DNA from: Catajapyx aquilonaris
Lineage: Eukaryota
Length of the DNA stretch: 64,000 nucleotides
Direction: 5' to 3'
Assembly (NCBI GenBank): GCA_000934665.2
Contig: JYFJ02001098.1
Location: 1 to 64,000, forward strand
The translations under genes and the position numbers were made by a program. The notes below the pieces were generated by a model. It was not told where the DNA came from. It was given only the letters and a program-made list of their open reading frames with translations, and made no database searches. Positions 1-64,000 of this stretch are shown here, piece after piece. Within the stretch, counting starts at the first letter, position 1; each line of letters begins with the position of its first letter.

Positions 1-268
1 TTTATATACATTTGTATTCAAATACTGCCCAGCTCTGCCTGTACAGTGTGCATTATTCATTCAGTCCAAGCAAGGGGCGATTATTGCTATAGTGGAAGAT
101 TTTTTTCCCATGGCCGCCTTGTCCGCATGAAACACAGCAGGGCAACGGCAATTATTGGGCGCCTCCTGTACAGTACATCATCATGATAATAATTAATATA
201 ATAATCATATAACTTACATGTAGTAATAGTGAGCAGATAGTGAGTATTACGCACATGATAAAAATTGA

Positions 269-760
269 CTATTTGCATAGTCTGAGCAGGTTTTGCTTCT
301 TTCTGTCTTCTTGGCGAGATTTATTGAGGCCTTTGTCGTAGAAGTGCATTCTCATCAACACTGTGTGACATGTATAGTTTGTGAGCTTCGCAGCCCACAA
401 ATGTTACTCTCATTTTGCTGATATCTGCCAAGATGTCATCAATAGAGCCTCGATGCAGCCTGGATGTACTCAGCTGGTGTGTTACAATCCCTTCTATCAT
501 TCTGAGAAAATTAAAACACTCCTCCGAAGGGTGCACTAACCCACCTTCATTAAACTCATTCACTAATTCTGCACATGCTGCACCTACTGCCTGGTTTGGT
601 TGGCATGTCAGAAGAGAAATGCACTCTTCGCGTCTGTTACTATAGCAGTCACCTATCTGATCGTGTACCCTGCCATGTAATATATGAGCCTGGAGTCACT
701 AGGAGCAGGGTGGTAACAGTGATCATGTATGGTTGCATCTTTAATATCATCAGCTTCCAC
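269..760 (-). pseudogene. Degenerate C-terminal fragment of a P-element/THAP9-type transposase
   Basis: Minus-strand frames read SDSRLIYYMAGYTIR*, then after a frameshift EECISLLTCQ...NEGGLVHPSEECFNFL...GCEAHK, then after another frameshift MRMHFYDKGLNKSRQEDRKKQNLLRLCK*. The motif order YYxAGY, GGLxxPS, CxxH, RxHF is what I recognise from P-element-family transposase C-termini. It contains a stop codon and frameshifts. Confidence 0.7.
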
Positions 761-843
761 TAACCATTTGAGGCCATTCTAATTTTGCCAGCACAATTTC
801 ATCACAATTTTTTGGCGGCGCAGGCACAATATTGCTTGAGGTT

Positions 844-1200
844 TGAGTCCTAAGTCATTGTACTATTTTTATTCGAAAACGGAAATATGTACAGATATGA
901 CCATTACTACGTTTTAAAGGCCCGGCGATTACAATTTGGACTGGAATATAGATGGCCCCGAGATCTCAAGGGGAGCCGGTAAACGAAAGGGGATCGTGAC
1001 CCCCCACCCCGAGCTGCATGAGACGGTGGAAGGGTGGGGGTTATGATCGCCTTTAGTTTTCTGGTCCCCTTTGCGATATGGATGCCATCTATTTATCAGA
1101 TGAAATTGTAATCACCGGACCTTCAAAACTTAGCAAAGGTCATCTCTGTATGTGTTACCATTTTTGAATAAAAAAAATACTCGCCATGACTTTTGACTCA
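844..1200. mobile_element. Fold-back / MITE-like element (~357-bp imperfect palindrome)
   Basis: The arms pair along their whole length: tgagtc..agtcat / atgact..gactca, gattacaattt / aaattgtaatc, atagatggc / gccatctat, and gatcgtgaccccccaccc / gggtgggggttatgatc. The loop is near 1010-1030. No TSD was resolved. Confidence 0.6.
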
Positions 1201-2708
1201 GCCGGTGTAACTTCAAAGTCATTGGGTCAGAGATGACCAAAACATAATAAAAACCATCCTTACGTCGCATATGATGAGAAAAAGGCGTTAGAATTTTTTT
1301 CTTCCCACAATCCTAAATGTGTGCAGTACAGGGTTAAAATGCTTGCGATGTGTGTATGTAAGCCCTCTGATTGCCCATATTGTTGCCGCCAACGCTTCCT
1401 ATTGGCCTTGATTGGCCCCCGTCCATTGTTACTGCGACGTATTGTTATACCATTCTCTTATTGTCACGTCGTATATTAATATATTACTTTTTCTTGTACA
1501 GTAGCCTATACATAAAATGTGTCTTGCTCCGTTGTTCAGTATGGTGTAATGTAATGTAATGATGCAATATAATGTTCCGCACAATGTTGGTGTAATGTAA
1601 TCAATTATTGCAATCAATAAATAATACCGTATGTTTATCCGTTTGTGGCATGTTATTTACCACACTACCACAGACACCCTTCTAATATATTTTAAAATAC
1701 TCTATTATACGACTTAGTAAGTCGGGTGATTAGTATTCCATGAGAGGTAACGACACAGTCATGTGCTACAGTAGGGTAACATTATATCTTGTTGCTTGCG
1801 TGCGAGTTGGGGGGGGGGGGGNATAATTCTACTCTGCACAGCGGGCTTCGGATTTGAGGACTGCAAAATGGGTGTCATTCGATATCCCCACCATTAAACG
1901 CAGGTAGTGTTAATTGCAGTTCAGCCATAACCGTTACATCGCAACTGCTCAAGGTGTAGTCCTATATTTACACATTCTCAGGAACCAACACTATAGAGGC
2001 AAGTAATTCCGAATTTCACTGTGAAATGCAACTAGGTGTGGAAAGTAACGTACTCAGCAAACAAAGTGGCACTAGATATTTCACAGCAAGACAAGTGCAT
2101 TGATAGCAGAATGAACAAAATGCAGAGGAAGGGCAAACATTTTATTTCGTAACACATTACAATTACAGGAACCTACTGCAACCCCAGTTTCAACTGGTAG
2201 TGGTCTCAATAATGAAACAATTACCAAAATTTAACCCTGAGTACTGGTTCTTAAAAGCTGTGTGTGTGTACAATCAGCCTTAATCAACTAAGCACATTTC
2301 AGGCATATAATCTTGTACAGATTATGTATCATGTCCTGAATGTAATAATGAGTCTGCAGTGATTGTCTTGTGCAACACAGTAAATAACAATTACCCTTGG
2401 ACATCTAAGATATGGCATAATTGGCAATCCCTAATGCTAAGTGAATACTAAAATAGACTTTTAATATTATGGTAAATTATCATAAGGAGCAAGGAAAAAT
2501 ATCACCACTCTGATTGGCTTATCTGGCTTTTAAAAAATTGAGTCGAGTGCCACACATCCCGTAATAACACAATGCAAAAAATAAGTAGGCTACTCACAAC
2601 ACTCTTTCGAACTGGCACAACTGTTTTGTAAATACAAGTACATATATGCATATTAGCTACAAATAATCACAATAATTTGATTACAGTTTCATTAATTAGA
2701 CAGCCCAT

Positions 2709-5700
2709 TCAAGCTACAAGTGCAGGCACCTCCTGGTCATCCTCGTCCATTGCATCAAGAGGCAACAAGGGTACCACCACTCCTCTCTGTGGCTTTCCTC
2801 CGCACACTTTCCCCAGAAGTTGCTGCTGGCATGAGCGGCCTGGTCCGCCTCCCCCGCCAGATCCCTTGTCTTGCTGATTGCCGCTGGTTATTGAAAGCCT
2901 GCCATTGCTGCTTCCTCCAGCTTCTTGCAAGTGCTTCAGCTGCCACAGCCAAACAGTGAAGTGATGAAAATGTTCACAATTATCTCAGTAATGAGGCTGT
3001 GAAGACCTAATATACAGTATATCTCAAAAGCCTGTAGGAACTTACCTGCTTATCAATCGCATTAAATTGCCAACCCCACCGAATGTTGTATAGGAATGGT
3101 CTGTGATCATAGCGATTATCATCTGGACTGTAGGTCTCTGCATGGTACGAGGGTGTTATTACAGTCATCTTATGGCGATTTATGGCGTAGCACCTGAAAA
3201 AAAACTTGACCTTCTCGGCAACCTCTTCAGGGCCCTTGCTGTCCCCCCATTGGTGCATTAGTTTCCCAAACATGGAGTATGGCCCACAGAAACTCTGCTT
3301 CCTCAGCCGCCCGTAACAACTCAGCTCAGCATAAGTCATACCCATGTCCGCCTCATCAGTCTGAGCTACCGTCCCAGCAGCTAGTGGCTCCAGTTCGGCT
3401 GTTGGTTCGGCCCCTAAAATGGCATCCAAGGCTGGAAGGTTGAAGGCACTACGAGCGTACACTAAAAATCGGCGTAAATCCACTTTGGATATACTCCCGA
3501 TGGGGTTCACATCAGCCGAGGAGCAGTCATACTTGGTGACATAACCTCTTAGGCACTCATCCACGTTTGATGAACCCACCACCAGCAGCCCACCAGGACG
3601 GCCCCTCACCCACAGCACCAGCTGGGCAAATAAATATGACAGGACCATGCGAAGGCGAGCCTGAAAAGCAGGAGTTAGACTTTGTACCTACTTATGTACC
3701 TACTTATGCTAAAAGAGTACCTGGATATTTTGTAGGGCAAGATTTTCCCTGGGGCTTCCACCGTGGACTTTGAAACGAGGAACCATCTTAGTCGCAGCTG
3801 TGAATATTCCAATTGTTGCAGCAACGGCAGCATCAATCACAATTGGCATGTGGTAACTGAAATTACATGCCAATTTTCAAGCGTTGTGAGAAATCATAAG
3901 AAAACACTTACTGCAATTAGTAAAAATAGATTCATCATGGTGTACACCAATAAGCCCTAGTTTTAAAAAACTTATTACTTAATTATGAACCATCTGGTTG
4001 TCTTTTATAAAGAACATGAATGGTCCACACACTATACAAAATTATACATGTTTCTGCTTGGTTACGCTTCTCTATTCTTAGAGTGCGAATAAAAAATTCC
4101 ATTAATTGGTTCTTAACTAATTGAATTGTTTTGTGTAATGAGTTGTAATATTAATGCATAATTATTGACCTTCCAATTTGTTCTGCAAGCATCCTTGCCC
4201 TCTCTTTGCTTTCGGATCCAGAATTCTCCGTGCCCATGTAGCATGTCACAAACAGCATGTTGCAGAGTTCTTTTGCTTCCCGAGGAGTGTACGAAGGTAT
4301 GCCCACAATGCGCCTCACATCTTCCAAGACCTCCTCACCTAAGAGGGAATTTTTGCGGAGCAGTCAGATGCATAAAATAAGTGGAAGTAATAACATTAAA
4401 AAATGATGATTCAAGCATAAATATTGTGTACATCAACTATGTGAACTAACTTCCTCTTTGGATGGCTTCAACCACGATCCTGCACATGGAATGCACGATG
4501 CAAGCGGAAGCAGCAGAATCGGCCCCACCGCTCAGAGCAAGGAAGTACCCTCCTTGTCCTGACCTGCGGAGATAATCCCACAACCAGCAGGCAGGTCCCA
4601 TTGCTATTTCCTCCTCAGGAGTGTGGAAAACCCATTCCAATGGAGTCCACGATGGCAAGAAAAAGTCCGAGTCAGTCGAGAGCGAGAAGTCCACGACCAC
4701 ACGTGGGTAAGGCTTTGAATGCGACGCACGGACATCACGTGATCTGAGGCAGTTGCGATATGTTCGGATGTCCTCCAGGTCAATCGTAGCAACAGCCACT
4801 TCCTGTTGGGAATAATGTGTAATAATCAAACATTAATGCGCTCTATACATTTGATGAAGAAGGCAATGCTAACCACTTCTTCCAGAGCAAATTGCTTGGT
4901 GCGGCTCAATATGTGACCATTGATTGCGATACAGGATCCTCCATGATAATAAACCCTGTGGATACATTCAATTAGTGCTGGAAATCAACATTCAAGTGTT
5001 GCAATTACCTCTGTCCATCGCATCCCCTGAGGTTGTTGAAGAGGTAGCATCCACCTGACTTGGCGGTAGCTGATTTCACCATATCCACAGCCACGTAGGC
5101 CTTCCTGAGCTCAGTGTGAGACCCAGATCCATTCAGAATGATCTCGACACCATCCAGCGACATTGGAATGTGTGAGCTCTCAGGATTCCACAGCTCCTCG
5201 CAAATCTCGATTCCAATGCATGTGTCCCGCGTGGACAGTACAGCATCGCCGAAAGGAACCGTCGTCTGGGAGGTCACGGCAGTCACCATACGCGGCAGAA
5301 AATGATCCTCGACTTGCCGGATCTTAACCCAAGCCGTAAACCAGCGAGACTCGCGGTAGTTGAAATCATCGCACATCATCATCTTGGGCCGGATCAGCAG
5401 AATCTTCCTGTGAAATCATCAAATGTAATGGTGTTCACGCAAGGCATACAAACTCACTTGTTGTAGAAGAGTACCCGGCAGTTGTACGCAACATTCTTGT
5501 GCATAACCGGCATACCTACGTCCATCAGTATGTCCTGACATACCGGATTGATCAGGAGCTCAACCAGCACTTCCCATGAATGCAGAAATGTGTCGCTTTC
5601 ATGGAAGTGGTCCTCGCAGCTGTATGAACTGTAATAACAAAAAGTCATTACCAACTGTAATGTACTTGTCAATTTGTTTTTTTTTTTAAATTACCAAATT

Positions 5701-5840
5701 TCAAGTTCAGGTCCGCTTCTAAGCTTTGCCCCTAGTTCCTTAGCCTGCCTGACACTCTCTAGGATCCTCCTGAGGTTTCCTTCGAAGTCCAATACCCACT
5801 GGTTCAGACTGCAGACGGACACTGTCACCTTACGACCCAT
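2709..5840 (-). CDS. NADSYN1: Glutamine-dependent NAD(+) synthetase, 9 coding exons, ~766 aa
   Basis: Exons 5840-5695, 5628-5458, 5407-5009, 4955-4874, 4802-4451, 4338-4170, 3856-3721, 3660-3046 and 2939-2709 are all GT-AG and sum to 2301 nt in frame. Nitrilase-like domain motifs: GPELEI, IRPK, EICEELW. Synthetase motifs: [58 protein letters not shown]. Candidate poly(A) signal AATAAA at 2146-2141. Confidence 0.97.
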
Positions 5841-6640
5841 GGTACCGGTACGGCTGTACTGTTGCGGAGACACTCAAGAGGAAGAAAAGCACGTGCCAGG
5901 AGACAAGTGGTACCGATCATTGATCGATAAGCGGAGGTGGCGCCTCCACACGGGAGGTGACTGCATGAGGCGCACAGTTTGAACTCGTATGTACACCAGA
6001 CACATTTTTAATTATAATTTTGGTAATTAGCCATTTTAGACAATTAGTTGGTGTAATTACGGAGATCCTATGATTTACAGAAATATACGGTAACATACGT
6101 GCGTCGTTTGTAACCAAATGTTGCGCAATAAATTTTTAATGTTGATTAATTTATTTAATGCATTTTTTTCTTCTTCAAACTAATGAACCAGAAGCTATAT
6201 GAAGTGCGGAGAGGGGATAAACTATATAAAGCACGCCATGGATATCCAGCAAATATCCACAGTGGATATCCATGAGATTTTCCAGGGACATTCGTGCTAC
6301 TTGGGGCGTTTTTCAAATAATATTTTAAAAATCGTCATAAAATATGTCGACTTCACTGCTAATTAAATGTGAAGGTGCAATTTTAAGTGCATGACTAACC
6401 ATTTAAAATGGAAGAAAAAGCACTAAAGATAATTTAGAGAGCACTCATTGCCAGTGCAAAGTGGAGTGTTTTCGTGCATGGCATCGATTGGCCCCTGGAG
6501 TTGCGCGGTAGATAACCAACCTTGTATGCTCTGTCCAGCACAGAAAACTTTAATAAAAAAAGCTCTCTGCACAGGAGATATTCATCTCAAGGGTTTGACC
6601 CCGACTGTACGGTCGTAATAATAAGTGTGTGTACCGCAGA

Positions 6641-7360
6641 ATGTGCTGGAGATCAGACCATAGAGCACGTGTCCTCTGCATCGCCTACATATCCATGGTA
6701 AGTAAAGCCCTCTCCAACAATAGTGCCCGGACATCTGTTGCGCCTACCGCCCAGTTTGAAATGCAACAACTGTGTTGTGTTATTATATGCCTCCTTTCAG
6801 GCAACCGCATTGTTGGGAAGCGGCATTGTTGCTGCAGGATTCACCATATACGCCTACACTCCCAGCACCAAGGAGAAGAGCAAATACAACATCGGAGGAG
6901 GTGACGATCCTCTTCCATCTTATTATACACACACAAAAATTTGGGTGGGGCTGCTCTTATCTGTGCAGGCGTGGCCCAGGCTGTCATTGCAATGATAACA
7001 CAATAACCTCTCATTGTTGCAGTGTTAGAAACAGTGATGCCGACGGCTCTTGCGGTCAACATCATCCATCACGTTGTGTCCATCTCTCTGGCCTGTGGAG
7101 CCCAGCAGGTATTATAATTATGGCCTACACAGCCAGTAGTTTTATTGTTGTAATAACAATTATTGCCATATATATGGTAACCAAACCTGGACAAACTAAC
7201 AAACTTTGCCTTTTATAATAGAGATAGATCACCATGGAAACTGATGGTTGCCATGTTAACCCAATTTGGACAAACAGACTAACAAACTCTGCCTTTTTAT
7301 ACATTTATAATAGAGATAGATCACTATGGAAACTTGTTGCCATCATGTTTACCCAATCCG

Positions 7361-7392
<32 letters not shown>

Positions 7393-7693
7393 TTACTTTG
7401 TATAATAATGGCGAGTATGGTAATAACTTGTATTGTTACTCGGGCTAATTACTTTGCAGGAGAAGCACACCCTTCTGCTGCCTTGGTTGGGGGCCACGGC
7501 CTTGGCCATTGTTGCTGCATTGTTGGGAGTGGCAGGCATGGCCATCAAGGAGTGGTCAGCGCCGTACTGGACGGCACCTCTGGTGCTGTGGGCCGTGCTC
7601 AACGGGTACTTCTGGCACGATGTGCTGCAGTTTTACAAGGGTCTGAGAGAAAGGGCGGACAGGCGGAGGGAATTGCAGACCAGAACAGTCTAA
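6641..7693 (+). CDS. T1: four-TM family protein (divergent), 158 aa
   Basis: Exons 6641-6697, 6801-6900, 7023-7108 (86 nt), 7460-7693, phases 0,1,0. Exon 4 starts EKHTLLLPW. Confidence 0.85.
7179..7410 (-). repeat. ~3 tandem ~90-bp units with (GACA)n microsatellite; Helitron-like end fragments in T1 intron 3
   Basis: The unit ..ggacaaac..taacaaact(c/t)tgcctttt..tataatagagatagatcac(c/t)atggaaact.. recurs, with (GACA)8 at 7361-7392. The reverse strand reads ATCTATCTCTATTATAAAAGGCAAAGTTTG, resembling arthropod Helitron 5' ends (inference). Confidence 0.5.
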
Positions 7694-9814
7694 TTATTTA
7701 ATTCATATTGAAGATGCAATGCTGAATGCTTTTTTTAAAAATTGTACTGGATGTGTTCCAATAATTATGCAATGTTTTAATTGATTGAAATGTGAATTCA
7801 TGCAGCGTGATGTGAGTGTGTCGCTCTTGATTGGGGTCCCCCAAAAAAAAGAAGCGTTGTGCCTTCTACATAATGTGCGTGTTGTAATATTTTGTCACGA
7901 ATGTTTTGCAGCCTCACGCTCAAAAATGGTGACGTGAGTTGGCGCAATAATATTACTTTAAGATTTTATAAGCTTATAACCAAAGATTAGTAATGTGTGG
8001 TAAGTAGGTTTGTTTGGCTTGGAAATAATAATGCTTATTCAGTGAACCAAAGTAGTCAATGATTTTTATTCATATTTTTCAGTCAGTGTAAATTCTTTTA
8101 AGAAAATGTTAATATTTTCTTTGATACAGATGTGCGATACATTCTGAAACATAAGGAAAATTGCAACAACGAGGGAGCATGTGATTCTTGCTGTTTCTCG
8201 TTATCGCTCCTACCTCGATTACAGTCAAGCTGTGACAATGCATGATGATGGAATACGAACAATGTCCACAAGGACAACTTCCTTTCATCCAGTTACATCA
8301 TATCCTCTTCACACTGTGGCATACACCTGTCACAATAGCAGCTGCAAAGAAAATATTAAAATGAAGGAAAATGACCAAGGTTGTTTGTACAATTACCGCT
8401 ACCGATATATTGACTTTATTGTACATAGTGACAATATTACACATTTAACAAATGTCATACAGGAATGATATTACTAACGGATGCCAGAGTAACATACAAT
8501 ACAGTCATAATACTTTTTTTTTTTTGGTGTGTTTCTTAAATGCAACACTTTCCCCAAGCCTAACTGTACTAAAAGTCTGGCATTCAATGCATCCTGAATC
8601 ATTTAAGTACAAGACCTTCAAAAAGATCTCTTTCCATACTTTAAAAAAAAATCCTTATTGTTTCACATTGGCACCACTGGGAATCATGAATAGCAGCAAT
8701 TGAAAACCCTGAAAAGACAGCACCAGTAATTGCCTGCCAATTTTAGGTTACGGCAACTTATGCCAGAGGATGTCCTTTGATACGAATAATTCTTACAAAA
8801 ATTTGTGGATCACAATTTCGTTTTTTTATAACTAATTTATGACCACTGACTAGACCCCATCCACTGACTCTTTATTTTAGTAAGCGGCAGTGCACTGGGT
8901 CATGAAGGTGTCACTATAGGATGACGACTCGGGTGACGTTGATCAGAAGCTGCGGATGCAACCTACATTACTGTACCTGTAGAATTAACTGTTTAAACAG
9001 CGTTTAATGTGCACACAAGTAAAGCTGCATCCAAGATCGTACACATGGTAAAATTCAGATCTCTAAACTGATTTTAAAAATTATAAGCTGGCCCAATAAC
9101 ATTGGTATGAACTTAAAATCTAATCTAGAGCACGTTGCAATGTAAGTGCGGCACAGATTCCTAATTCTATAGCACAGCCTCGACCTGCTAGCACTACGCT
9201 AGCTAGCTCCATAGTGAAAGCCTATCCCCACCTACGTGAACAACATGTGACGTATTGGCAACTACCCATTTCTTCATAACCTCTGGTTAAATGTTGCTGC
9301 ACCTTTTATGGGCAGGATATTTGAAAAAAAGCTAGTAGTACAAAAACAATTGTTTCAAAGGACGTATCGTGTCCAAATTTGTTCCTCACTTGTTCCAAGG
9401 GTTACAGTCTCCGTAACAGTCTTCCCCAAACACTTTCACAAAAGGGTTTATGACTTGAATTGTAATCCATCCCTAAATAATGTTGGAATTTAGTTCCACT
9501 TGTATTCGCAGCTCTTATGCGGCCATAAATTAACATGAACGATATGCAGCTGCTGTCACAATGACATGTGGAGCAACTTGGCGGATGTCAGACAGCTAGG
9601 AAAAGGAAGATATTCCGAACCATTGCATTCCTTGCGATCCTTTCGCTTTTTGCTGCTATCATCAATCCTTCCAGGAATATCAATATATCCGGATCGTTTG
9701 ATATTTTATTAAACCTAAAATGGAACTGAACCCCAATTTTGTGCATATTTTGTCAGGAGATGGACAGTCTCCAAACCCTACCACCACTTTCTCCGCATTA
9801 TTTCAGTCCTCATT

Positions 9815-11090
9815 TTACACCCTGTCATTCCAGACCTCATCTTCTCGCTTCTGTTCTTGCCTGAGAGCCCATGTCCTCCAGTCCTGTTTGCATGCCACGT
9901 ACAGCCGAAGGGAAGAAGCGGCCAGGAAAGCCACATTGCAACCTAGCACCACGTTTAGGAAGTAACCAGTCGTGGGATTGACATCCGCCGAGGCCAAATA
10001 CAAGCATACGGAAACCGCAATTAAAACAAATGTGCAGGTTACTTGATACAGCATGCTTTCCAGCCCAGAACTTCGGCGTCTCTGAAAATTAGGAATTCAG
10101 TCACGTCACTTCCAATTTACAGACTGATTAGGAAAGAACCTGAACATTCCTAGAAACGTACCGCTAGACTCTGCATCTCTTCAGCATCGGTTTTTGGGTC
10201 TCCTTGTAGTACATCTTGCCTACGAAGAGCCTTCAGTTTGCGGTAAAGTCTGGCCAGACGCATTATGAGGGTGAGGACTATGGCTGTGGACCATGAAAAT
10301 AGGGTCCAGTGGAACATGGACGAAAGTGTCTCCACAACTGGGAAGCAGTTCAGTACAAATGCATCGTAGATCACCACCAGGAACAAACCATGCCATCGGA
10401 CGTTACGACGCTATTAGGTGAAAAATTCAATGTAAAATTTTTGTGAACGACACTGGATTCCTGCAACCAACCTTGTAGGTTTCCATCAGCTTCTCCGATC
10501 CATAGAATGCGAGGCAAAAGACCAGCATAACAATGAAGACTTGCAGCACTGGAAATGGCATTACCATTACACATTTTTCATCTTAAAAAATTATGCTGTA
10601 ACAACATACATTCAAAGTCGAACTCTCCATCCTCCAAGTCGCTGTTGTTGTTGAAATATCCTGGGCCCAGTTCCAGCATAAGCCCGCTGATTCCCAGTAA
10701 CGCAAAACACTGAAAGATGATTACATTACCTTTTTCATTCCGTTGCTAATAAGCGGGTTAACTTACAAAGCATGTGACGACAGTCCACAAGTCGCCGGGG
10801 TATGGATCGTTTGCGATGGTCCTGTCGCTAATCTCCTCTTCAACCGGTATGGGCTTCGTCTTCTTCCAGTCGTCCACATAGTTGCGGGTAGCCTCAGCCG
10901 ACTTTTTGACGGACGCTGCGAACCACACTAAAATCAGATCGACCCGTGACCTCGGATTCGTTTCTGTCTTTCCATCGTCCCTCGTCACGTTGGTCACATT
11001 AGGGTTCAACAAGCACGCATTTTCTTCCGGCGCTGGTGCCGGACTCTCATTTTCTGGCGGAGATTGCGGCTCGGTTTGCTGAGCCTCCAT
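9815..11090 (-). CDS. L1: extended ~6-TM member of the family, 5 coding exons, 338 aa
   Basis: Exons 11090-10767, 10709-10610 (100 nt), 10548-10472 (77 nt), 10410-10162, 10081-9815; GT-AG, phases 0,1,0,0, 1017 nt in frame. It has a long acidic/Pro-rich N-terminus. A probable 5'UTR exon donor lies near 11470. Confidence 0.8.
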
Positions 11091-12229
11091 TGCTGCCTCA
11101 GTACCTGCAACGCACACCAAATTCATTACAATTTCTATACACTTTTATGACCAGCGGTGACGTCAATTTCCATACAAAGGTGGCATGTTCATTGCATTTG
11201 TCAACGTAAAGAAAATGCTACGTACACATAAGGTACACAATTACTTACATTGCAACAAGTACACTGTGCATGAGCATAAATTAATGGTAAGTGTTCCAAG
11301 GTCGAATAGTAAACAAACACTGTTGTGTACTTACTTGGTACCTACCATCTACATATCTTAAAAATTACAGCAAGTACTTGCACCTGCCAACTACTTAACC
11401 CAGACGGAGTAATTGGCGCTAATGAATGTGTTTTTTATCGCAATAATCGCAGGAGATAAAGTGAACTTACTTGTGTTCCTTTCTGTAGGAGGAAAATGGC
11501 TCTGTGGCCTTCAAACTGCGCATGCGTCAAAAGTCTGTACGTATCAAGCGGCCATTTTGAGTCCGACATTTTGGATCCTGAAAAGAGCGGCTGGTTTGAA
11601 TGCGAAAATTGTCGTTACAGCCTTTTTTTGCTTTTCTTTCAGAATCTAAGGGTTTTCTTTAAATGATTTTAGCACGGATATTAAGGTTCATTACACGCGC
11701 CGAATACTGTACAACTAAGTGCTGGGAATAAGCGAATTTGCTTGGGTGACTTTTCTTGCTCTTTCCCCAAGGTTAATGCCTTCAGTTCACGTCATTTGTG
11801 ACGCGGGTATAGTCGGCAAATTTTTTATACCTCACTTGGCTCTCATCGTCCTTTCCGAAGGCCGCTGAAGAGACAAATAACAGGGACGCCAGACTAATGT
11901 TTGTAAATATAATTGTGTTGTAGCATATGATTCCATTTGGATTTGAGCCTGTCATGAAAAGCGAAAGTGTTACGTTAAAAATCACGGTGCCTGGGTTTTT
12001 CCCTATGCAACGAATCAAATCATTTTACTGAGAATTTCACGGACTCCAATTCACTCGAAAAACAGTTGCATAATATTGTGTGGCATATAAGGACAGCAAG
12101 TTGCAATATGGATACGTGCGTAATTTCTCGGGTTCATATCTACGAGTGATTTGTATACAAATGCAAATAATGAGACAATTTGCAGATTATATACGTACAT
12201 AATATGCAATTTTCTCATTCTCAGACGAT

Positions 12230-12275
12230 TAGGCTACATTTTTGGGTATTACGTAATACCCAAAAATGTAGCCTA
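12230..12275. repeat. Perfect 46-bp palindrome with no spacer
   Basis: taggctacatttttgggtattac|gtaatacccaaaaatgtagccta. Confidence 0.95.
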
Positions 12276-13533
12276 TGTGGCCCATTCAGTTAGTTTAGTT
12301 TAGTGTTTGTTTAGTTTTTGTTTAATACAACCGGCCCTATAATTTTTGAAAGTAAAGTACTGCAAGAAAGTACGGAAGCGCGTACTGGTATAGGGCTATC
12401 CTATGCAAGACTGCATGGTGCCGATAAATAAACAAGAGCGATAGACAATACAGTCACGCAGCTAGGCGAGCTAGGCCAACAACCTATAGATAAAATAAGC
12501 TGGAGATAAGGCGGGCTATATAAGACAGGCTTCGTGACAATATAATTTCAACCGCACATCAGTATATGACAGTATACGCATGGATTTGTGAAATCTGGGG
12601 ATCACATGCGTACGTGCTAAATAACACGGCCGGGCAATTTTAAATGGAAATTGTTTACACTGTTTACACATGAGTACGTGTGCGTAAACACACGTGACGT
12701 CAGACCCCCGGGATCCCGTCTCGGGCTTGGGCTCCAATCGGGGGGATTCCCCTTGGCCACGACCAGGCTTGGAAGGGAAACCCCGCCTCTGTTCTCTTTG
12801 AACCTATACACCAAAAGAGCCTGACAAACTAGTATTTTCCTCACACAGTTTGAATGTACTCTGAAGTCCTGTGGTCAAGAAAAGTCTGTGCGGAGGTAAG
12901 TGAAGGAACATTAATGTTTGAAGGGTTTGACAGTCATGGGTTTATTTTGCGATCAGCTCCTGTACAGGCCTACACACCGTACTAATAAGTGATAATACAT
13001 AGCCACGCCAGGCTCTATAGACTCCTGATTTGCAATTTACTTCTAAAGTACTCCATATGTAGACTACTACATAAATGAAAAGGAAATAATAGTGTCGACA
13101 ATATTATTAGTATACCGTAATCATTATTTATTGTTCGGTGTTTTCCTTTTCTTGAGTCGTCTGTACGGTTCAGCGATTGTGACATTTTCTGCGAATATTT
13201 TCCGGTTGGGATTGTCAATATGTTGTAATTTTACAACTGATGTTGTAATATTACAACGTCTAGTAATATACGTCATAGCATATGTCATAGCGGTTTTTAC
13301 AAGGCCACATTCGCGGAAGAAGGTGTAGAAAACTGCAATTTTCAACTTTGACGTCATTGCAATTAGTAAACGCCAGAAGGTTTACGAAGTGCTCTAAATT
13401 AGAACTGGCAAAAGACAAGCATTGTTCGCTGTACTATATAGTACGGACACTTACTTCATGACGTTACTGCAATTGCTTGACTTACATTCTAAGACGGCCC
13501 CCTCTTATATTTTTCTTTCTTGCAGAGCCCAAT

Positions 13534-16500
13534 ATGAAGCTCTTAAGGCTGACCCTAAGTGACCTCAAGGCAAAAGCAGTCTCCATCGTCGATGATAGTG
13601 ATGAAGAGGAATGTGCAGAGATGACCTTCGACCGAACGACCGGATTGAGCGTGGCGCCTCTTCTGAAAGCGGATCCGAACAAAGTGGCCCTCTATGTCAC
13701 AGGTCAGCCAGGTCACAGCTGGCTCCTACTCTGCCAGATCAATCTAATTCCCCGGATTTTTCCGGACGCCAGCAAGAGGCTGCTCATTTGGACCTCTGGA
13801 TCCAGAGCGTGCACGTTATGCAGGACCATCGTTTTGTCTGTAAGTATTCGTTACATATATTAATTAGGCCGACTGGTACATGCATTAAATTGATTAAACA
13901 ATAGTGAATGATACTAATATCAAAAGTATTTTATTAGAAAAGTGTTATATTAATAATAAGTTAGTACATGATAGCAATTGCTTGGATTGCCGGGTTTATT
14001 GCGTACATTGATGTAGGCGGTACCGCATCGGCCTTGAACAATATCCTCATCACTGATGGCTCATAAAATTTTCCTGTTTTTTCACACAGTGAGGGACAAT
14101 ATTATTTAATGTTATCGGCTTATTGACTGCTCACACACACAAATGTTAGGGCACAAAGGAATAGCTTTGGGTCATCCACTGGTGGATTATAAAACGATTT
14201 TATGATTGAAAACCTGATATTTCTTCAGTGTATAATTATGACAAGTGCATTGCAAGTCAAAGGTGTATAATGAGAGAAAATAAAAATAGAGTTAGCAAAC
14301 ATTTGCTCAGTCTGGCGAAATAATGATTTTAATTTGATTTTGTTAAATGCGATGCTAAATTTACTGGTAACGGGGATATAGTAATACGACTTCAATGATA
14401 TCAAGTTTTATTACATTCACCGGGGAAAAAAAGATTGGAGATCAATCTAGTTTGAACAGGATGACGAGTATGTAACCATTTGAAAGGGGAATTAGTGGCC
14501 TTTGTTCAGGTGTGGACTTTCCTTCAAAGAACCTCTCTGAATTTGCTCTGTCATTGGATTTTACACCAATAAAATGATGCACGGGTATGTCTTTTGAAAT
14601 GCAGCAAGTCATTCCTCAGTGTATATGACTTGAATACTTCAAGTAATGCCAATCTGCCATCGCATATATTAAAAGGTAGGCCTATATCAGACAATAAGAA
14701 TGAGACGATTTTGAATTTAATTTAAAAAATCATAAATCGTTTTAATAATATTTTTGCTACAGTATAGGCTTACCGGCACTGACAACTGACATCACTGATT
14801 CAACTAGGGAATGGTCATAAAATTATGACTGCCAACAATGAAGCTAACGTAATATTTATTAAAGGCTCGCGAGAATAATACGTGGATTAAAGTATGTTGC
14901 AAATAAGAACAATTAGAATAATTAAATCGGGCTTTCTAGAGAGTTTCAATTATTATTTCTCTGTTGTCCACACCTTCGTCGGGTCCTGAGAATTTTATTT
15001 TGTTTACGGCAATATTTAATTTCTGAGTGTCTCTTTCGAAGGTTATATATTGTGATTTACAATACTTTTATTGCTTATATGAACGTAATTGACTATGGTG
15101 GCCCTCTTTGAATAGAGCATACATTATATTTTGATGATGATCATATAGCCTGTCTCTCCGTGTTGGTGGAATATTGGGAAAGATCAATTGCGTAAATCGC
15201 TCTATCAAGTTCGCCGCTCTGTACTTATCACTTAGCGGAATACTATCTCTTCCTTTTCTCTTTTCCTGCTGGGATTTCCTTGTGGGGACCACAGCTAGGT
15301 TATCCAAAATGTGTTTCGGCGCAATCCAATGTGGTGAAACATGTGCCATATATACAACACAGTACATAGACAGTACAATGATTAGAATTTAGGTCAGCAT
15401 GTAAATAAAAGGCTTCAATTCTTACCACTATAGTGTTGCAATCTATAGGCTACAGTAGCTACACAACTGCTAAAATCCGCAGTAGTACAGATCAGAAGAT
15501 ATTTCATTGATATATTCTGTGTCAAGTTAGTAGTCATGCACATATTGAGTGAATAAAATGAGCTGCTGTAGCATACATAATTAATCAGGTACTTTTTTCA
15601 GGTGGTGTCAGCTTTCCTCGTTTTCCTGAGCACGATGATCCTGTTCTACTGGAAAGCTGTGTCTGATGTCCTGGCTACAGATTTTCAAATGTTCGAGACC
15701 TCGGGTATGGCTGCAACATTTTAGCAAATTTCGTCACCTGAAAGTTACATTGTTGCACTGCAGGCCACTGCACACACAAAGATGGTGGAAAAGTCTCGGA
15801 TTCTCCTTTAGAATTTCTAAGATTGCTCTAATTTTCGGAGATACCGGTAAATTGCAGAGTGACTTTATGATATATGCCACTTGTATGAATGTTAGAGCAC
15901 CAAAGTTTGTTGCAATAATAGTCGTATATTCTGCAGAATGATCCTTATTCACATGGGTGAAAAATTCAACATAGGAAAAACTGGTATCGTAAGTGTTTGC
16001 TAACTTTCAAGTGACGATTTTAACTGATTATAAGTTACGAGATAAAGGTCATGCAATGACATTGCCCCCTCGTCTGATCAAAATGTCAATTAAAAAATAT
16101 TTCTGACCTTTTCCTGCAGGTTTGCACATCTTCGTTGTGGTAATTTTATGCTATGGAACCATCACATTTTTCATATGCTGGGTGCAACTCTACCAGCGAC
16201 AAAAGGTGAGGAAAATATCCCTTAAAAATATATTTTCAAGCAATTAATGATTGTGTGTCACATTTCAGCAGGGAATGGAAGATTCCAAATGGATCGCTAC
16301 TTTAACGTTTGTGTCCGAGTACTTAGCAATGGGAAGTGCCCTAGTTTTACTAGGGATCCACAAGCCATCGACACTGGCCTTGTTCGTCCCTTGGTTTCTT
16401 CCTATCGCGACACACGGCGCCATTGTTCTGTACGACTCATTGTTAAACGCACAGGAAAAAGACAGTGACTTATCTCTCATAGTAGAGGTGAGTGTGTGGC

Positions 16501-16985
16501 ACATTGGTGTCGTTTATATCTTTTTCACCGCAATATATGATACGCATGAAGTTTTTTCCTGACATAAAAATATTTGCAGCCATTGCATAAAATTTGTTTC
16601 GAATTTTCAGAGAGTGCAGCAGACGGCAAAGCGGGACATATGGATGCTTTTGTCGGACACACTCTTCCTGGGGACAGCCGTCGTTATGAGTCTGTTGCCT
16701 GGTTTTAGCTTAGGACTGGGCTTTACTATTGTGATAGCCAACTGCTTGCTTCTAGTTTACTTCCTCCTTTGGGCGCAACTCCATTTATATCTGATGACAA
16801 AGGAAGTTAAGTGTGTCAGTGTGGTGTGTGACTCGTCGGACTTGACATCTACTCAGATGCTAAAAGTGATGCCAATGGCACAGGAGTTGATAACTGACTC
16901 CAGAGATTTTTATGCTGTCTTTGCTAGTTGGCTAGTATCGAAAGGGCTAGCCAAATCAGCCCCTCACACGCCACTTAATCAGTAA
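13534..16985 (+). CDS. L2: extended ~6-TM member, 5 coding exons, 362 aa
   Basis: Exons 13534-13839, 15602-15704 (103 nt), 16120-16205 (86 nt), 16269-16487, 16611-16985; phases 0,1,0,0, 1089 nt in frame. Confidence 0.8.
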
Positions 16986-17280
16986 ATGACAGCCCCTAAT
17001 GAAGATTGGTGCCAATTCGCATTTAACAAATGTTACATACATATTTCGCATATATCGTGATAAAATGAACAGTTCGCCTGCTAAATATCGCATATTGACA
17101 AAATATGATGTGATCATAATAATAATTGCATCCAATGTTTGTGACGTTTGGTGCAACGCATCGCAAGTGAATATGACTATTTCATAACGCTGTAACTTTA
17201 TTATAATAAATTTGTATTGTATTATTATATATTAAATCATTCATAAATAATCAGCTGCCTTCAGTTCATGTCTATTCCAT

Positions 17281-17400
17281 TTATGTACTGTATATTCACT
17301 GAATGTACTGTATATTCACTGAATGTACTGTATATTCACTGAATGTACTGTATATTCACTGAATGTACTGTCTATTCAATGAATGTACTGTATATTCACT
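17281..17400. repeat. Minisatellite, 6 x 20 bp (gaatgtactgtatattcact)
   Basis: Six head-to-tail copies are directly visible; the fifth carries two substitutions. Confidence 0.95.
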
Positions 17401-17825
17401 TTATGCCCTCCATGAAGTTCAATGATACTAGAAATCGAACCGTGTTTACACCGTCCAGCAACCCATAGGACCCCTCCCCCATCATCCAAAATTAAAAGCT
17501 TGCAGGTCATGCGACTTTTTTTTTGTAACCACGTAACGGGTCTCCCGCCTCAATAAATACACCTGACTCAATAGCATGAAACGCGAGACACATGGCCCCC
17601 CTTGACAACAACAGTAAATAGTGCGCATGTATTATAGTCCTCATACTGTGGATAGATGTAAGCTGTGATCCAGCTGCATCCAGGCCAGAGAGTTGGGGGA
17701 GAATCAATAGACTGTAGGCATCCCGGATGAGAGAGATATAGGAGAGGGGGTGTGTGCACTGCTGGTGGGACAATCAGAAGGAAAGGAGAGGCCAGTGCTT
17801 GCAGGTGTGTGTCTGCCCCGGGGCC

Positions 17826-20432
17826 ATGGAGCTCCGGGCCACGTCTGGTAGGGGGTCGGACCTAGGGGCGGTGTTGGCCTCGGGTCGAAGCTCCAAGATG
17901 GATCTGGCTGGCTCTCAACTGGATAAGAACCATGAGCCCAGACCCTCAGTGTTCATCCTCTGCTTCGTGCTGGTGAGACTTTTGCAAACTAAATTATACT
18001 GCTGGATTTTCCATTTGGCTGAGAGCTGGATCGTTTCGCATGTTCCTTTTGCAGATCCCAAGGGTGTTCCTTATAGGCTGCTTGGCTTATTGGTTAGCTG
18101 TTCTCTCTGAAAAAGAACGGTCTGGAATTCCCTCGGAGCTCCTGGGCGCCATTAAAGGTAATGGAAAGGCTGTTCTCGTGGGGAGTTGAATTACCACACT
18201 CGGACATGGCATGTTAAATGCCGACAACTACCATTTGGCCTCGCTTCTTGATAAAACCCAATTACTGTGCGAGGGGAAAGTGAATGAGACTGCTGCTGTT
18301 CAAAATCTGTTTGGAGATTTAGCTACTTGGTTACTAGTCAGTTGTGGAGACGATTTTGATACAAACTGGCAGTAAAAAATTTGCTTGGTTACTCTTTAAG
18401 GCATCTTAGGAGAAATAAAATATAAGAAAGGTTTGCAACTAAAAGTGTGTTCATATATAAGCTCGTGAAAATAGACCGTGCTAAAGTGTCTCAAATTGGC
18501 TCAAAGACAAGTCCTACAGAATTTATGAACATACCTTTACATAACCAAAAGAGCTGAATTAATAAACAGCTTGGTTAACTGTGGCCACATCTTCAATTTT
18601 GAAAGAAAAAATTACTACAGTGGAAAAATGTGTTATTCATTCTAGTAGTTTGCGGGCAGCCAACATCCGCATTTAAATATTAATTAACTTCTTGCACTAT
18701 AAACCAGCGTTTTAATGACTCCATGATGAAGTTCGCTGGACTGCAAGCTTTTTATGGCCTAGCACGGAGGATAAGCAAATAAGCAAAGCTTGAGAGCCCT
18801 ATACAGATATTTCAATTGAATTTTTATAACCTCACAAATCATACTATAGGCCTAGTATTGTTTATATTCAATATCTGCAAATAAGAAAATCTGAGGTGTC
18901 ATTACATCAAGTGGCACACAATCATGATAATTATAGCTGAAAGAAAATGGCTTATTATGCACATTAGGTCGAATCATTTGCGTATGGTACATACATACTT
19001 TTAAAACAATGCACTGAATAAAAATGTGCAGACAACTTTGTTGACAGAATTTTTTCCAGTCTTTCAGGTCATCCTGGGCACGACAATGGCACTCCAAGTG
19101 GCAGTTTTTGTACTGGTGTGCTTGGATTTTATCGCCGAAAGCAGGGTAATTACCCAGCCCATTAATTCGATTCCAAGAATGTGCATGTGCTGTGAAAATA
19201 ACTCTAGAAATCTCTTTGAACGTAATTCACCAGCAGACGACTTTGATTGATCCACCTTTCGTGCTCTTCAATCACGTACACCTCCTCAATGTTTTAAGGG
19301 TTGGGAGGGTGGGGGGAGAAGCCTCAATCGTGCATGGGATCCGATAACAAATCAATAGTATTGCTTGAAGCATGAAATGCCTGTGACTATAGTACTGACA
19401 TGACCAACTTTTTAATTATTGTTCATTATCCTGATTGTGCAGGGGAAGCGAAAATGCATCCTGCCTTGGGTACTGGTCACATCGTTGAACATAGGCAACA
19501 ATGTCCTGTTCGTCGTGGCCCTAACAGCACACGGTGTCCAAACACACGTGACCGTCCCTCTCTTCCTGGGCGACATCCTGGATGACCTGGGTGCCCTGGT
19601 CATGTTCCTCCATTCCTGCGCAGGAAGCAAGGATCAAGGACCTATCAACCGCCGAAGAGCGCTCAAGGTTCAACATTTACGACAATTTTGACTCGAATAA
19701 TCCTTCTTCCTGAATGTTTGTCCGACCTGATAGTACCACTATCACCCGCACGACTTGAGAGTGGCAGGAATGTGCATGGGAAGTGTGCGCCATCTAGTAG
19801 TGGAGAATAGTACTACTGTAGATGGTAAATCGGCCTCCAGCGAGGTACTATCAGGTCGGACAAACATCCGCTAGAGATATCGTATTTATTCCTCCGTCTC
19901 TATGTGACTGTGAGGAATATGGGAGTACGTGGACACTCTTGGAAGTTTTGTTATGTAATGTTTGCATTGTTGTCATCAGAGCCTGCAGCTGTCCCTCCTG
20001 ACTGCCATAAGCGCCAAAGCCCTGGCCATTCTCCTGTATCTGGCTGCTTTGGTGATATGCCTGGCAGCCTGGTTCCACGTCCTGGTGGCGCTGCCCTTCC
20101 TGGCTTACTACATCTTCGTGAATGCCCTGGTGGTGACCCGGTTCTGCTCCATGTACCTGTCCGCGGCTCAGGAGGCTGCGGACGCCCGAGACGCCGCAGA
20201 CGCCTGGATGGCCCGGGTGGCGTGGGATGAGTCCGACGCCCAGGGGCTTCCCATGCCTCTTTCCTCAGAGTGTCTCAGCCACTACTGCCAGAGTGTGGAC
20301 TATGCCGATTACATGCATGATGTGGTGGATCCGGATGAGGTGGTCCATGATGAGGATATGGAGGTGGTCGAGGAAGAGGTCATTCCGTCCGGGGTCAAGG
20401 CCCTGGCACACTGCGGGGGTCATCCAGTTTGA
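17826..20432 (+). CDS. L3: extended ~6-TM member, 5 coding exons, 337 aa, acidic C-tail
   Basis: Exons 17826-17972, 18055-18157 (103 nt), 19060-19145 (86 nt), 19443-19667, 19980-20432; phases 0,1,0,0. Exon 4 begins GKRKCILPW, matching the family xKxxLLLPW motif. Confidence 0.82.
19714..19867. repeat. 24-bp perfect inverted repeat (MITE-like hairpin) in L3 intron 4
   Basis: atgtttgtccgacctgatagtacc (19714-19737) and ggtactatcaggtcggacaaacat (19844-19867) are exact reverse complements. Confidence 0.85.
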
Positions 20433-21674
20433 TCCCGACATGTACTCGACGCAACCAGTACCTGCAACTTTTGTACTGGCTCAGAGTCGCTACGGTGTTG
20501 CAAAAATGTTTTGTTCCGGCTATGAAACGGCTATTTGCCAGCAAAAAAAAAACATTAAAAAAATATTATAATGAAAAAATGGGATCATGAATTATACTGG
20601 ACATTCGTAGACATTCACAATTTCTAGAAACCAGTATGAAGATGTTTCATTTTAGCCTTTCAATTTGCTAAAATTGGCCAAATTACGTATAGGCAGTTTT
20701 TAAATTAATGTTACAAGTAATGGATTCAGCAGCATGCATAATTAGGTGTTTGAACTGAGTGGTTTGCCTTTTCACAGCCGCATGATTTTTTTGCAAGACC
20801 AACACGTCTGTGAGGCTAGTGCAAATATTTGCAGGGAGAAGACCTGCGTAATGGTTGGGGGGGAGGGGAAAATGCTGTTGTCAAATTTATTAAAATAAGA
20901 GTAGGACCACTTAATGGCTCATTTGTTGACTTTTTCATATCGAATTTTGCGATACGTTTCTATCGGATAGGTGTATGGTGACGATTTGTATGCTCAAAAT
21001 TAATAAGCTAAGAATAATGGGACGTGCGTTAAAAATGGCGGCGGTAAGATGACACTACTATGTACCAAATGAAAGAGGGGTCTTGCTCACTATCCACGTT
21101 GTTGATTTTTCTAATGTCAATCCCAACCGTTTAGGTCAAGTGGTGACGAGTACAAAGGCAATTTTCTTATTCCGACAACATTGTTCAAAGTTGTGTAATA
21201 ATAATAATAATAGAGCTGTTTGTTTGTGAGATACACATGAAAACATGTTTTTCGTTTCAGTCGAGTTACATAAACATTCTGATTTATTATCTCTTGAGAC
21301 TGTCCTTATTTTTCCTAATTCGAGTTACATTTCAGGTTACATAAAATATGTTACTACAATACAAATTTCAAGAGTATGTAAATTAATTTGTGCAATTGCG
21401 TGAAGAGCCCACAAAAGAAAAGCCACATTTTCATAAAGTTTATAGGCTACACACGAAAGTAATAATAAATTTCGTATCGCAGTCGTAGCCTATAATGCTC
21501 ATGTTTCTATGCGGTGAAGTTATTTTTGAGGCATATAGCTTACATAGGATAACGGTAGCGGATGTTTAACGGACGCCGTACACAGGAAGTTAGACAGATA
21601 AGCAAGGTTGAACACCCAACAGTCGAGCACTCATACTTGGTAGAGTTATACATTAGTGGTCAGAGGTTGCAAAA

Positions 21675-22909
21675 ATGCCTCAAAAAGATGTGAACGAAAG
21701 CTGCTGCCAAGTGTGTGCACGCATCTCAGCATGGTTGGCAGCAACTCTGTCCATGGTAAGCATTGTTGCCCCCAGAGCAATATTTCAATATTGTTGAGAG
21801 TTGACAATAACACACAAAAAAATGTACGCAGGTGACTGGCATTGTTGGATGCGGAACATTGGGATTCCTTGTATTTCTCTACTCGTCTGGCCCTAAAGGA
21901 CCCATTTTTGGAATCAGCGTGTTAGGTATGAAAGGACCCTATAATTTTTTAGAGTCTATCAAGTTATACGTTTAATGCATATAAATACTTTTAAAAAACA
22001 CCGTTTCTCAGCGTATATTTGCAGCCAGGAAACTGTTTTTATACAAGTAGAAAAGGCCTGGAAAAGAAATTATAAAACTGAGAATACGCATGAAATTTTG
22101 CAAAAAAAAAAAAAATGCAGCGAAAAATTTGTAATCAGCTAAGATATAACAAATAGCCCACACCAGCAGGCAATTTTGCAATTGAAATATATTTCCTCAA
22201 AGCAATTAGACCAAATTACCATCACGCGACGTCAGTAGGTTCATCTTCCTACAGGGAAAAAATGTCTAATAATATTGCATAAAGAGTAATGCTATTTTTT
22301 TTCCCTGTCCTCGACTCTTTGAAGGCAACATATAGTCACATGATAATGACCTTTTCTCCTACCATTAATATGCAGCTCAATTGAACCCTATTTTAGTCAT
22401 GCAGATTGGATTGGCTATTTGCGTCCCGATCAATATCATTCACATCATCATAACAGCCCTACTCATTCACGCACTTCGAAAGGTAAGACACGCTCGCTAA
22501 TGATTAACGCCATGTGCGTGCATATATTATACTTGGGAAGTCTCTATAGTAGCCCAACTTGTACATATTTCGTTTCATATAGCCAATTCAGAATAATATT
22601 TCACGTTATATAAAAAATTAAAAGTAAAATAAATCATTGCCCTTAATTGCTTTATCACATAAGATATCAAACCCATTACAGAAGAAGCACATGCTGATGC
22701 TGCCCTGGATCTTTGGCTGCGGCATCTTGACCCTTGCCCTCTGCGGTTTTTCCGTCTACTACGGCTATCAGACGTATTTGACGACTATAGTGGTCCTAAT
22801 CCCAGCATCCATCTGCCTTCTCCACCTCTTGGAATTGGTCGTAATCGTAGTCCGATTCCGACATTTGTCCCTGATCGATCGAGACCGACTGTACGATCAA
22901 TGGGACTAA
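21675..22909 (+). CDS. T2: four-TM family protein, 162 aa
   Basis: Exons 21675-21755 (MPQKDVNESCCQVC..), 21832-21925, 22397-22482 (86 nt), 22682-22909 (KKHMLMLPW). Confidence 0.88.
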
Positions 22910-23149
22910 TGTAACAAAAAAAAGGTCATCCGACCAATAATAATAAAAAAATCGCATTAAAACGCATCTGCATTGTAGAGAGGTTATATCTTCCGCCAGT
23001 GAACGACGAAGGCCGGCACTTTGCAGGGTGTGACGTAACTTGGCAAAAGGGGTTGGGGGTGACTGCTGGGTGGTGGGGGTACGTATAGTAGCAAAGGAGG
23101 GAAAGGGGGGGGGGGTGAATTCTATTCAATGATTTCAGTCCGGTGCAGC

Positions 23150-24836
23150 ATGGCGGGGAAGAAGGTTTGCGACGACAGAGAGACCTGGTCGTCGTGGGAC
23201 ACTGCTGTCGGTGCCACCATCGTCGCAGTCTTTTCATTGGTATACACATTGAAATTACTCGTGCATTTTTTAAAATATAGAGGCGGTTTGCTCATTGATT
23301 AGTCCGTTTCAGGTTCAATCTGCGTTGGGAGTGGTGCTGAGTGTGTTGGGGATCCTGTACCTGCAGTTACTTGCGGAAGAGAGGCATTTCTACCTGGATC
23401 ACAAATGTACGTTGATAGGATTTCCTCATGTGGAGCGTCAGCAAATTGGCCTTTTAATTACTCATCATTTTTAACGGGAAGTTAAGTGCTAATGCTAGTT
23501 GCAGACCGGTGTCTTCATCAACCCTTTTAAAATGCTAACAACTAATGATGGTTAAGTGCCAGAAAACACCGTTTCTCCAACCTTGTTAACGAGCCGTTAA
23601 CAAAAGTGCTAACGACCGTTTGGGGCCATGACTGTACACTGTACACCATTTTTACAAACCGTTAGCATCTGACTGCAGTTAGACTAACTTCAGTTACTTG
23701 TTAATCGACAGTTAAGGACTAACGGACAGTATGTTATGTCTTAACGGAGCTTTCAGGACTAACGTATTATTAAAAGCGCTATTACTTTGCCAATCTTTTA
23801 CCAGATCAGTAGTTAAGTTAACGTGATTATAAACTACAGTTAGCTACTGGCATATCTTTTTAAAAAACTTGCAGAAACCGGAATGTGTCGTTAGCTTTTA
23901 ACAGCTTGTTAAACGTTCTACAACATCAGAACAATTATGAAATTTGACTGTCGTTAGATATTAACCTGCAGTTAATAGCCTGGAAAAAATCCGAGCATAT
24001 CGCCAGTTGCATCAACTCAAATTAATGGAGAAATATTCGATTACGTACATGTGATATTATACGTACCCAGAAATATTAGCTAATTTGCTTCCACACAATC
24101 CGCCCTTAGATCCGGTTACATCGCTGGTAATAAGTTATGCATGCGGCTAGTTTCGTCTTGTTACAAATCAGCGGCAACAATGAAACAATTAACATTTTAA
24201 TAGTACTGCCAGCTGTGCAACCGTCGCTTAATTTTTGTCATACAGGCTGTTAACGACCCGTTACAAATGCTTGGAGAAATTATTTTTTGCAACAACGACC
24301 CTCGATGTGGTTTTGCGGTTGATGCAATACCATCTTCCCCATTTATATTTAAACTCTATTTAAAGACTACTGCTTTATCTACTCAAGCAAAAGTGACGTC
24401 ACTCGCAAATTTTCCTCAATAATTTTCGCTCTAAAGTTACGTCACCACATTCGTGCTAGACAAGCAGGGGAAATTTTGACCTTATCAATGCTGGTCTTTC
24501 CAACAATGTAATATGCTTTTTTAAATTATGTCCACAGTGGTGCCAATCCTCCTGTACGTGTATGCTGGTTCCAATGTTGTGTTCATGGTCGGATCATGTC
24601 TTCTCCTGGCTGGGATACGACACGAGGTCCGTTGGCTTGTGGTCAGCTGGCTTATGACATCCCTGGTGCTGACCATGGCCCACGTGGCAGGGATGGTTCT
24701 GGTCATCTTCTTCCGCCTATGGGACCCTTTCCTGCTGTCGATTCCTCCTGGGTTGGCAGCCCTTGACGTCCTTTTCTCCGCCGTCGTGTGTCTTCACCTC
24801 CGTCGGATGCCAGCTGTCTCCTACGACACAATTTGA
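23150..24836 (+). CDS. T3: four-TM family protein, 160 aa, lacks intron 3
   Basis: Exons 23150-23239, 23313-23406, 24538-24836 (exons 3 and 4 fused: LLLAGIRH-EVRWLVVSW). Confidence 0.85.
23460..24275. mobile_element. Probable non-autonomous DNA-transposon insertion in T3 intron 2, rich in GTTAAC/TAAC/GTTA motifs
   Basis: Dense recurrence of ttaac, gttaac, gttag and ctaac words over ~800 bp, and the intron is 1.1 kb versus about 60-70 nt in many paralogs. The ends are not resolved. Confidence 0.4.
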
Positions 24837-26990
24837 AATGACGACGTCGCAATTGAAACACGCCATGAAAATCAAAAAAAAACGACATCCCTTTTTCTCT
24901 GTTTGATGTTTGCAAATTAGCGATGCCATATCATATTATTGGTAGGCGTTGAAATAGATCGTTTCCGCTCCGGACGTATGGATGTAATTGCGTTACACAA
25001 TGCAAAAAGGAGCGCGTGATCCGGCTTTAATTTTCACACGCTGCGCAACATTGCATACAAAAACATGCATGGTTATTACTGAAAAAAGAATATATTTTTT
25101 TTGTCGACGCCGGAATATTTCGACCTTGATTTGCAATGGAAGTCGTAATTGTTAATGTTTGTACATAATAAGCAAGTGTTGCATTGTCCAAGTTCAGTGG
25201 ATTGTCCTTGCACATTTTTTTTTGTACAGTCTAATTTTTCGCAAACATGACATTTTTGCATTTTGGATTCAGAGCACGAACTTGAGCCCCGTTTTTGGCC
25301 TAGACCTTTTATAAAAGACTATTAGGGAAGGGTCCTTTTCACAAGCGCCTAATTAATTCCAAAGGGCGGGGTGTTTTAGAGGGAAGGGTGGAGGAAGGGG
25401 GGGGGGTCAAATAATTAATTCTTCCAGGATAACCCTCAACGCCCTTTACGCCTCAACGGACAGGACATTAAGAAGCGTCATCGCTGATACGGTACTTGCA
25501 AAAACCCATTAAAACCGTATTCAAACAATTGTTACGCAACACCCACCCGCATCCTTTGCACAGGAAAAAAAACACTTGTTGCGACGCTAGCAAATTAGAT
25601 TAACCCAATCGCGCAAAGTACGTTATGTCATGTGCCTTCAACTGACCTTAAACATCAAATCAAAGTCGCTTTTTAAAAAATCATTTACTCTGTGGTTTGA
25701 GTGTATGTCACATGTGCCTGATTAAATGTTGTATATAAATAACATATGAGGAAAATCCAATTTTGTCGTCTTTCATTTCAGCATTACAGGGATGAAAATC
25801 GTGCCGGTATCTCACTTTTCGCATCCGTGCACGTATATGGTATACGACGCGTTTTATTGAGCTATAGGTGAAATATCAGGAGCAATAATGGAGAAGGTTT
25901 TTATAGGGGGATGATCCGGCGCTGACCTCGTCCATATCGACCACTTTGGTGGGGGCTCTATGTATATATAAGAGGAGAAGGGGTCGACCCAATGTGTGTG
26001 TTTTTAGCAAGGTTGCCACACCCCCACCAAATCCCAAGGGAGCAATCAGTCATCACCGAAAAAAAAAATGAACTATTTTTCAACCACAACCACTTGACCT
26101 TAATATGAAGAATCACACTTGAGACAGCTTGCAAACTGAATTACACAACTGTCCCTTTTTAAAGCACCGCCTGTAGGGTCGTCCATATAATTTGTAGCTT
26201 TTTGTGACATGTCACGCACATTGGGCCAGACTCGTAAAAACCGAGTTTTTTGGAAATTTTGAGAGAAGAAAATGTGCCACCTTAATTGGAAGAAGAAACC
26301 CACAATTTTACATTTATAAAATTTATTTATATCATTTATATATAAAAAGTTTGTCTGTATGTTTGTCCCCAGTTTGTACTATCTACCTATCCCACTTCTA
26401 CACTACTGGGAAAAGTTTGACGACTACACTTTTAAAAGCCTAAACACCCAAAATGCAGGATTTTCTATGTTGAAATACATTATGTACAGTACCGTATACG
26501 TATACGTACTCTCTGGAAACAATCAGAGAGGTGAAATAAATAAATTGATTGTATGTTTTTTTTTGGTAGTTGAGCATACAGTATGGTATATCGCGAATCT
26601 TCCTTGTAAAACCTAGTTTAAAATTAATGCAAAGTCAGGCGTAATATGACTCCCCTGCCCCCCCACGTCATGGCCTGTCACCCTGACATTCAACCCCCAT
26701 GTTCTTAATGGACAACTCCCTTTATATGGGGCATGCTTTATCCGCAGTGGCATGCCTCACGTTTTTTTTGTGTGTACGTCTTCGCGTGGGTAAAGGGGAG
26801 TGGTAAAATGCCAAAAAATCTTATTGAATCACCCCCCCACCCCCCACCCACCCTAGACGAGATGCTGGACATGCGCAAAACGTAGGCGACATTTTTCCAG
26901 CAGGATTCCAGATCAATGCTGGGGCGCCAGCGTGAAGGGGCAGCCTCTTCCTTCATCTGTGGGTTGGGAAGGAACATTCTAGGCTAGAAG

Positions 26991-28134
26991 ATGCTGGGCC
27001 TAGGACCCAGACTAGCCCCTTGCGACACCAAATTGGGGACACTAGTCATCGGCTACTTTTCACTGGTAAGCTACAGTCAAAAGTGGTTTCAAACACCTGT
27101 TTTGATCCATCCTCCTTGATCTTATATAGATCCAGGCGTTGATCTGCACTGGGGTCATCCTCCTGGGATTCGCACTGCTGATTTACTACGCAGTACAGGA
27201 CAATGCCAACGGGGTCATAAGCAGCAACCAGCGTGGGTTGAGTCGTCTCGAAGGTTTGGAAGAGATTGATGCATTGCGGAGGTTGCTAATGGCCTGCGTT
27301 TTTTTTTTCTTCCTCCATTTTTGTAGTGTGGTACACCGTAGTGGAGCTGCTGACATGTCTGCTCATCAACTTCGTGCATATTGCGGTGTCTGTGCTGCTG
27401 CTCAGGGGTGTTCGTAAGGTCAGTGTGTGTGACCTAGGGGTTGTGGTCGCCATTTTAGGTCCGGCGGATTTAGTTCAAAACTGTACCAGTTGACGCTCAA
27501 TACACTAGTTAATTGCCATCACGCACTAGTCAAAAATAATTGCAACCTTTAGCTCTTGGTATATAGGCTATTCTGCGGAAGTAACTGACCATGGGCGTCA
27601 TTCATGGGCGTAACAGTTAGATATTTCACCTCAAGTTGCGTGCAAATGCCATCACACCTGATGGACTGATAAGCACGGCTTGATGACACCATTACAGAAT
27701 TTATGACCCTTTGCTACTTGCTTGGGTTGTTAACATAAGTGTTGGTGTCCAATTCACAGGAGAAGCGAGGTCTGCTGCTCCCATGGCTGGTTGCGACAGT
27801 GGCGGCCATTCTGGTGTTCGTGACAGGCCTGACCATCTGCCATGTGCACGGCTACTACCATCCTGTGCTTCTGGGCGTCTTTGGCGTCCTGAGCGCCCTA
27901 GACACCTCCTTCGTGGTGGTGGTCCTTTGCCACTTCAAGAACCTGGGTCGCAGACACACTTCCTGGGACTACGAGGACCTAAAGGTCCTTCGAAGCTGCG
28001 AGGAGGCGCCGGATGAGCTTCCAGAGCCAGCAGCCACCACCGGTGCCAACAAGAAACGCTCGGCAGCAGCACCAAGACCACCAGCAACTATTGCCAACAA
28101 CTCGCGACCTCCTCCTCCAAGCATGGTGGCTTGA
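26991..28134 (+). CDS. T4: four-TM family protein, 221 aa, Pro/Ala-rich C-tail
   Basis: Exons 26991-27065, 27130-27253, 27327-27418 (92 nt), 27760-28134 (EKRGLLLPW). Confidence 0.85.
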
Positions 28135-30689
28135 GAGTAGCAGCACTTGTCCACTCAGGAGGTGGCCCGTTCTGAAGACATCCCGCCCACAGAAGTCCAA
28201 CAATAATATTATTGTCCAGGGAGTTGGCAAAGCATCGAGGATATTATTACATTAGATGTGTATTGCAGCTGTACAACTTGGGTACTGACATGGAGACATT
28301 TTTTGGGGGGTTCATACAACAACACTGTCTAACAAAAGATAAGTTTACTGCCAGTGTGCAGTAGTTTGTCTGATTATAATGAACATATGGACGTCGTCAT
28401 GACCCAAGTTGACCGCTGACTGTAGGTATAGTGTCACTTGATAGCCGAAAATGCCCCCAGATTTTCCGCACTCGGTTTAAATGGAATTAAATCGGGGGCA
28501 TGACCGTTAGGAGACCTCAAGTGTCTTACTTTGTGTTTTTTTTGTGTGTGTGGAAGAGGTTTAGACCTAATAATTCAGACCATTATTACACTCGCCATTG
28601 TAACAAGCACAACAAATGCGGCAAAGAGCCAAATATCTCCCCAGGTTTTGCGGCGGCTCTTTGGCTTATGCATAAATATCACTACACACTTCAACACTAT
28701 ACAAGTTACTATTGTCCTGTCCATTATTATTATTCATTCCTATGATGGAATTACGCAGGGCTGTACGCTGAGTTGACACTTCTGAACAATGCAGTGATGT
28801 TAACACCTGATGGATTAGTCACTCCATAAATTGCTCATGCGCACTCCGTATTGGGAATGCGCTTGCGCGAGGTGGAGAAAGTACACTATGCACAGTACTG
28901 TAGAAACGGATTAGTGGCCTAAACCACACGAACGTTAAGTACGAATTTATCTGTAAGTTATCACAACATTTTACCACATAATATACTGTATATCGATTAT
29001 TGCATATAGGTTACACGTAATTATTAAAAACACACGTATACTATTATAACTCTCTTCAGACCTTCACTTTACATAAAATATTCACTGCTATTTTGCCGTA
29101 GTTGCAAAGTAATAAGTGAGTAAATCACACACGATATACACACTCCTTAAAACATCATTATTATAATTGCACTCGTTCATATGCATTTAATAATATCTTC
29201 GATGCAAGTACGACGACCTTTATTTTAATTTTTTTTTCGAGCCTGTAAAGGCGTGTCTTTAAACAACAACAAAAAATATGAGGGGGGATATACGTAGACG
29301 TTGCGTAGAATCTTTCAAAATCAATCTCGTCGATGACTTTAAAAAAAATACCTAGTAAGTGCATATGAAAGTATGTTCCTATATATGCAAAAAAAATAAT
29401 GTCAACAATACTCTCCGCTCTGTTGTTTCCCTCCGATTGTTACACGACAGGGAGCTGTCCGTTAAAACATTTTACTGGCATATGAAGAGATACAAAAGTT
29501 GCGGACGGAACGCAGTACACTGGTAGTTCCAAACATTTTTTGCGATTTTCCAAATAATTACATGTCCACGTATAGAAAACCTTAGCATAAAAAAATCAAA
29601 GCAGTGTAACCCAGTTTTACGCTTCTATTGTTACAAAAAATAATAATACTGTCCAAGTTTTCTCTTTTTCCCCAATTGTCCAGAGCGTGCTGACTGAATT
29701 ACGGGTTCTAGGGCCATCGCGAGGCATAAAATGATGTCACGTGCCGTCACGCAAAAAAACCTAACCGCCATGTGATGAAGCACGAACCGAGCGAGGAGAA
29801 TACAGTCCATAAGATTTTAATGTGATAGCCATATAGGTTGGCCATGCTTTGAACTTTGATCGGGGTTTTTTAAAAACAATAAAGAGAGAGTAAGGGTAGG
29901 GGGGAGGGGGGGGGGATGTTTTGCGTCTTTAGCAATAAGACACTGTTGAGTTACCTTTTTCTGGTTACTGGTCGTTTGGCTCAAATTGAATGAAGAAATT
30001 TTGTTGCAATAATTCATTGTTGACGATGTTATTATCTATGTACTTGGTGCCAAATAAACCAGCATGGTAAATACCTGTATGATGAGTGTTTATTTGTGAT
30101 TGGTTTCTCATTATTATCCAAACCAGGCTATTTTCTTCTGGTCGCACACTTTTAAAAAAACAGGCATTTAAAATTTAATTAGTAATTTCAATGCCAAGGT
30201 GACCTTGCCCAATTGGAGATGGACCCGACGATGTTCCATATATTGGAAATAACTATTTGGGTTGATGCCTGTAACTAAAAATTAGCGCACTTTTGACAGC
30301 ATGAGATAGCCTGATAATGACCTACTCATTATGCAAATGCTATATTTCAGGTAAGAGGACCTTTAGTATAGGCCAACGTATGATATTTTATTGTCCTGAA
30401 TCAATGGTATTCATGGCCATAGTTTTAAATCCGTTCCTCCTCCTCCGCAATACCCTTAAAATACTACGTGACATTTGGAGCAGTCAGGTGATTTGAATCA
30501 GGTCGACCTGCATGACGTCATATATTTTCCGGAATGGTTCCGACCGTGGCTGCAGGGTGTCGTGTCGGTTGGTGGGGAGCTACACACCAATCGATGCAGG
30601 CGACGAAGGGGGAAAAGGCAGTCTATAGACTCTACGTTGTAGGAACAGTCTAGTGTCGATAGGCTGTTGAAGAAAAAAAAAAGGCAGTT

Positions 30690-31541
30690 ATGACAGCCAT
30701 AGGACGAAAGAGGCATTGGGTTTGCAGCAGTCGGTTGGGATCACTGGCCATCGGATACTTCTCGTTGGTAAGTGAACAATCAGGATGAACAGGTGTACAA
30801 GGATATTGTGATTTTGTTTGTTTGTTGGCAGTGCCAGGCTGTGGTTGGCATCGGGGTCATACTCTTGGGCTTCTCGTTGTTCATGTACGACCGTATACAC
30901 GACAAGAGGGGGACTTCTGACGTCTCTGACTGTGAGTTTTGACCTTTTGGATACATCAAGCCCAACTGAATCAATATTAAAACACCTTATTGAATTGTAT
31001 ACAAAAATTCCCCACAAAAAGGCTGATGTTTCTATTACAGTTACCTCATGACTAAACAATTGACTTGTTTTCAGTGATGCTGAGTGTACTGGTGGTATCG
31101 CTGCTTATCAACGTCATACACATTGTGGTCTCAAACCTTTTGCTTCGTGGCATCAGGAAGGTAGGCGATTCTTGCATTCTTCTTACCGGCAATCCGCATA
31201 AGACTTTCTCTAATATTGCCATTACTGTTGATGGAGCAATATGCAACAAGTACTCTGTGTAATTTCAGGGCAAACCGGGTCTGCTGGTACCTTGGATGCT
31301 GGCAACAGGCGTGGCAGTGGTGATGTTGTCAATGGGCCTCCTGATGTGTCATTTCCACGAGTTCTACCACCCTGTGTTGCTCGGGGTGTTGGCAGCCTTG
31401 GCCGTTTTGGACTCCGGCTGCGTCGCGGTGGTGGCGTCGCATTACCGTCATCTTGGGCGTCGCTCCATCGGGTACTCTTCAGGGGCCACCACCAGCCTCT
31501 GGAACAGCGATCCGGACTGTGGTTCCTCCAGGTCCATCTGA
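30690..31541 (+). CDS. T5: four-TM family protein, 178 aa, closest to T4
   Basis: Exons 30690-30767, 30832-30931, 31075-31160 (86 nt), 31269-31541. It shares IGYFSL, LLINxxHI and YHPVLLGV with T4. Confidence 0.9.
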
Positions 31542-34273
31542 GCCTTGTTGTTCTTCCATCTGCGCTCAGGTGGTACTACCATCAATAAGGGTACTTTTTT
31601 CCGGTTATGACCAACTCGCGGAGACATCGTTGCATTTAAACAAACACATCAACCAGCTGCCGCGACCGTATCACACACATTTTTACATTATAAGGCGGAA
31701 CACAATTTTTCTATATACGCCGACTTTGGTCGAGTATAAAAGAGAATCCAGGAGGAATAAATATATTGATCTTCCCGTAAATTGACAGATGAAATATTGT
31801 GTAGAGGGGGCCAATTTTTCGTAAAACTTTCCCAAGGGAATGTGAAGCAGGCAAGGAATTTTGGCTGAGTGGCTCCGAAATTGATTTCGTTGCAAAGAGT
31901 TGTGTGTCTGCAGTGTGCAAATGGGTGATTTTTGCACGTGGCCTACGCATAATTATATTGCTTTGATTACGCGTGCCTAATTAGATATAGGCAGAGTCTT
32001 TAGGTGGCTATGCTACGCTCTGAAGTACGGTAATTTGCATCAAAGTAATACTCGATATATGACATCATTCTAATTCGTTTCTTCTGAAACCATATATGTT
32101 ATTTAGCATTGCTTTTCCAAGTCAACGGGGAAAATCGAATTAACATTGTTATTTCGTAATTATTTATTTCAAACTATTTTTTTTGTTTACGTAATGTTAT
32201 TTAGATTAGCTCAAAATTTGTGGTTAGGTGCAAATAATTTGTGGAAATACCTACTTGTTTGATTGTAGTAACAAAATTTTCTCATGTTCAACAAACACTA
32301 GTAGTTTTACTATAACACAACTAAGTTTTCGAGTAATTTTAGGAACGAAATGAGTAAGCCCAAGATTGGTTACTCCTTTACTGACAGTTTAAATCAACTG
32401 CAATCTATTAGTGAAAAATCGCTGACATATAGGACCATCATGATTTAACATGGAAACGTGAGTCCATGATTTAAATTGAAGCAGAAATCACTCAAAATAT
32501 TTTAGAGCGTGAGATTAGATTAGCAGGCAAATATCCGAAGTAAAGGTTTTGCAGAAGCAAAACCAAAATGCTGGTAAGTCATATCATACAACGCAATGTA
32601 GTCTGACTGGATGCAACTGTGAGATTCAACTGACCATTAATTTAAAACTGCTGCTAATGAAACGCTGTAAGATTTCTTTCCCAACGAGAAAACACTTTTC
32701 CATTGCAAAGTACAAAAGTTCTGGATTCAATCTTCTCACCACAACATTATCATCTTCTCTTCACCAGAATGCTAATTATTTTACGTCACATTATTATAAA
32801 TATCACTCTGGCTGTGCGTACAAGGAGTAGTCTGCTTGAGACGAACTGTACCGACTCTTATTACGAATGTAACATGTGTGTAACTATTATGTACATAGCA
32901 TTATCTGTGATGTCTGTTAAACCGTGACCTGCTTTTTTGTCTTCTGGAGATTCATGTGTCGTTTTTGTGCACGTTGTTGTCATTAATGTACATGCGCGTA
33001 CTTGTGGCTGTTACACAAAAAATATGTTCTCGTTTTAGAATAATTTAGAAGAGGGAATGATTTCGTGTCGTTATAATATAATGTAACATTGCATCGACAA
33101 AAGCATATTTGTTTCGATGATAATTTTCTGACAATCTTAAGCTACTTCGTGTTCATTATCGAAAAAAACATTGCGTATAACCAAAATGTGCAGGAAAGTA
33201 ATGAAGGAGACTGAGTTTATAATGTCAACACGTTCGAAATAAATTAATTTTTGCACTTGCAGTAATTTAAGAGGTGTTTTCTATTATATCCTTACCACAC
33301 TTCAGTTTGAAAAAAAAATCAACATCGACAAGTCTATACATTTGTGGATCCAAGTTGACACTAAATAATTTGAATACTAAAGATTTTGAAACAAAATGCC
33401 TGCTGAATAAAACCTGACACTATAACATGATGGTTTCAGTAAATTCAATAAAATCGCAATTTGTATTATCTTTCGCTAATGCAACATGATACGCAATGCG
33501 ATGCAGCGCGTCATGAAAATAATATTGCGTCAACAAATGTACATTTCTTTTGACGAATATTTATGACAATATGTATACATGCAGTATCGTGTTTATTACC
33601 AAACAATATTATAACTGCACTCAGCAGACTGGGCTGATAATGCTAACTACTTTTGAAATAAATTACTTTTATACTTGCAGTAACTTAAGAAAATGTTCTG
33701 AATACAGTGTTTTCGGAAACAATCATAACTATATACATTTCAGAATAAACAACTAATAATTTTGTAATATTAACACACACACGCACTTTACATGTCAAGC
33801 CTGTAAAACATGGGAATGGCCTTATTTTAACATTCAACCTGGAGTTGAACGACTTTCTCTATCTGCGCATTAGATTTAATACAAAGGTGTCTGACATGCG
33901 TCGGCGCTAGTGACGCAGGCGTCATAGACGTGGGAGGACGTCGCGTCGTGGAGACGGATCTTCCTACATATAGTTCTCAACATCAAAACTGGAATCTGGT
34001 GAGTGAATTTGTCTCTAGATTTCAAACCCCAGCAGATTGTTGGCCTGGAGCCAGCATCAGCTGGATAATAAACCGCATTTTGTGTCGAATCTACGGAGAA
34101 TCATCAGACAAGATTTGCGCATACTGACATATTGTAAATGCGTAAATTACGTAACTATATATGTAATACAGTGTCATATATAGGTCATGCACTTTTGGTG
34201 GTGATTTCGCGTGTCGAGTGTTTTGTATTACGCACTTACTCGAACTCTTACAGGTCATTCACCATATGCAGAG

Positions 34274-35003
34274 ATGGCCATCGTCCTTCAAAAATGCTGC
34301 TTTTGCGTCGACATCAAGAGCGGCACACTCGTCTTTGAAATACTAAATCTGGTGAATATGACGAGCTCCAAAAGGAAACTTGGTTGAATTCTTAACATAC
34401 TTTATAATTATCTCATATATCATGTGCAGGTGGGCTGCTTTTTGACAGCTGCTTGTTGCGTATTAGAAATAGCCAACTGGAAAGGCGAGAAGTCCTTTTG
34501 CATACGCATAATTGAGGCTCCTGATGAGGAGTTGGAGTTGGGGGGAAATGGTAGAGTATAATTTTATCTTTTATAGGTACAAGATGATTAATTGCTTAAG
34601 CCGTAGATAATCGCATTTACTCAATCGCAGGAACGTTGTACGTATGTGTGATCACAATTGTGTTGGTGGTGCTGAGCTCTGCAGGGAGTGCAGCGATTAT
34701 TATAGGGATTAAAAACGTACGTATGTACCTCACATCCTAGCAGGACATATTTTGCGTAACAATTTGTAATATTGCTTTGATTCGCAGAAAATGCCAAAGC
34801 TCTTAATCCCTCCCATGATTCTGAGACTGGTGTTTTTCGCCCTAATTGTAATCAGCGCTACTTACGCTGCTTCATCATCTCCGGAAGTCATCGTGGAATG
34901 GATCCTAATTACCGCATTCAATTTGTATGTTTTGGTTGTCCTGTACTCGTGCTACCGCGTCCTGTTGGAGGATCAACATGAGAATTTGCCAATCAAGTGT
35001 TAA
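34274..35003 (+). CDS. T6: four-TM family protein, 166 aa
   Basis: Exons 34274-34351 (MAIVLQKCCFCVDIKSG), 34430-34550, 34631-34716 (86 nt), 34788-35003. Confidence 0.92.
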
Positions 35004-35617
35004 GTGACGGGATGAGCAGAAATCTCGCCATTTTTTTGTTGGGTGTTAAGTGTTGCTTATGGTGCCAATCATATCACATTGACAAGATTGTCGTTAAACC
35101 CGTTATTACGACATTGTTCTGACATGTTGCAGCTTTTGGAGGAGAAGCGATTAATATTTTATCCACAGCGATCACTTTAACTACTCCTATTGCATGTGAC
35201 ATGTTCAGCGTCTAATCCTTTTTGAATTCGCAATTCATTGTTGTACAATATTTGAATAACTTCTCTTCCATAGATATTAAATACTTTTGAAGAAGAATCG
35301 TATAGAGCAAGACGAGAAGATATATGAAATAAAATAAAATAACTAAAATGTGCAAGCAGACTGATCTTATAATATCAACATTTTTGAAATAAATTACATA
35401 CAGTAGGCCTATAGTTTTGCACTTTCAATTTGCTCCATTAATAATTACAAACCCATTTCAGCAAAAAGTATGAATAATTTCGAAATATTAACACATAGAT
35501 TAGTCTAATAATTATATGCCTTGTTTACATGCCGAGCCAGTAAAACGTGGGAATCACACACTATACCGGTCACAATGTGATTCAACAACTTTATCAATCT
35601 GTGAAAAGGATCGATAT

Positions 35618-35919
35618 TTTTTACTATTATATTTTATTTACCCCACTGAGAATATATCGCTCTTTTAGGGGGGTGGAACACCACCATATTTTTAATTTTT
35701 CGTTTTTCTAGTTTTTTTTCCTACTCCGAGCAGGGAAGAAAGGACAGTCATGGGGACATGGGTGGGAATTTTTGGGGAGGTGACATGGGTGCGCAGTTTC
35801 CCTGGAGGTTAGGTTGCCTCCAGCTGCTCCAAGACGCGGGTCAGAGACCCTCTTGACGCAGACAAAAGGGAACTCCCGGATGGAGTTCGAACCCGGGACC
35901 TTTCGCACAGCCTCACACA
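35618..35919 (-). mobile_element. tRNA-derived SINE-like retroposon, 302 bp, with 14-bp target-site duplication
   Basis: TSD aaaaggatcgatat at 35604-35617 and 35920-35933. Pol III B-box GGTTCGAACTCC on the minus strand (35893-35882) and an A-rich tail at the 35618 end. The paralogous site near 40103 is empty, with a single copy of the target. Confidence 0.85.
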
Positions 35920-36284
35920 AAAAGGATCGATATATTGCAGCATCCGAAAGGCGTCATATCATCATTGATACTGAAACACCTGTTAGAGAAGGACCTTCAG
36001 CATCATAACTGAAATCTGGTGAGTGAATTTGCCTCCATGTTTTGAATCCAGTACATATATATCTGGCCTGGAGACAGAATCAGCTGGCTAATAAACGACA
36101 ACTTGAATTATTATCAGACAAGCTCTGCAAAACACTCTGCACATGCACATCATAATTACGCAGCTATGTACTGTGCCTCTGTGTTTTACGCATTTTTATG
36201 CTTCCGTGTTATATCAAAGAATGGAGTGCGCGTTGTCCTAACAAATACTTTTGTAGATCATTGCATTCGGCTCCACATTCAGAG

Positions 36285-37466
36285 ATGGCCATCGTCGTGA
36301 AAAAATGCTGCTTTTGCGTCGACATCAAGAGCGGAGCAATTGTGTTTGAACTGTTGAACCTGGTGAATATAACAAGTTCAGAAACGAAACTCGGCTGAAC
36401 TAACATGCTTGATCCCTTCTATCATATGTAGCTGGGCTACTTCTTGACAACGGTTTGTGTTATACTACTAGAAATGGCCAGTTGGAGTACGTCCTTTTGC
36501 TCAGGCATAATGCAGGGATCTGTGGACTTGCGGAAGTATGGTAAGCCTACCGTAAAATTATATATTTTACATTATTATGGTGTTGAATTGCTTAAGCCCA
36601 GGATCAAAATAATAATAAGAATTAAAAAGTGAAAAAGTTATTACGACGAGTTTAAAAGAAACGCGACAATTGAAGCAAGTGCTTGTGGCATTGTGTTCCT
36701 GGAACATCCTCAATCCATATCATTTCTATACTGGGGATCGGACAGTATACAGAATGTCGAACTTTTAATTACTCATGTTCAAATTACTCAAATTGATATA
36801 AACACAATTTAAAATATCCTTAACACTAATGGTCCTGAAGTAACCACTACTTAAATTAACTCAACATTTGAAAAATTACATTTCATCTTAATTGAACTTT
36901 GAACTTTGAATTTTGAACTTTGAACTTTGAAATTATGCTGGACATATCAAATCGGAAGACATGAAATTTAACCACTCCCAAAGTTGCGCGAAATGAATAT
37001 TTTCCACTCTCAGTTTGAGTTGGTCTAATTGATATATTCATATCCTATTAATAAATGGATGATAATTATTTCGTGTGGTATTTTCTCAGGTAAACTCTAC
37101 TTTTTACTGGTGACAGCGGTGATGGTAGTGGCGGGCTCTTCAGTGAGCGCAACGATCATTTATGGGATTCAAAATGTACGTATATGTAGCAATACATTCC
37201 AACAAAACATCCATTTGCATTAACAATATTTTATTTGCTCTTATTTGCAGAAAAAAGCGAAGTTCTTAATGATTCCCATGATTCTGAAGCTGGTGTTTTT
37301 GGCACTGATGATATTCAGCCCTTTTTTCTATGATTCACTATCTGTGGAATTCATCTTTCAATGGATCATATCAAGCGCATTCAATTTGTATGTTTTGGTA
37401 GTCCTCTACTCGTGCTACCGCGCGATGTTAGAGGAGCAACATAATAGTTTGGCAGTTAAGTTTTAA
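36285..37466 (+). CDS. T7: four-TM family protein, 162 aa
   Basis: Exons 36285-36362, 36432-36540, 37090-37175 (86 nt), 37251-37466. Confidence 0.92.
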
Positions 37467-39039
37467 CCGAAAGGATGAGCAAAAATTCTGCCATTTTGTC
37501 GGAAAGATGTAATATTTACCTTCTTGCTGGGTGTTTTGTGTGCTGGCTTATGATGTAGCTACATTTTTTCAGATTGCCCTTAAAACCAGCTCTTGGTGTA
37601 GATCTACATTGATTGTTCTCATATGTCGCAGCTATACCATGCCTTTGGATAGAAGTCATTTAATATTATTCCTAGTAGTGCTAGAGGTACGCCAAAATGC
37701 GGCAAATCGTGATAAAAGCAAGCCACTTTGCAGAATTGTAGTTTATACCAAAATATGCGATTTTGCCTGTGGCGCCATGTTTTTCGTCCATTAGGACCCA
37801 AGGTGGCGGTCGGTTTTCCAAAAAAAAAACTAGCCTTAAGTTGAAAGAAGAACGACACAGCCGGAACTACCACATCCGTGTCAGGACAAGTACAAGTATA
37901 GGTTTACAACCATTGTTGGCCATGTCATTGACATGAACAATGATTCGCCCATCAGATTCTTCTCTGCCTCCGTAAGAAATGCCTTCCATACTAGTACTGC
38001 AACCGGGATTGCATTGAACGACATCACTGACAATAAAACCATCCTGATTTAACATGGAAACGCGAGGGCATGATTCAAATTGAAGCAAAAATCACTCAAA
38101 ATATTTTAGAGCGCGAGATTAGATTAGCAGGCAAATACCCGAGGTAAATATCATATACAACGCAATAGGACTGGATGAAACTGGCCATTAATTTTAAAAC
38201 TGCTGCTAATGAAACGCTGTAAGATATCTTTCCCAACGAGAAAACACTTTTCCATTGCAAAGTACAAAAGTTCTGGATTCAATCTTCTCACCACGACATT
38301 ATCATCTTCTCTTCACCAGAATGCTAATTATTTTACGTCACATTATTATAAATATCACTCTGGCTGTGCGTACAAGGAGTAGTCTGCTGGAAACGAACGG
38401 TACCGACTCTTATTACGAATGTAACATGTGTGTAACTATTATGTACAGTACATAGCATTATCTGTGATGTCTGTTAAACCGTGACCTGTTTTTTTTGTCT
38501 TCTGGAGATTCATGTGTCGTTTTTGTGCACGTTGTTGTCACTATAATGCACATGCGGGTATTTGTGACTTAGAAAAAGAAATCTTCTCGTTTTAGAGTAA
38601 TTTAGAAGCGAGAATGATTTCGTGTCGTTATTTAAGACGTCGTTATGTAACATGACATCGACAAGCTCATATTTGTTTGGATGATAATTATCTGACAATC
38701 TTAAGCTATACTTCGTGTTCATTATCGAAAAAAAACATTGCGTATAACCAAAATGTGCAGGAATGTAATGAAGGAGACTGAGTTTATAATGTCAACACGT
38801 TCGAAATAAATTAATTTTTGCACTTGCAGTAATTTAATAGGTGTTTTCTATTATATCCTTACCACACTTCAGTTTGCAATAAAACTGAATGATTTTTTCA
38901 ATATCGACAGGTCTATATACATTTGTGGATACAAGTGGACACTAAATAATTTTAATAATAAAGGCAAGGGGATAACCACTTCCGTATACTCCAGTGTACA
39001 CCTGTAGTGATGGTACTCCCAGGTACTCCCAAATCTTTC

Positions 39040-39303
39040 TGAATATAACAAGTTCCAAAAGGAAACTTGGTTGAATAAACGTACTTTATAATTATCTCAT
39101 ATCATGCAGGTGTGCTAAAGTGATGCATATGGTGCCAGTCACAGATTTACAAGATTGTCGTTAAACCCGTCATTACGACATTGTTCTAACATGTTGCAGC
39201 TTTTGGGGGAGAAGTATTAATATTTAATCCAGAGATCACTTTAACTATACTTCTATTACATGTGACATGTTCAGCGTCTAATCCTTGTTGAATTCGCAAT
39301 TCA
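39040..39303 (+). pseudogene. Remnant of a T6 duplicate: intron 1 fused directly to the 3'UTR, coding exons deleted
   Basis: 39040-39112 matches T6 intron 1 and its acceptor (34353-34432). 39109-39303 matches the T6 3'UTR (from 35042). Confidence 0.8.
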
Positions 39304-40486
39304 TCGCAAATCTCTCTTCCATGCAACATGGAGCATGAAAACGGGCCACGTCGTATTACACAAAACTATTGAAGTAATATGTTGTAATATGTTGTAACTT
39401 TTGTGAAGTAAATATGACCGAAATAAACGTCAATCCTCATACCTGGTGTATCTCTAGTCCTGCCAGTCGTTGAGTTCACAGAGTTACAGTTCTATTTCAA
39501 GTCTACAGATAGCAGTTACAGCTATATATCACAGGGCAATCCCCCTCTGTTTTTTTTGCAACTCACTTAACTGCAGAAAAAGGGGTGGGGACAAACAGGG
39601 AGCGTAAACAATTGGCAAACTTCAGTGAATGGCTCCAAGGAAGAGCCCATCACAGGATGCCTTATACACAGTACTATAGGCTAACCTGTAGAATGAATAA
39701 TAATAATTTTTAAAAATCCACACTTGCTTCCCATTACAGTGAGTCACTTTTGTACTGTGTAATAATCGGGTGACAACAGGCAAATGATTGGGCAGGATAT
39801 CCTAATTCCCACGACGAAGAATCGCAGAGAAAGATGTAAAGAAATATAATATCAAATAATATAACAATAATGTGCAAGTATCGACTGATCTTATAATGTC
39901 AACACTTTTGATATAAATTACAGTAGGCCGACTTTTGCACTAACTTGCTTTGCTCCCTCAATTACAAACCAATTTCAGCAAAAATTACGAATAATTTTGA
40001 AATGCTAACACTGGCTAATTATATTTACATGCAGAGCCAGTAAAATGTTAGAATGACATACTAACATTCAAAATGTGGTTCAACAAACTTTAGCAATCTG
40101 TGAAAAGGATCGATATATAGCAGCGTCTGACTGGCGTCAGTGACTCAAGCTTCATAGATCGGAATGACTTGGTGGAGAAGGATCTTCAGCATCAGAACTG
40201 GAATCTGGTGAGTTAATTTGCCTCCAGGTTTTAAATCCAGTACATATTTCTACGGCCTGGAGACAACATCAGCTGGATAATAAACCACAATTTGTATTAT
40301 TATCAGAGAAGCTCTGCAAAACAGTCTGAACATTCGCATCATAATCTAATACGCAGCTGTATGTACTGCGCCTCTGTGTTCTATACGCATTTTGATAATA
40401 TGCTTCCGTGTTGTATCACAGAATGGAGTGCGCGTTGTCCTAACAAAAACTTTTGCAGGTCATTGCATTCGGCTCCACATTCAGAG

Positions 40487-41673
40487 ATGGCAATCATCCT
40501 GAAAAAATGCTGCTTTTGCGTCGACATCAAGAGCGGAGCAATTGTTTTTGAACTGTTGAACCTGGTGAATATAACAAGTTCCGAAACGAAACTCGGCTGA
40601 ACTAACACGCTTGATCCCTTCTCATATCATGTATAGCTGGGCTACTTATTGACAACGGTTTGTGTTGTACTAGAAATGGCTAATTGGAGAACGTCCTTTT
40701 GCGCAGGCATAATTCAGGGATCTGTGGACTTGCGGAAATATGGTAAGCCTACCGCAACATATTATATTTTACATATATTATGGTGCTGCATTGCTTAATC
40801 CCTTGATAAGCATAATAATAAGAATTAAAAAGTGAAAAAAGTTATGGATTGTTACCTATATTATGACGAGTTTAAAAGAAAAGTAACAATTGAACCAAGT
40901 GCTTGTGGCATTATATTCCTGGAACATAATCCATATCATTTTACTGGGGATGGGACGGTACAGAATGTTGAACTGTAAATACTGTATTACTCATGTTCAA
41001 ATAACTCCCAATTGAAATAAACACAATTTAAAATACCGTATCTATAAAACTACTCCTGAACTAACCACTACTTAAATTAACTCAAAATTTGAAACAAATT
41101 ACATTTCATCTTAATTATTCTTGACACAACTTTGAAATATTATGCACATATGAAATCGGGAGACCTGAAATTTAATCACTCCCAAGTTGAGCGAAATAAA
41201 TATTTTTCCATCCTCAGTTTCAGTTGGTCTAATTCACTTATTCATACGCGTATCTCATTAATAAATGGATGATATTTCATGTGGTATTTTCTCAGGAAAA
41301 CTCTACCTTTTACTGGTGACAGTGGTGATGGTAGTGGTGAGCTCTGCAGCGAGCGCAGCCATAATTTATGGGATTAAAAATGTATGTATAGCTTACATTC
41401 TAACAGAACACCCATTTGCAATAACAATATTATTTTAATGTTGTTCTTTATTTGCAGAACAAAACGAAGTTCTTAATACCTCCCATGATTCTGAAGCTGG
41501 TGTTTTTGGCACTGATTGTATTCAGCCCCCTTTTCTATGATTCACTATCTGCGGAATTCATCGTGCAATGGATCATATCAAGCGCATTCAATTTGTATGT
41601 TTTGGCAGTCCTCTACTCGTGCTACCGCGCGATGTTAGAGGAGGAACATGATAGTTTGGCAGTTAAATGTTAA
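40487..41673 (+). CDS. T8: four-TM family protein, 161 aa, recent duplicate of T7
   Basis: Exons 40487-40564, 40637-40742, 41296-41381 (86 nt), 41458-41673. Confidence 0.92.
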
Positions 41674-43372
41674 CAGAAAAGATGAGCAAAAATTGTGCCA
41701 TTTTGTGGGAAAGGTATTATTGACCTTGTTGGGTGTTTTGTGTGGCTTATGATATCTATACATTTTTCAGATTGTCATTGAAACCAGCTCTTGCGACATT
41801 GATTGTTCTCATATGTCGCATCTATACCATGCCTTTTTGGATAGAAGTCGTTAATATTTTTTACCCAGAACTTACTACACTCCTATAATTCATATATTCG
41901 CAATTCATTGTTGTGTAATTTGTATTGCCACTATTGCATGCAGCGTGGAGCCTGGAAAAGGTCACGTAGCATTGCATAAAACTGTTGTAATATGTTGTAA
42001 GTACTTTAGTAAAAGAAACATGACCGAAATAAAATATAATAATATTCAAATCCTCGTGTGCAAGTGCTGCCAGTTGGTAGAGTTTACATAGCTCCAGTTC
42101 TCTTTCAAGGCTGCAGATGGCAGTGACATCATAGTGCAATCCCCCTATATATTTTTTTCCAACTCACTTAACTGCGAAAAGGGGGTGGGGGGTGGGTGGT
42201 CCGGAACAAAAAAAAAAGAACCTTGGAAGCGCAATCGATAGTCGGAAGTCTAGTGGGCGACCAACTAAACACAATCCATTGGGACTTGGATCTGCGCCAA
42301 AATATTTGCAACATTTTTTTGATTCCTAAATGAAACTTGAAATTCGTACTGTAGGCATACCGCACCTAATAAAACGCGTTTTGGTATATTTCCAATTGGT
42401 TTAATTATTGCAAGACAAGTATGAAAAGTGGATTGTTTCCTCCAACAACCACTAGCCCCTAGCAACATTTTGTCTGCTGCTTCTCTCTGAATAAACAATC
42501 CACATATTCACACCTGATATGATGCAATTAATATATTTGAATTTAAGTAATATTCGAACGTGTTCGTACCCTTTATATTATTTTAAAACAAATTCAAATT
42601 TTTCGCCAAATTTTTTTCGTGTCATGTTGGAGCTATGCATCCTGCTGGTTGACGACCAGTGATGTCATCTGACCGACACTATTTGAGGGTGCGACGGTCT
42701 CTGTAAAGCGTGGGAAAAATAATAATGCCAGTGCCTTTTGGGAGGGGAGGGTCGAGAACTGGGGGAGAGTTTTGGGGGATGGAGGAAGAGGGGAGAGGAG
42801 GCCAACACAGGGGTTGGGTTTATTGACAGTAGCGCAGGCGCCTAAAATCGAGGCAGATTTTGTGTAAGGTTGGGGGGAGGAAGACTAGGGGAATAGGCGT
42901 AGCTCAATTCCAGGAGGGATTTTGGCTGGCACTGTTTTCGCAGGAATAATACCGGTGAGTTTTGTGACTTTTCAAGGTCCCCCCCACGACACTCCTTGGA
43001 TTATTTTGGACAGGTGCACTCCGTATGTGTTGTGCGAAAGTGTGCTGGGTGGATTACACTGGTAGCTGGGACGCTCTATAAGGCCGTCGATAGTACATTC
43101 CTTCGCTCGTATAGTCAGATATTGCGTTGCATTATTATTGTCGTTATTGGCTATAGGAAGCGACGACAAATGTCACTAATTCATGCCATAAGAGGCACGA
43201 TGACGATTAATAATATTAATATTAATAACAATAATAATACCGATGCCATTAATATGCGAGAAATAATAATTCGAACTGAATAGGCTGCAAGTGTAGGCAC
43301 AAATTGTGGAAATACGATGGATGTCTGATGATTGCGAATATTATATATTTTCAGTGACCGCACAACCTCAAG

Positions 43373-44092
43373 ATGGCCATCATCTTGACATCATGCTGTT
43401 TCTGCGTCCCGCTCAAGAGCGGGGCACTCGTCCTTGGAATTCTGAATCTGGTATGCATTTACACGATATTTAAATAATGTCATGTCTTCTGATGTATTGC
43501 TTATCAACTTGTAGGTAGGAAGCCTCCTGTTTGTGGTGGCCTCGGTGTTGGCCTTGTCCAGCTGGGACACTGTCGAAAAGGAGCTGTCCAAGTTAGGACC
43601 TCTCAATGAAGATGGAATGGAAGGTGGCTCTGAACAACTGGGCATAATGCACTATTTTTTTAAAATATAAATTGTTACTTTCCAGTGCTGTTCTACGTCA
43701 TCGTGGTCACCCTTGTGGTCATGCTCGTGCACTCAATACTGTGTTCTCTTCTTATCCATGGTATCAGGATGGTACGTATCCAATCAGGATCTAAGCCAAT
43801 TCTTTTAAATTGATTCATATATCATAGGAAAAAGATTGATTTTCTGTCACTTTTGTCGCAGGAAAGTCCAAAGCTGATATTTCCATTCCTGCTGATGAAC
43901 ATGGTGGCAGGCGTCCTAGACGTCTTTTTCCTAATATTCCTGAGCGCCACTGGAGACTATTCTGCGCTGGAGGTCATATCTGGATGGGTGACCCTCATCC
44001 TCAGCCTCTACTTCCTCTTCGTGGTCTACTCGCACTACCGAGAGCTGAGAGAGGCACAGCAGGCCACGTATTCCTCAGTGGACAAGTGCTAA
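43373..44092 (+). CDS. T9: four-TM family protein, 167 aa
   Basis: Exons 43373-43450 (MAIILTSCCFCVPLKSG), 43515-43623, 43686-43771 (86 nt), 43862-44092 (..YFLFVVYSHYREL..). Confidence 0.92.
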
Positions 44093-47000
44093 TGAGACCA
44101 AGCCTATCAGGGGATCACAATAAGAGCGGTTGAAAAAGCAGCCCAATAGCCATCCATCCATGCATGTCCATCCTCCCAAAACACACATACACACAAAATA
44201 CTATTGTTAACAAAATGAAGACCTGAAATGCAGGAAAAAAAATCAAATTGGAATTATTTCCTTATTATTACTGTGAGATAGTTAATTCAGTGGAAAATTC
44301 ATAGGAAAATTCACCTCAAGGACTATATTACATTATTACCTTTAATTTCGAGTAAAATGTAACTTCGGACTGAATTTCAGGTCTCAACATATATTCACAC
44401 AACGAACAGTTTGTTTTTTTCCAACTCTCTTAATTAACTTAACTATCGATTTGAAACACTGCAACCTGGTTAGTTTTCAATAAGCACACGTATTTCTGAC
44501 AAAATGGTGCTGCATTAAATCCGTCAAGGTTTGATATTCAATTTACATTTTAGTTATGAGCATTGCTGTCCTTGTACAGTATGAATGACCTTCATGGTGA
44601 CCAATGCGTTTACTAATATTACATAACGTAACTATCATTGCATACGACATGTCGGATAATAATTAGAGGCCACATAATATAGAAAACAAAAGTGCGACCG
44701 ATTTGTACTTTTCCAATTTGTGGTAGGTTATTTTTATTCGACAAAATATCAACGCATAACAGATATTAATTATTATGGAAATTGTGTAGCGTTAAACTTT
44801 CCACAATCAGGCGCAAGATATTTATGATAGTCCTAAAATTAGCTATCAATTATTGATAGTATAATGATATCAAAACACTGCCAGATAAGCCAGTAATAAA
44901 CCCGACAAAGTTGGTACTGTTCTGCTCCAGTGCTTCATTGTGTCATCGTTGCAAGCGTAACGGAAGCAAATATTTAGCTTATGCCACGGTAAAATAGGTT
45001 TTAATACGACCAGTAAAGGCTGTTTTATATTTATTTGTAAATATAGAGAAGATTTCCTATTTGAAAAATAGTGCAAGGCAGATTCAGTTTTTTCACACTA
45101 AAACACGCTATCAAACACAACTGTCAACAATACGTGTGCTCTTTTTGAACAAAAACCTGGTGTAACCTATTCATTCTAAAACAGTACAAAATGCATCTGA
45201 CTCTTTACTTAATTCCCCAACAAAAAAGTTATATCGGAAAAAAGCGGTTATACAAACATTTTGGTAGTTCAAGCCAGCCCAAAAAAATCACTATACAATA
45301 GCTGACCTTAGAACTACGTGTTTTTTCTCTCTCTCTCAATTTCTCGTATCTTGTTGCTCTAGAGCAATATTTTTTAGCGTACGACAGTCGGTAGTGTGGA
45401 CAAGTCACTGCCACGATTCGAAGTTAATAATTATATGAGACGGGTTACATCCAATGACAGGCAGCAGGATTAGAGAGTTAATTGAGATGTACCCACCCCA
45501 GGATTTAAAAATGCGGTGCCTTTTAATTTAAATTAGCCAACGCTTTATGAGCAGTTACAGTAAATACATGTTAGAGCGGAGGAATAATAATATGTATACG
45601 TTTTATTTCCTCTGGTGCCTTTTGCGAAGTTTATTACAATGTCCAGAATAGATGCTTGATTTTTGTGCGGAACCAACGGGCTGTAAATATGATTTAACGC
45701 CATAGGTTTTACCCAACAAAAAAAATGTACAATAGTGACACAAAGTGTTCATGAATTAATCATATGACAAACTGCCAGTTTCATACAGATTTACAATCAA
45801 AGTACTGGAAGTCGTTATCCCCAAACACGTGCTAAAAATACACGACCCAGGTGTATGACGTGCCAATCCAATTTTCGAAAAAAATAAAGGATTGGTCTTG
45901 TAATAAATTAATATAAATAATAACACAATAATAACACCGAGGCTTTTCTTGGCTTTCGTTTCGGCCTGCATATATCCTTGGCCTCGCATCCTCTTACTTT
46001 GCAGGACATCAATTAAGGAGTTACGGACTGCAATTAGCCAATTAGACACATTGCCAGCTTAATTCGTACCTCACGCCACGCATAGCTTTGGCTTTAAAGT
46101 GGCCCCATACATTTTTTCTGAAAACAATTATTTTTCTGGCTATAAAAATATTTGGGCAATATTCTGGCAGTTGCACATTTTTATGCTGATGGGTTTGGCG
46201 GGTGAACAGGAAGCAGACATCAAGTGACAGCGACGCAGGCGCAAAAATGAAGCAAGAAATAGAATAAAGAAGGAGATAGCAGTACGATTCTGGGTCGGAC
46301 TCTGTATACCGCAGTGCTCTCAACTCTGAATTTTTTACACAAAAATATAATTAGGTAAGTAGTGGCATTATTTGCATCCCTTCACTGAGCATTGTACATT
46401 ACGCTTTTTTCCATTTGAGTAATGTTTTCTCAAGTTTTCCTGATGACAATATTTTCATTAATTATTTCCAAAAATAGCACCAAGTTTTAAAATCTGCTAT
46501 TTTTGAAGCTTATGGCAGTGCCATCTACATTAAAATTACATTAATGTAATCTGGCTTAAATTTCACATTTATGGCAGTTGCTGAAAACAATAAAAAGTAA
46601 CGAGTAACGAATTTTATGTGCATTTGTGTACATCCTTGTGCTGAAGCATTCTAAGCTAAACACGCGTACCATAAAAATTACAATAATTTACGCCCATCGG
46701 TGCACTGTAATCTGATTACAATATTAGCTCTCAGGTGTATAATTACGACTGTAATTATTGCGACATGATTTTTTGAGGTAGGTTGTATCACATGTCCCTC
46801 TCATGGACGAGCCCCTTTTCCAACAGCAGTTTCTATTTACAGACAGACTAAGAGGCACACTGCCAAACATATGTGGTGGGTGCTTCACACTTGCACTCAT
46901 TTTCTAGTAAGGCAGGGCCACGATTCAACCTCGTAGTCACGTACAGTACTCATCGCGTGATGTTTTGCCAAGCCGGCAATCCACAGGTGTGTTGCAGGAT

Positions 47001-47440
47001 CGATCTCTATGTACTACTACAGACGGGTGTGGTCAAAATCACATGTCTCAAGATGAGTCAGGGGACATAATGGGAAACATCTGTAGGGGCATTGTTTGTG
47101 TATCTTGATTCTTGAACAAAGCACTTCCAGAACTGTTCGGGTTGTAATGGCTCATTAAAAAAATTAAAACGCTTAAAATTGAATGGAGTCTGGGCTTCTG
47201 ATAATGAATTTTTAGGATGGAGTAAAAAAGTATAAACGGTCGTTATTACACTGTTATCGCGCAAGTGCAGGACACGTTCGTTGGTGTCACCTGAGGATTA
47301 GGGCTGTACAAATGTGCATGTGACTTGTCAGGAAATGAGTAACGATCCCAGCATACTGTACTGTACACTTGTCGCAAAATTATGTGACAGTCCGAAGTTG
47401 TATAAAGTATGAAAATGACATGTACGTCAATATCTTTCAG

Positions 47441-48073
47441 ATGGCTGTACTTAAGTCGTGCTTATGTTGCTGGTCAGTTCATGTTGGGACATTGCTGTTC
47501 GGCCTGGTCGCTTTGGTAAGTCAGGATTGTCCATCTGCTTTTAAAATTTCACCGTATATTCTCCATATACGTTTCTTTCAGTTTGGAGGCATTGTTGCGA
47601 CAATAACGACAGCAGCGGCCTTGTTAAAATGGGACATATTCAGCAGGGAAATGCGTCTTCAGGGATTTCACGAAGGGATTATCCAATGTAATACGTGCAT
47701 CAATGTATATCGATGACCATCACTTTAATATTGTGACAATATTTTCCTTGCAGTTTCGTTCACAATGCAAGTGCTGATGTTGTTGGATTTCATGTTGCTG
47801 GTGCTGGTCTCGTGCTTCCTGATCCATGGAGTCCGGACATCAGCTCCGTCTCTGATAGTACCGTTCATCTTCACAGTGGCCATCAACGTGGTCGTGGTTT
47901 CAGTGCTGATCGTGGTGCTTCTTCTGTCAGACGTGCCTATTTTGTACTACGGAGTCACCACAATGGTCGTCTTCCTCATTGTCAGTGCTTATGTGATACT
48001 GGTTGTGATCTCGCAGTATCAAGAACTCAGAGCCAGGTCCTTGCTTAAGCTTCACCACATCAGCAGGTTCTGA
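47441..48073 (+). CDS. T10: four-TM family protein, 166 aa, lacks intron 3
   Basis: Exons 47441-47515, 47582-47687, 47754-48073 (fused: LIHGVRT-SAPSLIVPF). Confidence 0.9.
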
Positions 48074-48652
48074 ACAAAAAAGTGTACCTTCATGGACAGG
48101 TGGTGGCAAATATGTAAGGAGAATAAATGGAGACCACATCATTATTTTAATGGTGCTGTCGACTGTTCACTTTGTGCAGAGTGGTGCAGTGATGCATCAA
48201 GGTCCGAGAGATGATGGACTCATTAAGATGGACGCATGCGTTATGTCACTTGATTATGCTAAGGAGGACGTGAGTGTCTTGAAGTCAGCTCAGTTGAGAA
48301 TTATTGAGTGAGGCTGCAAGACGAGCAATCTAAACAGCTGTGGTGAGTCTCTCGTTTCCGCATTCTAGTTATTAAAAATAATAATGTCACTGGAACAGGA
48401 AAGGGAGTTGAAACAATCTTTTAAGTGTAGGTCACTTGCATTGTTCCTAAGGGAAATATAATGTCAAAGCTATATTGAGAACCGTTCCTCTGAATTTTGT
48501 TAGTCTACAACTCTACATTATTGTTGTACTAATATTCATGCGTCAGCATTATTAAGATCGTTTCTAAATGCACTAAATAATTTAGTGCCACGCAAAGAAA
48601 TTAAAATATTTTTCCCCAGACAGTTTGCAGTTTATTTATACCAACTGTCATC

Positions 48653-49537
48653 ATGGCGATTCTCAAACATTGCTGTTGCTGCTTCTCCTTGCGTACTGGA
48701 TCCTTGATTCTTGGAATATGCAGCTTGGTAAGCTTTTAATTGTTATAGAAGCAACTATCTTCTAACAAGTAACTTTTCTAAAATACTCGTATTAGATTGG
48801 GTGCATCATAGGCATCGTGGCCATGTGTGTAGTTTTGCCTGTCTTCAAGGATATTGCCAATAATATCCGCAGAGACCCCCCGGAAGGAGTTTACGATGTT
48901 GAAGAGTACATCAGCTGTATGTATCCACTTCGGTTTGAATTGCTGAAATGCAGAACGATCAGTCACATTTCGGCCTAAACCAAATCAGCAATGCGAGTTT
49001 TTTTTACTAATAGTCAATTCAGTTTTTTAAGCCGCTTAAGAAATATTATCCCGTATAATAAGTTCAAACTTTCAGAGATTGAATGTGACTCTAATCGTTC
49101 TGCACAGTGGTAGTTTATGAAGCGTAATATATATTGATTATTTTTACTAAACAGTCATACATGGCCTCGCCATCACTTTGCTGGTGATGTGCATCCTCGG
49201 CTTGCTCGAAACCATTCTGCTTATCCACGGAATCAGAACAGTAAGAACACTCTAATTATTAGTAGCCTAAATCAACAACATTATTAATCCCATGGTTAAT
49301 TTTTAGGAGCATCCAAAAATGATGATGCCATTCATCATCGTGAGTGCGATCGGACTGATCATTGGAGTGATCCTGGGCATTGTCATGATGGCTCGTGGAG
49401 GTGACCTGATATCCTCCATTATCACCATATGTGTAGATACGCCACTAGGGATATACTTCCTGATAGTGATATACTCCCACTACCAGGAGCTGAAAGAGGG
49501 TCAGGAAGTCGGAACTACCCCAGTCACAACCGCTTAA
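48653..49537 (+). CDS. T11: four-TM family protein, 170 aa
   Basis: Exons 48653-48727 (MAILKHCCCCFSLRTG), 48796-48916, 49155-49240 (86 nt), 49307-49537. Confidence 0.93.
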
Positions 49538-50506
49538 AAATTCAACAAATCATCGGGTTTGACTTTCGCTCGTCACGACCATTAATTAATGCTGATTTTT
49601 CACATAATATAATCATTTGTGTCACTGGACAGTAACGGTACAGCATTGCTGCGCTTATTAGCCTTAAAACGCCATGCTCTGTGTAGATGTTACTAAAAAT
49701 AATTACTATGCTTGTCGCATAAAATGGACGTGCAGGATAAGGAAGATTTTATTTACTGACTGTGGTCATACAAGGCTATTTAATGCTACCAGCATGCACT
49801 AATCTGTTGTGAATTTGTGATTTGTATGCAGCTTTTATACCAAAATAAAATGTGGGGCCTATATTTTAAACTTATGTACAATATTGACAACCTTCATGAT
49901 CATACCTTCAGGCTGTAATGCTACTGAAATTTATATGAAAAAGACAGTAAATAATTTTGAAGCAATTTCTTCAATATTATTTTTGAAGCACTTTCGTCAA
50001 TATTATTTTTGAAACCCTTTCACTCCATTTCAAGATGTTAAGTAATTCCTACGAATTTAGGCCGAAAAGGCCATTAGCAAAAATAATATCGCGACTTCTC
50101 TGTTGACTCCGATAAATGTCAAAAAAAAGTAGGCTGCACTAAAAATTACTGTGGCAGGCCTACGCCCCGGAGTAATCAAGGTTTGCTTGCAGACTATTAG
50201 TGCAGACTCGTAAAAGTGGAGAAAAGATCGGGTACACAGTAATGCCCCCGGAGTGTGGCGACTGCGCTGCGCCTCTTGATTACTTTGGAATGAAAGACGA
50301 CGTTTCTGACTTGTGAAGAGCACCAGGAAGTCAGGCCATAGCAGCCGGGTAACCCTCAAGCAGCTCTCAACTAATACATGATAGATTACATAGTTTATAC
50401 CAAGTGACAAGGCTGGCACATAAGAGGGACAAAATCAGAGGTGAGTGAACGAGTATTCAACATAGTAAAATAATGCTTATAATATACCACTTACAGGTCA
50501 GAAACC

Positions 50507-51224
50507 ATGCCAATTATTAACAAGTGCTGCGTATTCTTCACTTTACGAAAAGGGTCTCTTGCCGTGGGAATTATCAGCTTGGTAAGTCGTTATTTATTCA
50601 TTTACTCCTGATGGGGCTGAGGCACGTCCAACAATATAACTAGCCGAGTGCACCAAATAATAATTTTCCTTAAAGGTACTGTGCATCATATGCTCCTTGG
50701 TGATGATCAGAATCTTGATAACGTTTGAGAGCACTATTTCCAAGAGAATACGCAATCGTCCACCAACAGATGCTGACAACATTGAAAATTACATAGCAAG
50801 TAATATTGCATCTCGCTTTACGAGTTATGGCAAATGTTTGTACAATATTTTTATTTTCCAGTTCTTCGAGCTTTGATCATTGTTTCACTCGTGGCACTAA
50901 TTATTGGCGCAGTAGTTGCATCGCTGCTCATACATGGAATAAGAACGGTAATTTTTTGAAAAATTAATATGGTTGTGAGAATCAAAATTACAAATTTGAT
51001 TTTGTTTTCTTCAGGGCCGTCCGTTCTTGGTGATACCCTACTTGGTGATGGGGGCTGTCGATTTGGTGACTGGAATCATCATGGATGTTGTCATATTGGC
51101 TGAAGGTGTCAATAAGGTCTCGGTATTAATAGAGATGATAGTTTCGTCGGTGCTGGGAACATACGTTCTCTTGGTGGTGTTTTCGTACTATCAGCAGGTG
51201 CGCGAAAGAGCGCGGCAGGTGTGA
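50507..51224 (+). CDS. T12: four-TM family protein, 164 aa
   Basis: Exons 50507-50581, 50676-50799, 50862-50947 (86 nt), 51015-51224. Confidence 0.92.
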
Positions 51225-52929
51225 CCACTATTGTAGGAGAGAATGATCTTATGAAAAAAATAGTAGCGTCTGGTTTTGATAATAGAAAGCTGGAGAAATT
51301 GGGTATTGCACTGTGGGTAAGATTTTCCTGTAACTAAATTTTGAAAGTGAGCCTTGAAGTTGACCTCTTAATTTTTTTTCTCGCATTCACTTTAAATTTT
51401 AAAAATAAGGCACATGATATTTCCGCTCATTATTTTGTCTACACAGCTATATAATTATGCTGCCTAACTGTTAGGATCACAGTCATATCATGCTACAATA
51501 ATAATTGTACCAATGCAGTATTATTATTATTTTGTTCATGCGGACAGTAGCTTCCACTTTAATTAATTAATTACACTTGAAAATATTGGAACTTAGCACT
51601 AGATTTTCCTACGTATTTTTCATAATAACGCAGGCTCTTATTGTCGAAGGCTATCCATATTATAAATAATGCAACTAAACTTTTCACTTATACTATGCAC
51701 GTTCACACATTCAGTATTAGCCCTATCACTTTCGCGTTTTTATGTAGCCTAATTACTCTGAATATAAATACCAGTAATGTAATAAATCATGATAACATAA
51801 GATGGCTATATTAATTCTTGATATAATTTTATTTCCAAGGAAAGACATTTTCGACCACAAAATACATTCATTCCAAAAATGTGATACTGCTGCACTCTGA
51901 TGGAAATTCTCTGACTTTTTTTTACGCTACCCCGTGATAGGGCCATTTTAGAGAGGTTAGGAAATTCTGTGATTTAAATATATGCAACGCATGTTTAGTC
52001 GCCATAAAAGGGAATTCTTGCATCAATCATAACGCCGACTATAAGGTATGGTTTATAATGCATATAGCCTGCCCGTCTCATTCATGCCAGAGGAATCTTG
52101 ATTGCGACACGTGTGAAGCATCCTACGCACAGGTGTCCATATACGAGGAACTGGATCTGATTTATACTTCCCGGTGTGGATACCCTATAGAATGCAGCGT
52201 TATGTAAGAATGTTGTTGTCTTTCCCCCGGAATCATAGGCCAAAAAATAGACACTTACAGTATCTACGCGTGGGATCCGAATTTGGCGAGGGATGCTCTC
52301 AAGGCTGCGATAGTTTCAGTTCGTCTTATTCACTTCAGACGTAAGTACGCATATGTATTGTTCACGTATATTGTAGGACACTACGTGGACTTGCCCTTAT
52401 TATATTATTTAAATATTAGTAGACCCTACTTTTTAAAGCAATTTTTTGAAACTTGTTAGATATGTAAACTGCAAAATTATAATTAATATTAAATTACACT
52501 GCATGATTGTGTGCAATGTTTTTGTATTGTATTCCAACATGTCTCACATGAGTGAATTCATTCTTGTTCTAAAGCCTTTTACGCATGACTCCACAAATAA
52601 CTACCCTACTTAGCGATATTTTCTAAACATCACATAAAATTCACGGAAATCCTGGAATAAGTACATGCCCATCATTTTTCAAGAAAAATGGGCCATGCCA
52701 GCAAAGTGTGGGAGGAAGCTTATTACAGGGAGAGTGGGGCAACACACACTATTAATAGTTACTGGGTGACTTTGCCTCTGTACTTATGTCACTCTCTCAT
52801 TGCTGGTTTTGCCCGCACTAGTCCAACATCACATCTGACTGTCAATTATTATTCAAGATTCAGCAGTGACGTTTCAAGTACGTTTCGTAGGCAGCAGCAA
52901 GAGACCCACTGTCAAAAGGAAGAGGAAAC

Positions 52930-53791
52930 ATGCCTATTCTCAACAACTGTTGTTGTTGCTGTTCTACGCGAACAGGCTCACTCTACGTGGGAATAGTCAC
53001 CCTAGTAAGTATGTTAGTGACACCTTTTTGGAACAGTTGTTTGACCAATTTCTTCCCACGCAAGGTTGCGAGTAATTTGGGGGCACTTGGAATGATTGGA
53101 GTTTTGGTGGCGTACGATGACATTGCTCAAGCCATCCGGGAGGACCAAGCAAGTGGTGACAACACGGAAGAATTCATTAGTTGTGAGTAACAATGGCAGA
53201 TACAGCCTATGACACTTCCATCTCCTTTGAAACATCGATGACAACTGATTTTAAATTAAAAAATTAGTATACGTATAAGGATACCCGTCAGCATGTTCTG
53301 AAGTGTCTGAAGGCTTTGTAACGACATAAAGTCATCATCGAGGTTTTGGCTAGATCTTATTCATATTTAATTTTTTGCATTTATTGCAGTTATGCATATT
53401 GTTTCCATCGTCTCGCTGGTGCTGTTTCTGATTGGACTGGTCGTAGCCGGCCTTCTGATATACGGAATCGTAAAGGTACAGTATATAACATTTTAAAGGG
53501 CATTACATAATCAATGGCTAAAATGCTGTAATTTATTCGGACAAATTTTCCCGACAGATTAAGTCAACGCCTATGATTCCCTATCTCATCTTCGGTCTTT
53601 TCGCCCTGGTTCTTGGGATCATACTGGACACACTGACCATCACAAAAGGAGGCAACACGATCGGAGCCATTGCAGCAATGGTGCTCAGTACTCTGGTGGG
53701 CACGTACTTTCTTCTGGTCGTATTTTCGCATTACCAGGAAGTGAAAGAGCAACACAAAATTAATTGGCCGCCGATGCTGACCAAGATATAA
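52930..53791 (+). CDS. T13: four-TM family protein, 170 aa
   Basis: Exons 52930-53004 (MPILNNCCCCCSTRTG), 53065-53182, 53390-53475 (86 nt), 53558-53791. Confidence 0.93.
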
Positions 53792-54132
53792 GCAAAAGAT
53801 TTATTCTCCGCCACTGGCCAAAACCTTACTTCCAAAAAAAAACTGTATTAAAATAAAGGAAAGTATATTTTTAACTCGTAAATGTTGTGCGCACATTTCA
53901 TTCCTGGATATTACGTTCATTAATTTGGAAAAACGTGCTTGTCTTTGAATATTGTTGTTTTATTCTGTCAGTGGACATTGTTGGTCTAGTTTCCATGGAT
54001 AACTGTATAAGCAAGACCAGATTATTGCACACCAAAAATTAATCCCTTTTTTTGCTCCCGTCGATTTCATAATGCGATCCTGATTAGGCACATTCTCATT
54101 TAAAAACCACATCAGTATCTCTGCTATCCAAA

Positions 54133-55010
54133 ATGCCGTCTCCAGAAAGTGTCTGTGCTGGTATCAGTCTTTATTATGCATCTCACGCCATCTTGGTCGT
54201 GTACCTGGTAAGTGAGAAATATATTGAAACTCTTTTGATTGTACTTTGTCCAACCCGTAGTATGATCTAAATCGCGGATGTTTTAATAATAAGTTGATTT
54301 TTGTATTACACATGTTAGAAAAATTACAGAAGAAAAAAATTGCTTGCTCATTAAACGCCCTCGTATACAACTCATTACATCAATGCTTTTAATATATGAA
54401 AGAAACATAACTTAATTATTATTTGAAGATATTTAGCTTGCTGCTGGGTCTGGGGTCTATATACGGCCTGGTAGTCTTTGAGGATGAAATTTCGCAAAAA
54501 GTTCGCCAGGAAGCTTCAGAAGACGTGGACATCGAGATGCGCATTAAGGGTATGCTGCCTGCCAATCCTGTATGTAGTTGCAATATATTAGTCATACAAT
54601 GGTTAATCTTTCATTAGTGATCTTCTACATGCTTCTTGTTGGACTTGGAATAGCCATCATCAACTTCATCACCTCATATTTGTATCACTACTCAACGGTC
54701 AAGGTATACATGCGACAAATATAGGAAAAATCTTAAGGGATAATAACCAAAATATTTGTTTTTTCAGATTAAATCAGGATTCATGGTTCCCTGCATTGTC
54801 ATTTTTCTACTCGAATGGCTTCTATTCGCAGGAATTTTCATTACCCTGGCAGTAAAAAGAATTCATATGGCGGCAGCAGTAGCATGTCTAATGTGGATGA
54901 CTCCAATTTGGATATACGGTTTCATAGTCCTTTTTGCTGCCCACCAGCACATGCTTAATTGCGAAGCATTGGTGGATTTTTACATGATGTATTACGGACA
55001 GAACGTGTAA
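54133..55010 (+). CDS. T14: divergent four-TM family protein without the Cys cluster, 174 aa
   Basis: Exons 54133-54207, 54429-54549, 54618-54703 (86 nt), 54768-55010. Confidence 0.87.
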
Positions 55011-57157
55011 TAAATCTCTGTTTCCAAGCTGACTGATGCATTTTTAAAAAGCACTTTCTAAAAACTTGTACTAAAAAGGATATATTGGTGAATACCAGCC
55101 ACAACGACTTAAAAGACTAAAAACAACGACTCCATATGAACTGTTTCAACCCCTTGAAATAGTGGACTTGGCTGCTATCGGACCTCCATTGACCGTGAGT
55201 TAAAAGCATGTTGATAAATTCTTGTCTCGCAATAATAAACAACATGGGGCCATAACAAGTGCACTGCACTTAATTTCTTGCATAAACATATTTGGTCGTC
55301 TAATTTTGATCAATTGTTTCCGCCGCCATGCTGCATAGGAAAGCAGGGCACTGTACGTGTTATTTTCCCGTGAACCTAGTCCTGGCTATACTCCAAATAC
55401 CCTTGGGAATAAATACCCCCGGTGCAACACATGTGCTATTTGGCACCGTCTTCAGATTGGCGATAGGTATTTGCGACCTCGAGACACCCAATTTTTGGTT
55501 CCGTTTTCTTGGAACCATGGCGTACAATGTTACATCGTTTATGCTTATGGTTAGAAAATACAAGCAAAGTTTGTCGATACAGATTCGACACTACTCTTAT
55601 AGGTGTTCTGACAAATTATTCAGGCATGACGTTTCCGGCGTGTACCGCGTTGCCAGGTTTAGTGATGAACCGGTGTAATTGCATAAAAATGAAAGGTCAT
55701 TGGTACAGTACTGGAGGTAAGCCAGTAATAACACTTGTTTCGATGCACCATGCTGTGATGTTGGATGGACAAACCGACCTACCCTGACCTATCGAGCATT
55801 GAGGATTTGACCTGAATTACACGTCAGGTTCGCCCACATGAAGTGCAGGGCTACCAGCCACTCCAGGAGACGAACCTCTAGAGAAAATTGACACAACAAT
55901 ACACCTGAATATGTAACGCATTATTGCAGACCTTTAACCTTGTACCTTTTGGCTCATATCAAGTGAAGCCTGCAAGTTTGTGCCATTATTAGAATTTAAG
56001 CAGGGATTCGGCGAGAGGAGGAGGGATGGGGGAGATGGGGGGGGGAGTGAGGAAGAGAGACCTTAGGGATGGCATAGTCTATTTCAGAATTTGGGTGTGT
56101 CTGTGTAAGAGGGTTAAGGAAGCCCAAGAAGTGTGGAAGTGTTGATCTTGTAAGATCACTTCGCCCAATAAGGTAAGGCTGGTTTGTTTTTTTCCAACTA
56201 ATTTTTTTGGAGGGCATACGGATATGATTTTGATTTGGCTCAGTCAGTACAACATTCTCCTGAGAGCGAATTTGGAAGCTACCATAATATCCAGTGAAGT
56301 GTTAAATAAATTACCATTTTTGCAAACCTTTGAGGGCAGGTATTACTGAAATGATGTAACATAAGTATGCTACCTGAGGAGCAGCATATTGGCTAGTGTA
56401 TTAAACAATAGAGTTTTACATAGGAGTTTAGACGAATCAAAAAGGCTACTTTCATATTATAGGATATTACACTGCCCTAACTGTTGGGTTGTAAAAATAA
56501 ATCATTGTAAACACAGAATAATGCATTCCAGATCATGTAACTTATAACCTACATATGCATTGCTTATTGTATGAGATAACAGATTTATAGGCATACACTG
56601 AGCAATAACTTAAATGAGCCAGATGTTCGTATGTTGCTGCTCATATTAATGCGAATAATGATCTAAACTGGATCGTGTTATGTTTACGGAGAATAATTAC
56701 AAATTCTTTGTACTGTATCGCAGTTAAGAGCTGTATAATGAGTGTCTGTCCTTATTAAAAATTTAAAAAAAAGCTCAGTCACTTTGCCACCTTTTACCAA
56801 TGCAGAAACGAATACCATGCAGCAGTTATGCTGTCCAGAATAATATACTACCACCAGCAGAAATAGCGCCAACACATTTTTCAGTCACCCACAAGGTAAC
56901 GAGCACGTTGGGCCAGCAAAGCAAAACATTACGACTAGATACATCTGTTATTCTTACTGTTGTCCCATAGTAACAGCGACATTATGTGACATGTTTCTAT
57001 AGATGTCAGCACGTCTTCGTAAGCGCATGCTGTTGTGTATAGACATCGAACAGAGCAGTACAATGCATATGAGAATAAATACATAGCAAATCCAAGGTTC
57101 TGTTTGTTCACTTCCAGGTACGAAGTGCACTGCTGCCTGATACACGAGAGAGTCAAG

Positions 57158-57869
57158 ATGGCAATCCTCAACAGCTGCTGTTTTTGCTGCACCACCCGCA
57201 CAGGAACCCTCATTTTGGGAATATCCTCGCTGGTAAGTGTCATTAAGTAATGCTATCGGACTACAGATACAACTACTAATCTTTCCACACAAGATTGGAG
57301 CCATAATAGGAACCTGCGCGATGATATTGTTCTTCATCAGCTGGGGAATGATCAAAGAGGAAATAATTGATATGCATAATAAGGACCCGAAGTTAGCTCA
57401 TGAGGACATAGACATGACCATTAACGGTTTGTAAAGTATAATGTCATCCGAAAATTCGAAGCACTACAATCTAATTTCGATTTCAGTTTTGCTGGGAATT
57501 GGTATCTTCTTTTTGGTACTGTTTGTCCTGCACGTTCTAATCGCTTCTCTGCTCATTCATGGAGTTAGAAAGGTAGGTCCAATTCTGCATGTTATATTAA
57601 TGTTATGATTAATAATTGGTAATGTTATCTTTCAGATGATCGCCGGTATGCTTATCCCGTACTTGGTGTTCATGGTTCTCGGACTAATCTTCATGATAAT
57701 CAGCGCCGTTCTGGGGATAGTTTACGCGAAGCAGACAGTCGTGGGCATTGTCGGCATGGTATTGGATATACTACTGTCCATCTACTTCTTCCTGGTGGTC
57801 CTGTCCCACTACCAGGAGCTGAGGGACCGCCAGGGACGGATCGGAGTCCCAACTGACAGCAAGTTCTAA
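57158..57869 (+). CDS. T15: four-TM family protein, 175 aa
   Basis: Exons 57158-57232 (MAILNSCCFCCTTRTG), 57294-57426, 57487-57572 (86 nt), 57636-57869 (..VPTDSKF*). Confidence 0.93.
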
Positions 57870-60309
57870 AAAAAGAGACTCGGATTGCTTTGAGTGCATA
57901 TTTCTCGCCGGGAGATGGCATTGGCTTACTCAACCTGGCCTTGCCATCCAGTGGCTTTGTTTATTAGCGTCAGAAAGTGAACAAAAAAAATAATTTGCAA
58001 TTGTAATTGCAACAGTCTATTTCTCGCATACATGTGAAGTGTTGCCGCTTATCTGGTTAAATTATTCACGTAGCATTTTATACTATTGCTCCGTGCACGA
58101 TTATTTCGTTTGAGTTGAAGAACTGTAATTTCTTCAGTTATTGTGATCGTTTTGTAAAAAAAGAAATTGTAGCAGCATGTTTTTTTTGAACATTTTCTTC
58201 GTATATTCTCAGACTATGATATAAAATGCTTGAAACGAAGTTTTAAAAAAGCTTCTGTTCTTTACAATGCATTTTTTAAAAGAGAAATCTTCTGGTCCCT
58301 TTGCATTTGAATACTTTGGAAATGTGACCCTGATCATTCTACAACTCTGCTTATATACCTTCTATATACAATATACTTTTACACTACCTCGTGGGGAACA
58401 GACCACATTTCAGGGTACAATAAACAAAAATATTCTCACGCAATGCAATTTAAATAATTTCTCCCGGCGCGGCGTATAGGAAAACAAGTTGTTAAAAATA
58501 TATCTCTAACTACAGGACCAGCTGCACTGTCAGGTTATCAATAATATTTATGTCTGGTGCAACACTATATTATCATTGTTGGGAAATATCAAAAGTATAA
58601 AATAAATGAAAACCCATCGCAATTAAATTGTAATTAATATTAATTAATAACATTGTATGGGTTGACACTATAACGGGTCAGAATGGGGTAAAAGAAATAA
58701 AAAAATTAATAACATGGACACAGTCCAACTAAAATTAATAATAATCAAAATAAAAATATTACCGTATTCAAACAATAATGCTCCCGACCTATAGTGCAGC
58801 CAGCTCTTAGTCATTAAGTTTTACAATTAAATTTTGGCCAAAATTTATAACGTTCTTTAACACAGGCGTTAAATATAGACCAACAGGTGTCGTTGCCACC
58901 GTCCTGCTTCATTGCACATCCCTCAATATATAAAAAAAAGTTGAGTTGTATATACACCGGCAAATCCTCCTCCCTGTAAACTCATTAACTGCAAGCCGGT
59001 TTGGCATGAGTCCAGCCTATATCCTTGGTTCATTCGACGTGTGTGTGTGTCACATTGTATGATACACACATGCATCGCGTTCACCTTGTCACGGTTTTTT
59101 GGGTCCGACCTACATGCCAAAGAGCAAATTGCCTCAGCATCACATCAACTGACTTGCTCATTTAGCATCCCACGCTATTGGCACCAATATGCACACATAC
59201 TGTACAGGTTAGCTCAGAATCTTTGTGCTTACGTGTGCCGCGTCTTCAGGAAGTCTGCCGTAATAAATTCCTGATTGTCTAGGAACATTGCGGCGATGTT
59301 GCCGGATGGAACTACGCAAAAAAAAACAATATATAGTGGGTGTGTTCGTGTGTATATATTTTTTTCCGCATCGTCTAAAAAAAGCGTCCTTGAGTTTGAG
59401 TATATACCGACCTTGTAGATCACAGTGCGATCCATAAATACTCTCTCAAGAAATCGGTTGTAGACCAGAAAAATTTGTACACGTTTTATACCCCGGAAAA
59501 TAAAAGTTGATATGCAGAGTCTGAGATTAAAGAGGACAGAAATGTTATTTATTTATTGTACAAGAGATGGTAAATCATTTGACTGACAATCCATAAATCC
59601 GGATTTACCTGGATTCACTGAATAAATCCAAATGATTCGTGTCAGATTCATGCAAATTTCTTTGTGGTGGTAACTTTCATAATATGCACAATGAACAAAT
59701 TGGCGTTACTACCTTTGCTGTTCTGACTACGGCGCAAGCGCACAGCTGCCCTTTTTTGGTGAAAAGAAGGCGGGGATTCAAGTTGTGAGAGCTTGGCTTG
59801 CATGGTTCACTACTTCACTTGGTACAGTTGGTAGTTGGGCGAGTGTGCAGGTGGAAAAAGGGGGTGAAACCTGTTGTGGTGAGTCACTTTTTTGTGTGCA
59901 TGTGTGTTGCTCTCTACGTTGCAAAAGTTTTCCCTTATTTTCACCACTCGAGAGCCGTTAGTATTTTCCAAATCCGACGTTGTTAACTGTTAAATCATGA
60001 TTAGTTACCAGTGAGTAGCACTGTCTATTGTTGTTAGTCATCCTGTTTGATGTGCGTATATATTTTTGATCTATGAGGGGTTAAAATCTTAATCGGGTTA
60101 CCTGCGGTTTGCTGAGTTCGAGGTTGTTAGTCAACCCTTTCGCTGGCGATGATGTCATTCTTCGGAAGGTTTTTACTACAGTTGGATGGCTATCTTTCCG
60201 GCAGGAGTCTCTGTACAGAGTTGCCACGTTTCTTTGGAGGGCACCTGTTTGCATTGTTTCATTCACTTTGATAGTTTTCAGACCTTGTGAGGTATACTAC
60301 TGAACGAAA

Positions 60310-61224
60310 ATGCCGCTTCTCAACACGTGTTGTTGCTGCTTCTCGACGCGTACGGGCACCCTCATCATCGGGATAATGAGTCTGGTATGTTGTAGTCATA
60401 ATGGAAGGTGCGGGCTGTACGTGTAATGATTTTTTTAAATGCTAGATTACGAGTATCCTGGGAGCTGTTGCATCTGTGGCGATTTGGGTATCCTGGGAAT
60501 ACATCTCGAAAGAAGTGAGGAAGAACCCTCCAGCTGATGTGGACGTCGAGGAACTTCTCAACTGTAAGTTAGCCCTTTCTATTTGACCTTCTCAAAACGC
60601 GATGCACATTCCCAGCGATAAGCTGACTGCATCATGCAATATGCCATGAAGTACAAAAATGGCTAACATATGTGCAAGCTAATGAATTATTTATAAATTC
60701 CAATTTCCTTGTTGAATTGCAACAAATACCGGGTGGCGCATAGCCCAAGTGAAGCGTTTGTGAAAGAAAAAAAATTATTTATTATTTTTGACAGGTACTA
60801 AAATAGAGTGGCTAATGCAATATTATTGGGTTTTCGCAGTTGTTCGCATATCAGTCATCGTATTCCTGGTGATGTGTGTAATAGCAATCATCATCACATC
60901 CATGCTCATCCATGGTGTCAGGAAGGTAAGTCTCATTACTACTGTAATTTAATAAGTAATTGTTCTAACTTGTGAAACCCCCATTGACAGATGAAACCAG
61001 GACTGTTGCTGCCTTACATTGTGTTAAGCGTGATTTGCATGATCCTGGCCGTGGTCTTCAATGTCTACCTGATGATCAATGGGAAGAGAACCATCACTGG
61101 GATAGTCAATATCTGCGTCGGAACCCTTGTCAGCATCTACTACATCCTGGTGGTCTACTCCCACTACCAGGAATTGCGCAACAGAGAAGGAAGAATGAGT
61201 GTGCCCACGGATAGCAAGTTCTAA
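60310..61224 (+). CDS. T16: four-TM family protein, 170 aa
   Basis: Exons 60310-60384, 60446-60563, 60840-60925 (86 nt), 60991-61224 (..VPTDSKF*). Confidence 0.93.
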
Positions 61225-63932
61225 GAGACTCTGAAGGGCGACAATTTGCTATTACTTTGCTTCAATATACACTCTGCTGCTATGCATTTTGAAAGAAAAA
61301 AAAATTATTCGTGAATTTGCGGATATCGAGGGCACAGATAATGTAGGAGCACATTTTTTTATGCGACCAAAATTATTGCGCAATAGTTATGAAAAAACCA
61401 CTTGGTAGTTGCAGGTAAATATTTTAAGGAAATATACGTTAGGCGTGATTGAGATTTCTTGCACATTCCAAAAAACATGCCATGAACTATTCTGTAAGAG
61501 TTGTGTGTGTATTGTGGGAGTCATAAGTAAGCAACAAACATAATTAGTGCCTTTTTGCATGTGATCAGGAAAAATATCAACAGTTTTTGATACGTTAATT
61601 AAGCGGAAAATACTAGAATGAAACCAGTTTGAAGGCCATTCCCACTACTCTTGACACCCACAATATGACAGGATTATATTTTGATAAACATTCCATTGCC
61701 CTTGACTGATGTCTTGTGTGCTTTATTGAGTTATACTCTTTATGATGTATAAATTGTAGCTCTTGATGTGGATTTTTTCATACATTATATACCCTGTTTG
61801 TACGTCTTTAAAATACATTCCTTTGAAATCATTTCATGCATTTTACGTCCACAGATGGTATTTGATACTCACAATAAATTATCATATTTTTGGCTGTTTA
61901 CAATGTGTCAAAAAAAATTAATGCAAACATTTTATGCCAATTGCATTCTAAAGTCACTTGACATGTGAACTTTTGCATGTGTTCTACATTTAGGGGGAAT
62001 GCCCCGCCCTTTCCTGGAGGTCAGGGAACTACTTTTTTGACCTCTACAAAGCATGAAAGAGTCTCTTATTTATTGCCGGAAATTAGGTTTGCGAATGAAG
62101 TGATACATGACATACCAGTACCTATATCAGGCCTGCATATATGCAATACAAAGCCGGCTACATGGAGCTGGTCCAATATTGTCCTACAGGAAATATCATC
62201 ACAATAATTATTAAGAGTAAAGATTAAATAACACAAATGATCACGTGGCATGAGCAATAAAAAATGGCAACATAAATTATTGGAAGGATATCCTAACAAT
62301 GAGACAATAAATCAAACCATTTTGTTCCGATGTACAGTTACCATTTTGTCTATTTGGCTACTAATCATGCCAGTTAGTGTCAGTATATGCACATAATTAT
62401 GCTACATATATTCCGTTAAAATACAGTTATATAACAGGTGCTCAGAATTTTGATCATGGACAGATTGGACTAAAGTGCGCAAATTATAAAATAAAATTGG
62501 AATAATTTGACTAAAGAATGATGCTTTTAATCTACAAGCAGTAATAATGTTATCTATATGACCACGCTTCAAGGAAAATAGTGGTTAGTCTTTAGAGAAC
62601 CACAATGAACCGCAGAACAGGAGGAGTTATCTTGGGTACATGATGTAATGAGCTCTAGAGAAAAGTGGCCTGGCAATTGGATATCTAATCACTAATATTA
62701 ATCACTGCTGACCCTTAGGGTGACAATTTCACTCCTACATCATCTTTCTGGGAATTGAGTGTATATCATATTATTTTAGCAAAGTGTCATTTTTTTACTG
62801 GCACTGTGTGACACTAATTATAATTTGCGTACTGAACAATCTGGAAGTTTTTGCATAGTTCAGGGAACAACGAATGACAATCGTAATTAAAATACATGTA
62901 ATTGTCGCAGTGAGTATAGCATTGGAGGCGGATGTCAGGTATTACTATCAGAAACTATTTTTTTGCTACAAGGATGGAAATAAATTAGGCTACTATTGAC
63001 CATCAATAATAAGTATTTTGTAGAAGTTTTCATCAAATTGGAAGTTTTCATTATAACTACTCAATTCTTACATCAATTTGTAGCACATTCACTGCTGCAC
63101 TAACAGTACAGATTTGCAACAGTGGCATACAAGTTAGGTATATGACTACTACTGTAAGTTATGTGGCCAAAATGATAAATTATCTTATAGAACAATTTAA
63201 GCTATGCGATCATAAAGAGGAATGTGCTGGGAGAAAGCTTTTGCTCCAAGTATAAGCAGCAGATTGGGCTTCGGCTAATCGCTATCGGGATCACTTATAC
63301 AGTATATTATACATCGCAATCTGCCTCCCCCATATGCCAGTGGATATCGAGTGAGTGCAGACGTGCTGGATACACGTACTTACACACAGTCTACAGAACA
63401 CAAACACGAGAGAGGTAAGTCTTTTGCTTGTAAAAATACTATATTTACATCCATCCAATGCAATGTTTCGAATATGATAATATTCTAAACACATGTTGGA
63501 GATTAATCGAGTACAGTACACTTTGCTGACTTGTGTGTGGCGTTGTTATGGCATGCTTATACAATAATAAAAGTAACACATTTGATTCAAAATCGTGTGA
63601 AGTAACGAACATGCAGAGTACATAGGAACGGCAGTAGAGTACAATCATCTTTACGTCACTGATATTAATAAGGAGAGATTACTGTCCCATAAATATCGCG
63701 TCACTTGTAGCTTTCTGGCAGCTGTAAATTTCTTGCATGTGTACGCTGCACTTAAGTAAGCTACATGTTGACAGGGTCTGATTAATCTTATTGCTCCTGT
63801 ACGTCTCTTTCCTCCAACGTGTAACTTACACGAGTTCGCCAAGTTACATGAACAGAGCAATCAAAATTTCGCCTGACACTCTCAAAAATCGACAGATTAT
63901 ATTATTTTTTCTTACAGATTTTTCAGTTCCAG

Positions 63933-64000
63933 ATGGTGCGCTTAAATTCGTGTTGCTTTTGCTGCTCTACGCGCACAGGCTCATTAATTTTAGGATCATG
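63933..64000 (+). CDS. T17: first coding exon of another family member, truncated by the window end
   Basis: MVRLNSCCFCCSTRTGSLILGS.. preceded by a polypyrimidine acceptor. Confidence 0.85.
   Translation, partial: MVRLNSCCFCCSTRTGSLILGS

Follow-up and report, generated by a model that had tools for sequence, protein, structure and literature searches.

The pasiflora (DUF4728) family is, to our knowledge, poorly studied, and the Pfam family carries no described function. Among other small proteins with four transmembrane (TM) segments, those of the MS4A/CD20 group are encoded by genes that cluster in tandem. The Fire exit family of Drosophila, which includes Pasiflora1 and Pasiflora2, is given nine members in the available part of Deligiannaki et al. 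2015 (PMC4582180), where pasiflora proteins are marked by the residues PW at TM3 and by VxSQYQ at TM4. Ties of the DUF4728 family to pasiflora and to Mtp are documented in the accessible portions of PMC4582180 and bioRxiv 10.1101/2024.04.13.589362.

Analysis of the window, the whole stretch of 64,000 nucleotides of Catajapyx aquilonaris DNA, identified an array of related genes at positions 6641-64000 (~57 kb). Spliced models gave 17 complete genes, plus one truncated at the window edge; each of them lies on the + strand (Table 1). An iterative HMM search of all six-frame ORFs of the window yielded 16 family last exons, every one on the + strand; the identical 16 were recovered at domain E<0.01 with an HMM made only from 95 proteins of organisms other than C. 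aquilonaris (the external HMM). The last exon of g19 was weaker than these 16, and the score of its spliced model (18.6 bits) lends weak support to its membership in the family. Exon 1 of a further copy, g63, was recognised at the window edge, in agreement with the initial annotation, which had the array running past it. The nine Drosophila proteins are given as a family count in the part of that report at hand; the single tandem array described here holds 17 copies or more.

The array is flanked by an NADSYN1-like gene, which is 70-77% identical to named arthropod relatives and is arranged head to head with g7, the first array gene. No unrelated gene had been noticed inside the array, and this was confirmed: a Pfam cutoff was reached by none of 40 long intergenic ORFs and by none of 86 ORFs in 11150-15450. 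The locus is best read as a tandem expansion, specific to its lineage, of an already described family, a fairly ordinary kind of gene-family growth.

Table 1. Features of the window, with Pfam DUF4728 scores of single exons or ORFs and scores against the external HMM.
Feature	Position	Strand	Exons or segments	DUF4728 (bits)	External HMM	Remarks
NAD(+) synthetase, glutamine-dependent, NADSYN1-like	3007..5873	-				Pfam NAD_synthase 56.3 bits
g7	6641..7693	+	6641-6697, 6801-6900 (100 nt), 7023-7108 (86 nt), 7460-7693	26.2	last exon E 3.6e-14; model 77.8 bits	exon 1 least certain
L1	9815..11090	-	11090-10911, 10709-10610, 10548-10472 (77 nt), 10410-10150 or 10081-9815			unplaced candidate
g16	16120..16985	+	86-nt open AG..GT segment 16120-16205, TM-rich ORFs 16251-16559, 16563-16982			unplaced candidate
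g19	17898..19691	+	17898-17972, 18055-18157 (103 nt), 19060-19145 (86 nt), 19443-19691		last exon E 0.029	model scored with exon 4 from 19440
g22	21675..22909	+	21675-21755, 21832-21925 (94 nt), 22397-22482 (86 nt), 22682-22909	none (last exon)	last exon E 4.1e-6; exon 3 E 6e-4	
g24	23150..24836	+	23150-23239, 23313-23406 (94 nt), fused exon 3+4 24538-24836	19.5	model 38.6 bits; fused exon alone 24.4 bits	
g27	26991..28134	+	26991-27065, 27136-27253 (118 nt), 27327-27418 (92 nt), 27760-28134	17.4	last exon E 2.8e-11; model 80.1 bits	long C-terminal tail
g31	30690..31541	+	30690-30767, 30838-30931 (94 nt), 31075-31160 (86 nt), 31269-31541			
g34	34274..35003	+	34274-34351, 34430-34550 (121 nt), 34631-34716 (86 nt), 34788-35003			
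g37	36285..37466	+	36285-36362, 36432-36540 (109 nt), 37090-37175 (86 nt), 37251-37466	none (last exon)		
g41	40487..41673	+	40487-40564, 40637-40742 (106 nt), 41296-41381 (86 nt), 41458-41673			
g43	43373..44092	+	43373-43450, 43515-43623 (109 nt), 43686-43771 (86 nt), 43862-44092		last exon E 2.2e-18	
g47	47441..48073	+	47441-47515, 47582-47687 (106 nt), fused exon 3+4 47754-48073	24.8		transcript joint 47687>47754 agrees with model
g49	48653..49537	+	48653-48727, 48796-48916 (121 nt), 49155-49240 (86 nt), 49307-49537	26.8		
g51	50507..51224	+	50507-50581, 50676-50799 (124 nt), 50862-50947 (86 nt), 51015-51224			5'UTR intron 50438-50495 (transcript joint)
g53	52930..53791	+	52930-53004, 53065-53182 (118 nt), 53390-53475 (86 nt), 53558-53791			transcript contig 52359-54358
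g54	54133..55010	+	54133-54207 (uncertain), 54429-54549 (121 nt), 54618-54703 (86 nt), 54768-55010		last exon E 0.0027; model 45.6 bits	motifs degenerate
g57	56170..57869	+	coding 57158-57232, 57294-57426 (133 nt), 57487-57572 (86 nt), 57636-57869	17.7		non-coding 5' exon ends ~56170
g60	60310..61224	+	60310-60384, 60446-60563 (118 nt), 60840-60925 (86 nt), 60991-61224	25.8		
g63	63933..64000	+	exon 1, cut by window edge		exon 1 E 1.5e-5, profile positions 1-21	motif present

The initial annotation had counted 19 complete genes and one partial gene, all but L1 on the + strand. The partial gene and 17 of the 19 stood, on that strand; L1 and g16 did not, as neither has significant family similarity with the family HMMs or hhalign. 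L1 is a candidate four-exon, four-TM gene whose splice phases fit the common plan; it scored 1-6 bits with the family HMMs, hhalign gave a probability below 1% and there was no usable match in Atlas. For g16, the best of 3304 candidate models reached 3.1 bits, the hhalign probability was at most 1.4% and no Pfam match was obtained. Both are kept as candidates outside the supported set of 17.

In the Pfam scan, for which the unit in the window was the single exon or ORF, DUF4728 (PF15860) was the best match for seven of the 11 family ORFs scanned. The Pfam model spans TM2-TM4 only, and single window exons fell just below the gathering score of 26.7 bits, except that of g49, the sole one at the cutoff. 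A last-exon profile retrieved 186 relatives at E<=1e-3. Among 30 external relatives scanned, DUF4728 was present in 28 and reached the cutoff in 25; it was also present in all three matches of a further relative search. Those with named sources belong to Daphnia, insects, a lobster and a hemichordate, and all are annotated 'uncharacterized'.

The closest full-length relative, P0001 (DUF4728, 31.1 bits), is 51% identical to g57 and g60, the latter in an end-to-end alignment with E 1e-45. When 12 of the 17 spliced models were compared by blastp with the 186 relatives, ten gave E values of 1e-8 to 1e-45, g37 gave 4e-8 and g22 1e-5. With the external HMM, the models of g7, g27 and g54 reached 46-80 bits. 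The array models thus resemble family proteins from other species over their full length, which was not found for L1 and g16. These similarities, together with the pasiflora motifs described below, support the placement of the array genes in the DUF4728 / pasiflora-Fire exit tetraspan family, as had been proposed from motifs in the initial annotation.

The models conform to the family format of a ~160-260 aa protein with four TM helices, a larger first outer loop and no signal peptide; the aligned models have four hydrophobic segments (3-5 per model by a crude hydropathy scan). The charge distribution suggests a topology with both ends inside. The same features are found in Pasiflora1/2 and Fire exit (~160-220 aa, four TM, both ends predicted inside, larger first outer loop), which also share a Pro-aromatic motif where TM3 begins and S-x-Y-Q where TM4 ends. 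For P0001, AF2 predicts with confidence (pLDDT 92.5) a bundle of four long helices.

Motifs were counted in an alignment of 16 models (all but g24). A relaxed TM3 motif, Pro followed by W/Y/F/P, was found in 14 of these, the exceptions being g37 and g54. Exact PW, the Pasiflora form, was restricted to five models (g7, g19, g22, g27 and g31); most others have Tyr, Phe or Pro in place of Trp. The relaxed form of the TM4 motif was found in 11/16 models: exact VxSQYQ occurs in g47 only, S(H/Y)YQ in g49, g51, g53, g57 and g60, and S(H/C)YR in g31, g34, g37, g41 and g43. The motifs first proposed for the array hold in such relaxed forms (11-14/16 models) and are confined to 1-6/16 models in their strict forms. 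The N-terminal cysteine cluster is kept in the copies, with a spacing of x4 instead of the x3 originally described. In g19, g22 and g54, which have long branches, most family motifs were lost, and these copies may be non-functional.

All 17 complete models have GT..AG introns throughout and follow a common plan: the first intron interrupts TM1 in phase 0, the second is in phase 1, and the third comes after TM2, again in phase 0. The fixed intron phases noted at first sight were borne out by the alignment: intron 1 occupies the same column in 15/16 models, intron 2 a single column in 14/16 (the other two are off by one column) and intron 3 a single column in 15/15. Fourteen genes have an exon 3 of 86 nt and g27 has one of 92 nt; in g24 and g47 it is fused to exon 4. 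These sizes match those previously listed, with the exception of a fifteenth 86-nt exon (g16) and a 77-nt exon (L1) in the two unplaced candidates. The span of exon 2 lengths, 94-133 nt, was reproduced. Hydrophobic open AG..GT segments of 86 nt numbered 16 on the + strand versus 4 on the - strand, and other lengths gave 3-7.

Transcript contigs of a single public run, X1, 100% identical to the window, provided the expression evidence. They contain 13 coding-intron joints, in g47, g49, g53, g57 and g60, and all 13 agree with the models; in g49, g53, g57 and g60 the three coding introns are each covered by a transcript contig.

The reading that we favour, with a probability of about 0.7, is a tandem expansion, beside the NAD synthetase gene, of small tetraspans of the DUF4728 / pasiflora-Fire exit family that are predicted to act as lateral scaffolds. 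Repeated local duplication of a gene with four coding exons would have generated the 17 or more complete copies of the 57-kb array and further copies beyond the window. The copies retain introns at their ancestral positions, along with four helices, the N-terminal Cys cluster and the family motifs, and the remainder has drifted to 10-48% identity. Each protein would form a four-helix bundle with both ends cytoplasmic, its cysteine cluster probably palmitoylated, and would probably serve as a lateral scaffold assembling with other membrane proteins, by analogy with Pasiflora1/Pasiflora2 in septate junctions; the different copies could serve different tissues, stages or partners. The predicted scaffold or junction role is drawn from these two Drosophila relatives, whose likeness to the array proteins is established at the family level.

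The closest paralogues are neighbours in the array. DNA-level duplications of 84-86% identity were found at 32-42 kb; the segments 35920-37670 and 40103-41861 are 83.6% identical. Genes g34, g37 and g41 form a young group, in which g37 and g41 are 82% identical. Four older pairs gave dN/dS ratios of 0.20-0.37, and the youngest pair, g37/g41, gave 0.91. Older copies evolve under purifying selection and the youngest are almost free of constraint, as is usual in birth-and-death evolution. One-to-one orthologues of the array copies across arthropods, which would have pointed to an old static cluster, were looked for and none were found. When the 16 window genes were constrained to group with P0001, the likelihood of the tree exceeded that of the free one (p-AU 0.74). 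This permits a single lineage-specific clade without demonstrating it, since the free quick tree scatters the window genes (6 changes).

The initial annotation had interpreted the array as a recognition repertoire, in which receptors or co-receptors with diversified outer loops would take part in chemosensation, immunity or toxin binding, in the manner proposed for mammalian MS4A proteins. Such a role would suit a big, lineage-specific and quickly evolving array. The MS4A/CD20 proteins, too, are small four-TM proteins encoded in tandem. Loop 1 is the least identical of the exon-2/3 regions (15%, 22% gaps) and has the highest dN/dS among regions with finite values, 0.42-0.83 in old pairs and 1.3-1.55 for g34 versus g37 and g41; the values above 1 come from ~20 nonsynonymous and ~4 synonymous differences. 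However, divergence is not confined to this loop. Identity is only 19-25% in the TM segments, 10.5% in loop 2 and 10% in the tail, so that the description as a fixed scaffold with a variable loop was overstated, and in the youngest pair exon 4 has a dN/dS of 1.56. Loop 1 is also short (20-35 aa), lacks conserved cysteines in the 16 models, contains an N-x-S/T site in one of them and, in the P0001 model, prolongs the helices of TM1 and TM2. Its variability is common to the whole family in other animals, as seen in the consensus of the family profile A2. The only fold match in the MS4A group was a weak Foldseek likeness to one of its members, the Fc epsilon RI beta chain (TM-score 0.42-0.44, E 0.93); CD20 gave E 4.9-6.6 against the family profile, and CD20 (PF04103) was absent among the matches listed in the Pfam scans of window ORFs and external relatives. 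With divergence spread over the protein and loop dN/dS below 1 in old pairs, we consider a recognition repertoire unlikely.

The array could also be mostly decaying, with few functional copies and the rest young redundant duplicates or transcribed pseudogenes under neutral drift. The near-neutral ratio of the youngest pair, the motifs lost from g19, g22 and g54 and the unrecognisable sequences of L1 and g16 are in line with this, as is the start of g54, which overlaps the 3'UTR of g53 (the g53 3'UTR contig contains exon 1 of g54). General decay is nevertheless improbable when set against the uninterrupted frames of 17/17 models, the conserved placement of their GT..AG sites, the low ratios of the older pairs and the correctly spliced transcripts from at least five copies. 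Tandem expansion of predicted scaffolds accompanied by birth and death remains the preferred reading.

Endosomal or lysosomal adaptors that steer transporter or receptor sorting, like the four-TM proteins LAPTM4 and LAPTM5 (Pfam Mtp, PF03821), are very unlikely: a few DUF4728 relatives do match Mtp too (P0018 at 30.8 bits, above the cutoff; P0005 and P0036 weakly) and Drosophila CG15098 reportedly has both domains (bioRxiv 10.1101/2024.04.13.589362, accessible portion), but the 12 window ORFs, scanned as single exons, gave no Mtp match at E<=1, no PPxY or LPxY was found in the tails of the 16 models, and Pasiflora1 and Pasiflora2 are placed at the plasma membrane in the available part of PMC4582180.

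Other tetraspan systems were compared as well. The claudin/PMP22 signature W-GLW-C-C, searched as a regular expression, was absent from all 16 models, and the only Pfam claudin signal was Claudin_2 in one exon (E 0.31). As for tetraspanins (PF00335), loop 2 of the models is ~5-13 aa, with no large second outer loop, and CCG occurs in 0/16 models. Profile A2 matched CD81 (E 3e-5, over TM1-TM3), UPK1B (1e-3) and CD9 (0.018), matches in which a composition effect is suspected because the top sequence match was a designed coiled coil. The P0001 model aligned to Tspan15, CD53 and CD9 at Z 10-11, below the ~13 advised for helical bundles. A distant kinship of the TM bundle with tetraspanins is possible.

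Elsewhere in the array, g31 is 46% identical to g27. The X1 contigs also revealed two 5'UTR introns, one in g51 and one in g57.

Intact genes of the pasiflora family, conserved in their introns, are arranged in tandem in the window. The motifs listed in the initial annotation were found to recur on the + strand from ~34 kb to the window end, and an HMM seeded with seven last exons and iterated on all 2800 six-frame ORFs retrieved 16 last exons, all on the + strand. An independent check was provided by an HMM built from 95 proteins of other organisms (external HMM), which recognized 16 genes by their last (or fused) exon at a domain E<0.01: fifteen of the same sixteen and the fused exon of g24; the last exon of g19 scored E 0.029. 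The array had been said to continue past the window edge, and exon 1 of a cut copy (g63) was indeed detected there.

Features of the window (for array genes, named by approximate position in kb, the start of the last-exon ORF is given unless stated otherwise)
Feature	Position	Strand	Evidence
Glutamine-dependent NAD(+) synthetase gene	~3007-5873	-	Pfam NAD_synthase, 56.3 bits
g7	7427	+	iterative HMM
L1, candidate gene	9815-11090	-	
Second ORF after L1	9815-10081	-	
133-aa ORF	13462-13863	+	
g16, candidate gene	16120-16985	+	
Second ORF after g16	16563-16982	+	
Tandem repeat	17283-17400		
g19	19416	+	iterative HMM
Second ORF after g19	19959-20429	+	
g22	22628	+	iterative HMM
g24, fused exon	24534-24722	+	external HMM
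g27	27739	+	iterative HMM
g31	31263	+	iterative HMM
~1-kb element, upstream of g34	32418-33382		copy at 38023-38963
g34	34770	+	iterative HMM
Duplicated segment	35920-37670		copy at 40103-41861
g37	37224	+	iterative HMM
g41	41425	+	iterative HMM
g43	43814	+	iterative HMM
Unspliced contig	44968-45513		X1
g47	47729	+	iterative HMM
g49	49307	+	iterative HMM
5'UTR intron before g51 (56 nt)	50438>50495		X1
g51	51000	+	iterative HMM
g53	53522	+	iterative HMM
g54	54747	+	iterative HMM
5'UTR intron before g57 (945 nt)	56170>57116		X1
g57	57609	+	iterative HMM
g60	60988	+	iterative HMM
g63, exon 1 of cut copy	63933	+	external HMM, E 1.5e-5

One gene was read by eye; gene models were then enumerated under the exon blueprint of the initial annotation and scored with family HMMs. 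This yielded 17 complete genes (g7 to g60 in the table, candidate g16 aside), encoding proteins of 158-219 aa, with GT..AG introns throughout. In an alignment of 16 models (g24 left out), intron 1 fell in a common column in 15, intron 2 in 14, the other two being shifted by one column, and intron 3 in all 15 models having it; the phases were 0, 1 and 0, as had been proposed. Exon 2 ranged from 94 to 133 nt, exactly as reported before. Exon 3 measured 86 nt in 14 genes, one fewer than claimed, and 92 nt in g27, and was joined to exon 4 in g24 and g47, the two fused cases expected; the claimed 77-nt case belongs to L1, which could not be placed in the family. Since the models were built under phase constraints, independent checks matter: open hydrophobic AG..GT segments of 86 nt numbered 16 on the + strand versus 4 on the - strand (other lengths, 3-7), and the spliced models aligned end to end with database proteins; transcript contigs, treated below, gave the third check.

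Nineteen complete genes had been counted originally, and 17 of these are supported, g19 weakly (18.6 bits), because L1 and the ~16-kb gene (g16) failed both the family HMMs and hhalign. L1 has good acceptors, correct phases and a 77-nt exon 3; it scored only 1-6 bits against either family HMM, with an hhalign probability below 1%, and an Atlas search with its last exon gave no usable match. The ~16-kb gene contains two TM-rich ORFs, preceded by an open segment of 86 nt (16120-16205); of 3304 candidate models, none scored above 3.1 bits, and hhalign gave at most 1.4%. Both may be extremely diverged members or something else.

A second ORF follows the last exon of L1, g16 and g19. These ORFs encode two hydrophobic helices with a basic or acidic tail, resembling a second TM3-TM4 cassette, and the one after g16 is divided from the preceding ORF, in frame, by a single stop codon (16560-16562). 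They could be alternative last exons, relics of partial duplication, or chance. In hhalign comparisons with the family profile, neither L1 and g16 nor any of the three extra TM-rich ORFs exceeded 5.4% probability.

The predicted exons were compared with contigs from one public sequencing run (X1; kind not on record), which contains 28% of the sampled words of 47001-57000. The comparison covered 43201-63200 (20 kb), downstream of the diverged 5' half of the array. The contigs were taken as transcript contigs because they matched the window at 100% identity and had GT..AG joints. The 13 coding-intron joints shown by the contigs agreed exactly with the models, within the stated cut offsets of the tool; for g49, g53, g57 and g60 they include every intron, and for g47 intron 2. 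At least five array genes are transcribed and spliced as predicted. The contigs also revealed 5'UTR introns before g51 and g57, so that in at least part of the array the genes begin with an additional non-coding exon, which the original blueprint lacked. The g53 contig reaches 54358 and therefore covers the proposed exon 1 of g54; parts of the region without X1 cover, such as 54540-55873 (most of g54), are uninformative on expression. An unspliced contig of 547 nt lies between g43 and g47, outside all gene models, and may be an untranslated or unannotated transcript.

DUF4728 (PF15860) was the top Pfam match for 7 of the 11 family ORFs (single exons) scanned; one of the seven, from g49, lay at the cutoff (26.8 vs 26.7 bits). 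A profile built from the 16 last exons matched 186 proteins at E<=1e-3 among 1.84 billion. Thirty of its top 45 relatives were scanned against Pfam: DUF4728 was found in 28, at or above the cutoff in 25, and one also passed the cutoff of Mtp (LAPTM family). The named relatives, all "uncharacterized", come from Daphnia, Lycorma, Schistocerca, Periplaneta, Blattella, Lutzomyia, Homarus, the copepod Acartia and the hemichordate Ptychodera. The closest relative, P0001 (172 aa), derives from a transcript contig and shows 51% full-length identity to g57 and g60. A search for longer homologous proteins with the g60 last exon as query gave no match. Two relatives are unusual in layout: P0008 of Schistocerca piceifrons (243 aa) contains two DUF4728 stretches, which suggests an internal duplication, and P0002 (1449 aa), in which 21 stretches match the profile, is probably a repetitive or fused prediction.

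According to Deligiannaki et al. (2015, PMC4582180), pasiflora proteins are small, span the membrane four times and keep both ends inside; the first of their outer loops is the larger, a PW motif marks TM3, and VxSQYQ closes TM4. Drosophila has nine members, of which Pasiflora1 and Pasiflora2 are core septate-junction components. The family member CG15098 carries Mtp and DUF4728, according to a preprint (10.1101/2024.04.13.589362). The family assignment of the initial annotation is therefore sound: it agrees with these published descriptions and is supported by the Pfam matches. The motifs required correction: the N-terminal one is present, with a spacing of four residues instead of three, and in their strict form the motifs occurred in no more than 1-6 of the 16 models, against 11-14 for relaxed forms. 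The consensus of the external HMM shares with the array the cysteine cluster, the basic turn after TM2, the Pro-Trp at TM3 and the S-Y-Y-Q-E-L end of TM4; these motifs are thus an ancestral property of the family, not one peculiar to the array.

An AF2 model of P0001, made with 71 relatives, was confident (pLDDT 92.5, pTM 0.81) and showed four long helices, loop 1 forming a helical extension of TM1 and TM2. A Foldseek search of the PDB with this model had no match at E<=1e-3. VIA-align ranked Kei1 (Z 11.3) above the tetraspanins Tspan15, CD53 and CD9 (Z 10.2-11.1); kinship was not accepted on this basis, because for helical bundles the tool recommends higher Z values than 10-11. The family profile matched CD81 (E 3e-5), UPK1B and CD9 by sequence over TM1-TM3, to which composition may contribute because the top match of the same search was a designed coiled coil. 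The array proteins may be distantly related to tetraspanins, but they have neither the CCG motif nor the large second loop of that group.

Pairwise identity among the 16 models was 10-48%, g57/g60 (48%) and g27/g31 (46%) being at the top of this range; the exceptions were g37/g41 (82%) and g34 versus these two (56-61%). All these nearest paralogues are neighbours in the array. Two DNA duplications of 84-86% identity were found, and the remainder of the array showed no DNA-level similarity. The shorter duplication is a ~1-kb non-coding element (85.8% identity), found upstream of g34 and between g37 and g41, which belongs to the recently duplicated unit and contains repeated ORFs, none above the Pfam cutoff.

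In a quick tree built from 16 window proteins together with 95 relatives, the backbone was poorly resolved and the window genes did not group together (6 changes). The tree joining the 16 window genes and P0001 had a log-likelihood 24 units higher (p-AU 0.74); a single lineage-specific clade is therefore allowed, even preferred, though not proven. The opposite reading, an old static cluster, would predict conserved one-to-one orthologues. None was seen among the relatives, in a source lineage that is poorly sampled; only P0001 exceeded ~37% identity to a window gene (blastp of 12 of the 17 models versus the profile matches), and only three library proteins fell below E 1e-10 in the profile search.

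Mean pairwise identity was 32% in exon 1, 20% in the second half of TM1, 15% in loop 1 (22% gaps), 25% in TM2 and in the inner turn, 19% in TM3, 10.5% in loop 2, 24% in TM4, 35% in the C-terminal motif and 10% in the tail. The initial annotation had described a fixed scaffold with a variable loop; like most membrane proteins, the array proteins vary most in their loops, but conservation of the scaffold itself is also low, at about one-fifth to one-quarter. Loop 1 has 20-35 aa in most models, no conserved cysteines among the 16 models and an N-x-S/T site in one of them. Older copies are under purifying selection: dN/dS (Nei-Gojobori) was 0.20 for g57/g60, 0.21 for g49/g53 and 0.37 for g27/g31, and rose to 0.51-0.69 for g34 versus g37 and g41 and to 0.91 for g37/g41, at dS 0.09. 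Loop 1 had the highest finite value in every older pair with finite estimates (0.42-0.83) and exceeded 1 only in the g34 comparisons, on the basis of ~20 nonsynonymous and 4 synonymous differences. For g37/g41, the youngest pair, the excess was in exon 4 (1.56), not in the loop.

We infer the topology of the array proteins and the palmitoylation of their cysteine cluster. By analogy with Pasiflora1 and Pasiflora2, the proteins would act as lateral membrane scaffolds. A recognition repertoire, as originally proposed, is a minority possibility; relaxed constraint in the loops and in young duplicates fits the data at least as well. The most far-reaching form of the repertoire reading, to which we give a probability of roughly 0.1, is a rapidly diversifying surface repertoire of one arthropod lineage, in which the two short outer loops, perhaps with the tail, would be under diversifying selection on a conserved palmitoylated four-helix scaffold. 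Individual copies, expressed in different cells, would then confer specificity for partners or ligands in chemosensation, in cell-cell contact coding or in the binding of pathogens and toxins. Such a repertoire would be an arthropod counterpart of clustered tetraspan receptor families.

Full-text literature searches yielded three papers that mention DUF4728 and none that describes tandem expansion in the DUF4728/pasiflora family, so the array is new as an instance, not as a kind; it is a well-supported annotation result and not a new kind of system. The family is almost unstudied, although two members are essential fly septate-junction components, and a dense array of at least 17 copies indicates that it is able to expand and diverge very fast in some arthropods. 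The copies form a natural variant series marking the residues required by the fold: the cysteine cluster, the HG(I/V)R(K) turn, the TM3 Pro and the S-x-Y-Q end of TM4. Should they turn out to be subunits of junctions or scaffolds that differ between tissues, the locus would help to explain the variation of arthropod epithelial barriers.

The window has a GC content of ~40% and is animal DNA. The flanking NAD(+) synthetase has named relatives of 70-77% identity from insects, a horseshoe crab, ostracods and copepods, which places the source among the arthropods. In line with the claim that no unrelated gene separates the copies, nothing else recognizable was found in the spacers: the Pfam cutoff was reached by none of 40 long ORFs, nor by any of 86 ORFs in 11150-15450, and an Rfam scan of the window gave no RNA family match. 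The 133-aa ORF, which lies between L1 and g16 in a stretch that is otherwise empty, resembled mevalonate diphosphate decarboxylase over C-terminal residues 316-404 in phmmer against the PDB (E 0.067); Atlas suggested a proteasome OB domain instead (0.89), and the Pfam scans of window ORFs gave no match. It may be a gene fragment or chance. The spacer before g19 contains a tandem repeat with a 20-nt unit, present in 5.9 copies with 95% matches.

Follow-up and report, generated by a model that had tools for sequence, protein, structure and literature searches.

Three genes for predicted six-helix proteins inside a pasiflora-like tetraspan array of Catajapyx aquilonaris

Gene models and splicing

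The window analysed, a stretch of 64,000 nt of C. aquilonaris DNA, holds a tandem array of 16 genes, the T genes, all of which were modelled. Between two of them, T7 and T22, lie three further genes, L1, L2 and L3. L1 spans 9815-11090 on the minus strand and has a product of 338 aa; L2 (13534-16985) and L3 (17826-20432) are on the plus strand, with products of 362 and 337 aa, in agreement with the range of 337-362 aa given by the initial annotation. When the models were rebuilt from the raw sequence each gene had five coding exons, GT..AG introns and open frames, and the intron phases (0,1,0,0 in all three) and the lengths of exon 2 (100, 103 and 103 nt in L1, L2 and L3) and exon 3 (77, 86 and 86 nt) were recovered exactly as annotated.

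The coding part of L1 exon 1 (10767-11090, 324 nt; minus strand, as for all L1 exons) encodes an N-terminal extension of 103 aa and the start of helix 1, and a contig of the RNA-derived run X5 reaches 11085. Exon 2 (10610-10709, 100 nt, phase 0) supplies the remainder of helix 1 and an acidic outer loop. Exon 3 (10472-10548, 77 nt, starting in phase 1) encodes helix 2 and has the same length as exon 3 of T27; exon 4 (10162-10410, 249 nt, phase 0) encodes helices 3 and 4. Exon 5 has an AG acceptor and an open frame of 264 coding nt (9818-10081), followed by the stop at 9815-9817; it encodes helices 5 and 6, with hydropathy peaks at aa 264-282 and aa 294-312, and a tail of 26 aa.

L2 exon 1 (coding part 13534-13839, 306 nt, plus strand like the rest of the gene) encodes an N-terminal extension of 98 aa together with the first part of helix 1; an X5 contig begins at 13524. 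Exon 2 (15602-15704, 103 nt) is defined by the gene model and the X5 joints, and exon 3 (16120-16205, 86 nt, starting in phase 1), which encodes helix 2, has the length found in 13 of the 16 T genes. Helices 3 and 4 are encoded by exon 4 (16269-16487, 219 nt). An internal stretch of this exon, GIHK...FVPW, is similar to the TM2-TM3 junction of T27 and T31. Exon 5 (16611-16985, 375 nt, of which 372 nt are coding and the remainder is the stop) encodes helices 5 and 6 and a 71-aa tail.

In L3, also on the plus strand throughout, the coding part of exon 1 (17826-17972, 147 nt, lacking X5 cover) encodes an N-terminus of 41 aa and the start of helix 1, and its border aligns with T intron 1. Exon 2 (18055-18157, 103 nt) is placed by the gene model and the alignment with the T genes; exon 3 (19060-19145, 86 nt, starting in phase 1) encodes helix 2, its frame being kept by the acceptor at 19060. 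Exon 4 (19443-19667, 225 nt) encodes helices 3 and 4 and begins GKRKCILPW, carrying the PW motif of the family; the KRKCILPW that had been described as retained lies at 19446-19469, at the exon start, and is unique in the six frames of the window. The predicted exon 5 (19980-20432; 450 nt coding plus the stop, 453 nt in all) has an AG acceptor in phase 0 and encodes helices 5 and 6 and an acidic tail of 97 aa.

Intron 4 is 80, 123 and 312 nt long in L1, L2 and L3. Translation through a retained intron 4 would reach a stop after 3, 24 and 7 codons respectively, so the exon 4 donor of the L genes lies at about the position where a T gene ends. Intron 4 of L3 contains a MITE-like insert (19714-19867, no strand assigned) with perfect 24-nt inverted arms spaced by 106 nt, and the summed depth of DNA contigs is about 300 in the bin that holds it (19441-20061) compared with about 30 elsewhere.

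Splicing of L1 and L2 was observed directly. The X5 contigs lack precisely the four predicted introns of L1 (joints 10081|10162, 10410|10472, 10548|10610 and 10709|10767) and all four of L2 (13839|15602, 15704|16120, 16205|16269 and 16487|16611, coordinates given after the stated cut shifts of the joint caller), and none of these joints is present in the DNA run X1. The contig with the L1 joint 10081|10162 extends to 8413 as 3' UTR and that with the L2 joint 16487|16611 extends to 17192. The joining of exon 4 to exon 5, on which the initial annotation depended, is thus seen in L1 and L2 but not in L3; there it is predicted, as X5, a single small run, has a cover of L3 close to nil and no L3 joint is listed among its contigs. 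L1-L3 are genuine protein-coding genes.

Each L protein has six hydrophobic peaks (Kyte-Doolittle, 19-residue window, peak >=1.45; the helix and topology calls are made from hydropathy alone). Exons 4 and 5 hold two peaks each and exon 3 holds one, and the remaining peak spans intron 1. The annotated longer N-terminus, here 41-103 aa, and the additional hydrophobic hairpin in an extra exon were both found. The two inner loops contain 5 and 9 K+R residues in L1, 3 and 4 in L2 and 4 and 6 in L3, and the three outer loops contain 0/0/0, 1/1/0 and 3/0/0. This charge distribution fits an N-in/C-in topology, as predicted from hydropathy.

Relationship to the T array

The T array consists, as judged from sequence, of pasiflora-like genes for four-helix membrane proteins (Pfam DUF4728, PF15860; LAPTM4-related). 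DUF4728 matches eight of the ten T last-exon peptides submitted (E<=0.04), one of which reaches the gathering score. PMC4582180 gives two family motifs, PW where TM3 begins and VxSQYQ, or a shortened VxS, at the boundary of TM4 and the C-tail. Both can be recognised in the T translations, the second as VxSQYQ / SHYQ where TM4 ends. PW occurs in T7, T22, T27 and T31 only (residues 8-9 of exon 4); in the other T genes the P precedes F, Y, P, M or C, except in T24, which has SW. The distal T genes carry SHYQ or SQYQ after helix 4. The members have diverged widely, with a median identity of 20% and no BLASTP match at E<=0.01 for 41 of the 120 T-T pairs. By this measure, divergence past detection is normal within the array.

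L3 could be linked to the T genes by its sequence. Its exons 1-4 scored 20.1 bits against the T profile, a score matched by 1 of 1000 hydropathy-preserving decoys, and exon 4 scored 15.3 bits against the T exon-4 profile, matched by none of 1000, with an hhalign probability of 77%. For L3 against T, hhalign gave 84%, compared with 0.3% for the reversed sequence, and the three exon borders of L3 share alignment columns with the T introns. On these alignments L3 is homologous to the T genes.

For L1 and L2 no sequence signal was obtained: in the T-profile test 906 and 919 of 1000 decoys scored equal or higher, against a profile combining L3 with the nearest T genes they were matched by 501 and 140 of 1000, and hhalign against T gave about 1-2%, not above the reversed controls. 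The proposed derivation of all three genes from the four-helix T family is thus upheld by sequence for L3, while L1 and L2 are tied to it by structure and position. Nor do the L genes resemble each other, which is in line with the little mutual identity first reported. The best pairwise BLASTP match among L1-L3 had E 0.27, and Smith-Waterman scores exon by exon were within the decoy range for every exon. As the three are dissimilar in every exon, it is gene structure that argues for their common descent.

Here the resemblance to the array is close. The plan of the array, with phases 0,1,0, an exon 3 of 86 or 77 nt and an intron 1 within helix 1, is found in L1-L3; it is a feature of the local array, not a definition of the Pfam family. 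Thirteen of the 16 T genes have an exon 3 of 86 nt; that of T27 has 77 nt, and in T24 and T47 it is fused to exon 4. T7 and T31 have an exon 2 of 100 nt and T27 one of 103 nt, and these three belong to the five T genes nearest the L genes. The claim that the L genes follow the T-gene blueprint is borne out by these matches with their neighbours, and the sharing of exon lengths and phases is, by a rough estimate of the odds, beyond chance. A tryptophan near the start of exon 4 is also shared: it is residue 6 in L1 (as RW), 8 in L2 (as KW) and 9 in L3, where ILPW occupies residues 6-9, so that L1 and L2 have the W without the P. L2 has a further PW at the start of helix 4. After helix 4 the sequences read ARLYRK (L1), IVLYDS (L2) and FLHSCA (L3), VxSQYQ being absent in all three. 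Gene structure, position in the array and this one positional tryptophan suggest a T ancestry for L1 and L2.

As the initial annotation had anticipated, similarity searches left L1-L3 as orphans. Eight single-exon L peptides gave no Pfam match at E<=1, DUF4728 (PF15860) and Mtp (PF03821) included, and this holds for the L1 exon 1 extension; for the L2 exon 1 extension there was no match in Pfam or among PDB sequences. L2 exon 5 had no real relatives among 1.84 billion representatives. No orthologue, relative or named family was found for L1-L3 in the protein-library and sequence searches, and no clear match to another known family of six or seven helices. The Pfam, protein-library and structure queries were single exons, and even genuine T last exons mostly fall just below the gathering score of PF15860.

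Origin of the six-helix genes

L1-L3 are real and probably a new six-helix version of a known tetraspan family. They probably arose inside the pasiflora-like array, keeping its gene plan and gaining an N-terminus and a hairpin exon. Intron 1 (phase 0) still interrupts helix 1, intron 2 (phase 1) lies just upstream of helix 2, and intron 3 (phase 0) comes just past helix 2 and precedes the W or PW at the opening of helix 3. Under this proposal exon 1 would have been extended at its 5' end to give a cytosolic N-terminus of 41-103 aa. The former terminal exon would have become internal, with a phase-0 donor 18-28 residues past helix 4 in place of the stop, and this donor is spliced, in L3 by prediction, to a new terminal exon for a two-helix hairpin and a tail. 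As an even number of helices would have been added, both ends would stay cytosolic, giving a six-pass N-in/C-in protein. The outcome would be a tetraspan core with new cytosolic tails. A single origin event, followed by tandem duplication, with one copy inverted, and rapid divergence is most likely.

The source of exon 5 was also considered. The initial annotation took it to be a duplicate of exon 4, but this found no significant support in profile, hhalign or exon 4 against exon 5 comparisons. Stated in full, this model, a refinement compatible with the explanation given above, is that exon 5 copies the terminal exon of the family, so that helices 5-6 would repeat helices 3-4; for example, an upstream member of the array might lose its stop and become spliced to the acceptor of the following member's terminal exon, with phase 0 on both sides. 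The acceptor of the T terminal exon and L intron 4 are indeed both in phase 0, and exon 5, like T exon 4, encodes exactly one hairpin of two helices followed by a tail. A gapless alignment of 54 residues places L3 exon 5 on positions 96-149 of the T profile, ending S-x-Y where T genes show S-H-Y, but with only 2.0 bits, and hhalign of this exon against T exon 4 gave 4.6% compared with 0.3% for its reversed form. With the nearest-T profile L2 and L3 show a weak trend (82 and 77 of 1000 decoys as good, and 59 of 1000 for the three genes summed) but L1 does not (483 of 1000). No test was significant: in the comparison with the all-T exon-4 profile that the annotation had suggested, 569, 569 and 153 of 1000 decoys did as well for L1, L2 and L3, and exon 4 against exon 5 within each gene was equalled by 409, 259 and 440 of 500. 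Helix 5 opens without a PW motif in all the L genes, and intron 4 is so short, 154 nt of that of L3 being the inverted-repeat span, that it holds no leftover of a skipped gene's exons 1-3. Such a copying event is doubtful.

Three further readings concern individual genes. L1 and L2 might form a six-helix orphan family that is unrelated to the T genes and lies in the array by location only; L3 alone would then be T-derived, and the exon plan of the other two a coincidence. The want of any sequence signal for L1 and L2 against any T profile or L3, and of a Pfam match for their single exons, agrees with this. Chance would, however, have to account for a phase-0 intron 1 in helix 1, an exon 2 of 100/103 nt and an exon 3 of 77/86 nt that equal the values of the flanking T genes, for the W that both genes have among the first 6-8 residues of exon 4 and for their location between T7 and T22; moreover, one third of genuine T-T pairs are equally undetectable. 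We regard this reading as unlikely. That L3 is silent or decaying, or that it yields just a T-like protein of four helices and about 194 aa whose frame runs on for 7 codons of intron 4, is less likely still. The stop 7 codons past its exon 4 donor, the repeated inverted-repeat element in intron 4 and the want of a listed joint, with cover near nil, could be read in this way, the last weakly as it comes from one run. Missing cover in one small run says little, however. Each of the five exons has an open frame and canonical splice sites, the start codon lies in a good context, and exon 5 retains an open frame of 150 codons that encodes two strong hydrophobic helices. Finally, the best alignment of L2 with a T protein, T27, is one helix off the exon-based register, which could mean that the T-like core of L2 is helices 2-5, one helix having been gained at each end. 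The best alignments with T27 and T31 place residues 188-219 of L2 (LLGIHK...FVPW, exon 4) on the TM2-TM3 junction LLRG[IV]RK...LL[VL]PW, a hallmark of the family. The L2-T27 score of 53 was reached by none of 200 decoys at first and by 65 of 3000 when more were used (uncorrected), but it is not significant after 16 comparisons. A profile of the motif alone finds nothing in L2 (288 of 1000 decoys), the shift ignores the exact match in exon 2/3 lengths and phases, and one helix at each end would invert the core in the membrane relative to the T proteins. Such a shift appears very improbable.

Comparison with known systems

A derivation of L1-L3 from the array would place them next to the pasiflora family, which in Drosophila comprises Pasiflora1/2, Fire exit and CG15098/Ikebana (Pfam DUF4728, PF15860). 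Pasiflora1/2 are core components of septate junctions. L3 is collinear with the T members across helices 1-4 and retains PW where helix 3 begins, and L1-L3 share their intron positions and phases with the array. Unlike the four-helix proteins of the family, the L proteins have six predicted helices; they also carry an N-terminal extension (41-103 aa) and a C-tail that can reach 97 aa. VxSQYQ is missing after helix 4, no single L exon has a Pfam match, and L1 and L2 have W where the family has PW.

LAPTM4 proteins are endolysosomal (lysosomal) four-helix adaptors, and LAPTM4/5 (Mtp) proteins have PY motifs in the C-tail. No Mtp (PF03821) match at E<=1 was found among the L or T exon peptides, and no PPxY-type motif was seen in the L1-L3 translations. 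Like LAPTM4A and LAPTM4B, the L proteins are small and multi-pass, and their cytosolic tails may serve in sorting or as adaptors, but their predicted helices number six, not four. Analogy with the family makes it most likely that the L proteins would serve, without enzymatic activity, as small scaffolds or adaptors in membranes, whose new tails may recruit cytosolic partners.

LAPTM5 is a five-helix, vertebrate-specific relative of LAPTM4, and it shows that the number of helices in the wider family is not fixed. The L genes differ from it, by description, in its odd number of helices, its different gene structure and its restriction to vertebrates. The N-in/C-in topology predicted for the L proteins from hydropathy and charge is that predicted for the pasiflora family in PMC4582180 and the Ikebana preprint, and the latter places LAPTM4A/B and the pasiflora proteins in one wider family.

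Results and discussion

L1, L2 and L3 are a trio of real six-helix genes, partly verified by transcripts. The preferred interpretation is that they represent a variant form of the pasiflora/DUF4728 tetraspans in which exon 1 has been extended and a terminal exon added.

The window has a G+C content of about 40% and is animal-type DNA with spliced genes. When rebuilt from the raw sequence, each of the three genes had five coding exons and GT..AG introns in phases 0, 1, 0 and 0, and the coordinates, exon sizes and phases in the initial annotation proved correct. L1, assigned from its open frame and splice sites, is on the minus strand (exons 1 to 5 at 10767-11090, 10610-10709, 10472-10548, 10162-10410 and 9818-10081, with the stop codon at 9815-9817). 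The gene models of L2 (13534-13839, 15602-15704, 16120-16205, 16269-16487 and 16611-16985) and L3 (17826-17972, 18055-18157, 19060-19145, 19443-19667 and 19980-20432) are on the plus strand. Exon 2 is 100, 103 and 103 nt long in L1, L2 and L3 respectively, exon 3 is 77, 86 and 86 nt, and the predicted proteins have 338, 362 and 337 residues. The motif KRKCILPW, said earlier to be retained in L3 exon 4, is indeed found at the start of that exon and occurs nowhere else in the window.

L1 and L2 stand head to head with 2.4 kb (11090-13534) between them and may therefore be controlled from a common bidirectional region. Immediately 5' of the L1 start codon there is an AG acceptor, a hint that the gene has a non-coding 5' exon. 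The stretch separating the L2 transcript contig, which ends at 17192, from the start of L3 contains a tandem repeat (17283-17400) made of 5.9 copies of a 20-nt unit with 95% matches. Inside intron 4 of L3 there is a perfect 24-nt inverted repeat (19714-19867) with its arms 106 nt apart, where the summed DNA contig depth is about 300 (elsewhere about 30). The repeat resembles a miniature inverted-repeat transposable element with many genomic copies.

Transcript evidence came from X5, a public sequencing run from the same organism that contained a fifth of the words sampled from the window and was compared over 6400-25000. The X5 contigs skipped exactly all four predicted introns of L1 and all four of L2, with ends CT..AC and GT..AG, and likewise the predicted introns of the neighbouring T22 and T24, whereas the DNA run X1 was unspliced across every one of these sites. 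From these GT..AG-bounded skips, seen against X1, we infer that X5 is RNA-derived and thus that exon 4 is spliced to exon 5 in L1 and L2; the concern that this joint might never form was not borne out for these two genes. The L1 contig extends into a 1.4-kb 3' UTR, as far as 8413. L3 had next to no cover in X5 and no joint among those listed, and so its model remains a prediction.

The T array

Sixteen pasiflora/DUF4728-like four-helix genes in tandem (the T genes, T7 to T60) were modelled by targeted exon enumeration at 6641-7693 and 21675-61224. All are on the plus strand, have canonical splice sites and encode 158-209 residues. Their plan is an exon 1 of 57-90 nt, an exon 2 of 94-133 nt, an exon 3 of 86 nt in 13 genes and 77 nt in T27, and a terminal exon for helices 3-4. 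Intron 3 is gone in T24 (fused exon 24538-24836) and T47 (47754-48073), so that exons 3 and 4 are one; the two-intron structure of T24 was confirmed by X5 joints at 23239|23313 and 23406|24538.

Of the 10 T last exons submitted to Pfam, 8 matched DUF4728 (E ≤ 0.04), and one of these reached the gathering score. According to the accessible text of PMC4582180, pasiflora proteins have four helices and cytosolic ends, with PW opening TM3 and VxSQYQ ending TM4, and their orthologues are found in arthropods, molluscs, echinoderms and hemichordates. Both motifs are present in the T translations, for example as LLLPW and as SHYQEL or SQYQEL. In the accessible part of the Ikebana preprint, DUF4728 and Mtp are linked with LAPTM4A/B as well as with the pasiflora tetraspans.

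Sequence divergence within the array is considerable: 41 of the 120 T-T pairs gave no BLASTP match at E ≤ 0.01, the median identity was 20%, and 33 of 55 proximal-distal pairs were undetectable by BLASTP. Five T genes lie nearest to the L genes (T7, T22, T24, T27 and T31); they make up a divergent subgroup whose helix 3 has PW or SW. Almost identical open frames (32519-32927 and 38213-38455) are found repeatedly between T34, T37 and T41, which are closely related, and this suggests that whole T units were recently copied by segmental duplication, intergenic DNA included. In intron 3 of T7 (7228-7445) a segment is duplicated and there is a (GACA)8 microsatellite (7361-7392); the DNA depth of this intron is roughly threefold that of its surroundings, and reads are apparently cut at 7353-7401. 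On the minus strand at 3007-5415 are exons of a glutamine-dependent NAD synthetase-type gene, two exon ORFs of which match Pfam NAD_synthase (E 3e-15) and CN_hydrolase (E 4e-16). This gene is a conserved neighbour of the array and a possible synteny anchor.

Probable descent of L1-L3 from T genes

The L genes lie between T7 and T22. Decoy counts give the number of decoys, sequences with local hydropathy kept, that reached the real score. Exons 1-4 of L3 scored 20.1 bits against a profile of the 16 T proteins, a score reached by 1 of 1000 decoys, and exon 4 alone scored 15.3 bits (0 of 1000). The hhalign probability for L3 against T was 84%, compared with 0.3% for the reversed sequence, and in the profile alignment all three L3 exon borders share columns with T introns. 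That L3 is a T derivative is well supported.

No sequence signal was obtained for L1 and L2 against the T profile (906 and 919 of 1000 decoys scored at least as well) or when the profile combined L3 with the nearest T genes (501 and 140 of 1000), and by hhalign against T they did no better than reversed controls. What they share with the array is gene structure. Their phase-0 intron 1 falls within helix 1, the lengths of their exons 2 and 3 equal those of the flanking T7, T27 and T31, and intron 3 closely precedes a tryptophan at exon 4 residue 6 or 8, the counterpart of which is the PW at exon 4 residues 8-9 in T7, T22, T27 and T31. By reasoning rather than a computed null, a chance match of exon lengths and phases is estimated at well under 1 in 1000 per gene. 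The descent of L1 and L2 from the T family is therefore best read from gene structure and array position. Derivation from T genes, as initially proposed for all three, thus stands by sequence and structure for L3 and is likely, by structure, for L1 and L2. The little mutual identity remarked upon among L1-L3 also holds, as no resemblance was seen in any exon; given the 41 undetectable pairs among true T genes, this silence is no evidence against kinship.

It is unlikely that the T-like core of L2 is displaced by one helix from the correspondence given by the exons. In the best local alignments of L2 with T27 and T31, L2 GIHK...FVPW (residues 188-219, exon 4, 16269-16487) does sit on the family TM2-TM3 junction, but 65 of 3000 decoys reached this shifted alignment, a count uncorrected for 16 comparisons. 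A short profile restricted to the HG-RK...LLPW junction lacked power for every L protein. The resemblance could be chance or the trace of a more complex rearrangement.

The source of exon 5

Each L gene has a phase-0 donor 18-28 residues past helix 4. Retention of intron 4 would give a stop after 3, 24 and 7 codons in L1, L2 and L3, so that the donor is roughly at the position where T genes terminate. The product of exon 5 is a pair of hydrophobic helices followed by a tail of 26-97 residues.

The initial annotation took exon 5 to be a copy of exon 4. This is unproven, since none of four tests was significant. When exon 5 of L1, L2 and L3 was scored on a profile built from every T terminal exon, 569, 569 and 153 of 1000 decoys did as well; with a profile that joined L3 exon 4 to the nearest T genes, the counts were 483, 82 and 77 of 1000 (59 of 1000 for the sum). 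Comparison of exon 4 with exon 5 inside each gene gave 409, 259 and 440 of 500 decoys as good, and the highest hhalign value for exon 5 was 4.6% (L3). A faint, non-significant trend toward T exon 4 was seen for L2 and L3, and exon 5 of L3 aligned to T without gaps at 2 bits. Capture of a neighbour's terminal exon is a tentative and rather doubtful source of exon 5, retained because the phase-0 to phase-0 fit makes such a capture mechanically easy.

Searches for relatives with single exons treated L1-L3 as orphans, as had been expected, and neither Pfam nor the protein libraries gave a clear match to another known 6/7-TM family. At E ≤ 1, Pfam gave no match for any L exon. In a word-indexed search of 5.8 billion clusters, exon 5 of L3 and of L2 found nothing among longer proteins; nor did a 15-sequence alignment of T exon 4s and L3 exon 4 among proteins of at least 218 residues, a length window that excluded ordinary family members of 160-180 residues. 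When 1.84 billion representatives were scanned in full by HMMER, two matched L2 exon 5 at E ≤ 0.001, both judged to be chance: a long protein with fibronectin type III and C-type lectin domains, and another with weak phage/RecD-like matches. In the ESM Atlas the same exon scored at most 0.85, with unnamed bacterial clusters and under the tool's trust level. The best PDB sequence match for L2 exon 1 and L3 exon 5 had E 0.19, and no confirmed relative emerged from metagenome contigs scanned with exon 5 of L3 and exon 4 of T27. The L genes appear lineage-restricted, but the absence of relatives is weak evidence because the libraries evidently lack this animal's spliced proteins.

An origin of the six-pass class by read-through splicing between array neighbours, with helices 3-4 repeated before divergence into three expressed genes, is conceivable but on balance improbable. 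After the loss of its stop, one array member would have captured the next member's two-helix terminal exon through a splice from phase 0 to phase 0, lengthening the pasiflora fold by a repeat of its own helices 3-4; the extended gene would then have been duplicated and have diverged to give the three expressed genes. If true, this would be a clean natural case of membrane-protein growth through exon capture inside an array.

Conclusions

The intron blueprint reveals six-helix descendants that sequence searches would class as unrelated orphans, and so provides a worked case of a homology signal carried by gene structure instead of sequence. It also points to the turning of a terminal exon into an internal one as a way to join a helical hairpin and new cytosolic tails onto a tetraspan core. 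The practical value of the L genes is modest, and the family mechanism as understood is unchanged by them.

Six hydropathy peaks are present in each L protein, in agreement with the roughly six helices first proposed. Lysine and arginine are concentrated in the loops after helices 2 and 4 (5 and 9 in L1, 3 and 4 in L2, 4 and 6 in L3) vs the three alternate loops (0/0/0, 1/1/0 and 3/0/0). Peaks and charges together fit an N-in/C-in arrangement. The added hairpin would leave both ends cytosolic, and the N-terminal stretch and C-terminal tail would therefore be free for cytosolic partners. No enzyme or transporter signature was found in the L proteins.

A thin full-text literature search, with subscription journals outside its scope, found no prior report of a six-helix DUF4728 or pasiflora/LAPTM4 member. 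In the accessible text of PMC4582180 core septate-junction proteins are among the pasiflora/LAPTM4-like members and the family is described as strictly four-helix; there and in the accessible part of the Ikebana preprint its reported topology is N-in/C-in. By analogy, we infer that the L proteins may serve as scaffolds or adaptors, like members of that family.
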